Source of the DNA: Verrucomicrobia bacterium UBA2281
Lineage (GTDB): Bacteria > Verrucomicrobiota > Kiritimatiellia > CAIQIC01 > Lenti-01
Assembly (NCBI GenBank): GCA_002347655.1
Contig: DDWR01000020.1
Location: 76,155-140,154, forward strand
Length of the DNA stretch: 64,000 nt
Reading direction: 5' to 3'
Shown here: in pieces, positions 1 through 64,000 of the stretch
Layout: every line of letters begins with the position of its first letter
Position numbering within the stretch: the first letter of the stretch is position 1
Translations under genes and position numbers: made by a program
Notes under the pieces: generated by a model
Seen by the model: the letters and a program-made list of their open reading frames with translations, nothing else
What the model was told of the DNA's origin: nothing
Databases searched by the model: none

Positions 1-1
1 C

Positions 2-382
2 CCGGACGGATTCGGCGAGCTGGCGGACATCTCGTGCGGGGACGCCTGGCACGTCCGCGCCGGGCGGCCGGACTTCGCGGAACGGCCCGGGCGCAGTTTG
101 GCGTTTGTCCGCAGCGCGCGGGGCCGGGAACTGTTCGCCGCGGCGCGCGCGGCCGGCTACCTGGTGGCGGAGCCTTTTCCCGCGGAGGATTTGCCGGCCA
201 TCCAGCGTTCCCAGGTCCAGCGCAAGATCTACGCCGGCGTGCGGCTGGCCGCCTTGAAGCTGCTGGGCGACCGCTTGCTGGATTTTTCCGGATTCTGCCT
301 GCTGGCCAACCTCCGTCAGGCCCGGTTCAGCGACGCCATCCGGAATTTCTGGGGCACCCTCCGGCGGAGGAGCGCGGCATGA
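2..382 (+). CDS. 5'-truncated CDS; C-terminal part of a coenzyme F420 hydrogenase/dehydrogenase beta-subunit-like protein of the kind usually partnered with polysaccharide pyruvyl transferases
   Basis: Frame-2 ORF running in from the window edge (..[33 protein letters not shown]..). It ends with TGA at 380-382, overlapping the next ATG (ATGA). Family assignment by sequence recollection only. Confidence 0.4.
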
Positions 383-1635
383 GCTCCGCCACGTCCAAGA
401 CGAACCGCCGCCAGCTCGTGCTGCTGTCCGGCCCGCTCTACTCCTCCAACATGGGGTGCAACGCGCTGACCTACGGCGCGCTGGCCGTTCTGGACGACGT
501 GGCCCGGCGGCTGGGTTTGGTCTTCGGCTACAGCCTGCTGGACAATCCCGTGGACGGGGCGGTGCCGCCGGAATTGGCGGACCGTTCCATCGCGCTGGTC
601 GACCAGGTGCCGGATTTCGGCCCGAAGAGCCTGCTGCGGACGTTCGTCCGCCGCGACGGGGCGGCGCTGCGACGCCGGCATCGCGCGCTGCGGTCGGCCG
701 ACCTGTTTCTGGACAACGGCTGGGGCGACAGTTTCAGCGACATCTACGGGCGGTCCCGCTTCGAATCGGTTTTCCGCCATGGCCGCTATGCGCGCTCGCT
801 CGGCAAGCCCTTGATTCTCCTGCCGCAGACGATTGGCCCGTTCCGGGCTCCGGCGGTTCGATCGCGGGCCCGCGATATGCTCGCCTATGCCTGCGCGGTC
901 TATGCCCGCGATCCGCTGAGCGCGGCGTGCGCGCGGGAACTCGTGCCGGGATTGGACGTCCGCGAATCCGTCGATCTGGCGCTGTTCATGCCCTACGCGC
1001 CGGCGCCGCCGTCCGGCGGCGGGCCCCTGCGGATCGGCGTGAATCCGTCGGGACTGCTCTGGCACGGCGGCTATTCGAAGAACAACCAGTTCGGCCTGAA
1101 GGAAGATTACCGGGACGTTTTGCGCGGCGTCCTCCGGCATTTGCTGGCGCAACCGGGCATCCAGGTGGAGTTGATCGGCCACGACGTCCGCGGGCCCAGC
1201 GCGGGAAACAGTTTCGAGGACTACCACGTGTGCAAGCTGCTGCAGCGGGAATTTCCGGCCTGCCGCGTGGGCCCGTTCTTCTATGGCCCGCTGGAAGCGA
1301 AGTCCCATATTTCCGGGCTGGACGTTTTCATCGGTTCGCGGATGCACGCCTGCATTGCCGCCTATTCCGCCGGCGTTCCGACGTTTCCGCTGGGCTACAG
1401 CCGGAAATTCGCGGGATTGTTCGCGGAGAAGCTGGGGTATGGCCGCGGCGCCGATCTGGCGGCGCACGGCTTGGCGGAAGTCCAGGAACGCCTCGCCGCC
1501 TGCTTGGCCGAACTGCCGGCGATCCGGGCGGAATTTCCGGAGCGGCGGCGGCGGATCGAAAGCGAACGGGCCGCGCTGGTCGCCGATCTGGCGGACCGCT
1601 TGGCCGGGCCACTGAACGCAAGGAGCGGCGCATGA
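379..1635 (+). CDS. polysaccharide pyruvyl transferase (CsaB/WcaK-like)
   Basis: ATG at 379 ([34 protein letters not shown]..), glycine-rich N-terminus and the typical PS_pyruv_trans length. It lies downstream of an F420H2-DH-like gene. The upstream part of track ORF 34..1635 is treated as non-coding read-through. Confidence 0.75.
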
Positions 1636-2270
1636 TGGGCGAGTGGAAAAAACGCTGGCGGCTGCAAGCGTTCCGCCGGCGCTGGCGGCGGCTGAATCCC
1701 CACAACCGCACCGAAGCCGGCACCGTCTTCGATCCGGCCAAGGTCGCGGTCGGCAACTTCACCTACGGGCGGCTCAACGTCGTGGATTCGCACTACGCGA
1801 ACGAACGGCTGGAAATCGGCCATTTCTGCTCGATCGCGGGGGACGTCCGGTTTTTCCTGGCCGGCAACCATTTCGTCGAGCGGCCGACGACGTTTCCGGT
1901 GCGCGGCTGGCTCACCGGCCAGCGGGGCGGGGATGGCTATTCGAAGGGGCCGATCGTCGTGGGTTCCGACGTATGGATCGGCCATGGCGCGCTGATCCTG
2001 TCGGGCGTGACGATCGGCCAGGGGGCGGTCGTCGGCGCGGGCAGCGTCGTGGCCAAGGACGTGCCCCCCTATGCGATCGTGGCGGGCAACCGCGCCGAGA
2101 TCGTCAAATTCCGCTTTCCGGATGAACTGGTGGCGGAATTGCTGAAGCTGGACTTTTCCCGATGGACGCGGGCGACGTGCGCCCGCGACGTGGACCTGCT
2201 GACGCGGCCCTGCGACCCGGAGAGCCTGCGGAAGCTGCGCGCGGCGACGAACCCGACGGCGGCGGAGTGA
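1632..2270 (+). CDS. hexapeptide-repeat (LbH) O-acetyltransferase, Vat/LacA/NodL-like
   Basis: ATG 1632 overlaps the upstream stop (ATGA). Left-handed beta-helix hexapeptide repeats ([14 protein letters not shown].., [49 protein letters not shown]). Confidence 0.7.
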
Positions 2271-2271
2271 G

Positions 2272-3639
2272 ATGGGCGACGGACTCGAATCCTTACCCGA
2301 CGGACCGGACAATCCGGTGCTGGAAACGGAGCCCGCGGCGGAACCGACGCCCGCCGCGCCGCCGCCGCGCCGCAAGCGTTCGCTGGTCGCACTCGTGAGC
2401 CACCTCGTGGGGGGCAACATGGCCTCCATGGTCCTGCGCATGGTTGCCGGAGTGCTCCAGGGGCGGTTGGTGGCACCGGCCACGCTGGGGCTGTTCACCG
2501 GCATCGGCTTGTCGTTGCGCTATGCGCCGTTTCTGCAATTGGGGATTCTGGATGGCCTGTACCGCGAATTGCCGTACCACATCGGGCGGGGCGACCGGCC
2601 GCGGGCGGAAGCGCTCGCGTCGGCCGCGCAGGCCTGGGCGCTGGCCATCGGCGGCATCTACGCCTTGGTGCTGGTGGCGATCGGGGCGTGGAGCTTGGCG
2701 CGCGGCCAGACCTGGATGGCGGCGGGATGGTTCACCAACGCCGTGCTGGCGGTGGTGTTCTACTATAAAACCTACTATCTCCAGTTGACCTATCGGACGG
2801 CGCACGACTTTTCCCGGCTGGCGCTGGTGAACGTGGCCGAGAGCGTCGGCAGCCTGCTGCTGCTGGCTTTGGTGGCTTGGCTGAACTTCTACGGCCTCTG
2901 CCTGCGGGCCGTGCTGGCCGGGGCGGTGGGAACCGCGTTGCTGTTCGCGTGGCGGCCGCTCCGCGTGCGCCCGGCCTGGAATTTCGCCCACTTGAAGCAT
3001 CTGCTGAAAATCGGTTTGCCGATTTTCAGCGTGGGCCAGCTGTACGCGTGGTGGTCCGTGCTGAATTCCACCTTGGTCCTGAAATTCGCCGGCGTGGAAG
3101 GCATGGGACTCTATGCGATGGTCATGATGGCGAACACGGCCATCGAATTCATTCCGTCCGCGGTCAACCAGGTGGTCCATCCCCGCATGGCCGAGCGCTA
3201 CGGCCAAGCGCATCGCGTGGGCGATCTGCTGCGGATTTCCTGGAAACCGATGCTGCTGACGGCGGTGGGGCTGGTGCCCGTCGTCGCGGTGGCGTGGTGG
3301 CTCGTGCCGCCCGTCGTCCGCTTCCTCATTCCCGCCTACGCGGCGGCGATCCCCGCCATGCGCTGGGGCTTGCTGCTGCCTTTGGCCAACAGCTTTTATC
3401 CCATGGCGGGCATTTTCCAGATCGTGCGGCGGCAGGATCTCTACGGGATCGCGCTGGGCCTTTCGATGGCCGTCTACGTGGCCGTCCAGCTGTGGCTGAT
3501 CCGGGACGGCGTGACGTTGTCGGCGTTCCCGCAGGCCATGCTGGTGGGCCGCGCCTGGTTTGCCGTCCTGTGCACCCTGTTCGCGCTGGCGCTGCGCCGC
3601 CGGGAAGGCGCGGCGGCCGCGCCGGGAGGCGCCGCATGA
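2272..3639 (+). CDS. polysaccharide flippase, MOP superfamily (Wzx/RfbX-like)
   Basis: 455-aa protein, highly hydrophobic with about 12 predicted TM segments, in the typical position within a polysaccharide locus. Confidence 0.75.
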   Translation: MGDGLESLPDGPDNPVLETEPAAEPTPAAPPPRRKRSLVALVSHLVGGNMASMVLRMVAGVLQGRLVAPATLGLFTGIGLSLRYAPFLQLGILDGLYRELPYHIGRGDRPRAEALASAAQAWALAIGGIYALVLVAIGAWSLARGQTWMAAGWFTNAVLAVVFYYKTYYLQLTYRTAHDFSRLALVNVAESVGSLLLLALVAWLNFYGLCLRAVLAGAVGTALLFAWRPLRVRPAWNFAHLKHLLKIGLPIFSVGQLYAWWSVLNSTLVLKFAGVEGMGLYAMVMMANTAIEFIPSAVNQVVHPRMAERYGQAHRVGDLLRISWKPMLLTAVGLVPVVAVAWWLVPPVVRFLIPAYAAAIPAMRWGLLLPLANSFYPMAGIFQIVRRQDLYGIALGLSMAVYVAVQLWLIRDGVTLSAFPQAMLVGRAWFAVLCTLFALALRRREGAAAAPGGAA

Positions 3640-4595
3640 CCGGCGCCGCGACAGAATCTTTCCCGCGGGTGGGGATCGTGGTCCTGAACTACCGGAACTG
3701 GGCGGACACCGCGGCTTGCCTGCGGTCGTTGGCGGCGGCGACGTACCCCCGGACCTTCGTCGTGGTGGTCGACAACGATTCGGGGAACGATTCGCTGGCG
3801 CGGATCCGGGCGGACGTGGAAGCACGCGGCGTTGCCTGCGCGGCCGTGGCGGAGTCCGACCTCGGAAACGCCGGCGCCTTTCCGGAACCGGTCCTGCTGG
3901 TCCAGGCGGCCGCCAACCGCGGTTATGCCGCCGGCAACAACCTGGGGATCCGCGCCGCGCTGGCGCGGAACTGCGAGTACGTGCTTGTTCTCAACAACGA
4001 CACCGAGGTCGAGCCGGGATTTCTCGAGCCGCTCGTGGCCTATGCCGAAGCGCATCCGCACCTCGGGGCGGTGGGGCCGAAAGTCGTGGATCCGAAGGGC
4101 CGGGTCGAACCGACCTGCGCGCGTCGCCGGCCCGAGCTCCTCTATTATTTCTTTGGCGACGGGGTGCTGCGGCGGTGGTTTCCCCGCAATCGCTGGCGGC
4201 GCCGCCATTTCTACGAAGGCGAATACGCCTACGACGCGCCCCGGCAGGTGGACGTCTTGTCCGGCTCCTGCATGCTGGTCAAGAAGGCGGTGTTCGCCCA
4301 GGTCGGCCTGCTGGACGAGAACACGTTTCTCTATCTGGAAGAATTCATCTTGCACGAGAAGATGCGGGCGGCGGGATGGGGGCAGGCCATCGTGCCGGCC
4401 AGCGTCGTCGTCCACAAAGGGGGGCGATCGGCGGGGCAAGCCGTGCCCGAACGCATCCGGCAGGCCAAACGGGAGAGCCGGCGGTATTATTTGACGCGCT
4501 ACCGGCGCTACGGAAAATTCCTCGTTTGGGTCATCGAACTGGCCCGGAACCGTCCGCCTGCGTTCGGGCGGCGTGCGCGGAAGGCGGGGCCATGA
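3636..4595 (+). CDS. glycosyltransferase family 2
   Basis: ATGA overlap at 3636. GT-A signature (VVLNYRNWADTAACLRSL..VVVDNDSGNDS..RGYAAGNN..). Confidence 0.75.
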   Translation: MTGAATESFPRVGIVVLNYRNWADTAACLRSLAAATYPRTFVVVVDNDSGNDSLARIRADVEARGVACAAVAESDLGNAGAFPEPVLLVQAAANRGYAAGNNLGIRAALARNCEYVLVLNNDTEVEPGFLEPLVAYAEAHPHLGAVGPKVVDPKGRVEPTCARRRPELLYYFFGDGVLRRWFPRNRWRRRHFYEGEYAYDAPRQVDVLSGSCMLVKKAVFAQVGLLDENTFLYLEEFILHEKMRAAGWGQAIVPASVVVHKGGRSAGQAVPERIRQAKRESRRYYLTRYRRYGKFLVWVIELARNRPPAFGRRARKAGP

Positions 4596-5890
4596 GATCG
4601 CGCCTGAACCGGAGCGAGCCGGCCCGGCTGGAGCGGAAATGGACCCGCCTGGCGGTCGTATGGGCGTTGTACTATTTCCTGGCTTGGACGCTGGGACAGG
4701 ATCCCCGGTTCACGCGGCAAATCATTTGGTTCGGGGCGGGGCTGGTGGGCGTGTTTACCGTGCCGCTTTTCGCCCGGCACGTCCGATTTCGCGATCTGCC
4801 CCGGGAAGGCGTTTTGCTGGGCTTGTTCGTGCTGTGGGGGCTGACGGGGCTCTTCGTGGCCACGGATCTGACGCTGTTCAGCCGCTGTCTGAAGTTGACG
4901 GCCGAACTGGCCCTGATCGTGATCGCGGTATCGATCATCCTGAAAAATTCCGGCGCAGGCCACTGGTTCTTCCTGGCCTATCTGGGGGTGGCCGCGGTGC
5001 GCGTTTTCTATGGGGCGGAGCCGGTCAGCATGGAGCGGATCACCGACACGGAAATCGTGTCGCGCATCGACAATGCGAATACGATCGGCTTCCTGTGCGC
5101 GCTCGGCGTGCTGGGGGTCTTTGCGCTGTGGGGGGAAAAAAGCGCGCTCTGGTGGCGGGCCGGACTGGTTGCCGGCGGCGGATTGGCGCTGTACGGAGTG
5201 GTGCTGTCGGCGTCGCGCGGCGCGTTTGCCACGCTGATCGCCATCGCGCTGCTCTGGCCCGCCATGTGCCTGGTGGGGGCGTCGAAGTTCAAGCTCAAGG
5301 CCTTGATTGCGGCGCTCGCGACGTTGGTTGTGGCCTTCTACGTCTATCGGTTCGTCGTGCAGGAAACCTACATGGGGGTGCGCTTTATCAGTGGCACGCA
5401 ACTGGAGGACGGCAGCAGCCAGACGCGGCTACAGCTCTTTCTCATCGGCCTGAAGCTGTTCGCCGAAAATCCGCTGTTCGGGTGTGGGCTGGGGCAGTTC
5501 GGGGTCGCCTCGGGCACGGGATTCTATGCGCACAACGAGGTGGCGGAAATCGCCAGCACGACCGGGCTGCCCGGCCTGCTGCTGTATTATTCCGTGTACT
5601 GGGGCGCTTGGCGGCGGCTGAGCTGGAGCCTGCGGTATCTGCCGGATCCGCTGACGCGCTACCGCATCAACGTCGCGCGGATGGCCTTACTGGTCCTGCT
5701 GATTTCCGGGGCGTTGACCCGGCCCAATTTCTTCGCCCAAAACACGATGTTTCTGCTGGGTATTTCCGTGGGCATGGCGCATTGGGCCGAGCGCTTGGCC
5801 AAGCAAGCCCGTCGGTCTGCGGTCTGGCCGCCTGCCGGTGTGGCCGGTTTCGCCGGTTTTCCTCCCTCACCCCATGGTGCGTTCCCATGA
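4592..5890 (+). CDS. O-antigen ligase/polymerase-like membrane protein (Wzy-type)
   Basis: ATGA overlap at 4592. Multi-TM protein with a large periplasmic loop (..GAFATLIAIALLW.. ..HNEVAEIASTTGLPGLLLY..), characteristic of the Wzy_C/O-antigen ligase family. Confidence 0.65.
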   Translation: MRSRLNRSEPARLERKWTRLAVVWALYYFLAWTLGQDPRFTRQIIWFGAGLVGVFTVPLFARHVRFRDLPREGVLLGLFVLWGLTGLFVATDLTLFSRCLKLTAELALIVIAVSIILKNSGAGHWFFLAYLGVAAVRVFYGAEPVSMERITDTEIVSRIDNANTIGFLCALGVLGVFALWGEKSALWWRAGLVAGGGLALYGVVLSASRGAFATLIAIALLWPAMCLVGASKFKLKALIAALATLVVAFYVYRFVVQETYMGVRFISGTQLEDGSSQTRLQLFLIGLKLFAENPLFGCGLGQFGVASGTGFYAHNEVAEIASTTGLPGLLLYYSVYWGAWRRLSWSLRYLPDPLTRYRINVARMALLVLLISGALTRPNFFAQNTMFLLGISVGMAHWAERLAKQARRSAVWPPAGVAGFAGFPPSPHGAFP

Positions 5891-7938
5891 AACCATCCAC
5901 CCGAACCTTCGTGAAAATCGCCAGAAACCTGGTCCCGGCGGATGCGCGCGTGGCGGGGCGCCGCTGGCTGGCGGCGCGCGCTCAGCACGCCCGGCAGGCG
6001 GCCGCCCGTCGCCAGTTGGCCCAGGCGGCCCGCGCGGTGTCGGCGGAATGTCTGGCGGACGTCCGCACGGCGGAAGACTGGCACCGGCGGCGGTCGGATA
6101 TCCGCCGCCAGTTGCGGACCATGCTGGGCCTCGAGCCGTTGCCCGACCGGACTCCGTTGGCGCCCGAAGCCCGGGGCGCGCTGGATCGTCCCGGGTACCG
6201 CATCGAAAAATGGGTGCTCCAGCCCATGCCCGGCATGCATGCCACCGCCAATTTTTATCTTCCGGTCGCCGCGCGCGGCCCGGTGCCCTGCATTCTCTAT
6301 TTGTGCGGCCATCGCGCGCACCCCTGCGGCGCAAAGACGCAGTATCAGGACCGTTTCCTCTGGTATCCGGCCCATGGCTTCGCCTGTTTGGTCTTGGATT
6401 CGCTGAACTGCGGCGAAGTCCCCGGGTTGCACCACGGAACGCAAAACCTGAACCGCCCGGATTGGCTGTCGCTTGGCTATACCCCGGCGGGCGTGGAGGT
6501 TTGGAGCGCCATGCGGGCGCTGGACTACTTGGAAACCCGGCCGGAAGTGGATGGCCGCCGGATCGGCGCCACCGGAATTTCGGGCGGCGGCGTGATGACG
6601 ACGTTCCTGGCGGCGCTCGACGAGCGCATCCAGGCGGCGGCGCCGTCCTGCTCGGCCTATACCGTCGGCGACCAGGCGACGCACGCCCGGTTCGCCTGGC
6701 AATGCGATTGCACGTTCTACCCCAACTGGCATCGCTTGGATTATCCGGCCGTGGCCGCGCTGGTCGCGCCGCGCCCGCTGCTGCTCACCAACGGCCGCAA
6801 GGATCGCATTTTTCCGCCGGCGGGCGCCCGCGAAGTCGGGCGCCGGGCCCGGTGGATCTACGAGTTGCTCGGCGCCGGCGATCGCATCCGCTCCGTCGAA
6901 TCCAACGCGGGCCACGATGATCCGCCGCTGTTCCTTCGGGAGTCGCGCCGGTGGATGTGCCGCTGGCTTCATCCGGAGCCGGCGACGCTTCTTTCCGCCG
7001 TGGCGGACGCGGTTCCGGCCCCCGCGCCGGCGGGTACGCTGGCTTGTTTCAGTTCGCCGCCGCGCACGTCGGCGAATTACGACGTCCACGAGCGGTTCAT
7101 CCCGGCGGCGAAGCCGGCCGCGCCCGCGTCTGCCGGCGATGTCGGTCGTCTGGCCGATGAATTGCGCCGGCGCTTGCGGGACTCCGTCTTTTCTTGGTTC
7201 CCGCACCGGCCGGCCGCCGTACCGGCCCGCCGGGTCGGTGGTTCCACCGGCCGCGCCGACCATTTTGCGTCTGCCGGCGAATGGCTGCTGGAAACCGAGC
7301 CCGGGATCCAGGTCCGCGCGTTCCGCTACGATCCAACGGGACCGGCCAGCGCGCCGCCGCTGGTCGTCGTCCGGCGCCTCGGCGACCGCCTTGGCGTGCT
7401 CGACGACGAATGGCTGCCGCTGTTGGGAACCCGGACGGTCATCGCGGTCCATCCGCGGTTTTCCGAATGCCTGCCCTCGGCCACCGCCGCGATGGAATTG
7501 GAACGCCTGGCCGCATTGAGCGGTCGGACGCTGGCCGCGCTCCAGATCTGGGACGTGTTGCGCACCGTGGAGTGGCTGGGGACGGGCGGGGCGGCGCCGG
7601 ATTCGATCGTTCTCCATGGCTGCGGCGCGGCGGGCGTCGTCGCGCTGTATGCCGCCCTGTTTTCGCCGGCGGTGGGCGAACTCGTCCTGCGCGATCCGCC
7701 GGCGTCGCATCGTTCCGGCCCGGCCTTGCTGGGCGTGTTGCGGACGGCGGACGTTCCCGACGTGGCGGCGGCCTTGGCGCCGCGGACGCTCACGTGGCTG
7801 TCCGATCCGCCGCCCGCGTTTGACGGAACCCGGCAAGCCTATCGCCGGTGCGGCGCGGAGGGCCGGTTCCGCCGCGCGTCTTCGCTGGCCGGGGCCCTGC
7901 TGGATCCGGCCCCGGCCGTTTCGGGAGATCGACGATGA
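5887..7938 (+). CDS. two-domain alpha/beta-hydrolase; N-terminal acetyl-xylan-esterase (AXE1)-like domain with GxSxG (GISGGG), plus a second alpha/beta-fold domain
   Basis: ATGA overlap at 5887 (MKPSTRTF..). AXE1-like motifs (YLCGHRAHPCG.., GATGISGGGVMT). The second half contains ..VLHGCGAAGVV.. (GxCxG). Confidence 0.6.
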   Translation: MKPSTRTFVKIARNLVPADARVAGRRWLAARAQHARQAAARRQLAQAARAVSAECLADVRTAEDWHRRRSDIRRQLRTMLGLEPLPDRTPLAPEARGALDRPGYRIEKWVLQPMPGMHATANFYLPVAARGPVPCILYLCGHRAHPCGAKTQYQDRFLWYPAHGFACLVLDSLNCGEVPGLHHGTQNLNRPDWLSLGYTPAGVEVWSAMRALDYLETRPEVDGRRIGATGISGGGVMTTFLAALDERIQAAAPSCSAYTVGDQATHARFAWQCDCTFYPNWHRLDYPAVAALVAPRPLLLTNGRKDRIFPPAGAREVGRRARWIYELLGAGDRIRSVESNAGHDDPPLFLRESRRWMCRWLHPEPATLLSAVADAVPAPAPAGTLACFSSPPRTSANYDVHERFIPAAKPAAPASAGDVGRLADELRRRLRDSVFSWFPHRPAAVPARRVGGSTGRADHFASAGEWLLETEPGIQVRAFRYDPTGPASAPPLVVVRRLGDRLGVLDDEWLPLLGTRTVIAVHPRFSECLPSATAAMELERLAALSGRTLAALQIWDVLRTVEWLGTGGAAPDSIVLHGCGAAGVVALYAALFSPAVGELVLRDPPASHRSGPALLGVLRTADVPDVAAALAPRTLTWLSDPPPAFDGTRQAYRRCGAEGRFRRASSLAGALLDPAPAVSGDRR

Positions 7939-8831
7939 GCCGGGCGCTGACCGAACGGGAATACGTCGAGCAGAACCCGCAGCTGTTCCGGCGCCTGCAT
8001 TTCCACGACGGCGTCTGGTGGGACCAGGTTTATCCCGGCTACGCCCGTCCGGCCTTCAAGTTCCGGACTTTGGTCCCGGGGGCTGCCCGCCCCGCGCGTG
8101 CGCAGGCCCTCTTCGGCTACAGCCACTTCGTGCCGGAAACGGGCATGGGCAATGCCGCGGTTTCCTACATGGTTCTCGAAGGCGACGATCTGCGCGATTT
8201 CGGGATGCCGCGCTTGGATTCCAAGAAACGGAACCAGGTTCGGAAGGGGCAGAAGTGCTGCGAAGTGCGGACCATTTCGGATTTGGAAGGGTGCCTGGAA
8301 GATGCGCGGGAGGTCTGCGTCAGCCATTCGTTGCGCGGGGCCTCGTCCCGGAAAGCCTACCACGTATCCCACACCTTCTTCATCGATCAGGCGGACACGT
8401 GGCGCGCGCAGATGCGCCGCGATTTCGCCGGCGGCGGCCGCCAATGGTTCGGGGCGTGGCATGCGGGACGCCTGATCGCCTATCTGGTCACGCTCCAGGT
8501 GGAAAGCGTCCTGTTGGTCGAAAAGATGAAGCTGCACTCGGATTACCTGTCGCTTTGCCCCTCCGACGCGCTCTATTTCCACGTGCTTTCGCAGTTCGCG
8601 CAGGATCCTTCCTGTCTTCGGATCTTCAACTCCTCGCCCCAACGTCCCGGACTGGACCGGTTCAAGGAGCAATTCCTGTTCAAGGCGACGCCGGTTCCCC
8701 TTTACGTGTCGAATCCCGTCTCGTATCGGTTCGCCCTGCGGGCCCTGGCGCTGCGGAACAAATGGGTGGAAATCCGCCGGTCCCGGCGGGAGCGGGGCGC
8801 GGATGCGGACCGGGGGGAGGCCGAATCGTGA
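7935..8831 (+). CDS. FemAB/BioF2-like GNAT-fold acyl/aminoacyl-transferase (paralogue 1)
   Basis: ATGA overlap at 7935. Clear paralogy to CDS 14986..15864 (WFGAWHAGRLIAYLV..KMKLHSDYL..SDALYFHV vs HWAVYCEGRMVGFAQ..LIKLHPDFL..SYALFYRM). Family call from recollection. Confidence 0.4.
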   Translation: MSRALTEREYVEQNPQLFRRLHFHDGVWWDQVYPGYARPAFKFRTLVPGAARPARAQALFGYSHFVPETGMGNAAVSYMVLEGDDLRDFGMPRLDSKKRNQVRKGQKCCEVRTISDLEGCLEDAREVCVSHSLRGASSRKAYHVSHTFFIDQADTWRAQMRRDFAGGGRQWFGAWHAGRLIAYLVTLQVESVLLVEKMKLHSDYLSLCPSDALYFHVLSQFAQDPSCLRIFNSSPQRPGLDRFKEQFLFKATPVPLYVSNPVSYRFALRALALRNKWVEIRRSRRERGADADRGEAES

Positions 8832-9979
8832 ACGGCGCAGTGAACAGCGGCGCGACGGCGGTGGTGTGCGGCAACCATATCAACGCCCACACGCTCGTCC
8901 GCAACCTGGAGCGGATCGGGTGGGACGGGCGCATCGTCCTGCTGCGGCACGAGTCGGAAGGGGCGGGGCTGGCCGTCTGCCTGAACCCGCAAGTGGAGCA
9001 TTGGGCCCTCGCCGTCGCGCGGTTGGACGACGTGCCGGCGCTGATCGCGGAGCGCTACGGCGCCGCCGGCGAGGTCGCGGTCCTGTTCACCGACGAGCGC
9101 TACCATCCGGCCTTCGCTGCCTGGAAACGAGCGCATCCGGTGTCGCCGCTGCGGTTCCAGCTGGGGGCCGAAAAACATCTGGACGCCGTGCTGGACCGCT
9201 ACGAGTTCTGCCGATTCGTCCGCGACCGCGGCCTGGCCTCCGCGCCCCGCACGCTGCGCGGCGACGAAGATCCGTTCGCGGCGTTCGGCGCCGCGTTCAT
9301 CGTGCGGCCGCGCCTGTCCTGGTTCGGGGTCGCGCAGCGCGAACGGGTGCGCCTCGTCCGCGGGCGGGAGGAATTCCGGGCGGCGCTGGCGTCCTACGCC
9401 GCGCGCGGCCTGGCGCCGGCGGATTTGAGCTTCCAGGAACTGCTGAGCATCCGCAACCGCGACAACGTGTCCATCAGCGGTTGGTACGGGCCGTCCGCGC
9501 GGCATCTCTATTGCTCCCGCAAGGTGCTGCAATATCCGCCGAAGACGGGCGGGGGCGACGTCGTCGAGCTGCTGGCGCCGCCGCCGGGCATCCAAGAGCA
9601 GGCGGAAGGCCTGCTGGCCGCGTTGGAATACGAAGGCCCGTTCGAGATGGAGTTCGTCTACGACGAGACGGCCGCCGAGTTCAAGGTTACCGAAATCAAT
9701 CCGCGCTTTTGGCTGCAGCAAGGCCTGATCGAAGCGGTTTCGGGCCGCGCGCTGCTGAACGCCTGCCTGGGCCGGCCGCCGTTGCCGACGACGGCGGCAG
9801 AGCGCAACCTGCGCTACTGGGTCAATCCGCTGTACGTGGCGTTTCGGGCATTCCGCGGCGATCCCCGCGGCCTGTTCTACTGGAGTTCGTCGCGCGCCTG
9901 GGTGCCGTTTACGATGCGCGAAGCCGCCCGCTATGCGGGCCGGCGGGCGCGCGGGCAAATCCGGGCCGCGCAAGGATAG
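8828..9979 (+). CDS. ATP-grasp domain protein (carboxylate-amine ligase type)
   Basis: GTG at 8828 overlaps the upstream TGA. ATP-grasp C-terminal motifs (..EYEGPFEMEFVYDETAAEFKVTEINPRFW..). Confidence 0.65.
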   Translation: MNGAVNSGATAVVCGNHINAHTLVRNLERIGWDGRIVLLRHESEGAGLAVCLNPQVEHWALAVARLDDVPALIAERYGAAGEVAVLFTDERYHPAFAAWKRAHPVSPLRFQLGAEKHLDAVLDRYEFCRFVRDRGLASAPRTLRGDEDPFAAFGAAFIVRPRLSWFGVAQRERVRLVRGREEFRAALASYAARGLAPADLSFQELLSIRNRDNVSISGWYGPSARHLYCSRKVLQYPPKTGGGDVVELLAPPPGIQEQAEGLLAALEYEGPFEMEFVYDETAAEFKVTEINPRFWLQQGLIEAVSGRALLNACLGRPPLPTTAAERNLRYWVNPLYVAFRAFRGDPRGLFYWSSSRAWVPFTMREAARYAGRRARGQIRAAQG

Positions 9980-9989
9980 GCGGACAACG

Positions 9990-12206
9990 ATGGCGACGGA
10001 AACGCACAGAATGGAAATCCGCGAGCGGTTGTGCGGGGACCGCGTCGCCCGCGGTGCCGCGGAAGCGGCGCTGACCGCGCTCGGTTGGCTCCGGCCGGGC
10101 GGTGAGGTCCGCGCCGAGATCCGCCGGCGCATCGCGCAGGACGTCTACGGTTGCCGGGCAGACGAGGTGTTTCTCTACAAGAGCGGACGCGCGGCGTTGC
10201 GCGGTCTCCTGGAAGGTCTCCAGTCCGCGGACCCTGCGCGGCGCACGGCCTTCGTGCCGGACTACGTGTGCAACGTGGTCGGAGCCGCCTGCCGGGCCGC
10301 GGGCTTCGCCGTGGCGGAATATGCCACCGACGAACGATGCCTTCCGGATTGGCGGGCGCTGGAGGAACGCGTTCAGGGAGAAACGGCTCCGGTCGTGGTG
10401 CTGTGTTCCTTGTTCGGTTCCGTGCCGGCGGCGGCGCCGGAAGCCGAGGCGCTGGAACGGACGAATCCCCGCATGTTCTTCGTTGCCGACGAATGCCAGA
10501 ACCTCGTCAACGCTTCCCCGGTCAAACCCCGGGCCAACCGGGCCGTGGTGTTCAGCTTCAACGACAAGACCTGCCCGGGCGTCATGGGGGGCGGGGTGGT
10601 TTGCTTGAGCGATTCCGGCGAGGCGCCGGTTTTCGCGCGCGCCCCGTTCAAGCGCCGGGCGATTGGCTCCGTCGCGCTGGCGTACCGCTGGATGTCCGGC
10701 GGCCTGCGCGCCGTTGGCCATGGCCTCCGCTTGGCGCTGGGCCGCTCGGGCGCCTATGCCGCGGCGGAAGCGCCGGAATTTTCGACCTGTCTTGCGCCGC
10801 ATTACGATCTGGTGCCGGAGCCGATCTATCGGCTGTCGGCCGCCCGCGCGTGGATCAGCTTGCGCCATCTGGACGAATACCGCCGGCTGCGGCTCGAAAA
10901 CGCGCAGGCGCTGCAAGCCGGCCTCGCGGTGGAGGCGGCCGTGGCGCAAGCCGGAGCGCCTTATCTGCCCGTGGCGGCCGCGCCGGTGGCTGGGCGCTAT
11001 CCCGCGCCCGTCAAGGCCGCCTACGGCCGCACGGCGCATGCCGCGATTCCCGGCCGGCCGCCGGCCGTGAAAGTCAACGTGCCGCACGTGCGCTATGAAG
11101 TCCGCCCGGCGGCGATCGCCCAGTTGACCAGCCGGCACGCGATCACGGACAACCGCATCCTGCACTGCATGGCCCGCACGGCCGCGGCGCACGGCTACCG
11201 CAGCCTGATCCTCGGTCCCGCCGATCGAGACGGCGCGGTCGGGACGGTCGCGCTGAAGGCGTGTCCCGTTCTGGAAGGCGGGCGGCGCCCGCCGCATCCG
11301 CGGGTTCTGGCCAGCCTGTTCGCCGGCGCGCTCCGCAGCGGCGTGCGCACCTTCCACGTCCACGATCCCGATTTTCTGCCCGTGGCGCTGTTGCTGAAGC
11401 TCTGCGGCCGCCGCATCGTCTACGACGTGCACGACGACTACCAGGCCAGTTTCCAGGATCGCTTCCGGAAGCGGCCGTGGGTCGGGCGCTGGTTCCCGGC
11501 GCTCTGGTGGGCGTTCGAAAAGGGCGCGGCGCGCGCGTTCGACGGCGTCGTGACCGCCGACCAGCACCTGGCGCGCAAATTCGACGGTTGCCGCCCCGTG
11601 ATCCTGCGGAATTATCCGCGGCTGGACTTTACGCCGCCGGCCTCGGCGGAGGGCGAGGAAACGATCAATCTCGTCTACGTCGGGGGCGTGAGCCGCGAAC
11701 GCGGCATCGGCATGGCCCTGGAAGCCCTGCGGCGGGTGCCGCGGCCCGAACTGCGCCTGCACGTGGTCGGCACGGGCCGGGAACCGGACCTGCTGGCGGA
11801 CTTGCAGGCGGAGCCGCGGGTCGTGCTTCACGGCCGCGTGGCCTGGACCGATCTGCGCCGGATCTACGTCAAGAGCCACGTCGGGCTCGCGCTCTACCAA
11901 CCCCGGGCCGGATTCGTGACGATCGACCACTCGGTCAAGATCGTGGAATACATGGCCGCCGGCCTGCCGATCCTGTGCGCCGATTTCCCGGGGCTGAAGA
12001 AGTTCGTCGAAGAATCCGGCTGCGGCTGGACGGTGGCGCCCGACGATCCGGACGCCATTGCCGCCAAGCTGCGGGAGTTGATCGACCATCCGGAAATCCG
12101 TCGTCGCATGGGCGCGACCGGCCGGCGTCTGTTTGAAACGGACTTCAATTGGGAACTTCACGAGCGGGAGCTTGTGGATCTGTATGAAAGGGTTTGCGGC
12201 GCATGA
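9990..12206 (+). CDS. fusion protein: N-terminal DegT/DnrJ/EryC1-like (PLP aminotransferase fold, putative Lys in FSFNDKT) plus C-terminal GT4 glycosyltransferase
   Basis: 738-aa ORF (MATETHRMEIRE..). N-terminal half resembles sugar aminotransferases (..FVPDYVCNVVGAACRAAGF.., ..FFVADECQNL.., ..VFSFNDKTCPGVMGGGVV..). C-terminal 330 aa is GT4 (..INLVYVGGVSRERGI.., ..EYMAAGLPILCADFPGLKKFVEE..). Confidence 0.6.
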   Translation: MATETHRMEIRERLCGDRVARGAAEAALTALGWLRPGGEVRAEIRRRIAQDVYGCRADEVFLYKSGRAALRGLLEGLQSADPARRTAFVPDYVCNVVGAACRAAGFAVAEYATDERCLPDWRALEERVQGETAPVVVLCSLFGSVPAAAPEAEALERTNPRMFFVADECQNLVNASPVKPRANRAVVFSFNDKTCPGVMGGGVVCLSDSGEAPVFARAPFKRRAIGSVALAYRWMSGGLRAVGHGLRLALGRSGAYAAAEAPEFSTCLAPHYDLVPEPIYRLSAARAWISLRHLDEYRRLRLENAQALQAGLAVEAAVAQAGAPYLPVAAAPVAGRYPAPVKAAYGRTAHAAIPGRPPAVKVNVPHVRYEVRPAAIAQLTSRHAITDNRILHCMARTAAAHGYRSLILGPADRDGAVGTVALKACPVLEGGRRPPHPRVLASLFAGALRSGVRTFHVHDPDFLPVALLLKLCGRRIVYDVHDDYQASFQDRFRKRPWVGRWFPALWWAFEKGAARAFDGVVTADQHLARKFDGCRPVILRNYPRLDFTPPASAEGEETINLVYVGGVSRERGIGMALEALRRVPRPELRLHVVGTGREPDLLADLQAEPRVVLHGRVAWTDLRRIYVKSHVGLALYQPRAGFVTIDHSVKIVEYMAAGLPILCADFPGLKKFVEESGCGWTVAPDDPDAIAAKLRELIDHPEIRRRMGATGRRLFETDFNWELHERELVDLYERVCGA

Positions 12207-13396
12207 GCGACGGCGCATTTTCCCGGATTTCCCATTTGGCGGTGGTCGCCGGCAACTATCCGTCGCCCGCGCGGCCGCTGCACGGGACGTTCGTGCGGGA
12301 ATTCGCCCATGCCGTGGCGCGCCAAGGCGTCCGCTGCACGGTGATCCAGCCCATCGCCATCCATCATGCCTGGAGCGAGGAAGGCCATGACTTCCGGAGC
12401 GGCGAAGAGGCCGGTGGAGGCCAGACGGTCGAGGTGTTCCGACCGCGGTTCCTCTCGCTCTCCGCGCGGGAGGCATTTGCTCGCCTGGGGCCGTTGAGTC
12501 CCTCGCGGTTTACGCTGGGACGCTTCCGCGCGGCGGTTGAACGGGTCCTGCGCGAACAGGACCTGCGTCCGGATGCGTTGTACGGGCATTTTCTTTATCT
12601 GGCTGGCGCGGGCGCCGTGCTGGCCGGCGGTCGGTTAGACATCCCGGCGTTCCCGTGCGTAGGCGAAGGGGAGTTGTGGACCGTGCGCCAGTTCGGTCGG
12701 GACCACGCGCGCCGCACGTTGGCGGCGGCCACCGGTTTTCTGGCCAATTCCTCCGCGCTCCGGCGGACGTTGGTCCAGGACTTGGGCATTCCGCCGGAAA
12801 ACATCGGCGTTTTTCCCAACGGCACCAATCTGGCCGCTTTCCGGCCGCAGGACCGGATGGCTGCCCGCGCGCGGTTTGGCCTCCCGAAAGATCGCTTTCT
12901 CGTGGCGGCGGCCGGGAATTTCCTCTGGAAAAAGGGCATTGTCCGGGTGGGGCAAGCCATCGCGGGCCTCGCAGGGGTTTCCGGAGTGTTCGCGGGCGCG
13001 GGCCCGGTGCCTCCGGACTCGTCCAACGTGGCGTTGTGCCGCCGCGTGCCCCACGACGAGATGCCCGCGCTGCTGTCCGCTTGCGACGTCTTCGTGTTGC
13101 CGACCTTGATCGAAGGTTCCTGCAACGCCTTGGTCGAGGCCATGGCCTGTGGATTGCCGATCGTCAGTTCCGTCGGCGAGTTCAACGACGACGTGCTGGA
13201 CGAAGAAATGTCCATCCGCGTCGATCCGCTGGACGTGGCGGCCATCCGGGCGGCCATCGTCCGCCTGCGCGACGACGCGGCGCTGCGTGACCGCATGGCC
13301 GCGGCCGCGCTCCGGCGTTCGGCGTCTTTCGACGCCGACGAACGGGCCCGGCGCATGCTGGCGTTCATGGCGGCTCGGATCGGGGAACGCACATGA
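12203..13396 (+). CDS. glycosyltransferase family 4
   Basis: ATG overlapping the upstream TGA (ATGA at 12203-12206). The track's TTG at 12194 is an alternative start. GT4 E-x7-E region (..CDVFVLPTLIEGSCNALVEAMACGLPIVSS..). The displayed sequence line 12181 appears shifted by one base relative to the ORF track, so I followed the track frames. Confidence 0.75.
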   Translation: MSDGAFSRISHLAVVAGNYPSPARPLHGTFVREFAHAVARQGVRCTVIQPIAIHHAWSEEGHDFRSGEEAGGGQTVEVFRPRFLSLSAREAFARLGPLSPSRFTLGRFRAAVERVLREQDLRPDALYGHFLYLAGAGAVLAGGRLDIPAFPCVGEGELWTVRQFGRDHARRTLAAATGFLANSSALRRTLVQDLGIPPENIGVFPNGTNLAAFRPQDRMAARARFGLPKDRFLVAAAGNFLWKKGIVRVGQAIAGLAGVSGVFAGAGPVPPDSSNVALCRRVPHDEMPALLSACDVFVLPTLIEGSCNALVEAMACGLPIVSSVGEFNDDVLDEEMSIRVDPLDVAAIRAAIVRLRDDAALRDRMAAAALRRSASFDADERARRMLAFMAARIGERT

Positions 13397-14427
13397 GGAA
13401 TCCGGCCTCCATCTCGACCCAGGAACTGCTGGACTCCAACTCGCTGGCGCGAGGCTTGGCGATGCTGGCCGTGGTGGTCTGCCATCTGCCGTTTGCGCAT
13501 GCGTTCTGGAAGCCGCTGGCGACGTTCGCCAGCGCGGGCAAGCTGGCGGTCTCCGTATTTCTTTTTTCCTCGGGACTCGTGCTGCAATGGCAAGCCAACC
13601 GCGCCGCCGCTCCCGTGCCGCTCGGGATCTGGGCGAAAAAGCGGTTCTGGCGGATCTATCCCGTTTATTGGTTCGGATTGGCGCTGGCGCTGCTGGGCGC
13701 GTGGGCCTTCCGCGGCAAGACCTACGACGCGGCGACGCTGGCCGCCAACGGGCTGGGCATTCCGCTGCTGCTGGGCCGGAAGGTCGTTTCCGCGGGCTAC
13801 ACGGTGCCGTTTTGGTTCATTTCCATATTGTTGTTCTGCTATCTGCTGTTTCCGGCCGTGCGCCGCGTCCAACGCAAGAGCTGGCTGGTCTTGGGCGCGT
13901 TCGGGGTATCGGCCGTGCTGTTGCGCACGGGTGCCGTCATGGAGGCGGCGGCGCTGGCGTTGCCGTCCTTTTTCCTGGGACAGGCGTGCGCGGATCGCTG
14001 GTCGCGCCGGGCGGAGCAGCCTTGCCGGGTGGGGTTCCACGCGGCGCTGTTCGTGCCGTTGCTGCTGGGGTTGGCCGCCGTCTTCAAGGGACCGCGCTTT
14101 TTCCACGTCGATCCGCGTTGGGCCTACTGGCTCGACCTGGCCGGTTGCGCGGGCCTGACGTTCGCGTCTTGGCCGGCGCTGGTGTTGGTGGCGGGTCTGC
14201 AAAAGGCCTTGGCGGCGGCGGCTCCGCGGATCCTGGCCGGCCTGCGGTGGTTTGCCGGTTTGTCCTTCGCCGTGTACGTCGTGCATGAACCGCTGCTGGT
14301 CGTGCTCGAACGGACCTCCGCGGCGGGCCGGCCCTGGTTCGGCTTGGCGGCCTACGCGGCGGTGGTATTGGCCGCGGCGCGGGGCGTGGATGCGTTGGAC
14401 CGGGCGTTACGCGGGAGGGCGGCATGA
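13393..14427 (+). CDS. acyltransferase family 3 (membrane O-acyltransferase, OatA/WecH-like)
   Basis: ATGA overlap at 13393. About 10 TM segments and an N-terminal conserved His region (..AVVVCHLPFAHAF..), typical of Acyl_transf_3. Confidence 0.7.
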   Translation: MRNPASISTQELLDSNSLARGLAMLAVVVCHLPFAHAFWKPLATFASAGKLAVSVFLFSSGLVLQWQANRAAAPVPLGIWAKKRFWRIYPVYWFGLALALLGAWAFRGKTYDAATLAANGLGIPLLLGRKVVSAGYTVPFWFISILLFCYLLFPAVRRVQRKSWLVLGAFGVSAVLLRTGAVMEAAALALPSFFLGQACADRWSRRAEQPCRVGFHAALFVPLLLGLAAVFKGPRFFHVDPRWAYWLDLAGCAGLTFASWPALVLVAGLQKALAAAAPRILAGLRWFAGLSFAVYVVHEPLLVVLERTSAAGRPWFGLAAYAAVVLAAARGVDALDRALRGRAA

Positions 14428-14975
14428 GCCGATGGGGATCGCTGCTCCGCCGCGGCTGGCACGAACGCCGGCGGCTGTGTTTCTACGGGCGCGAGCCCGT
14501 TCCCGAAACGGCGCCGGACGACCGGATCGCGGTTTATCGGAGCTGGGCGGACGTGCCCGCCGCGTTTCGGCGCGTCGTCGCGCCGGCACCGTTGCTGAGC
14601 GCGCCGGTTTGGCGCTTGCGGCGCGGCCGGGCCCAGTTGCTGTGCCTGTCCGTGGATGGGCGCACGCTGGCCGCTTACGGATGGCTTCAGGATTGGCGGT
14701 CGTTCCGCCGCCGGTTCGGCGCGCTGGCGCCGGATGGAACCATGCTGGGACCCTATTGGACGGCTCCGGCGGAGCGCGGCCGGGGACTGTATGGTCGGTT
14801 GCTGGCGCGCAGCCTCGCGTTGTGCCCCCCGAACCGGCCCGCGCTGATCTATGCCGCGCCCGAAAACGCCGCCTCGCGGCGCGGCATCGTCAAAGCCGGC
14901 TTCCGCCCGCTGGGCGAATGGGAATGGCATTGCTGGCTGGGCGTTTTCAGCCGATTCCGGCGGATTCCGGCCTGA
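14424..14975 (+). CDS. GNAT-family N-acetyltransferase (putative)
   Basis: ATGA overlap at 14424. C-terminal GNAT-like motif (..ERGRGLYGRLLARSLAL..IYAAPENAASRRGIVKAGFRPLGEW). Confidence 0.45.
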   Translation: MSRWGSLLRRGWHERRRLCFYGREPVPETAPDDRIAVYRSWADVPAAFRRVVAPAPLLSAPVWRLRRGRAQLLCLSVDGRTLAAYGWLQDWRSFRRRFGALAPDGTMLGPYWTAPAERGRGLYGRLLARSLALCPPNRPALIYAAPENAASRRGIVKAGFRPLGEWEWHCWLGVFSRFRRIPA

Positions 14976-14985
14976 GGTCGAACCG

Positions 14986-15864
14986 ATGAGCTACGTCGAG
15001 CGATATGCGGAGATGTTCCGCGCGAAGAAGCGCCCGTTCGCGGAAGCGGGCGGGCAGCTGTTCGTGCGCAAGGCACGCTGGATCGCGCCGGCCGGCCCCG
15101 CCGCGCAGGCGTACCGGCTGGAAGCGGCGGAGTGCCGCGAACTGCTGCGCCGCTTGGGCGGATGGTGGGTCATGTGGACGGACGGGTTCGGACCGCACGC
15201 GGCGGATTCGGAGTGGCATGCCGTGATCTGCCGCCGGCACGTGCCCGTGGAAGAAGTGGCGTCCGGCAACGTGCGCAGCAAGCTGCGCCGCGGCCTGAAA
15301 AACTGCGAAGCGCGGCGCGTCGATGCGCGGGAAATCGCCCGAAACGGCCACGAAACCTATTGCGCCGCGTTCGGCGAATACGGCCGGGCCGCGGCGGACT
15401 TGCCGTCGCAGGAGGCGTTTGCGCAACGCGTCCTGACCGACGAGCCCTTCGGCGACGTCCGCCACCACTGGGCGGTCTATTGCGAGGGCCGGATGGTGGG
15501 CTTCGCCCAGAATCTCCTGTACGGCAAGCAGGAGGTCGACTACACGCTGATCAAATTGCATCCGGACTTCCTCAATCGCTATTCCTCCTATGCGTTGTTC
15601 TACCGCATGAACGAGTTCTATCTCGCCCAGGAAGGATTCCAGTACGTGAACGACGGATTCCGGTCGATTTCGCACGCCACGGGCATCCAGGATTTCCTCG
15701 TGAAGGAATTCGGCTTCGAGCGGGAACCGACGGGCCTGCACGTGCATTATCGGCCGCCGTTGGGGGCGGCGCTGGGGCTCTCGCGTCCGTTCGGCGCACT
15801 GGCGCGGCGGGCATGTCCGCCCCTTGCGCCGTTGTTCGAACTGGAGCGCTTGCGCCGGAAGTGA
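14986..15864 (+). CDS. FemAB/BioF2-like GNAT-fold acyl/aminoacyl-transferase (paralogue 2)
   Basis: ATG 14986 (MSYVERYAEMF..). Paralogous to 7935..8831 (alignment given there). Confidence 0.4.
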   Translation: MSYVERYAEMFRAKKRPFAEAGGQLFVRKARWIAPAGPAAQAYRLEAAECRELLRRLGGWWVMWTDGFGPHAADSEWHAVICRRHVPVEEVASGNVRSKLRRGLKNCEARRVDAREIARNGHETYCAAFGEYGRAAADLPSQEAFAQRVLTDEPFGDVRHHWAVYCEGRMVGFAQNLLYGKQEVDYTLIKLHPDFLNRYSSYALFYRMNEFYLAQEGFQYVNDGFRSISHATGIQDFLVKEFGFEREPTGLHVHYRPPLGAALGLSRPFGALARRACPPLAPLFELERLRRK

Positions 15865-15867
15865 TGC

Positions 15868-16800
15868 ATGGCCACCTCCGTCCAGCAGTGGCCTGAAGGC
15901 CGCCCGTTCGCGCTGTTCCTGTCGCACGACGTGGACCAGATCCACGACCGCGAGCTGTTCCGCGTGCTGGCCGATCTCAACCACGTTCGCCGCATCTGGA
16001 CGCAGGGGGAGAAGGGAAACGCCGCGCTGGCGCTGCGCCGCGTGGCGCGCGCGCTCATCGCGCCCAAGCCGGCGGAAAAGGATTTCGGCACGATTCTGGA
16101 AATCGAAGCCCGGCACGGTTTCCGCTCCACCTTTTTCGTCCTGCACGATCCCTATTGGAGTCGGCATGGGCCGCGGTATCGGTTGTCCTGTCCGGAAATC
16201 CGGCGCATCGCGGATCTGGTCCGCGGCGCCGGCGGCGAGATCGGCCTGCATGGCGGCTACCTGCGCTTCAACCAGGCGGATGGCTACCGGGAAAGCCGCG
16301 CGGCCTTGCGCGACGCGCTGGGCGTGGACGCCGTCGGCATCCGGAACCATTTCCTGCGCTTTTCGGGCGCGGACACCTGGGCGGCGCAGGAAGCCGCCGG
16401 GTTCCGCTACGACACCACCTTTGGATTCGCCGACCGCCTCGGGCCGCGAGATGACCGTCTCGCGCCGTTCGTACCGGAAGGGCGGACGATTCTCGAACTG
16501 CCCTTGACCGTCATGGACGTGACCTTGTTCCGGAATCTCGGCATGGCGGGCGAGGCGGCCTTGGAGGCCGCCTGGCGGGCGATCGAACCAGTGGCGCAGG
16601 CCGGCGGCCTGGTGACGCTGCTTTGGCACAACAACTACTTCAACGAGCCCGAATATCGCGATTGGCAATGGACCTACGAACAATTGCTGGAACGCTTGGC
16701 TGCCTTGAACCCCTGGTGCGCGACCGGTGCGGAAATCGAACGCCATTGGCGCGCAAACGCCAAAAATAGCGCTTTGGCGGGGCCGGAGACGGCGGTATGA
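15868..16800 (+). CDS. polysaccharide deacetylase, CE4/NodB-homology family
   Basis: ..FALFLSHDVDQIHD.. (Asp-Asp metal motif region), ..FRSTFFVLHD.., ..IGLHGGY.. (His motifs), about 310 aa. Confidence 0.7.
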   Translation: MATSVQQWPEGRPFALFLSHDVDQIHDRELFRVLADLNHVRRIWTQGEKGNAALALRRVARALIAPKPAEKDFGTILEIEARHGFRSTFFVLHDPYWSRHGPRYRLSCPEIRRIADLVRGAGGEIGLHGGYLRFNQADGYRESRAALRDALGVDAVGIRNHFLRFSGADTWAAQEAAGFRYDTTFGFADRLGPRDDRLAPFVPEGRTILELPLTVMDVTLFRNLGMAGEAALEAAWRAIEPVAQAGGLVTLLWHNNYFNEPEYRDWQWTYEQLLERLAALNPWCATGAEIERHWRANAKNSALAGPETAV

Positions 16801-18641
16801 TGCACCCCATGGGCAACTGGATCGCCGCCATCTTGTTGGGAAGCGCTGCCGGCATTTTCCTGCTGAGCAAGTGCCTGTTTCTTGCGGCCTTTCGGCTTGG
16901 GTTTGCGATGGTGCTGGCCAATCTCGTCTATGAGGTGGCCGAACGCAAGGCGAGGCTCGGGCGCACGACGCTGGATGCCATCGCCTGGGTCGCGCTGGTC
17001 GCCGGGTTCGGCCTGTGGGGCGGGGGCTGGGCGGCGGCGGCCGCCGCCGTGTTGCTGGGCCTGGCTTGGATCGGCTATCTGTTCGTGGATGCGGAATGGA
17101 AGGCCGCCCGTCTGGCGCGGCAAAGCACGGAAACGGCTGGGCGCGTGCCGCTGCCCATTCCGCGCCTGGTCGTTTGCATTCGCGGGCCGGTGTTGGAGCG
17201 CGGCCGCGCGGAAGACGATCTCGGCGACTGGCCGGAACGGTGGGAGGATCGGTTTGAAATCGTCGTCCTGAATCCCAGTCCGATGCCGGCCCAATTGCCG
17301 GTCGAAGTCCACGTCGTTTCTTCCACCGTGCAACTGGAGGTGTCGGGAACGGTAGGGGGCGAATTGCCGCCGCCGGCATCCGGCGAAATCGTATCCATGA
17401 AGTTCGGCCTGCGCGCGGCCGGCAGCGGGCCGGGCGGCGAAGTCCGCGTGCACGTCCAGCACGGCGATTTCCATTATCGTCGGACCCTGCGCGTGCGCTC
17501 GATCGTGCCGCGCAGCCAGATCGCCGTGAAGCGGGCGGACGTCCGCCGCTGGAAGGGCGGTGCGCGCGGGGCGTTCGTCTGGCGCGGCGATCAGGATCTC
17601 TACGATCCGGCCACGTTCCAGTCGGCGGACGGCCTGCGCCACGTCTTGGGCCTGGCCCGGCGGTTCCGCATGCCCAACAGCCTGATGCTGTCCGCGCGCC
17701 TGAGCCTGGTGCCGGAAGAACACAAGGCGTTTTGCGAACGCTTTGGCTGGGACCGCAAAACGGGCGAAATCCAGGCCTTCATCCGGTTTCTGCGCGAGGA
17801 AGTGGACAAATCCCCGGAGCAGGAATGGCCGGTCGCGACGGTCAAGCCGTACGCCGCGGAGATTGGCAACCACTTCTATCTGCACTACGGCACGCATGCC
17901 GCGGCCGCCGAGGGCAACGGCTGGAAGAGCCATGCCGGCATCGGGGCCGGTCATTATTCCTGGTTCAGCCGCAATCCGATGGATTCCTTCCTCGAGCAGC
18001 GCGACAACGCCGTGAAAGGCAGCCAGGTTCTGAAGGATGCGCTCGGCGCGGCACCCGCCAGTTTCACGATCCCGAGCGACGTGTTCGACGGCGACACCGC
18101 CCGGGCCATGGAAGCGGCCGGCCTGGAAGTCGGGTCCGAAACCGATACGCCGAAGTGGGAAAAACTGCTGCATTTGGCCCCTCCGCACCATCCCGCCGGC
18201 TGCGAGCGGTTCGTGGAACTGCCGCGCATGCATCCGCGCGATCCCGAGAACGCCGGCCAGGTGGCGATGTTGAAATACTGGGTCGGCGCCGCGCGCCGCT
18301 CGGGACGGGCGCTGGTGTTTTTGGCCCACCACCATTTGATGCGCTACCGGGGCTGCGAAAGCGCGGCGTTGGTCGAAACCTTCCTGCACCACGTGCTGGC
18401 GAACCAGCAGGGCGACCTGTACGTCGGCACGCTGACGGCCGTGGGTCGCTACTGGCGCGACGTGCTCAGCCCGCGCACCCGTTGCGTCAAGGCGACGGCG
18501 ACGGGCAACCGCGTTTCCCTTGCGAACGCCGCTCCGCGCGCGTTCGCGGCCTTGCCGCTGGAAATCGATCTCGGCGGCGGCAAACGCCACCTGCGGCTGG
18601 TGGACGTCGGCGCCAAGGCAACTGTGGATCTAGACGTATAA
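16797..18641 (+). CDS. membrane-anchored deacetylase-like protein (two N-terminal TM helices, beta-rich middle domain, C-terminal NodB/glycoside-hydrolase-deacetylase-like domain); paralogue A
   Basis: ATGA overlap at 16797. 614 aa. His-rich motifs (..GNHFYLHYGTH.., ..LAHHHLMRYRG..). About 35-40% identity by eye to CDS 21549..23330 over the full length. Confidence 0.5.
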   Translation: MMHPMGNWIAAILLGSAAGIFLLSKCLFLAAFRLGFAMVLANLVYEVAERKARLGRTTLDAIAWVALVAGFGLWGGGWAAAAAAVLLGLAWIGYLFVDAEWKAARLARQSTETAGRVPLPIPRLVVCIRGPVLERGRAEDDLGDWPERWEDRFEIVVLNPSPMPAQLPVEVHVVSSTVQLEVSGTVGGELPPPASGEIVSMKFGLRAAGSGPGGEVRVHVQHGDFHYRRTLRVRSIVPRSQIAVKRADVRRWKGGARGAFVWRGDQDLYDPATFQSADGLRHVLGLARRFRMPNSLMLSARLSLVPEEHKAFCERFGWDRKTGEIQAFIRFLREEVDKSPEQEWPVATVKPYAAEIGNHFYLHYGTHAAAAEGNGWKSHAGIGAGHYSWFSRNPMDSFLEQRDNAVKGSQVLKDALGAAPASFTIPSDVFDGDTARAMEAAGLEVGSETDTPKWEKLLHLAPPHHPAGCERFVELPRMHPRDPENAGQVAMLKYWVGAARRSGRALVFLAHHHLMRYRGCESAALVETFLHHVLANQQGDLYVGTLTAVGRYWRDVLSPRTRCVKATATGNRVSLANAAPRAFAALPLEIDLGGGKRHLRLVDVGAKATVDLDV

Positions 18642-18678
18642 TGTCGAATGTCGAACTCCGAATATTGAATGTCGAAGG
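18640..18678. repeat. upstream arm of an inverted repeat: AATGTCGAA x2 plus a TGTCGAA partial, AT-rich
   Basis: taATGTCGAAtgtcgaactccgaatattgAATGTCGAAgg, read directly. Its reverse complement TTCGACATT recurs twice downstream of the enclosed gene (19073-19102). Confidence 0.7.
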
Positions 18679-18692
18679 CAGGACGACGTAGG

Positions 18693-19061
18693 ATGCCGGC
18701 GCAAAAATATGATTTAGAAGATCGGCTGGTGGATTACGCTTCTTTGGTCGTTGAACTGACGGAGGCGTTGCCCAGCACGCGCGCCGGCAATCATTTTGCC
18801 GGGCAATTGTTGCGGTCCGGCACGGCGGCGGCGCCGAATTACGGCGAGGCGCAGGCGGCGGAATCCAGGCGCGACTTTGTCCACAAACTGGGCATCTGCT
18901 TGAAAGAATTGCGCGAATCGCGGATTTGGTTGCGTATCGTTCAGCGGCGGACACTGCTCAAGGCCTCCGTCGTGGAACCCGTTTCGCGAGAAACCGAGGA
19001 GCTGATTCGAATCTTCAAGACCAGCATCGCCACCGCCAAACGCAACGAGGCCAAACATTGA
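18693..19061 (+). CDS. four-helix-bundle protein (TIGR02436 / 23S-rRNA-intervening-sequence-protein family)
   Basis: 122-aa protein (MPAQKYDLEDRLVDYASLVVELTEALPS..AGQLLRSGTAAAPNYGEAQAAESRRDFVHKLGICLKELRESRIWLRI..), matching the canonical family pattern. AGGA about 10 nt upstream of the start. Confidence 0.7.
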   Translation: MPAQKYDLEDRLVDYASLVVELTEALPSTRAGNHFAGQLLRSGTAAAPNYGEAQAAESRRDFVHKLGICLKELRESRIWLRIVQRRTLLKASVVEPVSRETEELIRIFKTSIATAKRNEAKH

Positions 19062-19069
19062 GGCCGGAT

Positions 19070-19102
19070 CCCTTCGACATTCGATGTTCATAATTCGACA
19101 TT
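19070..19102. repeat. downstream arm of the inverted repeat: TTCGACATT x2 plus CGATGTT
   Basis: cccTTCGACATTcgatgttcataaTTCGACATTaag, read directly. It ends 4 nt before the next gene's ATG (19107). Confidence 0.7.
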
Positions 19103-19106
19103 AAGT

Positions 19107-20297
19107 ATGAAAACCGAAAATCATCCTCCTGTTTTGCTGCTCGGCGCGGACGAAAACGAAAGCCTGCCGATCTTGGCGAATTTGCATCGGCATGGCGTGC
19201 CGATCGCGGCGGCCGCGCCCCGGCGGCTCAGCATGGGCCTCTTTTCGCGCTATCCGTCCCGCAAACTGATTTCGCCCGACCCCAACGCCGCGCCGGAGAA
19301 GTTCGTCGACTGGGTGGAGCAAACCGTGAAGGGCGGGGAATACCCCGTGACGATGGTGTGCGGCGAAACCGCGACTTGGCTGATGGCGCAGGCGCGCGAG
19401 CGGCTGGCGCCGCACACGCGGCTGCCGCTGGTGGACGTGTCCAAGTTCTATCTGTGCCGCGACAAGTCGAAGACGATGAAAGAGGCGGCGCGGCTGGGGA
19501 TTCCCACGCCGAAGACCTGGTATCCAGACGACGTGGGCATCGCGGCGGTGGCGGCGGAAATCCCGGCCTATCCCGTGGTGCTCAAGCCGTGCATCAGCAA
19601 CGGCGCGCGGGGCATCCGCTATCCGAAGGACGCGGAAGAGCTGAAAACCATGTATGCCGCGACGCGCGCGGAATACCAAGCGTGCATCGTGCAGGAATTC
19701 GTGCCGCATTCGGGCATGCAGTACAAAGCGGAGGTCATCCTCGACGCGTCCGGGAAGTCGGTCTGCGGCGGCGTCTACGACAAGCCGCGGTTCTATCCGC
19801 CCACCGGCGGCTCCAGCACGCTCAATTCGACGGTGGACCGGCCGGACATCCTCGACTATGCCACCCGGTTCCTGCAGGGCATCGGCTGGTACGGGATGGG
19901 GGATTGCGATTTCATCGAGGACCCGCGCGACAACGTGCCGAAGCTGATGGAAGTGAATCCGCGCTTCACGCGCAGCATCAAGATCCTGGTCGAGGCCGGA
20001 TTGGAATATCCGTATCTGCTCTATCGGCTGGCGCTGGGGTTGCCCATCGAGCCGCAGTTCGCCTACAAGAAGGGCCTGTACCTGCGCTATTTCCTGAGCG
20101 ATTGCGTGTGGTTCCTGCGTTCCAAGAACCGCTTCAAGGCCAAACCGAGCTTCTTCTGGTTCTTCGGGCGGAACCTGCGCGACGAGATTTTCTCGTGGGC
20201 GGATCCGCTGCCGACCGTCGCGTTCGTCGTCGTGTTCTTCTCGCGGTTGCTGAACGCGAAGTCCCGCCAGGCCATGCTGCGGACCAAGACCAAGTGA
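19107..20297 (+). CDS. ATP-grasp domain protein (second copy; carboxylate-amine ligase type)
   Basis: ..YPVVLKPCISNGARGIRY.., ..EVILDASGKSVCGGVYDKPRFYPPTGGSSTLNS.., ..LMEVNPRFTRSIKI.. (ATP-grasp signature regions). Confidence 0.65.
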   Translation: MKTENHPPVLLLGADENESLPILANLHRHGVPIAAAAPRRLSMGLFSRYPSRKLISPDPNAAPEKFVDWVEQTVKGGEYPVTMVCGETATWLMAQARERLAPHTRLPLVDVSKFYLCRDKSKTMKEAARLGIPTPKTWYPDDVGIAAVAAEIPAYPVVLKPCISNGARGIRYPKDAEELKTMYAATRAEYQACIVQEFVPHSGMQYKAEVILDASGKSVCGGVYDKPRFYPPTGGSSTLNSTVDRPDILDYATRFLQGIGWYGMGDCDFIEDPRDNVPKLMEVNPRFTRSIKILVEAGLEYPYLLYRLALGLPIEPQFAYKKGLYLRYFLSDCVWFLRSKNRFKAKPSFFWFFGRNLRDEIFSWADPLPTVAFVVVFFSRLLNAKSRQAMLRTKTK

Positions 20298-20301
20298 CGG
20301 A

Positions 20302-21552
20302 ATGCGCATCCTCTACGTCCATCAGTTTTTCGCGGGGCCCGATGCGCCGGGACCGGCCCAACCGCGGGCGCTGGTCCGGCGGCTGGCCGAGCGCGGCCAT
20401 GCGGTGGACGTGGTGGCGTGCGACCTCAACGCCTACAACGAGCAGGCCGAGCCCGCAGAGGCCTATGAAGTTCCCGGCGGTGGTTCGGTGCGCGTGCATC
20501 GCCTGCCGGTGCCGCGCGGCCTGCGCGCCAGCCTGGCAAACCGCCTGAAGACCTATGGGCGCTTCGCCTGGGCGGCCTATCGCTTCGGGAAACGCCTGCC
20601 GAAACCCGACGCCGTCATGGCCAGCATCCAGCCGCTGTTCGGCGGGTTCGCCGCCTATCGGCTCGCGCGGCGCTGGCAGCGGCCGTTCCTGTTGGAGATC
20701 CGCGACCTGTGGCCGGATGCGCTCGTGGTGAAGAAGGCCATCGCCCAGTGGCAGGCCGCGCCGCTGGAAGCGTTGGCCCGCGCGATGTATTTCGGCGCGG
20801 ACCGCGTGGTGTGCCTGACGCCCGGCCTCAAGCAGGAAATCCTGCGCAAAGGCGTGCCGGCCGTCCGCGTGGATCTGTTCCCGAACGGCTTCGAGGAATC
20901 GTTCTTCCGGCTGGAGCCCGGCACGCGCGAAAAGATGCGCGCGGAACTGGGGTGGGGCGCGGCCTTCGTGGCGGTCTACACGGGCACGCACACGGAAGTG
21001 ACCGCCGTCGAAACGATCGTGCGCGCGGCGGAAACGCTGAAGGCGCGGCGCGATATCCGCCTCGATCTGTTCGGCACGGGCCAGACCAAGCCCAAGGCGA
21101 TCGCGCTGGCCAGGGAACTCGGCCTGGACAACGTTCATTTCCACGATCCGGTACCGAAATCGAAAGTGCCCGCCATCCTGGCGGCGGCGGATGCCGGGCT
21201 GATGACGCTGTTCCGCAGCCCGCTGATCCACATCTATTTCGAAAACAAGTTCATCGACTACATGGGTTCGCGGCTGCCGATCCTGGCCGCGATGGAAGGC
21301 GTCCAGGCCGATTTGATCCGGCGTTGCGGCGCGGGCCAGGTCGTGCCCGCCTTCGACCACGAGGGCCTCGCGCGGGCGATCGCGGACGCGGCGGATCATC
21401 CCGAAAAACGCCGGGAGATGGGTGAAGCCGGCCAGCGGTTCGTCGCGGCCCAACTCGCGCAGCGCACGATCCTGGACCGCTATGCCGAGACGCTCGAAGC
21501 GCTGGCGCGCGGCGAAGTCGACGGTCTGCCGACGTGGAATCCATTCCTATGA
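20302..21552 (+). CDS. glycosyltransferase family 4
   Basis: MRILYVHQFFAGPDAPGP.. N-terminus, typical of GT4. C-terminal ..FENKFIDYMGSRLPILAAMEG.. region. Confidence 0.75.
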   Translation: MRILYVHQFFAGPDAPGPAQPRALVRRLAERGHAVDVVACDLNAYNEQAEPAEAYEVPGGGSVRVHRLPVPRGLRASLANRLKTYGRFAWAAYRFGKRLPKPDAVMASIQPLFGGFAAYRLARRWQRPFLLEIRDLWPDALVVKKAIAQWQAAPLEALARAMYFGADRVVCLTPGLKQEILRKGVPAVRVDLFPNGFEESFFRLEPGTREKMRAELGWGAAFVAVYTGTHTEVTAVETIVRAAETLKARRDIRLDLFGTGQTKPKAIALARELGLDNVHFHDPVPKSKVPAILAAADAGLMTLFRSPLIHIYFENKFIDYMGSRLPILAAMEGVQADLIRRCGAGQVVPAFDHEGLARAIADAADHPEKRREMGEAGQRFVAAQLAQRTILDRYAETLEALARGEVDGLPTWNPFL

Positions 21553-23330
21553 ATCAGGGACTGGTGGCGGTGGGCGGGACGTTGGCGGCGGCGGTGGCGG
21601 TGCCGCGTTTGCTGTTTCTGGCGCCGTTCCGCGTGGGCTGGGCGATGTATTTGGCCAACGTGGCGTGGGAATTGCTCCCTAAAAAACTGGGTGTGGGGCG
21701 TTTCCGGCTGGAAGCCGTCGCGGGGGCGGCGGGACTGGCCTTGCTGGCCATCGGCGGGGCGCCGTGGAGCGTCGTGGCGCTGGTCGGCGGACTGCTGCTC
21801 GCGCTGGAAATCGGCAATCACCGCTGGGAGAAAAGGCTGGTTGCCGGTCCGGTTCCCACCGGCGCGATCCTGGCGCTGGAAGCGCCGTTCGTGGCGCGCC
21901 GGCCTGAATATTCGCTGGGCGTGCGCTGGACGGGCGTGCCGTTCGACTTGGAGTTGGTCGCCGTCAATCCGGGGCCGGCAACCGCGACGTTGCGCGTGCG
22001 CCTGGACGCGCCGGCGGAATGGCTGGGCGGTTCCACTTCGGAGCAGACGCTCCGGATCGATCCGGCGGGAGGCGTGGCGCGCGCGACATGGACCTTGCGG
22101 CCGCAGTCGCGCCAAGGCGGCGGAGCGCTGGAAATCGTCGCGGAAGAAAACGGCCGGGCTCGGCGCATTCGCATCGAGCACGACGGGTGTGTGCCGGCGG
22201 CGGAAGCCCGGCCGGTGCGGGCCGAGATTTCGCGCTATCCGGGCGGCCGGCGCAGCGCGTTCGTCTGGCGCGGCGACATGGATCTCTACGATCGGCGCAC
22301 GTTCCAGTCGATCGCCGGGCTGGAAACGACGCTGGGCTTGTCGGCGCGGTATGCGTTTCCGCAGACGATGTGCCTGTCCACGCGGCTGTCGTTCGACGAG
22401 GCCGCGGCGCGCGAGTGGGCGGAGCACGTGGGAGCGGAACCCGGCGCGGCCGAAATTCCTCGGTTCATCCAATGGCTGCGCGAAAAGGTGGAGCTGCGCC
22501 ATGCCGCCGCCTTTCCGGCGAAGGGGACGGGCAAGCCGTTTCTGTTGGAACTGGGCAACCACGGCCATCTGCACTACGACACCGCCGCGGCGGCGGCGCC
22601 CGAGAACGGCTGGAAATCCCATGCCAAGATGGGGGCGGGGCGGTATCCGTGGATGGGCGCCGACGCCTCGTCGTTCGGCGAGCAGCGCGACAATATCCTG
22701 GAGGCGGCGCGGTGGTTCCTCAAACTGCTGGGATACGTTCCGCGGTCGTGGGCCAAACCGGGCCGTTGCAACGACGCGGACACGGCGCGCGCGGCGGCGG
22801 CGGCCGGGTGCGACGTGCTCAGCGGTTCCGACATCCGCGCGCGCGACAACGTCTTGTTCCAGCCGCCGCCGCACCATCCGGGCGGAACGGACGCGGTGGA
22901 ACTAACCTCGCGTTATCCGCCCGATCCCCAGCACGTGCACCATTTCGCGATGCTGCGGTTCTGGTTGCATCGCTCCTGTCGTTTGGGGCGGCCGATGGTC
23001 TTCATGTGCCATCAGCACATGCGCCAGTGGGAAGGGCCGGCCTGCGGGCGTTTTACGGAGCACCTGCTGCGGCGCGCACTGGCGGATTGCCACGGCGAAT
23101 TTGCCATCGACACGCTGTTCGGGGTCGGCAAGTATTGGCGCGAGGTGTTGAGCCCGCAAACGCGCCGCGTGGCGGTCGCGCTGGACGGCGCGCGCCTCCG
23201 GATCGAAAACCGCAGCGACGCGGATTTCGCGCAGGTGCCGGTGGATCTGGACCTGGCGGACGGCGGCCGGACCACGGTGCTGGTTTCGGTGGGCGCCGGG
23301 CGAACGGTCGAGTTGAAGTTGCAGGAGTAG
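21549..23330 (+). CDS. membrane-anchored deacetylase-like protein; paralogue B of 16797..18641
   Basis: ATG 21549 overlaps the upstream TGA (ATGA); the track ORF starts at 21534. Shared blocks with paralogue A (..RRSAFVWRGDMDLYD.., ..GNHGHLHYDT.., ..GWKSHAKMGAG.., ..PPHHPGG.., ..GKYWREVLSPQTRRV..). Confidence 0.5.
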   Translation: MNQGLVAVGGTLAAAVAVPRLLFLAPFRVGWAMYLANVAWELLPKKLGVGRFRLEAVAGAAGLALLAIGGAPWSVVALVGGLLLALEIGNHRWEKRLVAGPVPTGAILALEAPFVARRPEYSLGVRWTGVPFDLELVAVNPGPATATLRVRLDAPAEWLGGSTSEQTLRIDPAGGVARATWTLRPQSRQGGGALEIVAEENGRARRIRIEHDGCVPAAEARPVRAEISRYPGGRRSAFVWRGDMDLYDRRTFQSIAGLETTLGLSARYAFPQTMCLSTRLSFDEAAAREWAEHVGAEPGAAEIPRFIQWLREKVELRHAAAFPAKGTGKPFLLELGNHGHLHYDTAAAAAPENGWKSHAKMGAGRYPWMGADASSFGEQRDNILEAARWFLKLLGYVPRSWAKPGRCNDADTARAAAAAGCDVLSGSDIRARDNVLFQPPPHHPGGTDAVELTSRYPPDPQHVHHFAMLRFWLHRSCRLGRPMVFMCHQHMRQWEGPACGRFTEHLLRRALADCHGEFAIDTLFGVGKYWREVLSPQTRRVAVALDGARLRIENRSDADFAQVPVDLDLADGGRTTVLVSVGAGRTVELKLQE

Positions 23331-23334
23331 GCCG

Positions 23335-24180
23335 ATGCCGTTGGTTTGCACAGTGGACGTCGAGGACTGGGCGCAGTCCACCCTCGACACGGAAATGCCG
23401 ATTTCGGATCGCGCGGGCCCCAACATGGAACGCGTGCTCGACGTGCTGGCCGAGGAAAACGTCAAAGCCACCTGTTTCGTGCTGGGCAAGTTCGCGGAGA
23501 AATTCCCGGCTTGCGTGCGGCGGATCGCGGCGGAAGGCCACGAGGTGGCTTCGCACGGCTACGGGCACGTGGACGTGTTCCGACTGACGCCGACGCAGTT
23601 CCGGGAAGACCTGCGGCGCTCCAAACAGCAGCTGGAAAACCTGACGGGCGCGGCGGTGAAGGGTTATCGCGCGCCGGACTTTTCGATCGTGAAGGAATCG
23701 CTGTGGGCGTTCGACGTGCTGGCGGAGGAGGGGTTCGCCTACGACGCGAGCATCAATCCGGCGGTGCTGGCGCGGTTCGGCGTGTCTGATTTTCCTGCCC
23801 AGCCCGTGCGGTTGGCGCTGGCGGGCGGCCTGAGCCTGATGGAATTGCCGGTGGCGACGCTGCCGGTGCTGGGACGGAAATTCCCCGTGGCGGGCGGGGG
23901 CTACCATCGGTTGCTGCCGTTCCCGGCCATCCGCTGGGTGGTTGAGCGGGCGGTGCTGGCGGGCGAGGTCTTCATGGCCTACTGCCATCCGTACGAATTC
24001 GATCCGGACGAGTTCGCCCATCTGGGCTATCCGTTGCCGCTGAAAACCCGCTTGCACCAGGGATTGGGACGGCGCGGATTCGAAGGCAAGTTCCGGCGGA
24101 TGCTGCGGGAATTCGAAACCCAGATGGCAATCCAGATCGCGGAACGGCCGGATTGGCCGGCGCACGCGATGGGGGGCTGA
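23335..24180 (+). CDS. polysaccharide deacetylase (CE4), of the subfamily usually found in exosortase/PEP-CTERM-type EPS loci
   Basis: MPLVCTVDVEDWAQS.., ..TCFVLGKFAEKFP..IAAEGHEVASHGYGH.. (NodB motifs). Subfamily assignment is recollection-based inference. Confidence 0.7.
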   Translation: MPLVCTVDVEDWAQSTLDTEMPISDRAGPNMERVLDVLAEENVKATCFVLGKFAEKFPACVRRIAAEGHEVASHGYGHVDVFRLTPTQFREDLRRSKQQLENLTGAAVKGYRAPDFSIVKESLWAFDVLAEEGFAYDASINPAVLARFGVSDFPAQPVRLALAGGLSLMELPVATLPVLGRKFPVAGGGYHRLLPFPAIRWVVERAVLAGEVFMAYCHPYEFDPDEFAHLGYPLPLKTRLHQGLGRRGFEGKFRRMLREFETQMAIQIAERPDWPAHAMGG

Positions 24181-24187
24181 GCGGACC

Positions 24188-24874
24188 ATGCGGAGCAGCT
24201 GGGCCATCCCGAAACGACTGTTCGATTTTGCCGCCGCGCTGGCGGGATTGGTCGTGCTGTCGCCGCTCATGCTGGTCTTGGCGGTTCTGGTGCGGGCGAC
24301 GTCGCCCGGTCCGGCGCTGTTCATCCAGGAACGGGTGGGGCGGCATGGCCGGGGCTTCCGCTGCGCGAAATTCCGGACCATGGGCACGGGGGCGCAGGCG
24401 CAAGGCACCGTCACGACGGCGGCGGACGCGCGGGTGACGCCGCTGGGCCGCTGGCTGCGCCGGTGGAAGCTGGACGAGCTGCCGCAGCTCGGGAACGTGC
24501 TGGCCGGCCGGATGTCGTTCGTGGGGCCGCGGCCCGACGTGCCGGGCTACGCGGACCGGTTGCAGGGCGACGACCGCCGGATTCTCGAACTGCGTCCCGG
24601 CATCACGGGGCCGGCCACGCTGCTGTTCCGCGACGAAGAGCGCCTGCTGGCCTTGGCGAAAAATCCGCAGGCTTTCAACGACGCGGTGGTCTATCCCGAA
24701 AAGGTGCGCCTGAACCGCGAGTATCTGGAGACCGGCAGTTTCTGGCGCGACCTGGGCTACGTCTTCGCGACGGTCTGGCCCGGGCTGACGCGGCGGCTGG
24801 GTTGGGATTTGCGGCTGGGGCTGCGCTACGGCGAATTTTCCGCTCGCATGGAACGGGAAGCCGTGCGCTACTAG
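24188..24874 (+). CDS. undecaprenyl-phosphate sugar phosphotransferase (small monotopic PGT, PglC/WecP-like 'bacterial sugar transferase')
   Basis: 228 aa with a single N-terminal TM (..FAAALAGLVVLSPLMLVLAVLV..). ..RFRCAKFRTM.. and ..DELPQLGNVLAGRMSFVGPRP.. are hallmark PF02397 motifs. Confidence 0.75.
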   Translation: MRSSWAIPKRLFDFAAALAGLVVLSPLMLVLAVLVRATSPGPALFIQERVGRHGRGFRCAKFRTMGTGAQAQGTVTTAADARVTPLGRWLRRWKLDELPQLGNVLAGRMSFVGPRPDVPGYADRLQGDDRRILELRPGITGPATLLFRDEERLLALAKNPQAFNDAVVYPEKVRLNREYLETGSFWRDLGYVFATVWPGLTRRLGWDLRLGLRYGEFSARMEREAVRY

Positions 24875-24895
24875 AAGGCGTCAGAAGGATATTCC

Positions 24896-26038
24896 ATGAG
24901 TCCGAACCCGAGATTGTTCCTGTCGCCGCCGCACATGGGCGGGCGCGAGCCCGAATTCGTGCAACAAGCCTTCGCGTCGAACTACATCGCGCCGTTGGGG
25001 CCGATGGTGGACGCTTTCGAGCGGGAATTCGGGGCCTACGTCGGCCTTCCGCATTGCCTGGCGCTGGCCAGCGGCACGGCGGCGACGCATCTGGCGCTGC
25101 GGCATCTCGGCGTGAAGCCCGGCGACGTGATCTTGGCCTCGACCCTGACGTTCATCGGCAGCGTGACGCCCGCGACGTTCGAGCGCGCGAACTTGGCCTT
25201 CATCGACTGCGACGAAGCGAGCTGGAACATGGATCCGGCCTTGCTGGAGCAGGCACTGGAAGACGGCGCAAAGCGCGGCCAGTTGCCCAAGGCGGTGATT
25301 CCGACCGATTTGTACGGCCTGCCGTGCGATCTGCCCCGGATCAAGGCCATTTGCGATGGCCACGGCGTGCCGGTGATCTGCGATTCCGCGGAATCCGTCG
25401 GCGCGCGCTACGGCGACCGCCATGCCGGGGCCGATGCGTGGGCAGCGACCTATTCGTTCAACGGCAACAAGATCATCACGACGTCGGGCGGGGGCATGCT
25501 GGCTTCGCGCGACAAGGACTTGATCGACCACGCCCGCAAGCTGTCGCAACAGGCGCGCGAGGCGACGCCGTGGTACGAGCACGTGGAGATCGGGTTCAAC
25601 TACCGGATGAGCAACGTGCTGGCCGGCATCGGACGCGGCCAGCTCGAGGTGCTGGACGACCGCGTGCGCCGCCGCCGGGAGATTTTTGAGGGCTATCGGG
25701 CGCGGCTGGGCGATGTGCCGGGGATTTCCTTCATGCCCGAGCCGGCCGGCTGGCGGAGCAACCGCTGGTTGACGGTGATCCAGATCGATCCGGCGGCATT
25801 CGGGACCGATACCCGCGCGGTGCGGGAAGCGCTGGAAGCCGAAAACGTCGAAGCCCGCCCGGTCTGGAAGCCGATGCATCTGCAACCGGTGTTCCAAGGG
25901 GCCCAGTTGTGGAAAACGGGGCCCGCCGCGGTCAGCGAACGCCTGTTCGCGCGCGGACTCTGCCTGCCTTCGGGCACGGCCATGACGGAGGGCGATCTGG
26001 ACCGCGTTTGCGGGATCGTTCGGCGACTCCATGCCTGA
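24896..26038 (+). CDS. DegT/DnrJ/EryC1/StrS-family sugar aminotransferase (PglE-like, PLP-dependent)
   Basis: ..LSPPHMGGREPEFVQQAF.., ..LALASGTAATHLAL.., ..DSAESVGARY.., ..ATYSFNGNKIITTSGGGML.. (PLP-Lys region), 380 aa. Confidence 0.8.
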   Translation: MSPNPRLFLSPPHMGGREPEFVQQAFASNYIAPLGPMVDAFEREFGAYVGLPHCLALASGTAATHLALRHLGVKPGDVILASTLTFIGSVTPATFERANLAFIDCDEASWNMDPALLEQALEDGAKRGQLPKAVIPTDLYGLPCDLPRIKAICDGHGVPVICDSAESVGARYGDRHAGADAWAATYSFNGNKIITTSGGGMLASRDKDLIDHARKLSQQAREATPWYEHVEIGFNYRMSNVLAGIGRGQLEVLDDRVRRRREIFEGYRARLGDVPGISFMPEPAGWRSNRWLTVIQIDPAAFGTDTRAVREALEAENVEARPVWKPMHLQPVFQGAQLWKTGPAAVSERLFARGLCLPSGTAMTEGDLDRVCGIVRRLHA

Positions 26039-26100
26039 ATCGACAGCCGGATTGACGGCTGCCGGACAAGCGGGTAGCTTGTTGCCGGACAGATACGGAC

Positions 26101-26391
26101 ATGCAGACGCGCGAAAACATCTTGGCGGCATTGCGGGAGCTCAAACCCGCGCTGGCGATGCGCTACAAGCTGCGCTCCATGGCTTTGTTCGGCTCGTATG
26201 CCCGCGGCGACCAGACGCCGGACAGCGACGTGGACGTTCTGGTCGATTTTGATCCTGCCATCGGCCTCGATTTCGTCGATTTGGCGGAGGCCATCGAGCG
26301 TCGGCTGGGGGTCAAAACGGACGTGGTTCCGGCGGATGGAGTCAAACCGCGTTACCGAGCCGTCATCCAAAAAGATCTGGTACATGTCTGA
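26101..26391 (+). CDS. mntA: nucleotidyltransferase-fold antitoxin MntA (of the HepT/MntA pair)
   Basis: 96 aa with a GS-x9-DxD motif (..LFGSYARGDQTPDSDVDVLVDF..). It overlaps the downstream HepT-like gene by 8 nt. Confidence 0.7.
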   Translation: MQTRENILAALRELKPALAMRYKLRSMALFGSYARGDQTPDSDVDVLVDFDPAIGLDFVDLAEAIERRLGVKTDVVPADGVKPRYRAVIQKDLVHV

Positions 26392-26713
26392 GCGCTCGGC
26401 TGAAATTCTGTTGGACGATATCCGCGAGGCGCTCGCGAAAATCGCCACCTATGTGCAAGGTTTGGATGAGGCTGCCTTTGCTGGCAATGGCATGGTCGTG
26501 GATGCCGTCTTGCGCAACATCTCCGTGATTGGGGAGGCCGCATCCAAGTTGCCGGACGAATTCACTCGCGCCCATCCCGAGATCGAGTGGCGCAAGATCG
26601 TCGGAATGCGCAATCGCCTGATCCACGGCTATTTTGGCGTTAGCCTGCCGTTGGTTTGGCAAACCATCCACGGTCACTTGCCCGAATTTAGGGACAAGCT
26701 GGACAAGCTGTGA
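26384..26713 (+). CDS. hepT: HepT-like toxin (DUF86, RNase of a type II/VII toxin-antitoxin pair)
   Basis: R-x4-HxY motif (..GMRNRLIHGYFGV..), 109 aa, directly coupled to mntA. Confidence 0.75.
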   Translation: MSERSAEILLDDIREALAKIATYVQGLDEAAFAGNGMVVDAVLRNISVIGEAASKLPDEFTRAHPEIEWRKIVGMRNRLIHGYFGVSLPLVWQTIHGHLPEFRDKLDKL

Positions 26714-27108
26714 TCCGGTTGACTTCGGTTTCCCTTGTTGTTCGGCGCTGGATTTGCGCAATCCATCTGGCCCTGATCGCCGTTCTCTCGTTGGCGCCGG
26801 CGTGGTTGTTTCCACCGTCGCCGCCCGGGCTGCCGGGCATCGACAAGGCCGTGCACGTGGGGCTGTACGGGATTCTGGGCGCGTTGTTGCGATGGGCGGC
26901 CGGACCGTGGGCCGCGACGCGCGCGGCGCTGGCGTTGCCGGCAGCGGGGGCGTTGTATGGGCTTCTGTTGGAACTGCTGCAGCCTTGGCTCGGTGGAGCG
27001 GGGCGGGCATTCAGCTGGGCGGATGCGGCGGCAAATCTGGCCGGGATCGTCCTGTTCTGGGTGGTTGCCGGCCGATTTCTGGGGCGGGAAAATTCATCTT
27101 TTCGATGA
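26710..27108 (+). CDS. VanZ-family membrane protein
   Basis: GTG 26710 overlaps the hepT TGA. Four predicted TM segments (..WICAIHLALIAVLSLAP.., ..DKAVHVGLYGILGALL.., ..AGIVLFWVVAG..). Confidence 0.55.
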   Translation: MIRLTSVSLVVRRWICAIHLALIAVLSLAPAWLFPPSPPGLPGIDKAVHVGLYGILGALLRWAAGPWAATRAALALPAAGALYGLLLELLQPWLGGAGRAFSWADAAANLAGIVLFWVVAGRFLGRENSSFR

Positions 27109-27184
27109 TTTTCTGCGTTCCTTTCGGTCGCGTTGGCGATATACTCCATTGAAATGGCCTTTACAGCGTAAAGGGCCGGATGCC

Positions 27185-29086
27185 ATGATCCATCAATTCA
27201 AGAACCGGAATTTCTACGTCATCCTGGCCGGGGACCTGCTGCTGTTCGCCGCCTCGTTGATCTTGGCCTACGGTCTGCGGTTCTCCCTGGACATTCCGGA
27301 AAAGGACTGGAGCCGCATCCTGTTCCTGTTGCCGTTTTTGCTGCCGGTGAAGACCGTTGTTTTCATGTTGATGGGCGTCTACCGGGGGATGTGGCGCTAT
27401 ACCAGCGTCCCGGACGCCCTCCGACTGGTCAAGGCGTCGGTGCTGGCCACCTTGACCGTGATGACGGCCCTGACGCTGACGCAGCAATTCTACGGCTATT
27501 CCCGCTCCGTGTTCGTGGCGGATTGCATTTTCACGATCTTTTTCTGCGGCGGGTTCCGCTTGGCCATCCGGATCCTGGGCACGAACAAGCGGGCCATGCT
27601 CAAGTTCTGGGACCGGGAGCCGGAGGACAGCCTGCCGGTCCGGCACGTGCGGCTGCTGATCATCGGCGCGGGGGATGCGGCGGCCAGCATCATCCGGGAA
27701 ATCCAGGGCAATCCGCGTTCGTCCTACGACGTGGTGGCCTGCATCGACGACGACCACCACAAGTACGGCCAAACCCTGCTCGAAGTGCCGGTGCGCGGGC
27801 CGATCGACAAGCTGTTGTATTTCGTGAACCGCTTCCAGGCCGACGAAATCCTGATCGCGATGCCGTCGGTGGTGGGCGAGGAAATGCGCCGGATCGTCGG
27901 CGCCTGCAAGGCGGCCGGTTTGCCGTTCAAGACCTTGCCGTCGCTGGGGGCGCTGGTGGACGGCAAAGTGACGGTAAACGACGTCCGCGAAGTGAAGTAC
28001 GAGGACATCCTTGGCCGCCCGCCGGTCCAGATGGACTACGCCGGCATCGGCCAGTATCTCACGGGCAAAACCGTGGCCGTGACCGGGGCCGGCGGCTCCA
28101 TCGGTTCGGAACTGTGCCGGCAGATCCTGCGCTTCAAGCCGGCGGCGCTGGTGCTGATCGAGGCCAACGAATTCAACCTCTACCGGATCGAGCGGGAATT
28201 GCTGGCCGACCGCCACGCAGGCGTGCTGCGCGTCGTGATGGGCCGGGTGCAGGACCGCGCGCTGATGGCGAACGTCTTCGACAAGTACCGGCCGCACGCC
28301 GTGTTCCACGCCGCCGCCTGCAAGCACGTGCCGATGGTGGAAACCAATCCCTGGGAGGGCATCCTCAACAACACGGTCGGCAGCCAGACGCTGATGGACG
28401 TGGCGGAGGAGTACGGCGTCGAGCGGTTCGTGCTGGTGTCGACGGACAAGGCGGTGCGGCCGACGAACGTGATGGGCGCGAGCAAGCGCGCGGCCGAGAT
28501 CGCGCTGCAGGCCCGCGCGCCGGGCAAAACCCGTTTCATGGCGGTGCGGTTCGGCAACGTGCTGGGGTCTTCGGGTTCGGTGATTCCGCTGTTCCGGAAG
28601 CAGATCCAGGCCGGCGGGCCGGTGACGGTGACGCATCCGGAGATGACCCGCTACTTCATGATGATTCCCGAGGCCTGCCAATTGATCCTGCAGGCGGGCG
28701 CAATGGGCGCCGGCGGCGAAATCTTCATTTTGGAGATGGGCACGCCGGTCAAGATCGCCGACATGGCCCGCGACATGATCCGGCTGTCCGGCAAGGTGCC
28801 CGACCAGGACGTCCAGATCGTCTACACGGGCCTGCGTCCGGGCGAAAAGCTCTACGAAGAGTTGATCACGCAGGGCGAAGGCATCGTGGCGACCGCGCAC
28901 GAGAAGATCATGGTGCTCAAGCGGGACGGCCAAGGTGCCGTTGCCGCCGATGCGGACCGGAACGTCCGCGCGCAGATCGACCGTTTGGCGGCGGCGGCGG
29001 CCACCTTCGAGCCGGAACGGATCAAGGCCGCGCTCAAGGAAATCGCGCCCGAATACGCGCCGGCCAATCATTCCGCGCCGGCATGA
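27185..29086 (+). CDS. membrane-bound UDP-N-acetylglucosamine 4,6-dehydratase (PglF/CapD/WbpM-like polysaccharide biosynthesis protein)
   Basis: N-terminal 4 TM segments, then Rossmann GxGxxG (..LLIIGAGDAAAS.. and ..VAVTGAGGSIGSEL..), ..VFHAAACKHVPMVE.., ..VSTDKAVRPTNVMGASKRAAE... 633 aa from ATG 27185. The track ORF extends upstream in-frame to 26957, but that extension overlaps vanZ. Confidence 0.8.
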   Translation: MIHQFKNRNFYVILAGDLLLFAASLILAYGLRFSLDIPEKDWSRILFLLPFLLPVKTVVFMLMGVYRGMWRYTSVPDALRLVKASVLATLTVMTALTLTQQFYGYSRSVFVADCIFTIFFCGGFRLAIRILGTNKRAMLKFWDREPEDSLPVRHVRLLIIGAGDAAASIIREIQGNPRSSYDVVACIDDDHHKYGQTLLEVPVRGPIDKLLYFVNRFQADEILIAMPSVVGEEMRRIVGACKAAGLPFKTLPSLGALVDGKVTVNDVREVKYEDILGRPPVQMDYAGIGQYLTGKTVAVTGAGGSIGSELCRQILRFKPAALVLIEANEFNLYRIERELLADRHAGVLRVVMGRVQDRALMANVFDKYRPHAVFHAAACKHVPMVETNPWEGILNNTVGSQTLMDVAEEYGVERFVLVSTDKAVRPTNVMGASKRAAEIALQARAPGKTRFMAVRFGNVLGSSGSVIPLFRKQIQAGGPVTVTHPEMTRYFMMIPEACQLILQAGAMGAGGEIFILEMGTPVKIADMARDMIRLSGKVPDQDVQIVYTGLRPGEKLYEELITQGEGIVATAHEKIMVLKRDGQGAVAADADRNVRAQIDRLAAAAATFEPERIKAALKEIAPEYAPANHSAPA

Positions 29087-30507
29087 CGCCCGGGAGTTCC
29101 ACGCCGGTTTTCTGGTGCCGGAAGGCGTCGGTATCCGCCTGTCGCGAGGGCGACAACCTCATCCTGTTCGATCCCGACCGCGCCCGCGAAAAAGTCGTCA
29201 ACCGCGCCGGCACCGCCGTCTGGGAAGCCATGGACGGTGCAGCGCGGACGGAGGATCTCGCGGCGGCGCTGGCTCGGCGCTATGAAACCGCGCCGGCGGA
29301 CGATGTCCGCGCCGACGCCCGCGCGTTCGCGGAAGAACTGCTCCGCGACGGATTCGCCGCGGCCGCGCCCGCGCCGCGGCCGGTGCCGCTGCCGGCGGAG
29401 GACTATTCCTGGCTGCGCGAGGCGCCGCGCGCGCTGGATCTCTCCTTGACCGGCCGCTGCAACCTGCGGTGCGCCTATTGCTTCTATGCGGACGAAATGG
29501 TCGGGCGGCGGGATCTGCCGGCGAAACGCTGGCTGGATTTCTTCGCGGAATTGAAACGCCTTGCGGTGCGCAGCCTGACGCTGAGCGGCGGCGAGCTTTT
29601 CATGCGGCCGGATTTGTGGGAACTGCTCGACGGAATCGTCGCGGCGCGCATGCGCTTTTCGATCCTGACCAACGGGACGCTGCTGACGGAAGACGTTCTC
29701 GCGCAACTGGGGCAGGCGCACCGGCGGCGGCGGCTGGACGTGGTCCAGGTGTCGATCGACGGCTCGCGGGCGGAGATCCACGATGCGTCGCGCGGCCAGG
29801 GCAGTTTCGAGAAGGCGCTCCGCGGGCTGCGGCTTTTGAAGGCGGCGGGCATTCCGGCGACGGCCCGCGTGACGGTCAACCGGCACAACGCCGGCGATCT
29901 GGAGAATACGGCGCGGTTGCTGCTGGACGAGATCGGCCTGGCGCGGGTCGGCACGAACGACGCGATGCCGATGGGCACCGGCTGCGCGCGGCGGGAAGAC
30001 ATCGTGCTGTTGCCTGCGCAGCGCCCCGAAGCAATGCGCACGCTGGTCCGGCTCGAGAAACAATATCCCGGCCGCATCACGGCCACGGCCGGTTCGCTGG
30101 CGCTGTGGCACATGTTCCGCGAGATGGAGGAGGCGCGGGCCACGGGACAGAAGACCCGGCGCTGGAGAATGGGTTGCCTGTCGTCCTGCGGGTGCATGTT
30201 CGCGAAGCTGGCGGTGCACCACGACGGCATGATCGTGCCGTGCAACATGCTGGCGGCAGCTGCGCTGGGCTCCATCGGCGAGACGCCGATCCGCTCCATC
30301 TGGCAGGACCATCCGCTGCTGAAGGAAATGCGCGGGCGGGGGCAGATCCCGATGGCCCGGGTGCCGGGCTGCGCGGATTGCGAATGGGCGCCGTATTGCA
30401 GCGGGGGGTGCCCGGCGGCGGAATACACCCGGACGGGCGAAATGAACGTGGCGAATCCGGAGTGCTGCTACCGGCGGTTCCTTGAAGAGTGTGGGGAATT
30501 GCCGTGA
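29083..30507 (+). CDS. radical SAM/SPASM-domain peptide-modifying enzyme with fused N-terminal PqqD-like RRE (RiPP recognition element)
   Basis: ATGA overlap at 29083. N-terminal 90 aa is PqqD-like (..LILFDPDRAREKVVNRAGTAVWEAMDGAARTEDLAAAL..). CxxxCxxC (LTGRCNLRCAYCF). C-terminal SPASM Cys cluster (..CLSSCGCMF..C..CADCEWAPYCSGGC..). Confidence 0.8.
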   Translation: MTPGSSTPVFWCRKASVSACREGDNLILFDPDRAREKVVNRAGTAVWEAMDGAARTEDLAAALARRYETAPADDVRADARAFAEELLRDGFAAAAPAPRPVPLPAEDYSWLREAPRALDLSLTGRCNLRCAYCFYADEMVGRRDLPAKRWLDFFAELKRLAVRSLTLSGGELFMRPDLWELLDGIVAARMRFSILTNGTLLTEDVLAQLGQAHRRRRLDVVQVSIDGSRAEIHDASRGQGSFEKALRGLRLLKAAGIPATARVTVNRHNAGDLENTARLLLDEIGLARVGTNDAMPMGTGCARREDIVLLPAQRPEAMRTLVRLEKQYPGRITATAGSLALWHMFREMEEARATGQKTRRWRMGCLSSCGCMFAKLAVHHDGMIVPCNMLAAAALGSIGETPIRSIWQDHPLLKEMRGRGQIPMARVPGCADCEWAPYCSGGCPAAEYTRTGEMNVANPECCYRRFLEECGELP

Positions 30508-30523
30508 GAGGGAGGGGGGGCAT

Positions 30524-30561
30524 CGAGGTCCGAGGTCGGAGGTCCGAGGTCGGAGGTCCGG
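30524..30561. repeat. tandem heptanucleotide array (SGAGGTC) x5 copies; upstream inverted partner of the array at 31001-31084
   Basis: cgaggtc cgaggtc ggaggtc cgaggtc ggaggtc cgg, read directly. It is the reverse complement of the GACCTCS units downstream of the enclosed gene. Confidence 0.8.
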
Positions 30562-30618
30562 AAGGCAGGGACAAGAGATGCGAGATCCGAAGCCCGCGGG
30601 CAATGAAAAGGAGCGCAA

Positions 30619-31002
30619 GTGAAAATATTTTCGGCGAAGGATTTGGATGCCTATCGGCTGGCGTATTCGCTGGCGATGGAAATTTTCCGGCTGAGCAAAA
30701 AGTGGCCGGCCGAGGAAAAATATTCGCTGACAGATCAAGTGCGCCGCAGTTCGCGTTCGGTGTGTGCCAACATGAGAGAGGCGTGGGCCAAACGAAGATA
30801 TGAAGCCCATTTCATGAGCAAACTGACGGATTGCGACGGCGAAAACAGCGAAACGGACACTTGGCTGGATTTCGCCCGCGATGGCGGATATTTGCCGTCC
30901 GCCGATCATAAACGCCTGACAGCCGACTGCAAACGGGTCGGGGCAATGCTGGGAGGCATGTTGAGAAACCCGGCCCCGTTTTTGAAGGGTGACCCTCCGT
31001 GA
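30619..31002 (+). CDS. four-helix-bundle protein (TIGR02436 / 23S-rRNA-IVS-protein family), second copy
   Basis: GTG start preceded by AAAAGGAG. MKIFSAKDLDAYRLAYSLAMEIFRLSKKWPAEEKYSLTDQVRRSSRSVCANMREAWAKRRYEAHFMSKL.. is a textbook match to the family consensus. Confidence 0.75.
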   Translation: MKIFSAKDLDAYRLAYSLAMEIFRLSKKWPAEEKYSLTDQVRRSSRSVCANMREAWAKRRYEAHFMSKLTDCDGENSETDTWLDFARDGGYLPSADHKRLTADCKRVGAMLGGMLRNPAPFLKGDPP

Positions 31003-31631
31003 CCTCGGACCTCCGACCTCGGACCTCGGACCTCCGACCTCGGACCTCGGACCTCCGACCTCGGACCTCGGACCTCGGACTTCGTTTCGCGCTCCGCGCG
31101 GACGTCGCCATCGAAGATTTCGGCGAGCGGGCGCTGGTGCTGCGATGCGACGCGCTGGAGCTGCGCGAAGTCAACGCCGGCGGCCGGAAGATCCTGGAAC
31201 GGGTTGACGGCAACCGGACGGTGAAGGATATTGCCGGCGATGCGGGAATGGCGGTCGACGTCGTCCGCGACGCGTTGCTGGAGATGGAACGCCAGGGGTT
31301 GGTCCGGCGCGTCGTGGAATTGAGAAAGGAAAGGTTCGGAAATATGAGCGAGGCCCAATATCTGGCCGACCCCGACGTGTCCTTCCGTCCGGAAGACGAC
31401 GACGGAGGCATTCTCTACAACGCGGAAACCGACGTGCTGGAAGTGATCAATCCGACGGCCGCCGAGATCTGGAAGTTCCTCGCGGCGCCGCGCACGCCGG
31501 CCGACGTGGTCGCGCATCTGCTCGGCGTCTGCGACGGCGCGTCCCGGGACCAGGTCGAGCGGGACGTGGAGGCGTTTCTGGAGTCCATGCGGAGCAAGGG
31601 CTTCGTCGGCGTGGTCGCGGAGCCGGCATGA
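30999..31631 (+). CDS. tandem PqqD-like (RRE) domain protein; N-terminal 28 aa encoded by the heptanucleotide repeat. May alternatively be expressed as a separate PqqD unit from the internal ATG at 31344.
   Basis: Single ORF with no in-frame stop. GTG 30999 overlaps the upstream TGA (GTGA). Two PqqD-like halves (..ALVLRCDALELREVNAGGRKILERVDGNRTVKDIAGDAGMAVDVVRDALLEMERQGLV.. and MSEAQYL..GGILYNAETDVLEVINPTAAEIWKFLAAPRTPADVVAHLL..RDVEAFLESMRSKGFV). AGGAAAGG lies 9 nt before the internal ATG 31344. Start choice uncertain. Confidence 0.5.
   Translation: MTSDLRPRTSDLRPRTSDLRPRTSDLGLRFALRADVAIEDFGERALVLRCDALELREVNAGGRKILERVDGNRTVKDIAGDAGMAVDVVRDALLEMERQGLVRRVVELRKERFGNMSEAQYLADPDVSFRPEDDDGGILYNAETDVLEVINPTAAEIWKFLAAPRTPADVVAHLLGVCDGASRDQVERDVEAFLESMRSKGFVGVVAEPA
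31001..31084. repeat. tandem heptanucleotide array (GACCTCS) x12 copies (84 nt), inverted relative to 30524-30561
   Basis: gacctcg gacctcc gacctcg gacctcg gacctcc ... gacttcg, read directly. It is in frame with the ORF 30999..31631 and encodes (TSDLRPR)x4. Confidence 0.85.
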
Positions 31632-32827
31632 CGGATCCGCGCGACTCCTGCGACGGACTGGCCGACCGGCCCGCGGCCGGGCCGGTGGTCGCCATGTCGC
31701 CGGACGTCCCGGCCTTGCGGACGTTCTATCTCTACCTGTCCGCCGGCTGCAACCTGCATTGCCGGCATTGCTGGATCACGCCGACGTTCGTGCATGGGAA
31801 ACCGGTCCCGGCCGAATGCCTGGATTTCGGCTTGTTGAGAAGCGCGGTGGCGGAAGCCAAGCCGCTGGGACTGGCGGCCGCCAAATTGACGGGCGGCGAG
31901 CCGACCCTGCATCCGGAATTCCGGCAGATCGTCGATTTCCTGACGGCGGAGGGCCTGGAACTGTCCATGGAAACCAACGCCACGCTGATCGACCGCGAGT
32001 TGGCGGTGCATCTGGTTTCCAAGACGAACCTGAGGCGGGTCGCCGTGAGTTTGGACAGTTCCGTTCCGGAAGCGCACGACCGTTTCCGGGGGGTAAAGGG
32101 GGCCTTTGCCGCCGCGGTGGCGGGCATCGGGCATTTCGTGGCGGCCGGAATGCGCCCGCAGCTCATCATGTCGGTTTATCGCGGCAATCTGGACCAGATC
32201 GAAGGCTTGATCGAACTGGCGATCCGGCTGGGCGCGGGCGCGGTGAAGTTCAATCCGGTGACGCAGTCGGGCCGCGGCGCGGACCTGCACCGGCAAGGGC
32301 AGGGGCTGGATTTCGACGAGTGGCTGGCGCTGATCCATCGCATCAAAGGGCCGCTTCAAGACCGCTATCCCGCGATGCATCTGGGGGCGATGGTGCCGCC
32401 GGCGATGTCGAGCGCAAAAGAACTCCTGCGCTACGGCGCGGAGGGCGCGGGCTGCCACGTGCGCCACATTCTCGGGATCCTCGGCACGGGCGAAATGGCC
32501 TTGTGCGGCATCGGGCGGAATATTCCCGAGCTTTGCTTCGGCCAATTGGGGAAAGACTCCCTGCGGGAAGTCTGGCTGAACCATCCGACGCTGGTGCAGA
32601 TGCGCAAGGACCTGGAAGGACCTTATCCGGGTATCTGCGGCGATTGCCTGCATGCGGGCCGTTGCATGACCCATTGCCTGGCCCAGAATTTCGAGGCCAA
32701 CGGCAAGCTGGTCTCGCCGTCGCCGCTGTGCGCGGAGGCGGTGCGGCGCGGGGTGTTTCCGCAGAGCCGAAGAAAAACGTGGACAGGGATCAGGGAACAG
32801 GGGACAGGGGACAGCAGAAGACAATGA
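31628..32827 (+). CDS. radical SAM/SPASM-domain protein (second peptide-maturase-type enzyme)
   Basis: ATGA overlap at 31628. CxxxCxxC (..LSAGCNLHCRHCWI..). SPASM-type Cys cluster (..CHVRHIL..LCGIGRN..CGDCLHAGRCMTHC..). 399 aa. Confidence 0.8.
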   Translation: MTDPRDSCDGLADRPAAGPVVAMSPDVPALRTFYLYLSAGCNLHCRHCWITPTFVHGKPVPAECLDFGLLRSAVAEAKPLGLAAAKLTGGEPTLHPEFRQIVDFLTAEGLELSMETNATLIDRELAVHLVSKTNLRRVAVSLDSSVPEAHDRFRGVKGAFAAAVAGIGHFVAAGMRPQLIMSVYRGNLDQIEGLIELAIRLGAGAVKFNPVTQSGRGADLHRQGQGLDFDEWLALIHRIKGPLQDRYPAMHLGAMVPPAMSSAKELLRYGAEGAGCHVRHILGILGTGEMALCGIGRNIPELCFGQLGKDSLREVWLNHPTLVQMRKDLEGPYPGICGDCLHAGRCMTHCLAQNFEANGKLVSPSPLCAEAVRRGVFPQSRRKTWTGIREQGTGDSRRQ

Positions 32828-32857
32828 CACTATTTCCGACAATCTCGGGGCTTTAAA

Positions 32858-33460
32858 GTGTCACCGGTTTCCTGTCACCTGTCTCCTGGGCTCGGTCTTT
32901 TCCTCCACGCTTCCGCAGTGGCGTTGCCGGAGGGGGCGGTGCTGTTTCTCGGCCATTCCACGGCCGGAAAAAGCACGCTGGCGCGGAAAATGGGCGAACA
33001 GGTGCCGGTGCTGGCCGACGATTCCGTGTATGCCGCGCGGGATGCGGAGGGGCTCTGGCGGGTGGTCGACGGGGGCTTTCGCTTTGACCAGGGCTGGGGC
33101 ATGGCCGAATGGATGACCGATGTCCGGCGGCACTTCCAGGAGGGGCGCGGGGTCCCTGTGCGGAAGTGCTTTCGCATCCATCAAGCGCCCGCGGTGCGGA
33201 TCGAGCCGATGCCGCCGGTGCAACTGGGGAAGCACCTGATGGACGCCGCGATGGAAATCGACGTGCAACGGAAATTCGGCAGAATAGCCGCGGATCGACC
33301 GTCGGAACGCAATGTCTGGCAGGAAGTTGTGCAACAAAGGCGGCTTTGGTTCCGGCTGACCGCGGAATTGGCCCGCAGCTGCCCGGGAGGGCACCTTTGG
33401 TTCGCCAAAGAGACGCCGGCAAGTGAAGTGTTGGCGGCGGTCGCCCAGACGCAAGGTTGA
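32858..33460 (+). CDS. HprK-related P-loop kinase (HPr kinase C-terminal-domain-like)
   Basis: Walker A GHSTAGKST (..AVLFLGHSTAGKSTLARKMGE..), about 200 aa, which is the size of the HprK C-domain. GTG start 31 nt after the rSAM stop. Confidence 0.55.
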   Translation: MSPVSCHLSPGLGLFLHASAVALPEGAVLFLGHSTAGKSTLARKMGEQVPVLADDSVYAARDAEGLWRVVDGGFRFDQGWGMAEWMTDVRRHFQEGRGVPVRKCFRIHQAPAVRIEPMPPVQLGKHLMDAAMEIDVQRKFGRIAADRPSERNVWQEVVQQRRLWFRLTAELARSCPGGHLWFAKETPASEVLAAVAQTQG

Positions 33461-33816
33461 GGCGGTTTTTCCAAAAAATCGCAACAAATGACCTGTTCGG
33501 GGCTGAAAACGGCTCCATTCGGCTCTGAAAAGCTCTCCAACGGCGGAAATTTCATCGAAAACGGATCAATTTTCGTTCTGCGCGCCCAAAATTAGCGGAA
33601 AGAGCCCTCTTGCGCGCCTCTGTTAAGCTGAAATTGCAGAAAACTCCTTAAAAATCGCCCTAAAACGGCCCAAAGGGCCCGAAGTCTTAATCAAAACCAC
33701 ACACGAATATAATCTATATTTAATTGTGCATGATTTGCGCACATTCCTGTGGGAGAATATGATGTCGTTATCAATTGAAGAGAGTTTCGCCGTCTGCAAC
33801 AGGTTGCGCGGAAAGA
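33461..33816 (+). promoter_or_regulatory. unusually AT-rich 350-bp intergenic region; putative promoter/regulatory region of the giant gene
   Basis: Abrupt drop in GC (ttccaaaaaatcgcaacaaatg.., ..aatataatctatatttaattgtgcatgatttgcgcaca..). Contains direct repeats gctgaaaacggctcc / ctctgaaaagctctcc and an imperfect palindrome tgtgcatgatttgcgcaca just upstream of the start. Confidence 0.3.
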
Positions 33817-36800
33817 ATGAGAAAACGGTCCACATTTCGGATTGGGCGGTGTTCGTGGTGTGCGATGGCCGCGGCACTGGTTCTGGCTGGACCCGTGTGG
33901 GGTGGGAACCCGGACGGGGATCTGCGCGTCGAGATCATCACGGCCTACAATCTGGTGGTGGATTCCAACGCGGAGTCGCCCTCGACCTACGCGCCGAAAT
34001 CGGCCTACATCGGGGCGAAGTTCTGCAACGACGGCGCCAACGCGCTGACGAACGTCTGGGCGTACATCGGCGATCTGGACGCCGGGACGCCGGGGACCTA
34101 TCCGAGCCGGGCGCACCCGCCGCTGGTCGGTCCGCTGCCGGGCGGGGAATTCGCGCTGGTCCACGAGGGCGGCACGATGGGGGCGAACGACGCGACGCGC
34201 TACGTCGGCACCATCGAGCCGGGCGAATGCGTCACGGTCTATTGGCTCGTCAGCTATCCGCAGCTGGATGAAAACGGCGACGCGGTCTGGGGGCCCAGCA
34301 TCAAGCCCGACGACGACCTGTGGCTGGAGTACGACGTCTGGGCCACGGCCCGGGACGGCGGCGCCTATCTGCAGGCCGACGACTCGCGCACGCTGACCTG
34401 CCGCAACGAAATTTCCGCCATGGCCAACAAGATCTGGCCCAACGGCGCCAACAAGGTGCCCCAGGAATACAAGGATTTGCTGCAGCAGTACGCGCCGCTC
34501 TGGACGAACACGTCGGCCGTCGCCGAACCCGGCGCGATCCTGCGCACGGAAGGCATCTGGTACGATCTGGGCAACGTTGGCGACGGGTTCGACAACGACG
34601 GCGACCTGGTGCCGGACCGCAACGCGTGGCTCCAGCCCGTCGGCGATCCGGATCTGTTTGATCCGTCCTGCTTCCGGCTGGTGCGCACCTACGCGATGGT
34701 GATCGTGAAGCTCAACGACGGGACCGAGCAGGTCATCGTCGTGGAGGACCAGCTCTACTTCACCCAGATCCCCGCGAACAACCGCGGGGCGGTGGGCTAC
34801 GTGATGTACGAGTTCATTGCCATCGGGTCGGGCTGCGTCAGCACCCTGACGCCGTACCAGGAAGTGGCCTCGGGCTTCGACAACGAGAAGTTCAACGGCG
34901 ACTACGGCGCGCCGGGGCAGACCCTGACCGGCGGCACGTCGCTGCTGGCCATCGCGAAAACGGCGGACCCGACCCTGACGCGGCCGGGAAGCAACGTCGC
35001 CTATACGGTCACCTATACGAATTCGGGCCCGGATCCCTCCGGCCGGCCGGACATCGGCTTGCCGGTGGTGATCCAGGATGCCATCCCCACGGGCACGGTC
35101 TACGTGGCGGGCAGCGCGACGGCCGCCAACGTCCTGCCACAAGGCGTAGGCAGCTACACGGTCTATTTCTCGACGAACCACGGCCTGACCTGGTCCCTGA
35201 CGGAGCCGGCGATCGCCACCAACGTGACGGACGTGCAGTGGTGGCTGAGCGATCCGTTGCCGCCCGGCGGAACCGGCACCGTGAAGTTCTCCGTCACGGT
35301 CAAGAATCCCTGGCCTTACCCGAGCCCGGTCGTGCCGAACACCTCGGGACTGAGCTTCGGCAACACGACGCCGTTCCTGTGGGCGCACGCGCAGACGCTG
35401 CTGCTGGGCAACAACGCGCTGGGCGACACGGTCTGGCGCGACGACGGCGAAGGCGGCGGTCTGCTCGGCAACCAGCTTCAGGACGGCGGTGAAACCGGCA
35501 TCACCGGCGTGACGGTGCGCCTGTATTACGATCTGGACGGCGACGGCGGAGCCGACTATCTGTTCGCGACCACGAACACCGGCGCGAGCGGTTACTACAC
35601 CTTCACCAACCTGCCCGACGGCCATTTCGTCGTGGTCGTGGACGCCGCGGATCCGGACGTGCCGTTCGGCTACACGCCGACCACGCCGACGGCCTTTCCC
35701 ATTGCGCTCGATCCCGCGCGCACCAACGTCAATCCCGTCGTGGACTGGACCTCCGACTTCGGCTTCGCGCCGGCCCTGACGCTGGTGAAGACGTGGACCA
35801 GCACCAACGCCGTCCGCGAAGGCCAGTTGATCGGCTACAATCTGACGGTCTCCAACAGCCTGCCGGGCGACGGCACCGGTTCAGGTTCGCCGGCGACTTA
35901 TTTCGCCTGGGCGTCCACCGGTGGCGCCAACTATAAAAACACCGAATGGGTGGACTACTGGAACGCCTACACTCCCCCGGGGCCGGACGGCGTGTACTGT
36001 TCCAACCAGTTCGCGGGCCCGACGACGGTGCTCTCGCTCACCAACTTTACCGTCGGCGCGCAATTGGGGGAGGCGACCACCGTCTCGCTCGTGATTCCGA
36101 TCTTGATGGTTCCGCCCATCGGCGGCGACGACACGGTGACCATCGACGTCCGAACCAAGTCGCCCTCCGAGTCGCGCTTCACCGAGACGTATCTGGCGAC
36201 CAACCTCGTCAACGGCGTCTGGACGATTCCCATGACGGGCATTTACGATTGGGCCTGGGCGGACTTCGACACGAACGCCGTGGTGACGCTGACGGCCAAG
36301 AAGAACGCCGGCGGCACGGCCGGCGGCTGGATCCTGGTGGACGCGGTCGGGTTCAAGATCGAAAGCGACCAGACCGTCGGCGTGGCCGGCGGCACCACGA
36401 CGCTGGATCCGGTGCCCCTCGTGGACCGCTACGATCCGGCCCGCCTGCAGTTCGTGAGCGCCCAGCCGCCGGAGTCGCGCGTGGTCTCCAACGGCACCGG
36501 CACGATCTACTGGGACAACGTGGGGCCGATCTATCCCGGCGGCACCTCGACGGTGGCGGTGACGTTCAAGCTGCTCGAGCCGCCCAACAACACCAACGCC
36601 GTCGTCACGAATACCACCTGGGTCACCAACGCCTACTTCCAGGGCGGCGCGCAAGCCAACAACGCCACGAGCAGCGTGGTCGTCACGCAGTTTCCGGCCG
36701 CGACCGTCGGCGACTACGTCTGGCGCGACCTGGACGGCGACGGCATCCAGGACGCGGGCGAACCGGGCGTGCCCAACGTGGCCGTGTCCATCACGCCGCC

Positions 36801-39800
36801 GGCCGGCATCGACCTGGGGAACGGCCTTGGCGCGGCCATCACCAACTGGACGGACGAAAACGGCTACTACCTGTTCGAGTCGATCCCGACGACCGGGATC
36901 TACACGGTGCGGGTGGTGACGGCGACCCTGCCGGGCGGGACGGGCGTCAATACCTTCGACGAGGACGGCGTGCTGAACAGCCAGACCGCCGTCTACCTGG
37001 ACATCTACGCCAACGGCACGAACAACCTGCATCTGACGACCGATTTCGGCTACACCCTGCCCAGCACGATCGAAGGCACCATCTGGCACGATTATGATCG
37101 GGGGCAGGAAGCCTATCGCGAAGCCGGCGAGGACTGGATGACCAACGTGACGGTCTATCTGTGCGCCAGCCCGTCGCCCTGCGGCCCGGACGCGTCCATC
37201 GCCACCAACGTCACGACCACCAACGGCTATTTCCAGTTCACCGGCAACTTCATCGGCACCTACACCGTCTACGTTGCGACCAATTCCGGCATGCTCAGCA
37301 ACGGCTCGTGGAAGATCTCGTTCGACACGGACGGCACCAACACGCCGAATGTTGCCGCGGTGACGGTTCCGCTCGGCGGGACGGGGCGGGCGGACTTCAG
37401 CTACTTCCGCACCGGACCCTACCGGATCGGCGACACGGTGTTCTACGACTGGAACAGCGACGGCGTGCAGAACGTCGAATCCGAGGGCGGCATCTCCAAC
37501 GTCACGGTCTATCTCTACGAAGACGCCAACGGCAACGGCGTGGTGGACGCGGCGACCGACGCCTTCGTCGCCTCGACGGTCACCGCCACCAACGGCTACT
37601 ACCTGTTCACCAACCTGTTCGCGACGAACACCTACCTGGTGATCGTCGATCGGCAGGACCCCGACCTGCCGGCGAACTACATCGTGACCGCGGACCCCGA
37701 CGCCGTGAAGGACGCGCGCAGCGTCGTGACGATCGTCAACGCCGACGATTTCGACCAGGATTTCGGGTTCTGGCCCTACGGAAACGGCGCGATCGGCGAC
37801 ACGGTGTGGAAGGACGTGAACGCCGACGGGATCCAGCTGGGCTATCAGGAGCCGGGCATCGCCGGCGTGCGGGTCACGCTCTACTACGAAGCCAACGGAA
37901 CCTGGTGGCCGCTGCGGAGCATGGACACCGACGCCAACGGCATGTATCTCTTCGACTCCCTGCCGGACGGAAACTACCGGGTGGCGGTGGACGATGCGGA
38001 CGCCGACCTGCCGGTCGATGCCTTGGGCAACGCCTATTATCCGAGCACCCCCGTCTTCCACGACGCGACGATCAGCGGCGGCAACGTCTACCTGGACGCC
38101 GATTTCGGCTTCGCGCCCTACGGCGCGATCGGCGACACGGTCTTCTGGGACCTCAACCGCAACGGCGACCAGGACTTCAACGACCCCGGCGTGGCCGGCG
38201 TGGACGTTTACCTGTATGCCGACGCCAACGGCAACGGCATCTACGATGCGGGCGAAACGCTGGTGGCCACCGAAACCACCGACGCGACCGGGTTCTACGT
38301 GTTCTCCGGCCTGCTGCCGGACCGCTACGTCGTCGTGGTCGAAACGGCCAGCGGCCCGCTGGCCGGCACGGACCCGACCGCCGATCCGCAGTCGGACGGC
38401 CTGGCCTGCGACGATCCGCTCAACGTCGTGCCCTGCGACGACCAGTGCGGCTGGACGCTCGCGCCCGCGCAGATCTTCATGGGCGCGGACTTCGGCTATG
38501 CGCCGCGGGGCGTCATCGGCGACACGCTCTGGATCGATACCAACGGCAACGGCGTGCGCGACGAAAACGAACTCGGTATTCCGTACGTCGACGTGATCCT
38601 GTATTCCAACGGGGTGGCGATCGCCACAAACGCGACGGATGCCGACGGCTACTATGGCTTCAGCGGCCTGGTGGACTTCGCCAACTACGGCGTGCGGGTA
38701 GCGACCAACGACGTCGATTTCCCGGCCGGCCTGACGAACACCTGGACGGCGGACGGCACCTTCGACAACTACGCGACCAACATCGTGATGTCCGGCGGCG
38801 CCGTGACCTCGATCGGCGGCTATCCTTGCACGGACTGCGACCTGAACGTCGATTTCGGCTACCGCTACGCCGGCAACAACAGCCTGAGCGGCACGATCGG
38901 CCTCGACGCGCCGCCCTACGACGGCCTGATGAACGGCCTGAATCCGTCCGGTCCCGGCGCGGGCGAATCGCCCTATGCCGGCGTGCCGGTGACGCTCTAT
39001 CTCTGGAACGACGACGGCGACGGCATCCTCGAGGCCGGCGAAACCGTGCAGATCGGCACGAAGACCACCGATGCCAACGGGGATTACGCTTTCACGGGAT
39101 TGCCGAACGGCGACGGCAACGACAAGTACGTCGTGGCCAGCCCCGCGCCGGAAAGCTATCTGACGCTCACCACCACCAACGGCTCCATCGCCGGCGTGGC
39201 GGTGTTTTCGACGACCAATCTCCAGGGGTACGCCGTTTCCGCCCGGCTGGCGGTCGACGTCGCGGCGAACGTCACGAACATGGACTTTGCCTACGCCTCC
39301 CAGAAGGCCTACGACTACGGGGACCTGCCGGAGAGCTACAAGACGTTGCTGTCCGATGGCGCTCGGCACGTCGTGCCGCCGACGCCGAATCTCTATCTGG
39401 GCGCCGGCGTGGATACCGAACAGAACGGCGCACCTTCCACGGGCGCCGATGGCGACGATCTGGCCGGGACGGACGACGAGGACGGCGTGGTCCAGATCGT
39501 TTCGTCCACGTGGCGGACCGGCACGGCCGGCGGTTCCGTCGAAGTGACGGTGGGCGCGGGCAGCGGCTGGTTGCTGGGCTATATCGATTTCAACGGCGAC
39601 GGCGATTTCGTGGACGCCGGCGAAATGGTCTGCAACTTGGCGGTTTCGAACGCCGGCGGCAACGGGGTAGGAGTCTACACCAACGCGTTCACCGTGCCCG
39701 CCGGCACGTTCTCCGCGACCAGTTCCACGCCGCTCTACGCGCGCTTCCGGATTGTTCCGTCCCGGCCGCTGTTCCCCGAACTGGCCTATGCCGGCACGGC

Positions 39801-42800
39801 CGAAAACGGCGAAGTGGAGGATTATCTCTGGCATCTGGCCGGCCTGGGCGACTACGTCTGGTACGACGTGGACGGCGACGGCGTGCAGGACGCCGGCGAG
39901 CCGCCGATCGTCGGCGTGCGCGTGTTTGCCGACCTCAACGACGACGGCGTCTGGCAGACCACCGAACCTTCGGCGACAACCGATTCCAACGGGCTGTACG
40001 GCATCGGCGGACTGGTGCCGGGAACCTATTCCGTGCGGGTGGACACGAGCACGCTGCCGGCGGGCGTCACGCCGACCTACGACCTCGACGGCATCGGCAC
40101 GCCCCACCAAGCTTCGGCCGAAATCACGGCGCTCGACCAGTTCGTTGCCACCGTCGATTTCGGCTATGCTCCGCCGGTGAACATCGGCGATCGGGTGTGG
40201 TTCGACGCCAACCGCGACGGCATCCAGAACGCCAGCGAAACCAACGGGCTTTACGAAATCCCCGTCGCGTTGCTGGACACCAACGGGAACGTCGTGGCCG
40301 AAACGGCCACCGATTCTGAGGGCAACTACCTGTTCGCGAACATGCCGACCGGCACCTATCTGGTCCGGTTCGACCTGTCCGTCTTCACCACGAACGAAAT
40401 GCTCAGCCCGTCCAAGGTCGGCAGCGACGACGCCATCGACAACGATTGGGTTTCCGGCAACGCCAGCGACTACGCCTGGACGGCGCCGTTCTCCGTTTCG
40501 GGGGGCGAGGACTACCTGGACGTGGATCTCGGCGTGGCCACTCGTTCGCCGACGCGCGCCGAACTGGCCGAGGTCTGGGGCGAATGGGTGGAAAATGAAG
40601 GACGCGTGGTTTGGCGCACCGATGCGGAATACAGCACGGCCGGATTCTTCGTCTATCGCGTCGATCCGGAAACCGGCGCGGAATCGCGGTTGAACGAGCG
40701 ATTGGCGCTTTCCGCGTTCAACGAAGGCGGCGCGACCTACGCGCTGGCCGATCCCGCGGCGCGCGCCGGCGAGGAACGGACCTATCGCCTGGAAGAAGTC
40801 GAATTGTCCGGCGAACGCCGCGACCTGGGCACGCGCGAAATTCGTTTTGCAGAACCGGCTGAACCCACCGCGGTTTCCCGCTCGGCGCTGGCGGCGCCAC
40901 CCGCGAAAAAATCCGTTCGCCCCAAGGGCCTGGCGGGTCCGTCCGCGGTGCTGAAGGTTCACGTGGGCCGGGAGGGCCTCTATGGCTTGGGTTGGTCGGC
41001 CATCGCGGACGGCATGGGACTCGCGCCGGCGGACGTGCAGGCGCTGGCCGAAGCGGGTTCGCTGAAGATCGCGCGCCAAGGCGAACCCGTGCCGACGCTC
41101 GTCGATGCGGCGCGCGAACGGCTGCTCTTCCATGCGCGGCCACCGGTGCGCACCTGGTACGCGCACGACGACGTCTATCTGGTATCGGTCGGTGACGGGC
41201 TGCCGATGGTGCGGCGCGATCCAGGCGCGGTGGCCGGAACGACGGCCTTTCCGACGACGCTCCGCTTCGAAGAAAACAGATTCCTGTTCAGCATGAACCG
41301 CATGCCCGCCGATTTCTACTTCTGGATTCCGGTCATGAGCGGCTACGGGGAGCTGTCGGTGACCAACGTGCCGCTGGATCTGGGCGGCTATGCGGGCGGC
41401 GACGTGGCGCTGACCGTGCGCCTGATGGGCTGGTCCAGCTCGACCAATCATCCCGACCATCTGGCGCGGTTCGCCTTCAACGGCGTCGAACTGGGCGAGA
41501 TGTCCTTCGACGGGCAGGAGGTGGCCGAGGCCCATTTGGCGGTGCCGGCGTCCATCGTGTCGAACGGCGTCAATACCTTTGCGATCGAAGGGGTGCTGCA
41601 AGCCGGCCGCAGCGACAGCTTCTTCGTGGTGGATTGGGTGGATGCCTCGTTTGTCCGGACGCTGGCGCCCGAAACGATTCCCGCCGCGTTCGGCGCGAAC
41701 GGAGCCGCCGCGGTTTCCGCGCAGGCCTTCGCCGAACCGATCGCCGTGGCCGTGGACGAGATGGGCAACCCGACCTGGATTGCCGCCGAAAACGGGGAAT
41801 TGCCGACCAAAGCGTGGGCCGTCGCCTCGCCGACCGAACGGTATGCGGTCGTCGCGGCCGACGCGCTGCCGATGCTGGCGCCCGAGCCGGCCGCGGCGGA
41901 CGCCTGGTTCCTCTCGGCCGAAAACCAAATCGATTACCTGGTGATTGCCTCCCGCGACTTGGCCGCGGCGGCGCAGGAACTCGTGGATTATCGCGCGGGG
42001 CAGGGGCTGCGCGCCGGCTTGGCGACGTTCGAAGACGCCTGCGATTTGCTGACGGGCGGCGTGCGGACGCCGGAGGCCGTTCCGGCTCTGCTGAAGCGTG
42101 CCGCGGCGACCTGGGCGGTCGCGCCGCGGATGGTCGTGCTGGCCGGCAGCGGGCACTACGACTACCTGGGCATCAACTATGCCGAACCCAACCATCTGCC
42201 GCCGCTGCTGGTCCAGATGCCGGCCGGCGTGTGCGCTTCGGACGGCTTGCTGGCCGATACGGGCGGCGACGAACTGCCGGATCTCGCGATCGGGCGGTTG
42301 CCCGCGCTGACCGCCGCGGAACTGACCGCCATGATTGCGAAGATCAAGGCCTACGAAGCGGGCTTCGGCTCCGCATGGCAGAACCAACTCGTGCTGGCGG
42401 CGGACAACGCCGACGCGGCGGGTCCGTTCCTGGCGGCGAACCAGCGGTTGGCGGATTTGGTGGAAACGCCCTATGCGGTGGCCGAACGGATCGAACTGGA
42501 TTCGATGGCATTCGGCTTGGCGCGCACGAATCTCTTGCGCTGGTTCAACGTCGGCGCGGGCTTCATCAACTACGTCGGCCATGGCGACATCAAGAATCTC
42601 GCGTCGGAAAAGTGGCTGAAGGATACCGACGTGGCGGCGATGGTGAACACCTCCCGGCCGCCGGTGGTGGCCACGCTGACCTGCCTGGCGGCGCGGTACG
42701 AAGTGCCCGCCGTGCATAGCCTCGGCGAGCGCCTGCTGCGGCAAGCCGGCGGCGGCGCCGTCGCGGTGCTGGGTCCCTCCGGCCTTTCGCAGAACGCCCC

Positions 42801-44436
42801 GGCGACGGAACTGGGCGAGGCTTTCTACCGGGCGGTCCTGCAGGACGGCGCGGGCGAGCTGGGGCCGGCGTTCCTGAAAGCCCGCCGTTCCCTGCCGGCC
42901 ACGCTGTTCACGAAGGACACGATCGCGGTCTACAATCTGCTCGGCGATCCGGCGCTGAAGATCGCGGGCAACGACCCGGCGGACGAACCCGTTGCGCCGG
43001 CGCAGGTCATCCTCGCGGGGCTTGCGCAGACCTTCGACGGCACGCCGCGCGCCGCCGCCGCGACCACGGTTCCGGCGGGCCTCGCCGTCCGCATTTCCTA
43101 CGCCGGACAGTTGTCGGCGCCGACCGCGGCCGGCACCTATGCCGTGTGCGCGGCCGTGGCCACCGTGGGCTACGAAGGCTTCGCCACCGGCACCCTGACG
43201 GTGGCCCGGGCGCCGGCCGCCGTGACGCTCTCCGGACTGGAACAGGTTTACGACGGTACGCCGCGCGCCGCCGCCGCGACCACGGTGCCGGCCGGATTGG
43301 GGCTTGAATGGACCTATGCCGGCGATCCGAAGCCGCCGGTCGCGGCCGGAACGCATGAAGTCGTCGCGACGGTGGCGGACGCCAACTACTCCGGCGCGGC
43401 AACCGGCACGCTGGTGGTGGCCCAGGCGCCGGCCGCGGTGACGCTCGCGGACTTGGAACAGGTCTACGACGGTACGCCGCGCGCCGCCGCCGCGACCACG
43501 GTTCCGGCCGGCCTAACGGTCGCGTGGACCTATGACGGCGATCCGGAACCGCCGGTCGCGGCCGGCACCTATGAAGTCGTCGCGACCGTGGCCGAGGCCA
43601 ACTATTCCGGCGCGGTCACGGGACTCCTGACGCTGGCCCGGAAACCGGCCGGCATCGTGCTGGGCAACTTGCAGCAAACCTGCGACGGCACGCCGCGGCA
43701 CGCGACCGCGACTACCGACCCGGCCCACTTGGCCGTGGACTTCACCTACGACGGTCGGCCGCTGGCCCCGACGACAGCCGGCAGCTATGCCGTCGTTGCC
43801 GCGATCGGCGATGCGAACCATGCCGGCGGCGCCACGGGCACGCTCGTGGTTGCGCGCGGCGTCGCGGAAGTCGCGCTCCGCGACCTCGCGCACGTGTACG
43901 ACGGGGCGCCCAAATGCGCGGCGGCGACGACTCGGCCGGCCGGCCTGCCGGTGCGGGTGACCTACGATGGATGGGACGCTCCGCCGTCGGCCGCCGGCAC
44001 CTACGAAGTCGTCGCCACCGTCGTGGATGAAAATTTCACGGGTTCCGCCACGGGCACGCTGGCCATCTTGGAGATCGTCGATCCGTTCGAGCGCTGGCTG
44101 GAAACCCAAAGCCTGGATCCGCTGGACGTCCGCATGGCCTGGGACGAGGATGGCGACGGCGATGGGCAAACCACCTGGGAAGAATATTTGGCCGATACCG
44201 ATCCGGCGGATTCCGAAGTTCTCTTCGCGGTCGAGGGGTACTATGCCGAAGACACCAAGGCGATCCACCTGACGTTCCCGGCCAGTCCAAACCGCTACTA
44301 CCAACTCGAGTATTCGACCAACCTGTTTGCCCCCACCCGGGTCCTCGATCTGGGGTGGGGCACCACCGGCTATTTTGCCACGAACGCTCCCGGCCAATGG
44401 TTTGGAACGATCCGGGTCCGGATGGATCCACCTTAG
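33817..44436 (+). CDS. giant secreted multidomain surface protein (about 3,540 aa): signal peptide, DUF11 domain, about 20 SdrD-B-like Ca-binding beta-sandwich repeats, GEVED domain, peptidase-C25 (gingipain)-like domain, six MBG repeats, conserved C-terminal module
   Basis: ATG 33817 (MRKRSTFRIGRCSWCAMAAALVLAGPVWG, signal-like); the track starts at TTG 33775. Repeated GDTVW(R/K)D.N.(N/D)G.QD..E.G..GV.V.LY....G......T.TD..G.Y.F..L..G.Y.V units. ENGEVEDY. HG/Cys motifs of C25 (..INYVGHGDIKNL.., ..ATLTCLAARYE..). (YDGTPR..AAGTYEVVATV..NY.G.ATGTL)x6. Confidence 0.8.
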   Translation: MRKRSTFRIGRCSWCAMAAALVLAGPVWGGNPDGDLRVEIITAYNLVVDSNAESPSTYAPKSAYIGAKFCNDGANALTNVWAYIGDLDAGTPGTYPSRAHPPLVGPLPGGEFALVHEGGTMGANDATRYVGTIEPGECVTVYWLVSYPQLDENGDAVWGPSIKPDDDLWLEYDVWATARDGGAYLQADDSRTLTCRNEISAMANKIWPNGANKVPQEYKDLLQQYAPLWTNTSAVAEPGAILRTEGIWYDLGNVGDGFDNDGDLVPDRNAWLQPVGDPDLFDPSCFRLVRTYAMVIVKLNDGTEQVIVVEDQLYFTQIPANNRGAVGYVMYEFIAIGSGCVSTLTPYQEVASGFDNEKFNGDYGAPGQTLTGGTSLLAIAKTADPTLTRPGSNVAYTVTYTNSGPDPSGRPDIGLPVVIQDAIPTGTVYVAGSATAANVLPQGVGSYTVYFSTNHGLTWSLTEPAIATNVTDVQWWLSDPLPPGGTGTVKFSVTVKNPWPYPSPVVPNTSGLSFGNTTPFLWAHAQTLLLGNNALGDTVWRDDGEGGGLLGNQLQDGGETGITGVTVRLYYDLDGDGGADYLFATTNTGASGYYTFTNLPDGHFVVVVDAADPDVPFGYTPTTPTAFPIALDPARTNVNPVVDWTSDFGFAPALTLVKTWTSTNAVREGQLIGYNLTVSNSLPGDGTGSGSPATYFAWASTGGANYKNTEWVDYWNAYTPPGPDGVYCSNQFAGPTTVLSLTNFTVGAQLGEATTVSLVIPILMVPPIGGDDTVTIDVRTKSPSESRFTETYLATNLVNGVWTIPMTGIYDWAWADFDTNAVVTLTAKKNAGGTAGGWILVDAVGFKIESDQTVGVAGGTTTLDPVPLVDRYDPARLQFVSAQPPESRVVSNGTGTIYWDNVGPIYPGGTSTVAVTFKLLEPPNNTNAVVTNTTWVTNAYFQGGAQANNATSSVVVTQFPAATVGDYVWRDLDGDGIQDAGEPGVPNVAVSITPPAGIDLGNGLGAAITNWTDENGYYLFESIPTTGIYTVRVVTATLPGGTGVNTFDEDGVLNSQTAVYLDIYANGTNNLHLTTDFGYTLPSTIEGTIWHDYDRGQEAYREAGEDWMTNVTVYLCASPSPCGPDASIATNVTTTNGYFQFTGNFIGTYTVYVATNSGMLSNGSWKISFDTDGTNTPNVAAVTVPLGGTGRADFSYFRTGPYRIGDTVFYDWNSDGVQNVESEGGISNVTVYLYEDANGNGVVDAATDAFVASTVTATNGYYLFTNLFATNTYLVIVDRQDPDLPANYIVTADPDAVKDARSVVTIVNADDFDQDFGFWPYGNGAIGDTVWKDVNADGIQLGYQEPGIAGVRVTLYYEANGTWWPLRSMDTDANGMYLFDSLPDGNYRVAVDDADADLPVDALGNAYYPSTPVFHDATISGGNVYLDADFGFAPYGAIGDTVFWDLNRNGDQDFNDPGVAGVDVYLYADANGNGIYDAGETLVATETTDATGFYVFSGLLPDRYVVVVETASGPLAGTDPTADPQSDGLACDDPLNVVPCDDQCGWTLAPAQIFMGADFGYAPRGVIGDTLWIDTNGNGVRDENELGIPYVDVILYSNGVAIATNATDADGYYGFSGLVDFANYGVRVATNDVDFPAGLTNTWTADGTFDNYATNIVMSGGAVTSIGGYPCTDCDLNVDFGYRYAGNNSLSGTIGLDAPPYDGLMNGLNPSGPGAGESPYAGVPVTLYLWNDDGDGILEAGETVQIGTKTTDANGDYAFTGLPNGDGNDKYVVASPAPESYLTLTTTNGSIAGVAVFSTTNLQGYAVSARLAVDVAANVTNMDFAYASQKAYDYGDLPESYKTLLSDGARHVVPPTPNLYLGAGVDTEQNGAPSTGADGDDLAGTDDEDGVVQIVSSTWRTGTAGGSVEVTVGAGSGWLLGYIDFNGDGDFVDAGEMVCNLAVSNAGGNGVGVYTNAFTVPAGTFSATSSTPLYARFRIVPSRPLFPELAYAGTAENGEVEDYLWHLAGLGDYVWYDVDGDGVQDAGEPPIVGVRVFADLNDDGVWQTTEPSATTDSNGLYGIGGLVPGTYSVRVDTSTLPAGVTPTYDLDGIGTPHQASAEITALDQFVATVDFGYAPPVNIGDRVWFDANRDGIQNASETNGLYEIPVALLDTNGNVVAETATDSEGNYLFANMPTGTYLVRFDLSVFTTNEMLSPSKVGSDDAIDNDWVSGNASDYAWTAPFSVSGGEDYLDVDLGVATRSPTRAELAEVWGEWVENEGRVVWRTDAEYSTAGFFVYRVDPETGAESRLNERLALSAFNEGGATYALADPAARAGEERTYRLEEVELSGERRDLGTREIRFAEPAEPTAVSRSALAAPPAKKSVRPKGLAGPSAVLKVHVGREGLYGLGWSAIADGMGLAPADVQALAEAGSLKIARQGEPVPTLVDAARERLLFHARPPVRTWYAHDDVYLVSVGDGLPMVRRDPGAVAGTTAFPTTLRFEENRFLFSMNRMPADFYFWIPVMSGYGELSVTNVPLDLGGYAGGDVALTVRLMGWSSSTNHPDHLARFAFNGVELGEMSFDGQEVAEAHLAVPASIVSNGVNTFAIEGVLQAGRSDSFFVVDWVDASFVRTLAPETIPAAFGANGAAAVSAQAFAEPIAVAVDEMGNPTWIAAENGELPTKAWAVASPTERYAVVAADALPMLAPEPAAADAWFLSAENQIDYLVIASRDLAAAAQELVDYRAGQGLRAGLATFEDACDLLTGGVRTPEAVPALLKRAAATWAVAPRMVVLAGSGHYDYLGINYAEPNHLPPLLVQMPAGVCASDGLLADTGGDELPDLAIGRLPALTAAELTAMIAKIKAYEAGFGSAWQNQLVLAADNADAAGPFLAANQRLADLVETPYAVAERIELDSMAFGLARTNLLRWFNVGAGFINYVGHGDIKNLASEKWLKDTDVAAMVNTSRPPVVATLTCLAARYEVPAVHSLGERLLRQAGGGAVAVLGPSGLSQNAPATELGEAFYRAVLQDGAGELGPAFLKARRSLPATLFTKDTIAVYNLLGDPALKIAGNDPADEPVAPAQVILAGLAQTFDGTPRAAAATTVPAGLAVRISYAGQLSAPTAAGTYAVCAAVATVGYEGFATGTLTVARAPAAVTLSGLEQVYDGTPRAAAATTVPAGLGLEWTYAGDPKPPVAAGTHEVVATVADANYSGAATGTLVVAQAPAAVTLADLEQVYDGTPRAAAATTVPAGLTVAWTYDGDPEPPVAAGTYEVVATVAEANYSGAVTGLLTLARKPAGIVLGNLQQTCDGTPRHATATTDPAHLAVDFTYDGRPLAPTTAGSYAVVAAIGDANHAGGATGTLVVARGVAEVALRDLAHVYDGAPKCAAATTRPAGLPVRVTYDGWDAPPSAAGTYEVVATVVDENFTGSATGTLAILEIVDPFERWLETQSLDPLDVRMAWDEDGDGDGQTTWEEYLADTDPADSEVLFAVEGYYAEDTKAIHLTFPASPNRYYQLEYSTNLFAPTRVLDLGWGTTGYFATNAPGQWFGTIRVRMDPP

Positions 44437-44491
44437 GATTGCGCCGGCGAGGGAACCTGCTAGGATAACGCCAGAACCGAAGGAGTTTCCG

Positions 44492-44899
44492 ATGTCCGAA
44501 AACAAGCGGCTGAAATACGAAAAACCGATGAGCATCGACTTGGGCCGGGTGGCGCCGATCTTGGGCGACACCTGCAGCGTCGGCAACGGCGCCGCGGATT
44601 GTCCCGCCGGCATGAACAACGCGACGGTGGCGGTGTGCGATCCTTCGGGGTCCGGCGCCGACAACGATTGCCGCACCGGATCGAACGCCGGTACGTTCTG
44701 CTGGCCGACCGGTTCCGGGGCCGTGGTGTATTGTTTGGCGGGTTCCGGGTTCGGGGCGAGTTCGCGGAGCATGCCCGAGCCGACTTCCTCCGGCTATGAT
44801 TCGCCCGACAGCGGCGGGAGCGACCCCTATTCTACGACGTTGCCCGGCAGCGAACCTTCCTCGCCGGACAGCGGTGGAGATCGCTCTTCGGGGCTGTAG
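44492..44899 (+). CDS. candidate RiPP precursor: small Cys-rich peptide with a leader-like N-terminus (KYEKPMSIDLG) and a Ser/Pro/Gly-rich C-terminal tail
   Basis: AAGGAG 7 nt upstream of ATG 44492. 135 aa with no Sec-type hydrophobic signal. Six Cys at about 10-12-residue spacing, each in a Gly/Ser-rich context (CSVGNGAADCPAGMNNATVAVCDPSGSGADNDCRTGSNAGTFCWPTGSGAVVYC). Tail is ..SSGYDSPDSGGSDPYSTTLPGSEPSSPDSGG.. Confidence 0.5.
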   Translation: MSENKRLKYEKPMSIDLGRVAPILGDTCSVGNGAADCPAGMNNATVAVCDPSGSGADNDCRTGSNAGTFCWPTGSGAVVYCLAGSGFGASSRSMPEPTSSGYDSPDSGGSDPYSTTLPGSEPSSPDSGGDRSSGL

Positions 44900-44954
44900 G
44901 CATTTGCGCCGGCGCGCGAGCGATGGGCGCTGGACCAGGATCGGGAGCGCGGCC

Positions 44955-45575
44955 ATGGATCCGAAACGGAATCCACCGGATGAGCCCCTCCGCCGTCGCC
45001 TGTCCCGAATCTCGGCCCCTTGCCGCGGCCACAGCATGCGCGGAACCTTGGCGGAAGGGGACGGCGTGCAGATCGCTTCCGTTCCCTATGATTTGCTCCG
45101 CCGGGGCGACGTGGTGGCCTACCGTTCCGGCGATCAGTTGGTCTTGCATCGGATCGTCGGTCGCCGGGGCGGGTATTGGCGTACGCAAGGCGACGGCAAC
45201 TGGCGGCAGGACGCCGCTCCGCTTGCGCCGGAACGGTTCATCGGAGTCGTGACCGCGCGCGAACGGAACGGTACGACGTCGGTCGTGACGGGCGGCGCCG
45301 CCGGCGCCCGGCGGGCGGCCGGGCTGCATGTCTGGGCCTTCGTGCGCTGGTCGGCATTGACGACGTTCGCGCCGCTGTATCGCCTGCTCCGCGCCAGCCG
45401 AGCGGTTGCGCTGGTCTGGCGACCCCGAATTTTGGCCGTGCGTTTCGCCGCGCCCGGGGGGGCGGTCACCAAGTTCGTCCATCGCGGGCGCTCCGTGGCC
45501 CAATGGGTTCCGCAGGCCGATCGCTGGACGTGCCGGAAGCCCTACGATCTGTTGCTGTCGCGGCCGGGCCGATGA
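44955..45575 (+). CDS. S24/S26-family serine peptidase (signal-peptidase-I-like; possible leader peptidase)
   Basis: ..CRGHSMRGTLAEGDGV.. (Ser nucleophile box), ..RRGDVVAY.., ..LHRIVGRRGG.., ..TQGDGNW.. No obvious N-terminal TM anchor. Start choice (ATG 44955) uncertain; the in-frame ORF opens at 44796. Confidence 0.5.
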   Translation: MDPKRNPPDEPLRRRLSRISAPCRGHSMRGTLAEGDGVQIASVPYDLLRRGDVVAYRSGDQLVLHRIVGRRGGYWRTQGDGNWRQDAAPLAPERFIGVVTARERNGTTSVVTGGAAGARRAAGLHVWAFVRWSALTTFAPLYRLLRASRAVALVWRPRILAVRFAAPGGAVTKFVHRGRSVAQWVPQADRWTCRKPYDLLLSRPGR

Positions 45576-46810
45576 GCCCGGCCCTTCCGCCCGCCGGGCC
45601 GTCCGGCGCTGAAATGAACCTGCTGTGCGCCTGCGCGAGTCCGGCCTATGCCGCGCAAACGGCGGAGTTCTTTGACCGCGGCGGCTCGGTTTCCTGGCCC
45701 CGGTTCGTGGCCTTGGCGACCAACCACCACTTGCTGCCGCTGGTCCACCGCGCGCTCAAAGCCGTTCCGGAACGCGTGCCGGCCCAGTGGTTGGCCCGGT
45801 TGCGGGAATCGCAGACCGCCATCGCGGCCCATAACCTCCGGGCGTGCGCCACGTTGCGGCGGCTGCAGAAACGGTTGGAAGCGGATGGAAACCGGCTGGT
45901 CCCCGTCAAGGGGCCGGCCTTGGCGCTGCTGGCCTTTGGCGACGTCGCGCTGCGCCAGTTCGAGGATCTGGATCTGATCGTGCGCCGGGCCGAGCTGCTG
46001 CGGGTCGTCGCCATCCTCGAACAGGAAGGTTTCCGTCTGCGGGAACTGGCCGCCGGCGTCGATCGCGCCCGCTATCTGGAAACGCTGCAAAACTGGTCGC
46101 TGGAAAAGCCGGGCTTTCCCCCGCTCGATCTCAAGCCGGTGCTCATTTCCCATGCGCTGTGCGGGCCGGCTTCCGCCGATTTCATGGCGGCCGCTTGCCG
46201 CCAAATTCCAAACGCCGCGTTTCCTGGCCTGTCGGCTCCCGGTCCGGCCGAGATGCTGCTGGCGGTCTGCCTCGATGGGGCCAACGAAATGTGGATCAAG
46301 CTTTCGGCGGTGGCCGACGTCGGGGCGTTGATCGCGAAGCATGCGGACGTGGACTGGGCGCGGTATTTGGCCGAAGCCAAACGCCTAGGGCACCGGCGCA
46401 GCCTGCTGGTCGGGGCGGCCCTTGCCGAAGACCTGCTGGGCGCGGTTCTGCCGGCGGCCTTTCGTGAAGGCCTTCGCAACGACCCGGCGGCCCGGCGATT
46501 GGCGGAGCAGGTGGCCGCCCGCCTGCGGTCCGCGGCGCCCCGGCAGAACCTTGCTTTTCGCCAGAGCGTGTTTGCGCTTCGGACGCGGGAACGGTTCCGC
46601 GATCGGTGGCGGTTCCTCCGGCGGCTGCTGTTCGTGCCGGGCGCCTATGAATTCACCCGTTGGCCTTGGCCGCGCGCGCTGCAGCCGCTGTATTCGCTGG
46701 TCCGGCCGCTTCGATTGGCCTGGACCGTCGCGGTGCGCGGGGGCCGGGCCGATCGATTGACGGTTTTGCCGGCGCATGCGAAATTGGCGCCCGGCGGAAG
46801 CAACCCATGA
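45572..46810 (+). CDS. nucleotidyltransferase-family protein (NTP_transf_5 / PF14907-like, the kind associated with lasso-peptide and HprK-related peptide-modification loci)
   Basis: ATGA overlap at 45572. ..LVPVKGPALALLAFGDVALRQFEDLDLIV.. (nucleotidyltransferase core). 412 aa. Confidence 0.55.
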   Translation: MSPALPPAGPSGAEMNLLCACASPAYAAQTAEFFDRGGSVSWPRFVALATNHHLLPLVHRALKAVPERVPAQWLARLRESQTAIAAHNLRACATLRRLQKRLEADGNRLVPVKGPALALLAFGDVALRQFEDLDLIVRRAELLRVVAILEQEGFRLRELAAGVDRARYLETLQNWSLEKPGFPPLDLKPVLISHALCGPASADFMAAACRQIPNAAFPGLSAPGPAEMLLAVCLDGANEMWIKLSAVADVGALIAKHADVDWARYLAEAKRLGHRRSLLVGAALAEDLLGAVLPAAFREGLRNDPAARRLAEQVAARLRSAAPRQNLAFRQSVFALRTRERFRDRWRFLRRLLFVPGAYEFTRWPWPRALQPLYSLVRPLRLAWTVAVRGGRADRLTVLPAHAKLAPGGSNP

Positions 46811-48606
46811 ATACGGCGAAGAAACGATGGCACCATCTGGCCCAGGCAACCGGACTGGTCTGGCGCAGCGCGCGCCCGTGGACGCTCTTGCAAGGAGGGG
46901 TGGTCGTGGCGCAGGGCTTGTTGCCCGTGGCCTCGCTCTATTTGATCCGCCAGGTCGTCGATGCCGTTGGCCGGTTTCTCGCCCAGGCGCCCGGCGACAA
47001 GGATCCCGGGCCGTTGCTGGCGTTGTTGCCGTGGGTGGGCGGGGTGGTGGTGGTCGGCTGGATCCTGCGGGCCGGTTCGGGGATCGTCGCCGAAGCGCAG
47101 GCCGAAGCCGTCGCCGACCACGTGCAGGGTGCCCTGCAGAAGAAATCCGCCGAAATCGATCTGGCCTACCACGAAACGGCGGCCTGGCACGACCAGATGC
47201 GCTTGGCGCAGTCCGAAGCCATGACGCGCCCCGTCGGCATCGTGCGCAATCTGACGCAACTGGGCAGCGGGGTGCTGGTTTTGGGATCGGTCGTCGGCGT
47301 TTTGGGGCTGTCGCAGGGATTCCTGCTGCCGGTGCTCTTGGCGGCAGCGCTGCCGGGCGCCGGGGCCCGGATCTGGAATTCGCGCCGTTGGCATGCCTGG
47401 CGGGTGGCGCATAGCCCGGCGGAACGGCAAGCCGGCTATCTGCACTTGCTGCTGACGTCGTTTCCGTTCGCGAAAGAGATCCGCCTGCTGGGAACCGCCG
47501 GCGAATGGCGTCGCCGGTTCGGCGCGGTCCGCGCCGAACTCCGCCGGAGCCGCCTGGCTTTCGGCCGCCGCCGCGCGGCCATCGAGATCGCCGCGGACGG
47601 GGTCTCGGCGGTCGCCATCTTGGGCGGTTTGGGACTGATCTATCTGCGGATTTCGGGGAATGCGATGACCTTGGGCGATCTGGCGATGCTGTACGGCGGG
47701 TTCCAGAAAGGCAAATCCGCCTTCGCGGGCGTGCTGGGCAGCCTGGCGGCGTTGTATGAGGACGCCTTGTTCATCGGCCACTTCTACGATTTCCTGAACT
47801 TGCCGCATCAGGTCCGTTCACCGGCCGAGCCAAAACCCGTGCCCCGCCGGATCGTGCAAGGTTTCCGGCTGGAGCACGTTTCGTTCCGGTATCCGGGGTG
47901 CGATCGCGATGCGCTGCAAGACGTCACGGCCGAGATCCGCGTGGGCGAACAAGTGGCGCTGGTGGGGGAAAACGGTTCGGGCAAAACGACGCTGGTGAAA
48001 CTGCTGTGCCGCCTGTACGACCCGACCGCGGGCCGGATCCTGCTGGACGGCGTGGATCTGCGCGAGTTCGCGCTGGAGGATTTGCGCACCGCGTTCAGCG
48101 TTCTGTTCCAGGATTTCGGCCGCTACCAGATGACGGCCGAGGAAAACGTGCGCTGGGGGGACGTCGCGGTGCCGGCGGGCGATCCGCGGATCGCGGAGGC
48201 CGTGCGCCGGGGCGGCGCCGAGGCGGTCGTCGCGCAGCTGCCCCAAGGCCTGCAAACCCAGCTGGGGCGTTTGTTCAAGGGCGGCCTGGAGCTCAGCGAG
48301 GGCCAATGGCAGCGGCTGGCCCTGGCCCGCGCATTCCTCCGCGCCGCGCCGATCCTGATGTTGGACGAACCGACCAGTTCCCTCGACGCCAAGGCGGAGC
48401 GGGAATTGCTGGCAACGGTGCTGGCCGGCAGCCAGGGCAAGACCACGGTCATCGTGAGCCATCGGCTCTCGACCGTCCAAGCGGCCAGCCGGATCCTGGT
48501 CTTGGCCGACGGGCGCCTGGCGGAGACCGGTACCCATGCGGAACTGTTGCGGGCCGGCGGGGCCTATCCGGCGCTGTTTGCCCTGCACGCGCCGGATTCG
48601 GCCTAG
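46807..48606 (+). CDS. ABC exporter, fused permease plus ATPase (type I exporter, RiPP/lipid-exporter-like)
   Basis: ATGA overlap at 46807. 6-TM N-terminal domain, Walker A (GENGSGKTT), signature (LSEGQWQRLALARA), Walker B (ILMLDEPTSSLD), H-loop (VIVSHRL). Confidence 0.8.
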   Translation: MNTAKKRWHHLAQATGLVWRSARPWTLLQGGVVVAQGLLPVASLYLIRQVVDAVGRFLAQAPGDKDPGPLLALLPWVGGVVVVGWILRAGSGIVAEAQAEAVADHVQGALQKKSAEIDLAYHETAAWHDQMRLAQSEAMTRPVGIVRNLTQLGSGVLVLGSVVGVLGLSQGFLLPVLLAAALPGAGARIWNSRRWHAWRVAHSPAERQAGYLHLLLTSFPFAKEIRLLGTAGEWRRRFGAVRAELRRSRLAFGRRRAAIEIAADGVSAVAILGGLGLIYLRISGNAMTLGDLAMLYGGFQKGKSAFAGVLGSLAALYEDALFIGHFYDFLNLPHQVRSPAEPKPVPRRIVQGFRLEHVSFRYPGCDRDALQDVTAEIRVGEQVALVGENGSGKTTLVKLLCRLYDPTAGRILLDGVDLREFALEDLRTAFSVLFQDFGRYQMTAEENVRWGDVAVPAGDPRIAEAVRRGGAEAVVAQLPQGLQTQLGRLFKGGLELSEGQWQRLALARAFLRAAPILMLDEPTSSLDAKAERELLATVLAGSQGKTTVIVSHRLSTVQAASRILVLADGRLAETGTHAELLRAGGAYPALFALHAPDSA

Positions 48607-48678
48607 TTGCCTGCACGTAATTCCATTTTAACAGGAGCATCGTTGACATTTAAGCCGGACAGATGTCAGATAACCCAT

Positions 48679-50010
48679 ATGCGCAATTGGATCCAGACCC
48701 TGCGCTTCCGGGGGGCGTTTTGTGCCGGTTGCTTGGCGGTTTCGGCCTGGGCCGGCCCAGGCAACGGCATCAACGTCGCGTCCTGGGTGTTGAGTCCTTA
48801 TTTGGAATTGAATCTGACCGACGATTCGAACGTCTACAAGGACGGCACGAACGTGATCTCCGACGTGTTCTTCGAGCCGGAGCTGGGCTTGCGCTTCAGC
48901 TCCTCCTCGGAAACCAATACCTTCCTGATCAAGGGCAACCTGTTTTTGTCGGACCGGACCTACGACACCGAAAGCAACCGCGATTTCATGACTTATGGGG
49001 ATCACTTGACCCTGCAACTGGGCAACGGCCGCAAATCCCTGCTCGAAGTGATCCAGAGCTACCGCTTTTTGGACGACAACGACCGGCATGCGTCGGACAT
49101 CGAATCGTCGCGCCTCTCCGGCGAGATGGTGGAAGACAGCAACGCGCTGGATCTGGAGCGCGAACTGCACCAGTTGGGCGGTCTCCTGTCGCGGCGCATG
49201 TCCGACAAGCTGCAGCTGGCGTTGTCCTATCGCTATTCCGGCGTCCATTATCCGAACGAAACCCACGACCGCCTGCGCCGCAAGCAGGAAGAATACGTGC
49301 CGGAAGGCCTGGATCTGGACGGGCACATCTGGCAGTTGGAGGGCGCGCTGGGGCTGACGGACAAGACCGACGCCCTGCTGACGCTGCGCCAAGGCTTGCA
49401 ATACCAGGAGAAAACGGACGATCCGGCCGAGCTGACGACGATCCGGCTGGGCTTGCAGACGCAAGGGGCCCAGAAGCTGGTCTATCACGTCGGCGCGGGA
49501 TTGGAATACTATGCCCGGCCCTCCCAGACGCGGTTCGCCGATGCGGACGTCGACGAAAACGACGTCCAGATCGACGAAGAAGGCGTGCAGAGCGACAACG
49601 ACCAGATCTACTTCAGTTTCAATGCCGCGGCGGATTGGTTCATCACGGAAAAGCTGACCTTCCGCATCGGCGGCTACAACGGCACGGAGTTCTCGTCGTT
49701 CTACTCGCGCAACGGCATGGAATACGTCAGCGCCTGGGCCGGCCTGGGGTACCGCTGGAAACCGAGCTGGATTTTCTCCATGCGCGGGATCTATCGCCAC
49801 GACGACTATCTGGATCCGGTCACGCACGAAGGGGTGACGAAGGACCGCAAAGACGTGCGCGTCGAAGGTCACGGGCGCATCGATTACATCGCGCCGGGCA
49901 ACTTCCTGCGGGTCTATTTCGAGGCGGTCTACGACGAGGTGGATTCCAACTTCGATTTCGTGGACTACGTCGATCGGCGCCTCATCCTGGGCGCCATCAT
50001 CCAGTACTAG
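48679..50010 (+). CDS. outer-membrane beta-barrel protein (putative porin/export channel)
   Basis: Signal-peptide-like N-terminus (MRNWIQTLRFRGAFCAGCLAVSAWA). Alternating amphipathic beta-strands. C-terminal aromatic residue (..LILGAIIQY), typical of OMP barrels. Confidence 0.5.
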   Translation: MRNWIQTLRFRGAFCAGCLAVSAWAGPGNGINVASWVLSPYLELNLTDDSNVYKDGTNVISDVFFEPELGLRFSSSSETNTFLIKGNLFLSDRTYDTESNRDFMTYGDHLTLQLGNGRKSLLEVIQSYRFLDDNDRHASDIESSRLSGEMVEDSNALDLERELHQLGGLLSRRMSDKLQLALSYRYSGVHYPNETHDRLRRKQEEYVPEGLDLDGHIWQLEGALGLTDKTDALLTLRQGLQYQEKTDDPAELTTIRLGLQTQGAQKLVYHVGAGLEYYARPSQTRFADADVDENDVQIDEEGVQSDNDQIYFSFNAAADWFITEKLTFRIGGYNGTEFSSFYSRNGMEYVSAWAGLGYRWKPSWIFSMRGIYRHDDYLDPVTHEGVTKDRKDVRVEGHGRIDYIAPGNFLRVYFEAVYDEVDSNFDFVDYVDRRLILGAIIQY

Positions 50011-50023
50011 GAGGGCGGGCGGC

Positions 50024-50584
50024 ATGAGCGCGAAATTCGTTAAATGGGTGGCGCTGGCGGTGTGCGCGGCGGGTCTGGATGCGCAGGCGGCGTTCGATCC
50101 GCCCACGCGGGCGGAACTCAAGGCCGCGGCCGAAGACCTCTCGAAAGTGGTCGAACTGCTGCAAGACGCCTCGATCGACCAGGCGGCGGAAGTCGCCCGG
50201 GACGTCGTGATCGAGATCGTCAAGTTGGGCCTCGATCAAGCCGAACGCGACAGCCGGGCATCGTCCCTCGTCGGCTATCTGTTCATGACCTTTCCGGAAA
50301 GCGACTGGACGGACCTGGCGATCGTGTTCGGCCGCATGGTGGCGGCCAGTCCGACGGCCAGCATGGATCCCTCGTTGTTGTCGGCGCTCCAGCGGGCGAT
50401 CATCGAAGTGTGCGGGGTGGGGGTCGCCAGCGAGTTCGGCAACGCCTACAATCTGGCCATGCTGACCGTGGCCGGTGCGCCCGGCGGCGGCAAGAACGTG
50501 CCGCCCCAGCCGCCGCCGCCGCCGGTGGCGTTGCCGTTGCGGCCGCCCATCGCCACCCCTTACGAAGCCCAGCGCCTGCGCTGA
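50024..50584 (+). CDS. hypothetical secreted protein with Pro-rich C-terminus
   Basis: Signal peptide (MSAKFVKWVALAVCAAGLDAQAA) and ..PPQPPPPPVALPLRPP.. I recognise no family. Confidence 0.4.
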   Translation: MSAKFVKWVALAVCAAGLDAQAAFDPPTRAELKAAAEDLSKVVELLQDASIDQAAEVARDVVIEIVKLGLDQAERDSRASSLVGYLFMTFPESDWTDLAIVFGRMVAASPTASMDPSLLSALQRAIIEVCGVGVASEFGNAYNLAMLTVAGAPGGGKNVPPQPPPPPVALPLRPPIATPYEAQRLR

Positions 50585-50663
50585 GGATCGGGGCCGGCTG
50601 GGCCGGGGGAGGGGGGCCGGAGGGGGCGTTGTGGACGGGCGGTGCCGTCTTCGGAGAGGGTGG

Positions 50664-50736
50664 TGGCGGGAACCGGGGTCGAACCGGTGACCTAAGGCTT
50701 ATGAGTCCTCCGCTCTGCCAACTGAGCTATCCCGCC
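50664..50736 (-). tRNA. tRNA-Met (anticodon CAU; elongator type, though tRNA-Ile2/lysidine cannot be excluded)
   Basis: The reverse complement reads GGCGGGATAGCTCAGTTGGCAGAGCGGAGGACTCATAAGCCTTTAGGTCACCGGTTCGACCCCGGTTCCCGCCA. Canonical D-loop (AGCTCAGTTGG), T-loop (GGTTCGA), 7-bp acceptor stem, CCA end. Confidence 0.8.
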
Positions 50737-50817
50737 AATTTCAAATCGCGCGGGGAATCTACGGAAAGGCGGGGGGCTTGTCAAACCCGATGATGGGCAA
50801 CCCGCCGCCAGCGCGCA

Positions 50818-52233
50818 TCAATTGATCGGAGCGGCCCGGGGGGCGTTGGGTTCGGCCAACTGGATGGAGGTGCCGTCCGCGCCGATGGCCTGCCATACGA
50901 TTTTTTCGCCGGCCGTCTGGGGGAACGAATCCTCGAATTCGTTGTTGGTGAGTTGCACGGCGATATTGTCGCTCAGGTCGAACGCCATGATTTCGGCGTC
51001 CCAATTGTCCACGTAGCTCATCCAGGTGATCAGGCCGTCGCGGATCTGGGGAGCCATGTCGTCCCACGTGTTGCTGGTCAGCTTGATGGCGCGGCGACCG
51101 TTGAAATAGTAGATTTCCAGATCGGTGTCGTCGTACCCTTGCCAGACCACTTTGTCGTTCCAGATGGCGGGGGCGGCGTTGTCCTGGGTGCCTTCGCTGA
51201 TCTTGCGGATGGCGCCGTCGACCAGATAGAAAATCTCGGCGTTGACGGTCGGATGGGCGACCCAGGCCACGCGACCGTTCCAGACGACGGGGGCGATGTC
51301 GTCGAACTGGTTGTTGGTGATCTGTTCGAGCTGGTCGAGGTCGAACCGGTAGCGGAAGATTTCGTAGTCGTTTCCGTCCCAGCCTTGGAAAACCAATTCG
51401 TTGCCGTGGATGTTGGGATTGAGGGCGTAGTAATAATTGGTGGTGATCTGGATGAGGTTGGTGGTGCCGGGGCGCCAGACCAGCATTTCATATCCATACG
51501 GCCAGCCGCGGGCGCATTGGAACGCGATGCCGGCGCTGGACATGGCGGGGGCGCAGAAATGGCGGGTGCCGGGCGTGATGCGTTCGATCCCGTTGCCGGG
51601 ACGATAGATGGCGATGTCGCCGGCCTTGCCGGAGCCCCGCCAGGTTTGGTACGGGGCGAATTCCTGCGTCTCGGCGGTTGCGGCCGTCGGGGCGGATTCA
51701 GGGGGCGGCCCGTTGGTGTCGGCCGCTTCCACGGCGGAGATCGGCGCCGGCAGGGGCGGATCGAACAGCGTCGGGTAGTCGGCCTCCATTTGCCGCATTT
51801 CCTCGGTCTTGGGGGGGAGGCTCAGCGTGAAGGGGTAGCCGCCGGCCGCCGATTCCTTGTACCAAGCGAGGAACAAGACGGCATCGCCGGAGGCAATGGG
51901 CTGCTGGCTGCGCCCGGCGATGTCGGGCTGGTCTTTGGTCACGTTGCGGACCTGTCCGTTTTGCCAGACGAAGATATCCGAGCGGCTGGTGTTCGGCGGG
52001 CTTCTCAGAACGTCGGGCCGGGTGGCCAAGGAAGATTCCCCTTCATGCAGGGAATAGCCTTGCCAGGCGATCAAGCCGGTTTCGCTGAGGGTCGGCGTGC
52101 GGACGTTGCTTTTCGGTTCGGAAAGCTGCTGGACGGTGAACTCGCGCGCGCCGGCGGCGGCGGCGAACAGCATCAGGCCCAGCCAGGCAACAGCGGTTGG
52201 GCGGCAAGCGGTGGACAGGCGGAGAAACGTCAT
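50818..52233 (-). CDS. secreted beta-propeller repeat protein (TolB/PD40-like repeats, putative)
   Basis: Start at the reverse-complemented ATG at 52233 (MTFLRLSTACRPTAVAWLGLMLFAAAAGA, signal peptide). About six repeats of the pattern ..W.G..I.W......D.EI.. (e.g. ITNNQFDDIAPVVWNGRVAWVAH, KLTSNTWDDMAPQIRDGLITWMSY). The track ORF extends further upstream in-frame (to 53493), but that extension is non-coding-looking. Confidence 0.45.
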   Translation of the reverse strand: MTFLRLSTACRPTAVAWLGLMLFAAAAGAREFTVQQLSEPKSNVRTPTLSETGLIAWQGYSLHEGESSLATRPDVLRSPPNTSRSDIFVWQNGQVRNVTKDQPDIAGRSQQPIASGDAVLFLAWYKESAAGGYPFTLSLPPKTEEMRQMEADYPTLFDPPLPAPISAVEAADTNGPPPESAPTAATAETQEFAPYQTWRGSGKAGDIAIYRPGNGIERITPGTRHFCAPAMSSAGIAFQCARGWPYGYEMLVWRPGTTNLIQITTNYYYALNPNIHGNELVFQGWDGNDYEIFRYRFDLDQLEQITNNQFDDIAPVVWNGRVAWVAHPTVNAEIFYLVDGAIRKISEGTQDNAAPAIWNDKVVWQGYDDTDLEIYYFNGRRAIKLTSNTWDDMAPQIRDGLITWMSYVDNWDAEIMAFDLSDNIAVQLTNNEFEDSFPQTAGEKIVWQAIGADGTSIQLAEPNAPRAAPIN

Positions 52234-52238
52234 GCAGG

Positions 52239-53525
52239 TCAAATGCTTTGCGGAGAGGTGGCGGCGGGCGCGGGAGCGGTCGAGTCGAGGCGGGCTTTTT
52301 CGGCGTCGGCTTTGGCGGCGGCCAAGGCCGCGGCTTTTTCGGCGCGGAGGCGTTCCCGCTCGGCGGCGGCGGCCAGGGAGCCCGGCGTGGGAATGCCATC
52401 GTCGCCCAAGGGCCATTCCGGTCCCCAGCGATGTTCCGGACTCCAGTAGCCGCCGGTGGGATTGTCCTTTTCGCGGTAGGCGAATTCCCACGGCAGGTCG
52501 CCGGAGAGCAGAAAAGCCTTTTGCGCGGCCAGATCGCGGCCGGCGCGTTCGACGGTCTTGAGGATCGCGTTGTTCTTGACCCGGTCGTAGTCGGTGCGGG
52601 CGACGACCAGCACCTGGTCCTGAAGCAGTTGGAGCCGGTTGATCAACTCGCCGTATTCCACGGCCCACCAGACGTCGTTCATCGGTCCCCAGGGCATCTG
52701 CTTGACGTAGCCCGAGAACTTGTCGTGCAAGGTGATCGTGGCCAAGGTGCGCATGTCCTTGACGAGGGTGTGGACCTGGTAGGCGGACGAAACGGAGGGG
52801 CTGACGAGCATCAGTTCGGTCTTGCCGTTGTCGCCGGACATTTCGCCTTTGAGAATGACGGTCTGGAGGCTGTTGCGGACGTTGGGGGGGGCGAGATCCT
52901 TGGGGTCGGGGAAGACGATCGCGTAATGGAGGGGGGCTTCGACGATGCGCTGGGCCAAGGGCAGGATGCGCCCGTTGAGCAGATCGTACAGCAAGGCCAT
53001 GTGGGCCTCCGCCTTGTCCTGTTCGCAGAAGACGATGATGTCGCGTCCGAACAGGTTCATGATGGAGTTGCCCGTCATCCAGAGGTCTTTGTCGAGCTCT
53101 TGGCGGAAATAGCCCGTGGAGTGGAACCCGAGGCGTTTGCTTTTGGGGTCCGGGAAGCCGCCGATGGCGTAGATGGCGGCGTCCATGACCGTGTTGGCTT
53201 CGTCTTTGCGGTAGGTCACGACCATGACCGACACGTTGCCGAGCTTGAGGTTGGCGTCGGTGGCCATGCCGAGATCGACGACGGTTTTGAGGCGTTCGAC
53301 CAGCTCGGGGTTGTCGCCGAAGAGGGAGAGGAGGTAGTTGTCGGACAAAACGTCGTCGGCGGGAACGCCTTCGATCGTTTCCCCGGATTCGAGCAGATAG
53401 CGCAGATGCTGGAAGCCGCCAAAGGCGGTTTGATAGACGCCCCACGCCCGCCAAGCCAGCACGGCGCCCACGCCCAAGGCGCCGACGAGGCAAAACGCTA
53501 AACTTCGCAAGATTATTTTCCGCAT
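52239..53525 (-). CDS. hypothetical membrane-anchored protein (N-terminal TM/signal anchor), co-operonic with the propeller protein
   Basis: ATG (reverse complement) at 53525 (MRKIILRSLAFCLVGALGVGAVLAW..). 5-nt spacing to the downstream gene. No family recognised. Confidence 0.4.
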   Translation of the reverse strand: MRKIILRSLAFCLVGALGVGAVLAWRAWGVYQTAFGGFQHLRYLLESGETIEGVPADDVLSDNYLLSLFGDNPELVERLKTVVDLGMATDANLKLGNVSVMVVTYRKDEANTVMDAAIYAIGGFPDPKSKRLGFHSTGYFRQELDKDLWMTGNSIMNLFGRDIIVFCEQDKAEAHMALLYDLLNGRILPLAQRIVEAPLHYAIVFPDPKDLAPPNVRNSLQTVILKGEMSGDNGKTELMLVSPSVSSAYQVHTLVKDMRTLATITLHDKFSGYVKQMPWGPMNDVWWAVEYGELINRLQLLQDQVLVVARTDYDRVKNNAILKTVERAGRDLAAQKAFLLSGDLPWEFAYREKDNPTGGYWSPEHRWGPEWPLGDDGIPTPGSLAAAAERERLRAEKAAALAAAKADAEKARLDSTAPAPAATSPQSI

Positions 53526-53766
53526 GGCGAACCCATCCTTTCCGGATGTTCCCAAATCAATATAGGCGACCGGCGGGTTTCGCACAAGGCAAAAGATCGG
53601 GATCGCGCTCGGCGAACCGCCCAAAAAAATCGGCCCGGTGAAGCGTTTTTGCGTTGAGCTTTCATTCCGTTGCCGTTACCTTGTTAACAGAATTGGCCAG
53701 TGCTTTGTGGTCTGGCGGTTGGCTTGGGAATCGGCGAGGCGGAAAATCCGCTCCGGGAGTGCGCAA

Positions 53767-56700
53767 ATGAAGTCTGGGAATGTCGTGCGGCGGGGATGTC
53801 AACGGGTGCTGGTCGGACTGTGTCTGGCGGGGTGGCTCGTGCCGGGCTCCGTGCGGGGCGAAGCGATGTTGCAGTTCTTCAACGCGAGTTGGAACGAAAT
53901 CGCCGACAAGGTGCCCGAACTGGCGGAAGCGGGCTATTCGTCGCTCTGGCTGCCGCCGCCGGCCAAGGCCAACGGCGGCTATTCGGTGGGCTACGACCTG
54001 TTCGATCCGTTCGACCTGGGCAACAAGAACCAGCGCGGCACGATCGCCACGCGTTACGGCACCAAGGCGGATCTGCACAACCTGATCGAGCTGTGCCACC
54101 GCTTCGGCATCCGGATCTACTTCGACAACATCATGAACCACCGCGCCTACGACGTGCCGGGCTACAACGAAACCACGCCGATCGACGTCTTCCCCGGGAT
54201 GGTGGCCGAGGATTTCCACCTGCGCACCACCTCCGACGGCTTCTACCGCAAATGGGACAACACCCGCGACTGGCAGGACGCCTGGCAGGTGATGCATCTG
54301 GGGCTGTCGGACCTGCTGGACATCGCCCACGAGACGCCCAACCAGAATTTCGGCCCCACCGAAGGCAGTTGGCACGAGAAACCCTCCATCGTGCGCCATC
54401 CGCAGAACCCGGAATACTACGATTGGCACCCCACGCTGGGCTGGGTCGGCTTCAACAGCACGTCGATCACCGAATCGGTCATCGCCGCGAATCCCGATTT
54501 CTTCAAGGAAGACGTCGGCGCCTACCTGTGCCGCAACGCGCGCTGGATGCTGGAGACCACGAAAGCCGACGGGTTCCGCCTCGACGCCGTCAAGCACGTG
54601 CCGGACTACTTCTTCGGGGCGTTCGGGGACGACGCCAGCGACGCCGGCTATCTGGGCCAGATCCAGTGGCAGTTCAACATGACCCATGGCTACAGCGATT
54701 GGAGCAACCACCGCGACAGCAACTTCAGCACGGAAATCCCGCGCGACGACGCGCTGCTCTTCGGCGAACATCTCGGCCAGCCGCCCGGCTACGGCGGCTA
54801 TATCTCCGCCGGGATGCGGCTGGTGGACAACGATCTGCGCAACCAGCTCAACTGGCGCTTCAGCGCGGGCGATCTGTGGGGCTACGACAACGCCGGCGCG
54901 GGCGGCTTCGATTCCGCCGTGGGCGTGATGCATGCCCAGAGCCACGACAACGACTACGTGGACCGCAAGGAACTCCAGCACGCCTACTACTTCCTGCGCG
55001 GCGGGCTTGGCCTGCTCTACACCGACGGCAACCGCCACGCGGAAACCCTCTCCGGCAGCGGCGGCGCTTTCCCGCGCTGGGCCAGCACCGCGTTCCTCGG
55101 CCAGTGGGGCCAGCCCCAAATCCCCGAACTCCTGAAGATCCACGAGAACGGCGCGCGCTACACCCATCACGGCATGGGCACGCACTGGGACGGCGCGGTC
55201 ATCGCCTGGGAGCGCGGCGGGACCTTCCCCTGGAACACCTTCCTGACGGTGTTCAATTCGAAGTGGGCGGATTGGCGCTCCATTCCGACCCAGGGCACGT
55301 TCCCGGACGGCGCCTACCTCTACAACTACGTCCGCGCCTACCAGTGCTACTATACCGGCAGCGGGCCGGCCGCCGACTACGTCTACGCCAGCGATCTGTA
55401 CAACGTCAACCAGCCCCCCAACAGCTATTCGGTCTGGGGCTACAAGAATCCCGACCCGAGCGGCCTCTGGTCCGGCGACGCGATTTCGATCACCGACGAC
55501 GGCCAGCTGGCCGAAACCATCTCCGTGGACCGCCGGGACGGGCCCGACGGCGACGCGGAGTTCAACCCCTACAACTATTCCAACCGCGGCTTTCCCGACG
55601 GCGCCACGCCGACGCCCTACAGCTATCGCCAGTCCATCCCGCGCATTACCAAGGGCACCAACGTCGTCTTCACGGCCCGCGTGGACGGCTCGGCCGACAA
55701 CGTCCTGATGCGCCTCGACGGCGGCATGGACCTGAACGGGGCCACCCACGCGCTGGGCGACCTGCGCGACAACCCGCCGGCGCTGAGCCACGACATGTAT
55801 TTAGGCTTCGAAGGCGTCGATTTCGTCCAGCGCATCTGGCCGGAAAAATTCGCGGCGACGGATTCCGCGCGCGCCAAGATCGCCTCGCCGGGCGCGGAGA
55901 CCTACGTCGCCACGCTCAACACCGCCTTCACCACGAACCTCTCGACGGGCAGCAACGACTGGGACGGCACCTACACGGTGTCCTGGATCTGGCACGATCC
56001 CAACGGCACCCAGGACGGCGATCGCGCGGGCAACGCGCAGTTCTGGCCGCCGGTCACCAATGCGGGCGGCTCCACGATCTACGTCGGCGTCAAGACCCCG
56101 AAGGTCGCCGGCAACCGCGTCCACCTCTATTACACCACCAACGGCACGGCTTGGCCCGAGGGCGCCGGCGGCAAGGGCGCCAATGCCGATACCCGCGTGG
56201 TCGAAGGGGCCTGGGTGGGCGACGGCAGCGATTCGTCCGATTGGTGGGAACTCCAAGTCCCCGCCATGCCCGCCGGGACGGTCTTCCGCTACAAGATCGG
56301 TTCGGCGCGCCAACAGGGCTACGACGGCAACGGGTGGGACGTCGTCTGGCCGGGCAGCGCCGCCGAGGTCGCCCGGAAGGTCCAGATGCTGGGCGAGTGG
56401 GAAACGGACGCCCAGAACCTGAAGACCAAATCCTACCACCGGCACAACAACTACAACAGCTGGACGACCAACGGGCTTCCGGACGGCTTCCACCTGCTGA
56501 CGGCGCGGGCGTTCCTGGACCGCGACGATGGCGCCCCGGTCTTCAACACCTTCCGCCAGACGTTCTACCTGGACACGGAAACCCCGCAGGGCTACGTGCA
56601 GTATCCGGCGGCCGACGGCGAGACCTACTACGGCAGCGAGTACGGCTTCATCGTGCGCACCGATCCGACCGCGCGCGAGGTGTGGTATCATATCGACGAC

Positions 56701-59700
56701 AGCAACGCCGACAACGATGGCCCCGGCAACGGCATGGTGTCCGGCAAGGTCGTCTGGGCGCAGGCCTCGACCGTGGGGGCGTGGACCGAGGACATGGCCG
56801 AGGATACGGCCTTCCCGAAGATCTGGCGCTTCAACTACGACCGCATCCCGGCCACGGGCACCGCCACGATCCGCGTCCGCCTGCGCGAATGGTCCAGTTC
56901 CGCCACCAACGCCTGGTCGGCCACCAACCCGACGAACGACAACGCTGCGGCCGGCCACTTCACGCAACTGGAGCGCACCCTGATCACCCGCGGCCCGGCG
57001 GAAGAATTTTTCTACGACTGGCCCGAGACGGACGGCGCGATGGTGGAGGCCGGCTGGCAACTGCGCATCCACTACACCGCCAGCATGGCCGCCGGCCTTT
57101 CGGACCAGGAAATCTACGACCGCATCAAGGTCTACGTGAACGCGTCCGCCAACGGCTCGACCAACCGCGGCGAACTGGTGGATGCCGCCGGGTTGAACTT
57201 CACGCACCAGTGGAACTGGGGCGCGGCCGGCGAAGGCCTCAACGTCCTGGGCTTCGACATGCCCAACGTCTACAACGGCCAGGACGGGTGGCTCTACGGC
57301 GTGCGCGTCGAGTTCACCAACAGCAACGGCTACGGCGTTTTCGACAAGGCCGCCGTGCGCCTCGTGCAGCACCGCGGGCCCCTGCTGCCCACGCTGATCA
57401 TCACCACGCCGCCCGAAACCGACAGCGACGGCGCGAAATACGTCATCCGGATGGAAGACGTGCCGGCCAGCGTGCTGGCCACCAATCCGGCCCTGCGGCA
57501 AACGCCCATCGTGGTGCTGACCGACGCCAACGCCACCAATCTGGCCATCCAGTTCAACAGCCCGACGGACTACGTGGGCGCGGTGGTCCTCGACAACGTC
57601 GTCACCAACGGGGACAGCCTGACCTGGACCCACGTCTGGACCGTCACCAACGCCGGCGCCTACCGCTTCACGGCCACCGTCTGGGCCGATACCAACGGCA
57701 CCGAACTGAGTTCCGCCGTCAACTCGGCCACGCGCAACGCCACCGTCCAGTTCCGCGAACTCGTCGCCACGACCAACGCGGCCGATGCGGATTGGGACGA
57801 CGACGGCATCCTCAACACCAACGAGGTTTCCGCCTGCCCGCTGCCGGACAGCGCCGCCGAATACTGGACGCAGACCGAAGTCTTCAACTACTTCGCCCGC
57901 GGCAAGTCCATGGAGAACAGCCCCGACACCGACGGCGACGGCCTGCCCGACGGCCTCGAACTGGGTTACCGTGGGCCCGCCGCCGGCACCGACGAGGCCA
58001 CCGACACCGACGGCGACGGCTACCCGAACTTCCGGCCCGACCTCGATCCGCCGTTCTACAACACCTTGGACAATCTCGGCACCGTGAAGGGCATCGACGG
58101 CGCCGGCACCGGCGCCAGCCGCACCAAGCTCGCGCAAGGCACGACCACCGATCCGACGAATCCCGACACCGACTACGACGGGCTGCCCGACGGCGTCGAG
58201 GACGCCAACCGCAACGGGTGGGTCGACGGCGACGGCGCCAGCCTGCCGACCAATTGGAGCCCGTTCCTCGAGCGCAACTGGCCCGACGGCCTCATCAACA
58301 GCGGCGAGACCTGGCTGGAAACCTCCCCGAACCTCGCCGACAGCGACCGCGACGGCCTCAGCGACGGCTACGGCGAGGACAAGGACTTCAACGGCCGCAT
58401 CGCCGGCGACGTCAACGACAACCGGATCTGGGACGCCGGCGAAACCTGGACGGAAACCGATCCGCTGAATCCCGATACCGACGGCGACGGCCTGCCCGAC
58501 GGCTGGGAAGTCCGCTACGGCCTCGACCCCCTCGACGCCACGGGCCTCAACGGGGCCGACGGCAACCCCGACGGCGACACCTATCTCGACGTGGAAAGCG
58601 TCGAACAGCCCTACGTCAACCTGCTCGAATACCAGAACGGCACCAACCCCCGCGAAGCGGACTCCCTCGAGAATCCCGGCGGCGAAGGCTCCATCGTCGT
58701 CGGCCAGGGCGCGATTCTCGGCACGGTCAACGACGTCGACTACTACCGCGAATTCATGGATTGGACCTTGGCCGACCTGCTCGCGCTGGACAACTACAAC
58801 CAGGGCGGCAATTCCGCCGACATCTACCGCCGCGGCGACGGATTCGACAGCTCCCGCGACATGGTGGCGTTCTATTTCCGCGACGGCGGCGCGACCGGCG
58901 CCGGCGGCGACGGCAAGCTCTACTTCCGCGTGGACTTCGACGACCTGAAGGCCAATGCCGAGCAAAGCGCGCTCAACGTCTACGTCGCCATCAACTTCGG
59001 CACCTACGGGGAAGGCGGCGAGGTCAACCTGCCCGACCAGGTCAACGCCGGCAGCCTGATGCAGTGGAACGCCTGCGTCGGCGTGTACGACGGCGGCAGC
59101 GGCGTGCTCTACGTGGACGGCAACAAGAACAACAACACGACCGACATCGGCGGCGATCTCGCCGCCGCCGGCGTGGCCGCCGTCCCGGGCGGGATCGTGG
59201 GCACCTATTTCGACTCCACCCTCGACGCCGTGGCGTGGAGCATCGACCGCGCCGCCCTGGTGGCCGCGGGGTGGGGCGGCGATCCGGACACCCTCCTGTT
59301 CCAGGTCTACACCACCAGCGACTTCACCGGCGACGACGGCGGCAGCGGCGACAAGGGCGGCCTCAACGACTTCACCGACACCATCGGCGACGACTGGCTG
59401 TGCTCCGACTACTACCAGGACTACAACTACGTCGCCGCCAACGGCTACTACCGGTACTGCATCGGCCGCACCGCCGGCGGCTACGTGTTCAACAACGTCG
59501 GCCAGCACGCCAAGGTGGCCTTGCTCGCGCACGGCAACCAGGCCGTCGAGCCCGGCGCGACCATCCAGAACATCGTGGACAACGGCAGCGGCGCGGGCTA
59601 CCAGCGCCCCGTCAAGATCCACAACATCTATTCCAACGCGGCGCTCAACCTGCACATCACGCCGACGCTGGCCATGTCCCTGGAATGGGCCAAGGTCGGC

Positions 59701-62226
59701 ACCTCCAACACGTGGTATTCCGGGCCGGGGCTCAACGAGCAGATCCGCGCCGGCGTGGCGGCGGGCACCTTCCGCCTGCTCGGCAGCACCTTCTCCGACC
59801 ATATCCTCCCGTACTTCGACGCGGCCTACAACCGCGCCAACGTGGAACTCGCCGCCGACGTCCTCAACGACGTCTACGGCGGGTCGCCCGCCAGCGGCGT
59901 GGTCTCCACCAACGTGTTCTGGATTCCCGAGCGCGTCGCCGACGTCGAGACCCTCAAGCAGGTCAAGACCAACCTGGGCTTCCGCGCCACCATCCTCGAC
60001 CAGACGCCCCATCTGCTGGAGTGGTACGGCCGCGAGGAAGCCCTCGGCAACAACGCCTACAAGATCAACCGCCTGTGGCTCGAGCATGCCGGCGGCCCTT
60101 GGCCGTCCGTCGATGCCTTCGTCATCGCCACCGCCGCCAACAACTACCGCTACGTGAACACCGACGGCGGCTTGCCGACGGAACTGCGCCAGCTCTTCAA
60201 CCGGCGCGCGCGCTCCGGCGCCGACCAGATCTCCACCATCTTCTACATGTGGGAAGACCTCTCCGCCAACGCCAACGCCGACGCCTACGACGCCAACCTG
60301 CGCTGGATGGCCAACCATCCCTGGATCCAGGTCGTCGCCCTCGACGATGCCCTCGACGGCGAAACCGTCGAACGCAACCTGACCGCCGCCGCCGGCCCGC
60401 AGGCCCAGGACTGGGTGCACCACGCTTCCAACCAGGACTACGACAACTGGTTCTTCGGCTCCGGCCGCCACGAAGGCCTCGCGCCGAAGCTGTTCGAGGT
60501 GCGCCTCGGCACCAATCTGCCCTCCGGCACGCCGTACGGCTCCATGACCAACGGCATCCTCTCCAACGCGTGGAAGACCGTGCGCGGGCTCACCAACGCG
60601 ACCGTCCGGCGTCTCGCCCAGCAGGCGCTCTTCGCCTCCACGTTCGAAACCGCCTTCCACAACGAGAGCAACGGCGACCTGACCCGCTGGAGCTTCGGCG
60701 AATACGCCGCGCCCGCCACGGACTGGCAAGGCCTGCAGGGCTTCGCCTGGAAGGCGCAGGGCCAGACCCGCATGGCCGCGCTCTACGGCGCCGTGGACGA
60801 CTGGGCCAACCGCACGCTTTCTTCCGTCGAGGTGGTTTCCGCCGACGTCGATCTCGACGGCGAGAACGAATATGTCCTGCGCAACGACGCGGTCATGGCT
60901 CTCTTCGAACGCAGCGGCGGCCGGATGGTCGGCGCCTGGCACAAGAACGGCACCAACGTCGTCCAGATGATCGGCAACTTCGTCTCCATGCCCGATTCCG
61001 GCACCGAAGACGAAGGCACCGACAACGTCAGCGGCGGCGGGACGGGGGCCTACCGCACCTCCGCCCTCAAGGATTGGTGGAACGGCTCCGCCAACCGCGT
61101 CAACGATCTCTACGCCTTCTCCGCCGGCGCCAACTCCGTCACCTTCTCCAACGCGGGCATCGTCAAGACCGTCGCGCTGGCCAATGCCGCCACCAACGTC
61201 TTCGCGGTGAACTACGCCATGCCCGGCCAGACGCTCTACGTCCGCAACGGCCTCTCGCCCGATCTCGACGCCCTGCTGCGCACCGGCCAGCGCAACCTGG
61301 CCGAGGAAGCCACCGGCTCTTCCGCGCTGGCGGTGTCCGCCATCCGGCCCGCCGACGGCCTCGCCAGCACCGTCAAGCTCGCCGTCGCCACCGGCGCCAT
61401 CAATACGGCCGCCACGGACATGTCCAACACCTGGAACACCGTCAACCTGCGCAACCAGGCCCAGACCCGGCAGGTGGAACTCGTCGGCACCAACGCGCTG
61501 GCCTTCACTCTCGAACTGGCGTCTTCCGCGACCGGCGCCGACGAACCGCCGGTCCTCGAGTTCACGCCGTCCGGCCCGTACGTGATGCCCGTGGGCGCGA
61601 CCTCGTCCTTCACCGTCGCGGCCATCGACTACGACAGCCCCGCCACCACGCTGACGGCTTCCAATCTGCCGGTCGGCGGCTCCAAGCTGGCCGCGTTCGA
61701 CGCCAACACCGGCGCGTTCTCCTGGCACGTGACCGCCCTCGGCCAGGGCGGCCGCACCAACGACCAGGTCTACACCAACACGGTCTTCACCGCCTTCGAC
61801 GGCACCAGTTCCACCGCCGCCACGGTCGTCATCACGGTTCCGTGGGACGCCGACGCCGACGGCATGCCCGACGACTGGGAACTGCTCAAGTTCGGCACCG
61901 TCACCAATGCCGCCGCCGGCGATTGGGACGGCGACGGCTTCCCCAACTACAGCGAATGGGTCGCCAACACCGATCCCGACGCTCCCGGCAGCTACGTCGG
62001 CTGGGAAAACCGGATGGTGCTTTCGCCCAACTCCGTCGCGCTGACCTTCCAGTCCATCGTCGGCCGCACCTACAAGATCGAAGGCCTCGACGAACTGTTG
62101 CCCGGCACCAACTGGCAGCAATTGGACATCGTCGTCAGCACCAACGACCCGATGACCTGGGTGGACACCAACGCCTGGCCGGACGTCCGCAACTACCGCA
62201 TCAAGATCCCGCTGGCCCAGCCCTGA
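53767..62226 (+). CDS. giant secreted protein (about 2,820 aa): signal peptide, N-terminal GH13 alpha-amylase-family catalytic domain, long beta-rich region, thrombospondin-type-3-like Ca-binding repeats, and the same C-terminal module as the first giant protein
   Basis: ATG 53767 (MKSGNVVRRGCQRVLVGLCLAGWLVPGSVRG). GH13 regions (GYSSLWLPPP, FDPFDLG, GTKADLHNLIELCHRFGIRIYFDNIMNHR, GFRLDAVKH). Repeated DTDGDGLPDG / NPDTDYDGLPDG / DSDRDGLSDG motifs. C-terminal module is alignable with 44080-44436. Confidence 0.8.
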   Translation: MKSGNVVRRGCQRVLVGLCLAGWLVPGSVRGEAMLQFFNASWNEIADKVPELAEAGYSSLWLPPPAKANGGYSVGYDLFDPFDLGNKNQRGTIATRYGTKADLHNLIELCHRFGIRIYFDNIMNHRAYDVPGYNETTPIDVFPGMVAEDFHLRTTSDGFYRKWDNTRDWQDAWQVMHLGLSDLLDIAHETPNQNFGPTEGSWHEKPSIVRHPQNPEYYDWHPTLGWVGFNSTSITESVIAANPDFFKEDVGAYLCRNARWMLETTKADGFRLDAVKHVPDYFFGAFGDDASDAGYLGQIQWQFNMTHGYSDWSNHRDSNFSTEIPRDDALLFGEHLGQPPGYGGYISAGMRLVDNDLRNQLNWRFSAGDLWGYDNAGAGGFDSAVGVMHAQSHDNDYVDRKELQHAYYFLRGGLGLLYTDGNRHAETLSGSGGAFPRWASTAFLGQWGQPQIPELLKIHENGARYTHHGMGTHWDGAVIAWERGGTFPWNTFLTVFNSKWADWRSIPTQGTFPDGAYLYNYVRAYQCYYTGSGPAADYVYASDLYNVNQPPNSYSVWGYKNPDPSGLWSGDAISITDDGQLAETISVDRRDGPDGDAEFNPYNYSNRGFPDGATPTPYSYRQSIPRITKGTNVVFTARVDGSADNVLMRLDGGMDLNGATHALGDLRDNPPALSHDMYLGFEGVDFVQRIWPEKFAATDSARAKIASPGAETYVATLNTAFTTNLSTGSNDWDGTYTVSWIWHDPNGTQDGDRAGNAQFWPPVTNAGGSTIYVGVKTPKVAGNRVHLYYTTNGTAWPEGAGGKGANADTRVVEGAWVGDGSDSSDWWELQVPAMPAGTVFRYKIGSARQQGYDGNGWDVVWPGSAAEVARKVQMLGEWETDAQNLKTKSYHRHNNYNSWTTNGLPDGFHLLTARAFLDRDDGAPVFNTFRQTFYLDTETPQGYVQYPAADGETYYGSEYGFIVRTDPTAREVWYHIDDSNADNDGPGNGMVSGKVVWAQASTVGAWTEDMAEDTAFPKIWRFNYDRIPATGTATIRVRLREWSSSATNAWSATNPTNDNAAAGHFTQLERTLITRGPAEEFFYDWPETDGAMVEAGWQLRIHYTASMAAGLSDQEIYDRIKVYVNASANGSTNRGELVDAAGLNFTHQWNWGAAGEGLNVLGFDMPNVYNGQDGWLYGVRVEFTNSNGYGVFDKAAVRLVQHRGPLLPTLIITTPPETDSDGAKYVIRMEDVPASVLATNPALRQTPIVVLTDANATNLAIQFNSPTDYVGAVVLDNVVTNGDSLTWTHVWTVTNAGAYRFTATVWADTNGTELSSAVNSATRNATVQFRELVATTNAADADWDDDGILNTNEVSACPLPDSAAEYWTQTEVFNYFARGKSMENSPDTDGDGLPDGLELGYRGPAAGTDEATDTDGDGYPNFRPDLDPPFYNTLDNLGTVKGIDGAGTGASRTKLAQGTTTDPTNPDTDYDGLPDGVEDANRNGWVDGDGASLPTNWSPFLERNWPDGLINSGETWLETSPNLADSDRDGLSDGYGEDKDFNGRIAGDVNDNRIWDAGETWTETDPLNPDTDGDGLPDGWEVRYGLDPLDATGLNGADGNPDGDTYLDVESVEQPYVNLLEYQNGTNPREADSLENPGGEGSIVVGQGAILGTVNDVDYYREFMDWTLADLLALDNYNQGGNSADIYRRGDGFDSSRDMVAFYFRDGGATGAGGDGKLYFRVDFDDLKANAEQSALNVYVAINFGTYGEGGEVNLPDQVNAGSLMQWNACVGVYDGGSGVLYVDGNKNNNTTDIGGDLAAAGVAAVPGGIVGTYFDSTLDAVAWSIDRAALVAAGWGGDPDTLLFQVYTTSDFTGDDGGSGDKGGLNDFTDTIGDDWLCSDYYQDYNYVAANGYYRYCIGRTAGGYVFNNVGQHAKVALLAHGNQAVEPGATIQNIVDNGSGAGYQRPVKIHNIYSNAALNLHITPTLAMSLEWAKVGTSNTWYSGPGLNEQIRAGVAAGTFRLLGSTFSDHILPYFDAAYNRANVELAADVLNDVYGGSPASGVVSTNVFWIPERVADVETLKQVKTNLGFRATILDQTPHLLEWYGREEALGNNAYKINRLWLEHAGGPWPSVDAFVIATAANNYRYVNTDGGLPTELRQLFNRRARSGADQISTIFYMWEDLSANANADAYDANLRWMANHPWIQVVALDDALDGETVERNLTAAAGPQAQDWVHHASNQDYDNWFFGSGRHEGLAPKLFEVRLGTNLPSGTPYGSMTNGILSNAWKTVRGLTNATVRRLAQQALFASTFETAFHNESNGDLTRWSFGEYAAPATDWQGLQGFAWKAQGQTRMAALYGAVDDWANRTLSSVEVVSADVDLDGENEYVLRNDAVMALFERSGGRMVGAWHKNGTNVVQMIGNFVSMPDSGTEDEGTDNVSGGGTGAYRTSALKDWWNGSANRVNDLYAFSAGANSVTFSNAGIVKTVALANAATNVFAVNYAMPGQTLYVRNGLSPDLDALLRTGQRNLAEEATGSSALAVSAIRPADGLASTVKLAVATGAINTAATDMSNTWNTVNLRNQAQTRQVELVGTNALAFTLELASSATGADEPPVLEFTPSGPYVMPVGATSSFTVAAIDYDSPATTLTASNLPVGGSKLAAFDANTGAFSWHVTALGQGGRTNDQVYTNTVFTAFDGTSSTAATVVITVPWDADADGMPDDWELLKFGTVTNAAAGDWDGDGFPNYSEWVANTDPDAPGSYVGWENRMVLSPNSVALTFQSIVGRTYKIEGLDELLPGTNWQQLDIVVSTNDPMTWVDTNAWPDVRNYRIKIPLAQP

Positions 62227-62299
62227 TCCGGTCCGCGCCCGCCGGCGGCCGGGGCCCGGCTGCCCGGCCTGCCGCTCCGCCCATGGACGGGCGCGCTGG

Positions 62300-62335
62300 C
62301 CCGGCGCGCCGGGATTCCGTTTCATTCCGCTCTTG
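62300..62335 (+). terminator. possible intrinsic terminator after the giant gene: GC palindrome CCCGGCGCGCCGGG followed by a T-rich stretch (attccgtttcattcc)
   Basis: Perfect 14-nt GC palindrome read directly. The T-tract is interrupted, so the call is weak. Confidence 0.25.
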
Positions 62336-62364
62336 CGCCGGGCAGGGGCGGGGCGTATGTTGGT

Positions 62365-62376
62365 GAACGGAAGTTC
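62365..62376 (+). promoter_or_regulatory. putative LexA operator (SOS box of the GAAC-N4-GTTC type) immediately upstream of umuD
   Basis: ggtGAACggaaGTTCagtcATG; perfect dyad 4 nt before the umuD start codon. Confidence 0.4.
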
Positions 62377-62380
62377 AGTC

Positions 62381-62833
62381 ATGCCCCGCGCCGCTCCATG
62401 CCGTTTGCCCGCCGGAAGCGTCCGTCCCGTGGCCGTCGGGTCGCCGCCGCTCTTGCTGCGCCGCTATGCCTCGCGCATCGCGGCGGGCTTCCCGTCGCCG
62501 GCGGACGACCATCTGGAAAGCCCTCTGGACCTGAACGCGCATCTGGTGGCGCATCCCGCCGCGACGTTCGTGGTCAAGGTGCAGGGCGACTCGATGTCCG
62601 GCGCGGGCATCCGCGACGGCGACCTGCTGGTGGTCGATCGCGCGCGCGAGGCGAAGTCCGGCGCCATCGTCGTGGCCGTGGTGGACGGCGCGCTGACGGT
62701 CAAGCGCCTGCGCGTCGGCCGCGACGGCGTGCGGCTGGAGCCGGAGAATCCGGCCTACCGGCCCATCCGGGTGCGCGAAGGCGAAGAACTGGTGATCTGG
62801 GGCGTCGTGGCGCATGCCATCCGCTCCTATTGA
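62381..62833 (+). CDS. umuD: translesion DNA polymerase V accessory subunit UmuD (S24 LexA-like autopeptidase)
   Basis: ..[65 protein letters not shown].. aligns with the E. coli UmuD Ser/Lys dyad region. The track ORF starts at 62333; I chose ATG 62381 after the LexA-like box. Confidence 0.75.
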
Positions 62834-62849
62834 AACGGGGCGGAGCGCC

Positions 62850-64000
62850 ATGTTCGCGCTGGTGGATTGCAACAACTTCTACGCCTCGTGCGAGCGCGTG
62901 TTCCGGCCCGCGCTGGAAGGCCGGCCCATCGTCGTGCTGTCGAACAACGACGGTTGCGTCGTCGCCCGCAGCGCCGAAGCCAAGGCGCAGGGCATTCCGA
63001 TGGCCAAGCCGTGGTTCCAGCTCGAGCGCGGCCTGCGCGGTCCGCCCGTCGCCGTCTTTTCCTCCAACTACGCGCTCTACGGCGACCTGTCCCGGCGCGT
63101 CATGCAGGTCCTCGCGGACTTCTGCCCGCGGCTGGAAATCTATTCCATCGACGAGTGCTTTCTGGATTTGTCCGGCGTGGCCGGCGACCGCACGGCGCTG
63201 GGGCTGGACATGGCGCGCCGCGTGAAGCGCTGGACGGGCATTCCGGTTTCCGTGGGCATCGCCCCCACGAAGACGCTGGCGAAGGTCGCGAACCGCCTGG
63301 CCAAGCGCGGCCAGAGCCCGGCGGGACCGGTGCTGGATTGGGCGCGCCTGCCGGATCCGCGCGCGACGCTGGCCGCGCTGGCGCCGGAAGACGTCTGGGG
63401 CATCTCTTCGCGCCTGGGCGAGCGGGTGCGGCGCCTGGGCCTCGCCAGCGCGCTCGCGCTGGCCGAAGCCGATCCCCGCGTCCTGCGGCGGGCGGGCGGG
63501 GTGGTGCTGGAGCGCCTCGGCCGCGAACTGGGCGGCACCGCCTGTCTCGCGCTGGAAGACGTGGCGCCGCCGCGGAAGCAAATCATGGTCTCGCGCACGT
63601 TCGGCGCGCGCCTCGCGCGCGCGGAAGACGTGCAAGCCGCCGTCGCGGCGTTCGCCGCGCGCGCCGGCGAAAAACTCCGCCGCCAGCACCGGCGCACGGC
63701 GGCCGTGACGACGTTCCTGCAGACCGATCCCTTCGATCGCGAAGGCCCGCGCTACTTCAACGGGGCGACGGTCGCGATGGAACGCCCCACGGCCGATTCC
63801 GGCAAACTCGTGCGCGCCGCGCAGCAGGGGCTCGCGCGCATCTTCCGGCCGGGCCTGGCCTACCGCAAGGCGGGCGTGCTGCTGCCGGATCTCGAACCCG
63901 CCGGCATCGAACAGGGCCTGCTGTTTTCGGCGGAGCCCGCCGACGACGCGCGCACCGCGCGGCGGATGGCATGCCTCGACCGCCTCAACCAGGCGCCCGC
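62850..64000 (+). CDS. umuC: 3'-truncated CDS; Y-family DNA polymerase UmuC (Pol V catalytic subunit)
   Basis: Translating from ATG 62850 gives [51 protein letters not shown].., the canonical UmuC/DinB N-terminus. It runs off the window end, so it is not in the ORF track. Confidence 0.8.

Follow-up and report, generated by a model that had tools for sequence, protein, structure and literature searches.

Genes for four-helix-bundle (4HB) 'IVS proteins' are common in bacterial genomes and have, to our knowledge, no known function, and the rRNA-borne forms of the 4HB intervening sequence (IVS) elements are called selfish elements of unknown origin. The IVS of Coxiella forms a 28-bp stem that is cut by RNase III, with tandem GACAGAT heptamers beside the ORF whose copy number, 2 or 3, differs between strains (PMC4990558), and the family PF05635 has been described as Avd-like (PMC10053308). 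A translated heptanucleotide repeat is known from neuO (E. coli K1, CUS-3 phage), where perfect AAGACTC repeats (3–53 units) lie in the 5' coding region, the full-length product is made only if the number of units is divisible by 3, and 65.6% of 64 complete genomes are OFF (PMC13001214). Convergent short arrays of unknown function, lying between operon genes of the moaA/mosC and proB/proA type, have been described as 'global regulator sites' (classes 1–3) in Geobacter metallireducens (PMC2700814), and as convergent GGGAATC pairs in Xanthomonas (PMC4692102), with the authors reading such arrays as protein-binding sites or G-quadruplex-forming sequences (PMC2700814, PMC4692102).

The window analysed here, a stretch of 64,000 nt, contains an 84-nt heptamer array that is the right terminal inverted-repeat arm of a ~577-nt cassette (30508–31084; Table 1). 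Taken as a whole, the locus is probably best explained by the arm of a mobile 4HB cassette lying exactly on the start of a gene for peptide maturation and being read through as a protein tail.

Table 1. Positions of the cassette, its arms, and the neighbouring host genes in the window.
Feature	Position	Strand	Basis or remark
scmE-like gene (PqqD domain, Radical_SAM, SPASM)	29083..30507	+	Pfam; called in L003/L004
Left-end cassette spacer GAGGGAGGGGGGGCAT	30508..30523	+	High identity to the L035 copy starts here
Left inverted-repeat arm, (CGAGGTC)x5.3	30524..30560	+	Exact reverse complement of right-array units
Shine-Dalgarno-like AAAAGGAG	30606..30613	+	5 nt upstream of the 4HB start codon; read from sequence
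4HB gene, 127 aa, 23S-rRNA-intervening-sequence-protein / S23p family	30619..31002	+	PF05635, E 2.4e-29
GTGA, 4HB stop sharing bases with the sole canonical start codon of the next ORF	30999..31002	+	First, modified array unit
Two-domain PqqD-like/ScmD-like chaperone ORF, 210 aa	30999..31631	+	ORF list; conserved protein from L-R-F, nt 31080
Right inverted-repeat arm, (GACCTCG/GACCTCC)x12	31001..31084	+	Stop-free in 3 frames; 21-nt super-period; read (TSDLRPR)3TSDLG
Internal Shine-Dalgarno-like GAGAAAGGAAAGG, then ATG 31344	31322..31346	+	Junction of the two PqqD-like domains
PqqD domain (aa 138–203 of 210)	31410..31607	+	Pfam PF05402, E 1.1e-16
scmF-like radical SAM/SPASM gene	31628..32827	+	TIGR04251, 331 bits, below the cutoff of 400

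Cassette architecture and predicted RNA stem

The cassette runs from the left array through a Shine-Dalgarno sequence and the 4HB gene to the right array. Tandem Repeats Finder reports the right array with a period of 7, 12.0 copies, 90% matches, and a score of 140, and the left arm with both a period of 7 and a period of 14. Matches to a two-unit 13-mer number 15 within both arrays, compared with an expectation of 2.6 ± 1.7 for the whole 64 kb, and the observed total of 18 was equalled by none of 100 shuffles. The same 12-copy array, 100% identical to that of the window, is found in L001, L003, and L004, and its presence in independent ENA and JGI assemblies argues that it is no artefact of a single assembly; no paper containing the literal repeat strings was found in the literature. 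The right array is inhomogeneous, with G/C/G unit variants repeating every 21 nt, and 42-nt copies spaced 21 nt apart are 100% identical. Whilst right arrays of the usual (CTGACCT)n kind contain a TGA stop in each of the three frames, the window array contains none: the first unit is GTGACCT in place of the usual CTGACCT and holds both the 4HB stop and the GTG start, and the units that follow lack the TGA of CTGACCT.

The inverted-repeat arms span 28–41 nt at 85–100% complementarity (95% for 37-nt arms), with the left arm pairing, in the RNA fold, to distal units of the right array at a minimum free energy of -280 kcal/mol, compared with -238 kcal/mol for shuffles (z = -7.4). In the mRNA, pairing of the two arms would enclose the 4HB ORF in a stem of 37 bp or more, similar to that of the rRNA intervening sequences, and this predicted stem would be a plausible RNase III site. 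Such a stem could tie translation of the downstream gene to its opening by ribosomes. Cleavage by RNase III would part GTG 30999 from the downstream coding region, and this would count against translation through the array. No promoter or terminator was predicted on the + strand within the cassette by promoter and terminator scanning, and an Rfam scan of positions 30300–31400 (E ≤ 1) found no rRNA or other family at its gathering score, with a minus-strand match to AS1726 (26 bits compared with a gathering score of 50) regarded as chance. Neither a transposase nor a reverse transcriptase adjoins the cassette.

The sequence CCGTGA occurs at 30502–30507 and again at 30997–31002, however a classical target-site duplication was rejected because the second of these copies is internal to the element, preceding the right array. 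We infer that this pair could mediate deletions leaving solo arrays. Mimicry of a Shine-Dalgarno/anti-Shine-Dalgarno pair by the arms (GGAGGT in the left, ACCTCC in the right) was likewise rejected as a general rule, since arrays of CTGTCCC and CCAATAT lack such sequences.

The enclosed 4HB protein scores well above the cutoffs of its family models, with 102 bits for PF05635 (Pfam cutoff 33.8) and 96 bits for TIGR02436 (NCBIfam cutoff 24), and has relatives in the PDB entries 2gsc and 2rld. Against the Avd models it reaches 27.9 bits for NF033474 (DivGenRetAVD; cutoff 80) and 35.9 bits for the Pfam model bAvd (cutoff 40, E 1.2e-8), and the protein appears distantly Avd-like. Identity as Avd, the accessory protein of diversity-generating retroelements, was rejected, with both scores below the curated cutoffs, scm genes as the flanking neighbours, and no reverse transcriptase or template/variable repeats there.

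Upstream, the scmE-like gene matches the NCBIfam model TIGR04250 (ScmE) with 404.3 bits compared with a cutoff of 400, and its TGA (30505–30507) is overlapped by GTG 30504, the position at which the next gene natively starts in cassette-free relatives. Downstream, the PqqD-like ORF has 131 homologs (E ≤ 0.001), with nearly all of the 120 listed being 175–218 aa in length, and its N- and C-terminal halves align with each other with an hhalign probability of 72% (E 3.5e-5). Pfam recognises the C-terminal PqqD domain only, and the 84-aa ScmD model TIGR04248 matches residues 95–177 only, with 43.6 bits compared with a cutoff of 100. In relatives the downstream gene is recorded as ScmC (PF27840). 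As a candidate SynChlorMet (SCM) operon, the locus has ScmE above its model cutoff, with ScmF and ScmD below theirs.

Probable translation through the right arm and changes in copy number

A preliminary description of this DNA held that the 12-copy, 7-nt array is in frame with the PqqD-like ORF, that GTG 30999, within GTGA, is its only upstream start, that the array encodes (TSDLRPR)4, that a frameshift would by coupling probably also affect the radical-SAM gene behind the ORF, and that an internal ribosome-binding site (RBS) with ATG 31344 would allow two products. The copy number and frame agree with Tandem Repeats Finder and the ORF list, and the start codon with the surrounding sequence, as an in-frame TGA at 30990–30992 and the lack of NTG codons in the array leave GTG 30999 as the sole canonical start upstream of the conserved N-terminal domain. 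This GTG overlaps the TGA of the 4HB ORF, and the translation M(TSDLRPR)3TSDLG-LRF... corrects the proposed peptide from four full units to three full TSDLRPR and one partial unit (TSDLG). An ATGA at 31628–31631, in which the scmF-like ATG overlaps the stop of the PqqD-like ORF, is likewise present. The internal start is upheld by conservation, the codon at 31344 being ATG in 13 and GTG in 2 of 15 distinct loci, each time with a conserved AAGGAAAGG before it, of which the Arg is always an AGR codon in these loci, and by the ScmD model, which matches only the part downstream. The conserved internal RBS and start codon, judged by comparison of sequences, support the idea of two products.

Eleven array-bearing orthologous loci were chosen regardless of frame, and in all eleven an (A/G/T)TGA-overlap or ATG start is in frame with the gene through the array. 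The leaders from start to gene body measure 18/39/60/81, 42/63, and 54/66 nt, with differences that are multiples of 21 nt within the first and second of these series; the leader of the window, from GTG 30999 to the conserved LRF at 31080, is 81 nt. This maintenance of frame, together with the 21-nt steps, argues that the array is probably translated as the N-terminus of the PqqD-like protein. Ribosomes ending the 4HB gene, or initiating de novo, would start at GTG 30999, so that the array would add 27 residues, M(TSDLRPR)3TSDLG, to the N-terminus of the two-domain PqqD-like chaperone, giving a protein with TSDLRPR units and the segment LRFALRADVAIEDFGER. Translation of scmF would then follow via the ATGA overlap at 31628.

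The preliminary description also proposed the array as a phase-variation candidate of the classic contingency-locus kind, and the corresponding alternative is an evolved contingency locus in which slippage of a single 7-nt unit switches the ScmD-like chaperone and the coupled scmF ON and OFF at high frequency. The features on which the proposal was built hold, namely a unit length that 3 does not divide and a place near the 5' end of the coding sequence, in the frame set by the sole start codon, and neuO provides a precedent for a translated heptanucleotide switch (PMC13001214). Array length also varies, from 3 to 12 units among relatives, and assemblies of the same strain give three contigs with 12 units (L001, L003, and L004) and one, L002, with a 4-unit, out-of-frame allele in a MAG (GCA_002412675.1) that is otherwise 99.95% identical. 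The junction of the 4-unit allele (C-variant, G-variant, GACTTCG) does not occur within the 12-unit allele, which by our own reasoning makes a simple k-mer collapse unlikely, however the allele comes from a short-read MAG contig that starts inside the left array, and an assembly error is possible. P0070 is a probable out-of-frame 5-unit allele, and P0119 was rejected as an allele on account of a scaffold gap (run of N). Three Logan contigs break inside the array and match the 3' end of the long allele.

Against such a switch, arrays of this kind are generic to 4HB cassettes and lie mostly outside coding sequence, the length differences observed are multiples of 21 nt, and the internal start would blunt any OFF state. 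Furthermore, the 11 unbiased loci and all 20 members of two protein clusters, full length with none out of frame, are ON, compared with ~66% OFF at neuO. Perfect 7-nt tracts in the right array are short, the longest being 24 nt (3.4 units) compared with 76 nt in the 21-nt register, and slippage should for this reason mostly keep the frame, with copy number changing mainly by steps of 21 nt (3 units, 7 codons). We consider a contingency locus unlikely, and phase variation to be weakly supported: the part of the earlier proposal concerning unit length, position, and frame stands, whereas the classic contingency locus is not supported in the form proposed, the array being a cassette arm and out-of-frame alleles rare.

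The arm, with its 7-nt unit, could nonetheless cause frameshifts, although it does not appear to behave like a dedicated on/off switch. The alleles of GCA_002412675.1 and P0070 suggest that loss of frame is tolerated at least transiently, and such rare alleles would remove the N-terminal domain only, as the internal RBS and ATG 31344 can still give a domain of canonical ScmD size. With only this domain at stake, frameshifting would be a liability or side-effect of the cassette arm and not the reason for its existence; the array owes its presence to the 4HB cassette, of which it forms a terminal inverted-repeat arm, and cassettes built in this way occur in many unrelated non-coding settings.

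A second alternative is that the array is untranslated, with the downstream gene expressed only from GTG 31137 or ATG 31344 and the frame with GTG 30999 incidental. Gene callers place the start at GTG 31137 in three of four assemblies (JGI and NCBI calls; 164 aa), and the confinement of the Pfam and 84-aa ScmD matches to the C-terminal half, the conserved internal Shine-Dalgarno sequence and ATG, and the existence of an out-of-frame allele all lend themselves to this reading. The 19 residues between the array and GTG 31137 are, however, strongly conserved as protein (alignment A1, 33 homologs), with conservation at L1, L5, R6, I11, E12, D13, F14, G15, and L19, of which R6, E12, and F14 are invariant, and belong to a domain that aligns with the PqqD-like fold, with no canonical start between 30999 and 31137 from which they could be read. 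Additionally, the frame of the 11 unbiased loci is kept across three heptamer types, degenerate arrays are also free of in-frame stops, and the TGA of the common unit has specifically been lost in this array type. An untranslated array is thus quite improbable.

Turnover at the junction and cassettes elsewhere

Comparison of related loci indicates that the cassette is horizontally mobile, with turnover at exactly this site. Between the window and L035 the 4HB gene is 97.7% identical, compared with 77.7% for scmE and 70.4% for PqqD, with the segment of high identity beginning just past the scmE stop and ending where the right array ends, and the junction string GAGGGAGGGGGGGCAT is common to both, though the 3' ends of scmE are only 77.7% identical. 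In L117 and L118 it is the host genes that are similar (94–98% identical), with 4HB genes only 62% identical, and the empty allele L124 matches L117 in scmF at 100% identity over 618 nt. The empty allele falls into one protein cluster at 90% identity together with both cassette types and a +21-nt variant. Strains that are nearly identical have this cassette type, one with a different heptamer, or no cassette at all. The same junction holds 4HB cassettes with GGGACAG/CTGTCCC arrays in seven species, and solo CCAATAT arrays in three.

Without the cassette, stop and start overlap by 4 nt (ATGA/GTGA) at the junction, leaving no space between the genes, and native overlaps of this form are seen in L012, L017, L021, L024, L026, L027, and L031. 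The cassette rebuilds such a stop-start overlap at its right-hand end. In the closest empty site the sequence is GTGAACGCGGATCTCGGACTTCGCTAC, including two heptamer-like units GATCTCGGACTTCG, such that part of the array could be local, and more distant empty sites have GACCTCCGC or GACCTGCGC at the same place. These sites suit a third alternative, in which native GAC-CTC codons (a conserved D-L before R-F/Y) grew by local expansion, with the upstream inverted copy secondary and no mobile-cassette origin, but this is very improbable given that units of the family GAGGTCR (left) and YGACCTC (right) flank 4HB genes in dozens of unrelated contexts, that cassettes with the unrelated units CTGTCCC and CCAATAT occur at the same site, that the segment shared with L035 spans the whole interval from scmE stop to array end, and that the native similarity is more simply explained as integration microhomology or the footprint of an earlier cassette.

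The architecture of the mobile cassette extends well beyond this operon. A metagenome scan with the 4HB protein, whose matches do not include the window's own contigs, gave 68 related 4HB genes flanked on each side by at least 150 nt. A period-7 run lies beside 53 of these genes, and in 26 on both sides, compared with 0–1 runs for periods of 5, 6, 9, and 10. In 34 of the 68 the two flanks are complementary to each other, with 5 in direct orientation and 1 in shuffled controls, and the 4HB stop has the context CTGA in 41. These arrays lie mostly outside coding sequence, in many environments. Four cyanobacterial plasmid copies include two with clear inverted octamer arrays and a third with purine-rich/pyrimidine-rich flanks. 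In the literature searched under TIGR02436, PF05635, 'four helix bundle protein', and 'S23 ribosomal protein', no such cassette was described outside rRNA.

It is possible, though we advance it only tentatively, that 4HB (S23p/TIGR02436) genes in inverted arrays of 7–8-nt units form a widespread, unclassified family of operon-embedded mobile elements, an mRNA counterpart of the rRNA IVS. Members of such a family would home to translation-start junctions, with cassette types replacing one another and the arms serving as RNA stems and stop/restart modules, such that the usual right arm would close every frame shortly before the start of the following gene; in this Kiritimatiellia scm operon one arm would have been remodelled into coding sequence. 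Were this true, the origin of IVS elements, and of the abundant 'four helix bundle protein' genes, would become directly testable.

Significance and comparison with known systems

The locus represents an element of the IVS kind inside a protein-coding operon, and is informative in that horizontal movement and cassette replacement at one site are clear in the sequence, in that a two-arm architecture of tandem heptamers is conserved in many environments, and in that one arm appears to have been turned into the translated start of a neighbouring gene. It offers a concrete system for cassette movement, for the roles of the arms in RNA, and for the survival of a host gene upon insertion at its start codon. 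For annotation, the cassette accounts for recurrent low-complexity N-termini (TSDLGPR..., CPLSPDSC..., NIQYPISNIQ...) and for contig breaks at the arrays, and it cautions against taking every repeat near the 5' end of a coding sequence for a contingency switch on the grounds that 3 does not divide its unit length.

Among the known systems, Avd of the diversity-generating retroelements shares with the cassette protein a distantly related four-helix-bundle fold. The arrays of Geobacter and Xanthomonas resemble those of the cassette in form, being short tandem arrays of 7–8-nt units placed as opposite-strand pairs between co-oriented operon genes, with the Geobacter class 3 unit MTYCTGA being a rotation of the CTGACTT-type units seen here. 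However, in the one class 3 pair checked the arrays lie ~100 nt apart, leaving no room for a gene, and these arrays were not linked to four-helix-bundle genes (PMC2700814, PMC4692102).

neuO has in common with the window a 7-nt tandem repeat translated at the N-terminus. Unlike that of neuO, the window array is imperfect, shows a super-period of 21 nt, keeps its frame at nearly all loci, and derives from the inverted-repeat arm of a cassette.

The IVS of 23S rRNA with an S23p ORF, as found in Leptospira, Coxiella burnetii, and Xanthomonas relatives, carries an ORF of the same family (PF05635 / TIGR02436), enclosed, as here, between terminal inverted repeats. These pair into a long stem, which in the window is predicted, and both the IVS elements and the window cassette insert recurrently at the same sites. 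In contrast to the IVS, the window cassette lies outside rRNA, at a stop-start overlap of a protein-coding operon, flanked by scmE-like and scmD-like genes. Furthermore, both of its arms consist wholly of tandem 7-mers, and its right arm is stop-free, supplies a start codon, and apparently contributes translated sequence to the protein encoded next.

An IVS-like cassette in a probable SynChlorMet-type operon

The heptamer array singled out in the preliminary description is real and in frame; it constitutes the right arm of an IVS-like, mobile four-helix-bundle (4HB) cassette fitted onto the start of a ScmD-like gene. The array consists of 12 copies of GACCTCG (TRF period 7, 90% matches, score 140) and is identical in independent ENA and JGI assemblies (100% identity to the window), with two-unit 13-mers matching 15 times within both arrays of the cassette, compared with 2.6 matches expected over the whole 64 kb. 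The earlier heptamer and frame arithmetic was correct, with one refinement: the units (G, GACCTCG; C, GACCTCC; T, GACTTCG) are ordered G,C,G / G,C,G / G,C,G / G,G,T, giving a 21-nt super-period, and the longest perfect tract is 24 nt at the 7-nt period compared with 76 nt at the 21-nt period.

The left and right arrays form inverted repeats of up to 37–41 nt with 85–100% complementarity, enclosing an ORF of 127 aa with a GTG start and a good Shine-Dalgarno sequence (AAAAGGAG) 5 nt away. This ORF matches PF05635, "23S rRNA-intervening sequence protein" (E 2e-29), and TIGR02436, "four helix bundle protein" (96 bits, cutoff 24), has 2gsc and 2rld as PDB relatives, and shows weak, sub-threshold similarity to DGR Avd. 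Folding of the RNA from 30500 to 31110 predicts pairing of the left array with the distal right array in a long stem around the ORF, with an MFE of −280 kcal/mol compared with −238 for shuffled sequence (z = −7.4). No Rfam family matches the cassette region, and prediction gave neither a promoter nor a terminator on the + strand of the cassette itself.

The upstream flank encodes a ScmE-like protein (404 bits, cutoff 400) and the downstream flank a two-domain PqqD/ScmD-like protein followed by a ScmF-like protein, and in relatives ScmC is on record downstream; these genes point to a SynChlorMet-type operon for radical-SAM peptide maturation, here of a Kiritimatiellia-like MAG lineage. Relatives of the large ORF just downstream of the operon carry precomputed Pfam matches to SdrD_B repeats, GEVED, Peptidase_C25, and MBG_3.

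Two further features of the arms were observed. A relic reading frame passes through the left array (…VRGRRSEV…) and then enters the 4HB gene out of frame; it opens at GTG 30504, a codon that overlaps the scmE stop and marks where the next gene natively starts in cassette-free relatives. Additionally, in the window and in metagenome loci L035–L114, the Shine-Dalgarno core (GGAGGT or GAGGT) occurs in left units, and ACCTCC, identical to the anti-SD core of 16S rRNA, in right units. As a general rule for the arms this was rejected, these cores being absent from CTGTCCC and CCAATAT array types.

Coordinates of the cassette, its operon, and neighbouring features in the window
Feature	Position	Strand	Remarks
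45-nt tandem repeat	14558–14642		1.9 copies, 79% matches
Nucleotidyltransferase/HepT-like toxin–antitoxin pair	~26101–26713		474–1086 in same-strain assembly L003; upstream of polysaccharide-synthesis and scm genes
scmE-like gene	29083–30507	+	
Relic reading frame	30489–30803	+	104-aa ORF from its GTG
Cassette	30508–31084		~577 nt
Left array	30524–30560		(CGAGGTC)x5.3; reverse complement of right-array unit
4HB ORF	30619–31002		
PqqD-like/ScmD-like ORF	30999–31631	+	210 aa
Right array	31001–31084		
SD-like AAGGAAAGG with the start codon after it	31322–31346		
Internal start codon	31344		ATG
scmF-like radical-SAM/SPASM gene	31628–32827	+	
Large ORF	33775–44436	+	3553 aa
216-nt tandem repeat in large ORF	43186–43712		2.1–2.4 copies

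Turnover at the scmE/PqqD-like junction and occurrence elsewhere

A scan of one genome per species with the PqqD-like homolog alignment gave 21 orthologous loci. In six of these, and in L031, the closest relative lacking the cassette, the scmE stop overlaps the PqqD-like start as ATGA or GTGA, with zero intergenic space and six to ten codons between the start and a conserved L-R-F/Y. In seven species a 4HB gene with ~60% identity to that of the window lies at exactly this junction (a pseudogene in L010, truncated in L016), between left (GGGACAG/GAGACAG)n and complementary right (CTGTCCC/CTGTCTC)n arrays, whilst L032–L035 and L116–L117 share the unit type of the window. At every locus with an intact 4HB gene, the PqqD-like frame begins at an ATG or GTG that overlaps the 4HB stop, or lies a few bases from it, and runs on through the right array. 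In three further species (L013–L015) the 4HB gene is absent and a solo in-frame array, (CCAATAT)x~4, follows straight after a GTGA or TTGA overlap, ~65 nt upstream of the PqqD-like match, and translates as NIQYPISNIQS-like N-termini; these arrays are possibly footprints of cassette deletion between duplicated (A/G)TGA ends. At the left junctions of L011, L032, and L118, the scmE frame has no stop of its own and runs on into the left array, gaining a repeat-encoded C-terminal extension such as ...ETGDRGQ... or ...LPEVRDPRSEV....

Between the window and L035, a locus from the 4HB scan, nucleotide identity is 97.7% in the 4HB ORF compared with 77.7% at the scmE 3′ end and 70.4% in the PqqD-like gene, the high-identity segment extending from right after the scmE stop (common string GAGGGAGGGGGGGCAT) to the end of the right array. 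L032 is the closest host relative (PqqD 88%), yet its 4HB gene is more diverged (80%), and CTGTCCC-type 4HB genes are ~60% identical in hosts that are 68–75% identical. In L117 and L118, scmE, PqqD, and scmF are 94–98% identical, but the 4HB genes are only 62% identical and have different flanking arrays, and L117 has 618 nt of scmF in common, at 100% identity, with the empty allele L124. Furthermore, one 90%-identity protein cluster holds four N-terminal forms: empty (MSGAADLRY..., 189 aa), GACCTCG-type (203 aa), GACCTCG-type with seven additional residues, equal to 21 nt (210 aa), and CTGTCCC-type (197 aa). These identity contrasts and mixed alleles indicate that this site acquires, loses, and swaps cassettes on a strain time-scale. 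The L035 cassette, otherwise 97.7% identical to that of the window, also carries a ~50-nt tandem duplication in its left flank (226–330; array plus GGAAGGCAGGGACAAGAGAGG).

The association of 4HB genes with short-unit arrays extends beyond this operon. A metagenome scan with the 4HB protein of the window returned 80 loci (61–97% identity), and among the 68 4HB genes with at least 150 nt on both sides, period-7 runs were found on the left in 44, on the right in 35, on either side in 53, and on both in 26, compared with 0–1 runs at periods 5, 6, 9, and 10, and 5 runs at period 8. Left and right flanks were complementary (SW score of at least 14) in 34/68; direct orientation gave 5 and shuffled flanks 1. 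Left units are most often of the (C/T)(A/G)GAGGT type and right units of the CTGACCT type. The first right unit usually supplies the 4HB stop through its TGA (CTGA context in 41/68), and (CTGACCT)n places TGA in all three frames. Where a long ORF follows, its first possible start lies mostly 5–35 nt past the array, often without a recognisable SD, a proximity that is suggestive only, as the array stops partly force it. Flanks vary among four cyanobacterial plasmid genes annotated as "four helix bundle protein": those of Nostoc edaphicum and N. punctiforme (L120, L122) have clear inverted arrays of 8-nt units (for example left GCAGGGGA, right TGCTCCCC-type), the Leptolyngbya copy (L123) has purine-rich and pyrimidine-rich flanks without clean periodicity, and the Oscillatoria copy (L121) has purine-rich flanks on both sides and so is not an inverted pair.

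Probable translation of the right arm and possible phase variation

The PqqD-like ORF opens with a GTG overlapping the TGA of the 4HB ORF, reads M(TSDLRPR)3TSDLG-LRFALRADV..., and ends in an ATGA overlap with the radical-SAM gene. Because an in-frame TGA lies two codons 5′ of GTG 30999 and the array contains no NTG codon, no canonical start other than this GTG precedes the conserved protein. Between the array and the next start, GTG 31137, lie 19 residues with protein-level conservation in the homolog alignment (R6, E12, and F14 invariant; L1, L5, I11, D13, G15, and L19 nearly so). They form part of a domain alignable with the C-terminal PqqD-like domain (hhalign probability 72%, E 3.5e-5), so translation must begin upstream of 31080. 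Array-bearing loci retrieved blind to frame, ten from the species scan together with L035 and comprising three heptamer types, are in frame in 11/11 cases, with leaders of 18, 42, 54, 63, and 66 nt (81 nt in the window). If these lengths represent about five independent states, each in frame with a chance of 1/3, all would be in frame by chance with a probability of ~0.004. Within one array type, leaders differ in steps of 21 nt (18/39/60/81 and 42/63), and a +21-nt allele is present within one population. Compared with the common CTGACCT, the first window-type unit is (A/G)TGACCT, creating a start, and the remaining units are CGGACCT or CCGACCT, with every TGA gone. The array is thus probably translated, and on this comparative evidence translation likely starts at GTG 30999, with the array forming an N-terminal tail, which would likely be tolerated as the native N-terminus is short and variable.

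The internal ribosome-binding site and ATG proposed earlier as a second start are supported by comparison, a start codon (ATG in 13/15, GTG in 2/15) and the upstream SD-like AAGGAAAGG being kept at a fixed distance at the domain junction in 15/15 distinct loci, with the Arg codon within AAGGAAAGG always AGG or AGA despite a G+C-rich background. The curated ScmD model (84 aa) matches only residues 95–177 of the 183-aa conserved part. Together these suggest that the PqqD-like gene looks like a fusion retaining the start signals of its ScmD part, and an out-of-frame array would cost only the N-terminal domain.

The preliminary description also proposed slipped-strand phase variation, for which frameshifting polymorphism is hinted at by two alleles. 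L002, from NCBI MAG GCA_002412675.1, is 99.95% identical to the window where aligned (about 6.5 of 8.2 kb) and has 4 units (G,C,G,T), placing GTG 30999 out of frame. Its 4-unit junction is missing from the 12-unit allele, which argues against a simple k-mer collapse, but its contig begins inside the left array. The gene coordinates of locus P0070, taken alone, are compatible with a 5-unit, out-of-frame allele. Short-read contigs break inside arrays in L001, L002, and L007–L009 (starts at window 30474, 30536, and 31047), making the arms a recurrent cause of contig ends and MAG copy numbers a matter for caution. Against an evolved switch, the array has another reason to be there as a cassette arm, perfect tracts are short in the 7-nt register and long in the 21-nt register, and the length variants observed keep frame. 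ON alleles also predominate (11/11 loci and 20/20 members of two clusters), whereas 65.6% of 64 complete genomes have neuO, a proven heptanucleotide switch, in the OFF state (PMC13001214). Phase variation at the array is possible but weakly supported, whilst a dedicated switch is unlikely.

Relation to known systems

Of greater interest than phase variation is the cassette family, together with the turnover seen at this site. The literature covered, which is incomplete and may have missed an earlier account, contains no description of such a cassette outside rRNA or of a translated arm. Among known elements, the S23p-bearing intervening sequence of 23S rRNA comes closest: it carries the same gene family, and its terminal inverted repeats form an RNase III stem. 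The cassette shares the terminal inverted repeats, with the stem here predicted. In Coxiella, tandem heptameric repeats (GACAGAT) lie beside the IVS ORF in strain-dependent number (PMC4990558). In contrast to the 23S rRNA IVS, the cassette lies in an mRNA at a stop–start junction, each of its arms consists purely of heptamers, and one of them is probably coding. Gene-less convergent pairs of heptamer or octamer arrays are known from Geobacter metallireducens, interpreted there as regulator sites (PMC2700814), and from Xanthomonas, where the GGGAATC arrays were taken to form G-quadruplexes (PMC4692102); both may be related to the cassette.

What the first reader, a model, noticed from the sequence alone, without database searches (positions are those of the whole stretch)
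32858..46810. HprK-like Ser kinase paired with NTP_transf_5 nucleotidyltransferase as tailoring enzymes
The Walker-A kinase (GHSTAGKST, HPr-kinase C-domain size) and the PF14907-like nucleotidyltransferase are encoded 12 kb apart, but both flank the giant gene and the precursor. In lasso-peptide systems, HprK homologues phosphorylate the precursor's C-terminal Ser and NTP_transf_5 proteins co-occur. Here they are combined with rSAM chemistry instead of a lasso cyclase, which would be a new combination of known tailoring steps.
Basis: inference. Interest (0 to 1): 0.6.

Follow-up and report, generated by a model that had tools for sequence, protein, structure and literature searches.

The report
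Kinase-like and nucleotidyltransferase genes in peptide cassette
Both genes are real and belong to a widespread but never-characterised gene cassette that modifies and exports a small cysteine-rich peptide; pairing the kinase-like protein with radical-SAM enzymes is already catalogued, but its chemistry is untested.

Summary
Both observed genes are confirmed. 32858-33460 encodes a 200-aa P-loop protein with an HprK/PEPCK-type fold. HprK's catalytic His, Walker A and Asp-Asp motifs are conserved. 45572-46810 encodes a PF14907 nucleotidyltransferase with an invariant DxD.

The rSAM pairing is not a new combination. The locus is a divergent SynChlorMet (SCM) cassette (NCBIfam ScmC-F) and the P-loop protein is its ScmC component (Pfam PF27840 on homologs). 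ScmC is a core gene. In 27 genome loci from several phyla the order is ScmE-PqqD-ScmF-ScmC, followed directly by the precursor wherever no giant gene intervenes. The nucleotidyltransferase is a frequent accessory: present in all 7 Kiritimatiellia-type and 6 other loci, absent from 5 Aminicenantes/Clostridia loci.

Natural fusions tie both to the peptide: PqqD::ScmC, and S26-peptidase::NTP_transf_5. The latter mirrors the protease-N-transporter layout of lasso clusters.

The lasso rule of a C-terminal Ser target fails here (0 of 99 precursors end in Ser). The variable tail is also dispensable.

Most likely mechanism, inferred: leader-guided phosphorylation by ScmC, then decoration by the nucleotidyltransferase. 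This is a new variant of a known kind, of moderate interest.

The parts
27185..29086 (+). CapD/PglF-like nucleotide-sugar dehydratase, last gene of the upstream polysaccharide locus. Its stop overlaps the ScmE start by 4 nt.
   Evidence: Pfam families Polysacc_synt_2/Epimerase on orthologs; ATGA overlap; conserved upstream of ScmE in Kiritimatiellia and in L024-L026.
29083..30507 (+). ScmE-type maturase: N-terminal PqqD/RRE domain plus radical SAM plus SPASM.
   Evidence: TIGR04250 404.3 bits, cut-off 400; PF05402, PF04055, PF13186.
30999..31631 (+). Stand-alone PqqD-family (RRE) protein, ScmD-like. The first ~25 residues are translated heptamer-repeat DNA.
   Evidence: PF05402 E 1.1e-16; TIGR04248 42.9 bits, below cut-off 100.
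31628..32827 (+). ScmF-type radical SAM/SPASM maturase.
   Evidence: TIGR04251 331.2 bits, best hit but below cut-off 400; PF04055, PF13186.
32858..33460 (+). Short ScmC-family P-loop protein with an HprK/PEPCK-type fold: the 'kinase' of the finding. Invariant residues are H17, G32-T40 (Walker A), D54, D55, R106, D129, E133, D135, Q137, R138.
33775..44436 (+). 3553-aa surface-type protein (10 SdrD_B repeats, GEVED, Peptidase_C25, 5 MBG_3). A lineage-specific insertion between ScmC and the precursor.
   Evidence: Pfam. Present at this position in Kiritimatiellia-type loci and absent in L020-L032, where the precursor follows ScmC directly.
44492..44899 (+). Candidate precursor peptide (135 aa): leader KYEKPxSIDxGRVAPILGD, a six-Cys core of C-x-x-G-x-x-A modules, and a variable S/T/P/D/E tail.
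   Evidence: 99 homologs with 71-100% identity over the first 88 aa; the family is found next to ScmC in other phyla.
44955..45575 (+). S26-type (Ser/His) signal-peptidase-like protein, the probable leader peptidase. Motifs GHSMRGTL, LHRIVG and QGDGN are conserved across phyla.
   Evidence: TIGR02228 E 7.6e-9, sub-threshold; motif alignment; natural fusions to NTP_transf_5.
45572..46810 (+). PF14907 (NTP_transf_5) nucleotidyltransferase with invariant G114-P115 and D132-x-D134. It has 4-nt overlaps with both neighbours.
46807..48606 (+). ABC exporter (fused permease/ATPase, MsbA-like).
   Evidence: conserved after NTP5.
48679..50010 (+). Outer-membrane beta-barrel (BBP2_2), conserved downstream.
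   Evidence: PF10082.
50024..50584 (+). Conserved 186-aa protein of unknown function that closes the block.
   Evidence: Ortholog in L004 at 182 bits; genes of 177-199 aa at the same position in L004, L036 and L037.

Best explanation
The two genes are components of one peptide-maturation and export system, a divergent SynChlorMet-type cassette.

Upstream module (CapD-ScmE-PqqD-ScmF-ScmC): two radical-SAM/SPASM enzymes cross-link a six-Cys precursor. ScmC is a 200-aa enzyme with the HprK/PEPCK fold and HprK's His, Walker-A and Asp-Asp catalytic set. It is recruited to the leader-bound peptide through a PqqD/RRE domain and uses ATP to phosphorylate a hydroxyl of the precursor. The best-conserved candidate is the Ser that follows the first core Cys, not the C-terminus.

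Downstream module (precursor-S26-NTP_transf_5-ABC, then an outer-membrane barrel): the S26 Ser/His peptidase removes the leader. The PF14907 nucleotidyltransferase works with it and decorates the peptide. By analogy with PsmN, it probably adds a sugar or nucleotide-derived group onto the phosphate. The ABC exporter then secretes the product.

Shown here: folds, catalytic motifs, family assignments, synteny, fusions.
Inferred: the peptide as substrate (strongly, from the fusions), phosphorylation and phosphate decoration (by analogy only), and the order of steps.
For: ScmC fold and motifs. AF2 model pLDDT 87.7. The top 11 Foldseek PDB hits are all HprK/P (E 7e-5 to 9e-4), followed by PEPCK. hhalign to a verified HprK C-domain gives 79.8% probability, E 1.5e-5, and aligns His17, G32-S39 and D54-D55 with HprK's His, GxSGxGKS and ADD. 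25 of 29 family members hit PF07475 below threshold, best E 3.6e-6.

Cassette identity. ScmE passes its equivalog cut-off, and ScmF, ScmD and ScmC are the best hits for their genes. Homologs carry PF27840 'ScmC'.

Synteny. ScmE-PqqD-ScmF-ScmC holds in 27 genome loci. The precursor lies directly after ScmC in delta-proteobacterial, Victivallales, CSSED10-310, Aminicenantes and Clostridia loci.

Peptide as ScmC's substrate. Natural fusions exist: PqqD-PqqD-ScmC (P0340, P0344) and PqqD-ScmC (P0356, P0442). P0340 sits between an ScmE-like rSAM and a KYEKP-leader precursor.

NTP5. PF14907 E 2.8e-42. D132 and D134 are invariant. The NTase fold matches MenT1, ANT(2'')-Ia (5cfs, 4xje), LnuA and FKRP. 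5cfs and 4xje are the same templates used for PsmN, whose D134A/D136A mutant is dead (PMC6993621). ATGA overlaps join S26->NTP5->ABC. The same order is seen in L004, L036, L037, L039, L041, L042 and L023. Seven homolog clusters are S26::NTP_transf_5 fusions, paralleling the lasso B2-N fusions and the psmB2-psmN-psmD order (PMC8498205).

Co-occurrence. Nine ScmC/NTP5 homolog pairs share the same longest-contig length.
Against: No biochemical data exist for any SCM cassette.

Homology to HprK is confined to about 46 residues plus overall fold. TM-scores are only 0.34-0.48, and a profile search of PDB sequences is not significant for HprK (E 0.7). ScmC could therefore be an ATPase or another kind of phosphotransferase.

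No conserved C-terminal Ser is present in this lineage.

NTP5 is missing from 5 Aminicenantes/Clostridia cassettes that keep ScmC, so the two are not an obligate pair.

Remoter PF14907 homologs sit in a pure glycosyltransferase locus (L005). In L024-L026 one copy lies between CapD and ScmE.

PsmN's own chemistry is not settled in vitro (PMC6993621).
Confidence: 0.55

Rival explanations
1. ScmC is not a tailoring kinase. It is an obligatory ATP-using partner of the rSAM chemistry, for example an ATPase or chaperone that loads or releases the leader-bound peptide, or a phosphotransferase that activates a residue transiently with no phosphate left in the product.
For: ScmC is as invariant in the cassette as the two rSAM enzymes and is always adjacent to ScmF or the precursor. 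In L043 the PqqD::ScmC fusion replaces the separate PqqD and ScmF genes next to a single rSAM. The C-terminal half, with the invariant DAAMEIDxQRK motif, has no HprK counterpart.
Against: The full HprK catalytic triad of motifs (His, Walker A, DD) is invariant. The only characterised RiPP-associated HprK homologs are true peptide Ser kinases (PMC8498205). A PF14907 partner, which in pseudomycoidin needs the phosphate, recurs with the cassette.
Confidence: 0.2
2. The PF14907 protein serves the surrounding exopolysaccharide pathway rather than the peptide, for example by transferring a phospho-sugar or phospho-alcohol onto a glycan as LicD/FKRP-type NTase-fold enzymes do. Its position near the precursor would then reflect only shared export.
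For: The window lies in a large EPS locus of glycosyltransferases, flippase-like protein, deacetylase, Bac_transf, DegT and CapD. PF14907 paralogs occur in a pure glycosyltransferase locus, L005, and between CapD and ScmE in L024-L026. In L021 the NTP5 gene is followed by LytR_cpsA_psr, BBP2_2 and Wza-like genes. FKRP is among the structural matches.
Against: S26::NTP_transf_5 fusions exist in 7 clusters. NTP5 is translationally coupled to S26 and ABC. In L041/L042 the precursor-S26-NTP5-ABC block stands alone among housekeeping genes, with no sugar genes in the 9.5 kb visible upstream.
Confidence: 0.18
3. The genes are ordinary housekeeping or toxin-antitoxin genes: a bona fide HprK/P for carbon catabolite control, and an MntA- or MenT-like nucleotidyltransferase of a toxin-antitoxin pair.
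For: The best structural match of the NTP5 model is the MenT1 toxin, E 3e-4. The P-loop protein gives weak hits to HprK models.
Against: The P-loop protein is 200 aa with no HprK N-terminal domain. It gives no TIGR00679 hit, and its PF07475 score is 11.5 bits against a cut-off of 33.3. NTP5 is 412 aa and sits between a peptidase and an ABC exporter with 4-nt overlaps. It has no antitoxin or HEPN neighbour, and this context is conserved. The window's real MntA/HepT pair is at 26056-26710.
Confidence: 0.03

Closest known systems
SynChlorMet (SCM) cassette: NCBIfam/TIGRFAMs TIGR04248 ScmD, TIGR04249 ScmC, TIGR04250 ScmE, TIGR04251 ScmF; Pfam PF27840 ScmC
   Same: Two rSAM/SPASM enzymes, a PqqD-family protein and an HprK-related P-loop protein are encoded together. 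ScmE passes its equivalog cut-off, and ScmF, ScmD and ScmC are each the best hit for their gene. Homologs of the P-loop protein carry PF27840.
   Different: ScmF, ScmD and ScmC score below the equivalog cut-offs. ScmC here is about 200 aa and matches only positions 125-241 of the 292-position model, so it lacks the N-terminal third. The cassette additionally carries a conserved KYEKP-leader Cys-rich precursor, an S26 peptidase, PF14907, an ABC exporter and an outer-membrane barrel, and it is embedded in an EPS locus. No publication on the SCM cassette was found.
Kinase/nucleotidyltransferase (K/N) tailoring pair of Firmicutes lasso peptides: PadeK (paeninodin) and PsmK/PsmN (pseudomycoidin)
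   Same: An HprK-superfamily enzyme is paired with an 'uncharacterised nucleotidyltransferase' that has a catalytic DxD. The N gene lies between the leader protease and the ABC exporter, and protease::N fusions occur. The same ANT(2'') structural relatives are found.
   Different: There is no lasso cyclase or B1/B2 here; the core chemistry is rSAM/SPASM. The precursor does not end in Ser. ScmC is a core gene, not optional. The protease is S26-type rather than a transglutaminase-like B2. Direct sequence comparison with PsmK, PsmN or PadeK could not be made.
HPr kinase/phosphorylase (HprK/P; PF07475, TIGR00679)
   Same: The fold of the P-loop core and the His / GxSxxGKS / DD motifs.
   Different: No N-terminal domain, no HPr, and all scores below family thresholds. 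The C-terminal half differs, with its own invariant DAAMEIDxQRK motif.
rSAM/SPASM thioether RiPPs (sactipeptides and ranthipeptides, e.g. PapB, AlbA, StsB maturases)
   Same: A multi-Cys precursor with a leader, RRE-containing rSAM/SPASM maturases and an ABC exporter. Distant hits to PapB, AlbA and StsB models.
   Different: The type of cross-link is untested. The precursor core is hyper-conserved rather than variable. A P-loop enzyme and an NTase are added.

Membership tests
SynChlorMet cassette (NCBIfam equivalogs) | ScmE radical SAM/SPASM protein at or above the TIGR04250 cut-off (400 bits) | tested here: met
   404.3 bits for 29083-30507.
SynChlorMet cassette (NCBIfam equivalogs) | ScmF radical SAM/SPASM protein at or above the TIGR04251 cut-off (400 bits) | tested here: not met
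   331.2 bits. It is the best hit by about 200 bits but below the cut-off.
SynChlorMet cassette (NCBIfam equivalogs) | ScmD PqqD-related protein at or above the TIGR04248 cut-off (100 bits) | tested here: not met
   42.9 bits, best hit. PF05402 PqqD is significant.
SynChlorMet cassette (NCBIfam equivalogs) | ScmC at or above the TIGR04249 cut-off (125 bits) | tested here: not met
   24.3 bits, E 1.7e-5, covering profile positions 125-241 of 292. Relatives in five other phyla also score only 20-50 bits. Homologs at 72-75% identity do carry Pfam PF27840 'ScmC'. That model is not in the local Pfam copy, so the window protein itself could not be scored.
HprK/PEPCK-fold P-loop superfamily | Fold similarity plus a collinear His / Walker A / Asp-Asp catalytic set | tested here: met
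   Foldseek probability 1.00, E 7e-5, with top hits HprK/P then PEPCK. hhalign 79.8% probability over 46 columns that include all three motifs.
Bona fide HPr kinase/phosphorylase | Two-domain protein of about 310 aa above the PF07475/TIGR00679 thresholds, with an HPr substrate gene | tested here: not met
   200 aa. PF07475 11.5 bits against a cut-off of 33.3. No TIGR00679 hit. No HPr-like ORF in the window.
PF14907 NTP_transf_5 | Score above the Pfam gathering threshold, with the NTase G-x and DxD motifs | tested here: met
   145.4 bits against 31.2. G114, P115, D132 and D134 are invariant in 26 sequences. NTase-fold matches.
Lasso-type K/N tailoring pair | N gene between leader protease and ABC exporter; protease::N fusions occur | tested here: met
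   S26-NTP5-ABC with 4-nt overlaps. Seven S26::NTP5 fusion clusters. Literature description in PMC8498205 and PMC6993621.
Lasso-type K/N tailoring pair | Precursor ends in the Ser that is phosphorylated | tested here: not met
   0 of 99 Kiritimatiellia precursors end in Ser; the ends are P 33, F 25, Q 12 and others. Precursors of four non-PVC lineages (L025/26, L028-30, L031, L032) do end in Ser.
Lasso-type K/N tailoring pair | Lasso cyclase (Asn-synthetase-like C) and B1/B2 in the cluster | tested here: not met
   No such family appears among the Pfam or NCBIfam assignments of the window genes that were scanned. The region 3639-7824 and the short ORF 2-382 were not scanned.
Lasso-type K/N tailoring pair | Kinase and NTase orthologous to PadeK/PsmK and PsmN | not testable with these tools
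   Those sequences could not be retrieved. Only shared family names and structural templates could be compared.
MntA-type antitoxin (NTP_transf_2 + HEPN/HepT) | Small NTase of about 100-140 aa with an adjacent HEPN toxin | tested here: not met
   45572-46810 is 412 aa, belongs to PF14907 and has no HEPN neighbour. The window's MntA/HepT pair is 26056-26391 (PF01909) plus 26384-26710 (RNxxxH motif).

The most novel reading that the evidence does not exclude
The product is not an antibiotic-type RiPP. It is a hyper-conserved, thioether-cross-linked phosphopeptide that is physically coupled to the cell's exopolysaccharide system. ScmC installs a phosphate on the peptide. The PF14907 enzyme then transfers a sugar, supplied by the translationally coupled CapD/DegT/Bac_transf pathway, onto that phosphate. 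This would make an exported peptide-phospho-glycan conjugate, acting as a primer, anchor or capping unit of the polymer.

The reading would explain three observations. The precursor core is more conserved (most homologs 72-94% identity) than its enzymes (45-80%). The NTP5-containing form of the cassette sits next to polysaccharide genes in the Kiritimatiellia-type loci, L021, L024 and L025/26. A BBP2_2 barrel, and in L021 also LCP and Wza genes, follow the cassette.
Probability: 0.12. Interest if true: 0.8.

Novelty: new variant of a known kind. Interest (0 to 1): 0.5.

Why it matters
Phosphorylation is rare in ribosomal peptide natural products. A November 2025 survey (PMC12639078) lists only microcin C, two lasso peptides, phospeptin, salivaricin 10, micropeptin T20 (plus the alkaloid guanitoxin), and the cyanobactins that the paper itself reports. 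None of these is a radical-SAM class.

The SCM cassette has existed for years only as database models, with no known product. This analysis shows a short-ScmC form of it that is widespread: 221 clusters at 50% identity at E<=1e-10, with cassette loci assigned to about nine taxonomic groups. Fusion evidence indicates that the HprK-like enzyme acts on the leader-bound peptide and that the PF14907 enzyme works with the leader peptidase.

That turns an anonymous annotation into a testable pathway. It also gives PF14907, a large family with a single partly characterised member (PsmN), a second tractable system. The consistent embedding in polysaccharide loci hints at a physiological rather than antibiotic role.

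Tried and rejected
1. A profile of the ScmC family against PDB sequences was not significant for HprK (E 0.7, rank about 12). The relationship needed hhalign and fold comparison.
2. C-terminal Ser as the phosphorylation site was rejected for this lineage: 0 of 99 precursors end in Ser.
3. The S/T/P-rich tail as the obligatory NTP5 substrate was rejected. Across phyla, NTP5-positive loci tend to have longer tails. However, tail-less 88-96-aa Kiritimatiellia precursors keep S26-NTP5-ABC.
4. I first took the 522-570-aa NTP5 homologs for over-extended gene calls like ORF 45176-46810. They are real S26::NTP5 fusions.
5. Promoter and terminator scans were at background levels and uninformative.
6. 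Literature searches for SynChlorMet, ScmC/E/F, the TIGR numbers, and 'radical SAM + HPr kinase + RiPP' found nothing relevant.
It was rerun with alignment A3.


Full report
**Observation**

The window is about 67% G+C and almost all genes are on the + strand.
- ORF 32858-33460 (GTG start, 200 aa) carries GHSTAGKST at residues 32-40.
- ORF 45572-46810 (412 aa; the mechanical ORF from 45176 is over-extended) is PF14907 NTP_transf_5 at 145 bits, E 2.8e-42.
- The two genes lie 12.1 kb apart and bracket a 3553-aa gene (33775-44436) and a 135-aa Cys-rich ORF (44492-44899).

The public gene call for the P-loop protein (P0001, 173 aa) starts 27 codons too late and removes a family-invariant His. Homolog N-termini support the 32858 start.

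**What the locus is**

NCBIfam assigns the neighbouring genes to the SynChlorMet (SCM) cassette:

| Gene | Model | Score | Cut-off |
|---|---|---|---|
| 29083-30507 | ScmE, TIGR04250 | 404 bits | 400 (passes) |
| 31628-32827 | ScmF, TIGR04251 | 331 bits | 400 (best hit, below) |
| 30999-31631 | PqqD/ScmD-like | 42.9 bits | 100 (below) |
| 32858-33460 (P-loop) | ScmC, TIGR04249 | 24.3 bits, E 1.7e-5 | 125 (below) |

The P-loop protein's only other named relative is HprK-related kinase B (E 0.004). Its homologs at 72-75% identity carry the newer Pfam family PF27840 'ScmC'.

Downstream of the precursor lie an S26-type peptidase-like gene (44955-45575), the PF14907 gene, an MsbA-like ABC exporter, a BBP2_2 outer-membrane barrel and a conserved 186-aa protein. 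Upstream is a large polysaccharide locus: a flippase-like protein, several GT1/GT4 glycosyltransferases, an acyltransferase, a deacetylase, Bac_transf, DegT and CapD.

Start and stop codons overlap by 4 nt at CapD/ScmE, 4HB/PqqD, PqqD/ScmF, S26/NTP5 and NTP5/ABC.

**Is the P-loop protein HprK-like?**

Sequence profiles alone are weak. HprK appears at E 0.7 against PDB sequences. PF07475 is hit below threshold by 25 of 29 family members, best E 3.6e-6.

Structure and profile-profile comparison are clearer.
- The AF2 model has pLDDT 87.7.
- The 11 best Foldseek PDB hits are all HprK/P (E 7e-5 to 9e-4, probability 1.0), followed by PEPCK, which shares the fold. TM-scores are modest at 0.34-0.48.
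- hhalign against a B. subtilis HprK C-domain gives 79.8% probability, E 1.5e-5 over 46 columns. It aligns His17, Walker A 32-39 and D54-D55 with HprK's His, GxSGxGKS and ADD.
- All these residues are invariant in the family.

It is not a bona fide HprK/P. It has no N-terminal domain, no above-threshold hit, no HPr-like ORF in the window, and a C-terminal half of its own with an invariant DAAMEIDxQRK motif.

**Conservation of context**

A scan of 185,579 species genomes gave 30 loci. Twenty-seven of them have ScmE-PqqD-ScmF-ScmC in that order.

In Kiritimatiellia/PVC MAGs a giant SdrD_B/Peptidase_C25 gene follows ScmC. In delta-proteobacterial (L020, L021), Victivallales (L023), CSSED10-310 (L024), unclassified (L025/26), Aminicenantes (L028, L029, L031) and Clostridia (L030, L032) loci, a homologous precursor follows ScmC directly, and an S26-like gene and an ABC exporter are encoded nearby. 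So the giant gene is a lineage-specific insertion, and ScmC is a core cassette gene next to the precursor.

An exhaustive HMM search finds 36, 221 and 7494 clusters (50% identity) at E<=1e-30, 1e-10 and 1e-3. Nearly all are 165-230 aa.

**The nucleotidyltransferase is an accessory, but recurrent**

- It follows S26 in all seven Kiritimatiellia-type loci where the downstream region is visible: the window, L004, L036, L037, L039, L041 and L042.
- Nine ScmC/NTP5 homolog pairs share the same longest-contig length.
- An HMM also finds PF14907 genes in L020, L021, L023, L024, L025 (two copies) and L026 (two copies). It finds none in the five Aminicenantes/Clostridia loci.
- More distant paralogs (about 35% identity) occur in a pure glycosyltransferase locus (L005).

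**Fusions link both enzymes to the peptide**

1. The longer ScmC relatives are PqqD-PqqD-ScmC (P0340, P0344) or PqqD-ScmC (P0356, P0442) fusions. P0340 lies between an ScmE-like rSAM and an 84-aa KYEKP-leader, multi-Cys peptide. PqqD domains are the leader-recognition elements of RiPP pathways, so ScmC most likely works on the leader-bound precursor.
2. Seven NTP5 homolog clusters of 522-570 aa are S26::NTP_transf_5 fusions (E 1e-29 to 1e-38 to the window's S26 protein).
   - The S26 protein keeps the Ser box (GHSMRGTL), the His box (LHRIVG) and GDGN across phyla. This fits an ER/archaeal-type Ser/His signal peptidase acting as leader peptidase (my inference).
   - The arrangement matches what is described for lasso clusters. 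There psmN lies between protease psmB2 and transporter psmD, and N is sometimes fused to B2 (PMC8498205; PMC6993621).
   - The NTP5 model (pLDDT 88.3) matches MenT1, ANT(2'')-Ia (5cfs, 4xje), LnuA and FKRP. 5cfs and 4xje are the templates reported for PsmN.
   - PsmN's essential D134/D136 correspond in kind to the invariant D132/D134 here.

**The precursor**

The family has a conserved leader (KYEKPxSIDxGRVAPILGD) and six C-x-x-G-x-x-A-type modules. Among 99 Kiritimatiellia sequences, most are 72-94% identical to the window's over the first 88 residues. That is more conserved than ScmC (45-75%) or NTP5 (46-80%).

The C-terminal tail is variable, rich in S/T/P/D/E and 0-65 aa long. It ends in recurring ...GTAFP...PGAF or ...SLGQ motifs. 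None of the 99 ends in Ser. Tail-less precursors still have S26-NTP5-ABC. So neither the lasso rule (C-terminal Ser) nor the proposed tail-peptide substrate transfers to this system.

The best-conserved hydroxyl residue across phyla is the Ser after the first core Cys. Precursors of four non-PVC lineages do end in Ser.

**Mechanism proposed**

Shown here: families, folds, catalytic motifs, synteny and fusions.

Inferred:
- ScmC phosphorylates a precursor hydroxyl in an RRE-dependent way.
- The rSAM/SPASM pair makes Cys cross-links.
- S26 removes the leader.
- PF14907 decorates the phosphopeptide as PsmN does (hexose on phosphate).
- The ABC exporter and the outer-membrane barrel export the product.

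I put 0.55 on this overall. That both genes belong to the peptide pathway is more likely, at about 0.75. The specific chemistry is less certain, at about 0.35-0.4.

Rivals:
- ScmC is a non-tailoring ATP-using partner of the rSAM step (0.2).
- NTP5 serves the polysaccharide pathway (0.18).
- The genes are housekeeping HprK or a toxin-antitoxin NTase (0.03). A genuine MntA/HepT pair sits at 26056-26710, not here.

**Comparison with what is known, and novelty**

Pairing an HprK-like protein with rSAM/SPASM and PqqD genes is the catalogued SCM cassette, so it is not a new combination. No paper on that cassette was found. A 2025 list of phosphorylated RiPPs contains no rSAM class (PMC12639078).

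The window's system is a divergent form. Three of the four equivalog cut-offs are missed, ScmC is short, and the cassette has an added S26/PF14907/ABC module. It is also embedded in polysaccharide loci in several lineages. I rate it a new variant of a known kind, interest 0.5.

The most novel reading not excluded is a peptide-phospho-glycan conjugate tied to exopolysaccharide production (probability about 0.12).

Noticed in passing
window 26056-26710: A MntA/HepT-type toxin-antitoxin pair is inserted between DegT and CapD. It consists of an NTP_transf_2 protein (PF01909, E 3.8e-14) whose gene overlaps by 8 nt a DUF86/HEPN-like ORF with an RNRLIHGY motif. It is absent from the orthologous position in L001 and L003, which have an unrelated gene of about 125 aa there.
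   Followed up: partly
window 30524-31084: The four-helix-bundle / 23S-rRNA-IVS-protein gene (30619-31002) is flanked by inverted arrays of GAGGTCC/GAGGTCG heptamers (30524-30565 against 30994-31084, up to 100% complementary over 28 nt). The downstream array is translated as the TSDLRPR repeats at the N-terminus of the PqqD protein. The gene is present at this site in some related loci (L003, L006, L008, L015-L017, L019) and absent in others (L001, L007, L009, L010, L014). It looks like a small mobile insertion.
   Followed up: partly
window 32780-32900; L018 9570-9905: The ScmF/ScmC junction carries opposed heptamer runs, (GGGGACA)n upstream and (TGTCNCC)n downstream, around a spacer of about 40 nt with no gene. 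They are translated into the ScmF C-terminus and the ScmC N-terminus (SPVSCHLSP). In L018 an ORF with only a borderline match to the four-helix-bundle protein (E about 1e-4, 21 bits) sits at this junction. The site may therefore be an empty or excised insertion site. The repeat finder reported no inverted pair at its thresholds.
   Followed up: partly
window 44756-44899; proteins P0220-P0318: The precursor tails are hypervariable in sequence and length (0-65 aa) but end in a few recurring motifs: ...GGGTAFP (33 of 99 end in P), ...PGAF (25 end in F) and ...SLGQ (12 end in Q). This suggests a C-terminal recognition or sorting signal of unknown function.
   Followed up: partly
window 33775-44436; L034 10377-19181; L035 15082-17055: The giant SdrD_B/GEVED/Peptidase_C25/MBG_3 protein lies between ScmC and the precursor only in the PVC-group loci. 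However, Peptidase_C25-containing giant ORFs also lie next to distant ScmC-like genes in Korobacteraceae (Acidobacteriota). This hints at a recurrent functional link between the cassette and a C25 protease-bearing surface protein.
   Followed up: no
L038 3405-10267: A tail-less 88-aa precursor follows a different giant protein (CARDB, MBG_3, F5_F8_type_C; no C25 listed). Housekeeping genes lie upstream and no rSAM cassette is seen within 10 kb. The giant gene plus precursor can therefore be separated from ScmE-C. In L041/L042 the precursor-S26-NTP5-ABC block likewise stands alone.
   Followed up: partly
L021 8356-12392: In a delta-proteobacterial locus the cassette with PF14907 is followed by LytR_cpsA_psr (LCP), a BBP2_2 barrel and a Wza-like Poly_export/SLBB gene. 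Bac_transf/DegT/CapD precede the cassette in L024-L026. Sugar and EPS genes were seen only next to PF14907-containing cassettes. The sample is small and not corrected for phylogeny.
   Followed up: partly
window 53566-62226: A second giant ORF (2886 aa, GC3 0.91) has an N-terminal alpha-amylase catalytic domain and a bacterial TSP3 repeat. It is otherwise unannotated.
   Followed up: no
window 32858-33460 versus P0001: The public JGI gene call for the ScmC homolog starts at an internal GTG (173 aa). It loses the conserved GLFLHAS segment that contains the putative catalytic His, which may explain why no Pfam domain is recorded for it.
   Followed up: yes

Follow-up and report, generated by a model that had tools for sequence, protein, structure and literature searches.

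Two giant proteins of a Kiritimatiellia bacterium close with the same TSP3 and FN3-like module, a candidate C-terminal handle

C-terminal tags common to many surface proteins are a hallmark of the PEP-CTERM/exosortase and LPXTG/sortase systems, which often have exopolysaccharide loci nearby. In type IX secretion (T9SS), the C-terminal domain (CTD; Por_Secre_tail) is a small beta-sandwich that ends unrelated Sec-exported hydrolases and adhesins, the gingipain-family (C25) proteases being classic cargo, and in type I secretion giant RTX substrates carry calcium-binding repeats before an uncleaved C-terminal region, with an ABC exporter encoded nearby. The Verrucomicrobiota, including the Kiritimatiellia, play an important part in breaking down sulfated and complex polysaccharides. 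To our knowledge they are a phylum without T9SS, and we know of no described route by which their very large hydrolases and adhesins are moved across, or onto, the outer membrane.

We analysed a stretch of 64,000 nucleotides (the window) from the Kiritimatiellia genome UBA2281, located in an exopolysaccharide biosynthesis region. Two giant genes on its plus strand were delimited with the ORF list, third-position GC (GC3) and Pfam. Gene 1 (33775–44436, +) encodes 3553 aa from its listed TTG start, with an ATG at 33817 as the probable start, and gene 2 (53638–62226, +) encodes 2862 aa from its listed GTG start, with an ATG at 53767 as the probable start. By GC3 the real ORFs are 33763–44433+ (GC3 0.87) and 53566–62223+ (GC3 0.92), and a frame overlapping gene 2 (53700–62366) was rejected as coding, being a GC-rich artefact by the same measure. 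Probable Sec signal peptides, inferred by eye from the N-terminal sequences, span 33817–33903 (+; MRKRSTFRIGRCSWCAMAAALVLAGPVWG) in gene 1 and 53767–53859 (+; MKSGNVVRRGCQRVLVGLCLAGWLVPGSVRG) in gene 2. Pfam finds DUF11, GEVED, CarboxypepD_reg, ten SdrD_B, Peptidase_C25 and five MBG_3 domains in the protein of gene 1 ahead of its C-terminal module, and in that of gene 2 an alpha-amylase catalytic domain at the N-terminus and an internal thrombospondin type 3 (TSP3) repeat (28.1 bits, passing the Pfam cut-off), likewise ahead of the C-terminal module; the gene 2 orthologue at locus L078 combines alpha-amylase, GH57 and module. The two proteins are otherwise unrelated, in that their passenger parts give zero BLASTP matches at 1e-5.

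Both giant proteins close with the same two-part module, one bacterial TSP3 calcium-binding repeat followed directly by a beta-sandwich of 76–82 aa resembling fibronectin type III (FN3) domains (the tail) that extends to the stop codon. The A-type module of gene 1 (44080–44433, +; 118 aa) consists of a helix (DPFERWLE), a TSP3-type calcium-binding repeat (44143–44205, +; DEDGDGDGQTTWEEYLADTDP) and a 76-aa tail (44206–44433, +) ending in WFGTIRVRMDPP before the stop; the B-type module of gene 2 (61846–62223, +; 126 aa) has the same order, with a DADADGMPDDWE helix, a TSP3-type repeat (61918–61977, +; GDWDGDGFPNYSEWVANTDP) and an 82-aa tail (61978–62223, +) ending in RNYRIKIPLAQP. Each sandwich has six predicted strands and stops a few residues past the 'FYRV' strand, usually with proline as the last residue. 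The DxDxDG-type motif is present and invariant in both the A and the B families, and D, D, D, G, E, D, T and P do not vary across 33 paralogues; in nearly all complete matches 75–90 aa separate TDP from the protein end. The repeat of gene 2 scores 19.9 bits with PF18884 (TSP3_bac; cut-off 25), and that of gene 1, for which no Pfam TSP3 match was reported, weakly matches the TSP3 region of Amuc_1099 in NCBIfam.

A first-pass annotation of this DNA had described a C-terminal block shared by two otherwise unrelated giants, and that observation is confirmed by pairwise comparison and by profiles. BLASTP aligns 89 aa within the last 149 aa of the two proteins at 29% identity (E 1e-6 for the pair), and hhalign of the A and B family profiles gives a probability of 95.6% (E 1.3e-8, 86 columns). 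Most of the direct A/B similarity lies in the TSP3 repeat and the first beta-hairpin; with the repeat removed, direct comparison of the tails is weak (E 0.002, 27 columns). Nevertheless, a generic tail profile, built without the A and B families from a large family with the signature "...W.S..G..Y.lqy..dL..W....RFYRV...P-stop", matches both tails, that of A with a probability of 96% (E 2.8e-9, 42 columns) and that of B with 98.4% (E 5e-15, 61 columns), the second half of the A-type tail diverging from the generic family. In a six-frame translation of the window the two C-termini are the only significant matches to this profile, and neither that scan nor phmmer found a further copy of the module there. 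The block had been placed at 44076–44436 and 61851–62226: its ends are the stop codons, and its starts are 1 nt out of frame, the in-frame positions being 44077 and 61852. Of the consensus proposed for it, D.DGDG....E....TDP and (I/V).LTF.(A/S)...R.Y.(L/I)E stand, while the final W..(I/V)R.R is out of register, the family alignment setting IRVR of gene 1 opposite YRIK of gene 2.

AlphaFold models of the modules are confident (pLDDT 91 for B and 89 for A) and show two short helices and six strands apiece, and the predicted tail is an FN3-like sandwich. The nearest solved folds in Foldseek are FN3 domains, matched weakly (TM 0.4–0.55, E about 0.01), and the best PDB sequence match of the tail in a profile search is 3mpc, an 'Fn3-like protein' (E 1.6e-4). 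Like FN3, the tail is a beta-sandwich, with its 'Y.lqy' and 'FYRV' strands aligning with FN3 strands C and F, and its profile cross-detects canonical FN3 arrays. Canonical FN3 (PF00041), however, has seven strands rather than the six predicted here, with an FG loop and a G strand that are both missing from the tail because the protein ends 3–5 residues past the F-strand equivalent, and, unlike FN3, the tail strongly prefers the extreme C-terminus. PF00041 matches neither tail at E up to 1 in Pfam, nor the tandem-array relatives of the tail, apart from a separate N-terminal domain of one of them (P0067). The first part of the module shares the DxDxDG...E...TDP calcium-binding motif of the described TSP3 families (PF18884, TSP3_bac; PF02412, TSP_3), and TSP_3 was found in 8 of the 33 paralogues; in contrast to described TSP3 systems, the module has a single repeat, fused directly to the tail at a fixed 75–90 aa from the end. 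No model in Pfam-A or NCBIfam covers the tail family, which comprises 2,730 cluster representatives at E <= 1e-10. We did not use the raw count of 44,288 profile matches as a family size, which it overstates because the profile cross-detects canonical FN3 domains. Short matches in the homologue search were rejected as stand-alone small proteins, being fragments of large genes.

The module is not limited to the two proteins of the window. A genome scan confirmed 163 stretches as encoding module relatives, from which 77 loci were kept, representing 35 Kiritimatiellia/Verrucomicrobiota MAGs and 91 unique ORFs. In all 91 ORFs at most 10 aa separate the tail from the stop, and in 58 it reaches the stop exactly; none of the 91 has a second copy, and a single MAG has up to seven of the 77 loci shown, often as adjacent genes. 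In Kiritimatiellia and other Verrucomicrobiota many multi-domain proteins end with the module, be they proteases, nucleases, amylases or adhesin-like: the passengers among the 33 paralogues include Peptidase_C25 (8), S8 (6), C1 (6), Exo_endo_phos (8), alpha-amylase (1), LTD (18), fn3 (10) and MBG_3 (9). Just upstream of it stand at least three unrelated classes of domain (39, 25 and about 20 ORFs); the module has become attached to several upstream domains of unrelated kinds. Sec-type signal peptides are present in 37 of 47 complete ORFs in addition to both window proteins. Of the 91 ORFs, 72 end in proline, for which the crude background is 12%; proline also follows each unit within tandem arrays of the tail domain, and the terminal proline may simply mark a domain boundary. 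Such arrays, found in other proteins, have up to 29 copies by local count (up to 41 matched stretches as listed by the search), and the domain occurs there at internal positions as well, an occurrence more usual for structural or stalk domains than for secretion signals. In many A-type paralogues the conserved C-terminal region is longer, consisting of FN3, a cadherin-like domain and the module.

The sequences bear out the earlier judgement that the block is neither a PEP-CTERM signal nor an obvious LPXTG or T9SS one. Like PEP-CTERM and LPXTG signals, the module is a C-terminal element common to many putative surface proteins. However, the extreme C-termini (...IRVRMDPP in gene 1 and ...IKIPLAQP in gene 2) are hydrophilic beta-strands ending in proline, with no PEP or LPXTG motif, hydrophobic helix or basic tail and no PEP-CTERM match in NCBIfam. 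No exosortase was found among the scanned window ORFs, some of which have no family match, and Pfam finds no autotransporter (T5SS) beta-domain, the C-terminus being the 80-aa sandwich.

It had also been suggested that adjacent modification or export genes recognise the module, which the neighbourhoods do not support. Downstream of gene 1 lies a block (44796–50584) encoding NTP_transf_5, an MsbA-like ABC protein and a beta-barrel, which is syntenic only at gene 1 orthologues (L001, L002 and L054), and the upstream genes resemble a SynChlorMet-type radical-SAM peptide cassette; on these grounds we rejected the adjacent genes as readers of the tag. The DNA fetched around other module-bearing genes holds no homologues of either the downstream block or the SynChlorMet-like genes. 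In other genomes the neighbours of the paralogues are mostly housekeeping genes (ComF-like, AccD, FolC-like and MalQ) plus a subtilase, and were likewise rejected as tag machinery. No secretion or sortase-like system linked to module-bearing genes was found in these neighbourhoods.

How the shared ends should be explained can be judged against several alternatives. We give practically no credence to chance or composition, that is, to an Asp/Gly-rich repeat in a GC-rich genome: the weak tail-only comparison (E 0.002 over 27 columns) points that way, but this reading is already refuted by the genomic relatives, C-terminal in every one fetched, and by the independent profile, and the confident, similar predicted folds of the two tails speak against it too. 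A divergent T9SS CTD is hardly conceivable either. The tail shares with such domains, by analogy, the form of a small beta-sandwich (~80 aa) placed at the very C-terminal end of varied Sec-exported hydrolases and adhesins, C25 proteases included, but neither module matches a type A or type B sorting-domain model (Pfam and NCBIfam, E up to 1), the top 50 structural matches of the tails contain no T9SS CTD, and, unlike a T9SS CTD, the module includes a preceding TSP3 repeat and has related domains in tandem arrays. Moreover, the hosts are Verrucomicrobiota, not Bacteroidota, and for the cultured relative Kiritimatiella glycovorans, a diderm, the export systems named include Sec, Tat and a type II system, with no T9SS reported (PMC5148204); apart from that list, our literature search returned nothing relevant on the motif or on a C-terminal sorting domain in PVC bacteria or Kiritimatiellia. 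A signal of the type I kind, read by an adjacent MsbA/HlyB-like ABC exporter and beta-barrel, is very unlikely, even though the module resembles RTX substrates in placing calcium-binding repeats before the C-terminus of giant proteins and gene 1 is followed by an ABC permease/ATPase (46660–48606) with sub-threshold matches to the type I families LssB and HlyB and by a BBP2_2 beta-barrel (48607–50010), in a block conserved at gene 1 orthologues. Against it, both proteins and most paralogues carry N-terminal Sec signal peptides, the repeats are TSP3 rather than RTX nonapeptides (Pfam finds no HemolysinCabind/RTX repeat in the giant proteins), no membrane-fusion protein was detected among the scanned window ORFs, the ABC protein scores best as MsbA-like and below every cut-off, and no comparable block stands in the fetched flanks of other paralogues or immediately downstream of gene 2.

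Two further readings concern the tail itself. It is possible, if somewhat doubtful, that the tail is a purely structural FN3-like spacer or cap beside a common calcium-binding repeat, with no sorting or anchoring role and last in the protein by domain shuffling. The long tandem arrays that the domain forms in other proteins, where it also lies internally, the FN3-like fold with its weak sequence match and the cross-detection of canonical FN3, the longer conserved FN3, cadherin-like and module region, and the lack of linked machinery near module genes in the neighbourhoods all suit this account; but all 91 ORFs from the Kiritimatiellia loci have just one copy, no more than 10 aa from the stop, and the copies follow at least three unrelated upstream domains and close very different enzymes, a pattern difficult to account for unless the terminal position is under selection. 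That the tail is instead a distal ligand-binding tip (carbohydrate- or matrix-binding, CBM-like), by which enzymes are attached to polymeric substrates or to exopolysaccharide made by the cell itself, and not a secretion signal, seems quite unlikely: the carriers are polymer-degrading enzymes and adhesin-like proteins, the window falls within an exopolysaccharide region, and weak partial PDB profile matches include carbohydrate-binding and discoidin-type domains, yet the tail matches no CBM family in Pfam, and the proteases, nucleases and amylases that bear it act on wholly different substrates.

We tentatively favour the view that, once Sec has exported the protein, the module serves at the cell envelope as a positional C-terminal handle, by which the protein is held or recognised during export. 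Its single-copy C-terminal position and its varied carriers and upstream domains fit a positional tag, and the signal peptides of most carriers and the diderm envelope of K. glycovorans are in keeping with this view. The carrier would be exported by Sec, after which the module would most likely hold it on the cell surface or outer membrane, or else be recognised by an outer-membrane export step; in either case the enzymatic and stalk domains would project outward, and the TSP3 repeat, by binding calcium, would keep the fold stable outside the cytoplasm. The neighbouring radical-SAM, nucleotidyltransferase and ABC genes would not read the module. The first-pass interpretation of the block as a sorting or anchoring tag that marks a dedicated secretion or attachment pathway is thus partly supported: the module is recurrent, strictly C-terminal and present on many unrelated exported proteins, with several copies per genome, but no linked secretion or sortase-like system was found in the neighbourhoods, one part is an ordinary bacterial TSP3 repeat, and the other is an FN3-like domain that elsewhere is tandem or internal. 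Bolder, and fairly unlikely, is the proposal that Verrucomicrobiota/Kiritimatiellia have an undescribed pathway of outer-membrane export or attachment, whose cargo is tagged by the TSP3 repeat and truncated FN3 tail much as the CTD tags that of T9SS; recognition might then act through the missing seventh strand, with a partner strand completing the sandwich, or through the free Pro-COOH end.

If the tail is only a structural FN3-like cap, the finding is an ordinary one. Nevertheless, a module that stands strictly at the C-terminus of proteases, nucleases, amylases and adhesin-like giants alike provides a testable handle on the problem of outer-membrane transport in these bacteria, and because the tail family is large and lies outside Pfam-A and NCBIfam, a curated model of it would improve the annotation of thousands of "hypothetical" giant proteins.

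The C-terminal ends of the two giant proteins encoded in the window resemble each other over 89 aa (29% identity by BLASTP, E 1e-6 for the pair). Searches with each end against 5.8 billion proteins returned one small family apiece, A-type for gene 1 and B-type for gene 2, and comparison of the A-type and B-type profiles gave a probability of 95.6% (E 1.3e-8, 86 columns). A calcium-binding repeat contributes much of this direct score; with that repeat removed, the tails alone compared at E 0.002 over 27 columns. A generic tail profile, built from sequences belonging to neither family, matched both the A-type tail (probability 96%, E 2.8e-9, 42 columns) and the B-type tail (probability 98.4%, E 5e-15, 61 columns), and its only significant matches in a six-frame translation of the window were the two giant C-termini. 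Because both tails match this independent profile, and the window has no other significant match to it, the shared block proposed in the first-pass annotation is real, and the two tails are, as judged by profile comparison, divergent members of one family. The block stands, with the correction that the positions at which it had been taken to start (44076 and 61851) are one base out of frame. The giant proteins had also been described as otherwise unrelated, and indeed BLASTP gives no match between their passenger parts.

The window has a GC content of about 67%, so long spurious open reading frames (ORFs) are plentiful. The real frames are 33763-44433 (+) for gene 1 and 53566-62223 (+) for gene 2, with third-position GC (GC3) of 0.87 and 0.92, respectively. 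By the same measure, three ORFs of about 2200-2900 aa inside the giant genes, two of them antisense (35881-43356 (-) and 55801-62382 (-)) and one in an alternative frame of gene 2 (53700-62366 (+)), are artefacts of the high GC content. Read in frame, the gene 1 protein ends ...DPFERWLETQSLDPLDVRMAWDEDGDGDGQTTWEEYLADTDPADSEVLFAVEGYYAEDTKAIHLTFPASPNRYYQLEYSTNLFAPTRVLDLGWGTTGYFATNAPGQWFGTIRVRMDPP-stop and the gene 2 protein ...DADADGMPDDWELLKFGTVTNAAAGDWDGDGFPNYSEWVANTDPDAPGSYVGWENRMVLSPNSVALTFQSIVGRTYKIEGLDELLPGTNWQQLDIVVSTNDPMTWVDTNAWPDVRNYRIKIPLAQP-stop; the codons for the last residues lie at 44431-44433 and 62221-62223. The gene 1 protein (3553 aa) carries Pfam domains DUF11, GEVED, ten SdrD_B, a gingipain-family Peptidase_C25 (residues 2721-3062; 41935-42960 (+)) and five MBG_3. 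The gene 2 protein (2862 aa) has an alpha-amylase catalytic domain at its N-terminus and a thrombospondin-type-3 (TSP3) repeat at an internal position. Judged by eye, both have plausible Sec signal peptides. An apparent gene 2 orthologue on JGI contig Ga0645780_02556 (2156-10645) is called as three consecutive genes, in order an alpha-amylase, a GH57 protein with TSP3 and a 214-aa module, and fragmented calls of this kind explain why the homologue search gave only short "proteins".

The shared module has two parts, a single bacterial TSP3 repeat (D.DGDG....E...TDP) followed by a tail that extends to the protein end. The motif residues of the repeat are invariant across 33 paralogues; on PF18884 the gene 2 copy reaches 19.9 bits, slightly below the cut-off. 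In almost every complete match the tail measures 75-90 aa, with family motifs S.L.i / v.L.W.s..G..Y.lqy..dL / W..l / ...D / (R)FYRV.l..P-stop. The confident AlphaFold models made from a 49-sequence alignment (pLDDT 91 and 89) each consist of two short helices and then six strands. Foldseek against the PDB gave weak matches only (E about 0.01, TM 0.4-0.55), and those that superposed better (rmsd about 3 A) were mostly FN3 domains; the best PDB sequence-profile match was 3mpc, an "Fn3-like protein" (E 1.6e-4), and the tail profile also picks up canonical FN3 arrays. In those arrays strand F is "Y.YRV" and the segment "A.N..G.S..S..." comes next, whereas the tail ends before that segment, so from alignment and models it looks like an FN3-type sandwich lacking the last strand. 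Both components of the module, a TSP3 repeat and an FN3-like sandwich, are of kinds already known. We found neither the truncated tail family, nor its fixed fusion to a TSP3 repeat, nor its exclusively terminal placement on secreted hydrolases of Kiritimatiellia, in Pfam-A, NCBIfam or the literature searched.

An A-type module scan of one genome per GTDB species confirmed 163 stretches, so the module is not confined to the two giant proteins. The 77 loci returned came from 35 MAGs labelled mostly Kiritimatiellia or Verrucomicrobiota, plus one Lentisphaerae MAG, with seven in DAOTNL01 and five each in CALKWZ01, CAYNSH01 and CAZMOR01; the closest relative among them (L001), in a Kiritimatiellia MAG, is 91% identical. 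In the loci fetched, module-bearing genes often adjoin each other. Searched against 1.84 billion cluster representatives, a profile of the tail alone (81 positions) matched 44,288 proteins at E <= 1e-3, a figure inflated by canonical FN3 domains, 2,730 at E <= 1e-10 and 78 at E <= 1e-30. The top matches carry the domain in long tandem series (as many as 41 matched stretches listed by the search, 29 domains by local count), the named examples being from Verrucomicrobiota, and in 92 of 148 the array stops no more than 12 aa before the protein end.

The fetched loci contain 91 unique ORFs that carry the tail and have a stop codon; the tail lies within 10 aa of the stop in all of them and exactly at it in 58, and none has a second copy. 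Proline is the last residue in 72 of the 91, and in about 65-80% of tail-ended proteins, against a crude background of 12%. Most carriers are large (most close relatives are longer than 1000 aa, and many extend past the 6 kb fetched), and a crude heuristic finds a Sec-type signal peptide in 37 of 47 complete ORFs. Passengers in the 33 complete paralogues are varied and include Peptidase_C25 (8; the C25 propeptide model matched in 6 of the 33), Peptidase_S8 (6), Peptidase_C1 (6), Exo_endo_phos nucleases (8), LTD (18), fn3 (10) and MBG_3 (9), as well as Endonuclease_1, alpha-amylase with CBM48, lectin-like and F5/8-C domains. The domain directly upstream of the module belongs to at least three unrelated classes: cadherin-like (39), MBG_3 (25, gene 1 included) and about 20 others (gene 2 included). 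In many A-type paralogues (for example 1840-6357 and 1753-6357 in two of the loci, L004 and L012) conservation covers a longer C-terminal stretch of about 350 aa, made up of an FN3 domain, a cadherin-like "FTATDKDG" domain, then a helix "F..WVEDQGEDP" and the module; gene 1 instead has MBG_3 repeats there.

The first-pass annotation had suggested that adjacent genes might recognise the module. Downstream of gene 1 lies a five-gene block (44796-50584 (+)) encoding an unknown 259-aa ORF, NTP_transf_5, an MsbA-like ABC exporter, a BBP2_2 beta-barrel and a 186-aa ORF, whose order is conserved in three MAGs. This synteny is seen at gene 1 orthologues only (L001, L002 and L054), with no comparable block in the fetched flanks of other module-bearing genes, which argues against these genes as readers of the module. 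Nor did we find a tie between the module and its neighbours, or a local secretion or sortase-like system, for which the first-pass annotation had proposed to look; the genes that recur beside the module elsewhere have mostly housekeeping functions, with a subtilase in addition. Directly upstream of gene 1 is a SynChlorMet-like radical-SAM peptide cassette (30999-33460 (+)) with a PqqD-like ScmD, an ScmF-like rSAM/SPASM gene (331 bits on TIGR04251, where the cut-off is 400) and an ORF that weakly resembles ScmC, all below family cut-offs. Further upstream is a long glycan or exopolysaccharide biosynthesis cluster (1-29086 (+)) with pyruvyl transferase, a flippase-like gene, several GT1/GT4 glycosyltransferases, acyltransferase_3, ATP-grasp, polysaccharide deacetylase with DUF3473, Bac_transf, DegT aminotransferase and Polysacc_synt_2. 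Among the ORFs scanned, none encoded an exosortase. Between the five-gene block and gene 2 (50584-53638) are ORFs without a family match, one at 52239-53624 (-) with GC3 0.82 and competing frames at 50818-53493 (-) and 50953-52449 (+). A gene for a Y-family DNA polymerase (IMS and IMS_C domains; 62796-63998 (+)) runs off the window end.

The main rival to a role in envelope retention or export recognition is that the tail is merely a structural FN3-like terminal domain, which we regard as possible if somewhat doubtful. In its favour, the same domain forms tandem stalks in other proteins, no machinery is known, and proline also follows every unit inside the tandem arrays, so the terminal proline may simply mark where a domain ends and not serve in recognition. 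That the tail is a ligand-binding tip seems unlikely, and a type I secretion signal improbable. Gingipain-family C25 proteases are classic T9SS cargo in Bacteroidota, and the C25 passengers of gene 1 and 8 of the 33 paralogues offer a suggestive parallel only; no T9SS CTD appeared among the top 50 Foldseek matches against the PDB, and we consider a divergent T9SS CTD very improbable. Chance similarity of the two ends, given their common match to the generic profile, we hardly credit at all.

Kiritimatiella glycovorans, a cultured relative, possesses an outer membrane, and the protein-export systems named in its genome paper include Sec, Tat and a type II system (PMC5148204). The window's host is likewise expected to be diderm, so carrier proteins would need a means of getting to the surface or of being kept there. 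The module occurs once per protein and always at the end, on many unrelated exported enzymes of one lineage and behind varied upstream domains, and its extreme end is conserved; this is the pattern of a positional C-terminal tag. Our best, still tentative, reading is that the module may act as a calcium-stabilised C-terminal handle for envelope retention or export recognition; much less probably, it could be the cargo tag of an undescribed outer-membrane route in Verrucomicrobiota.
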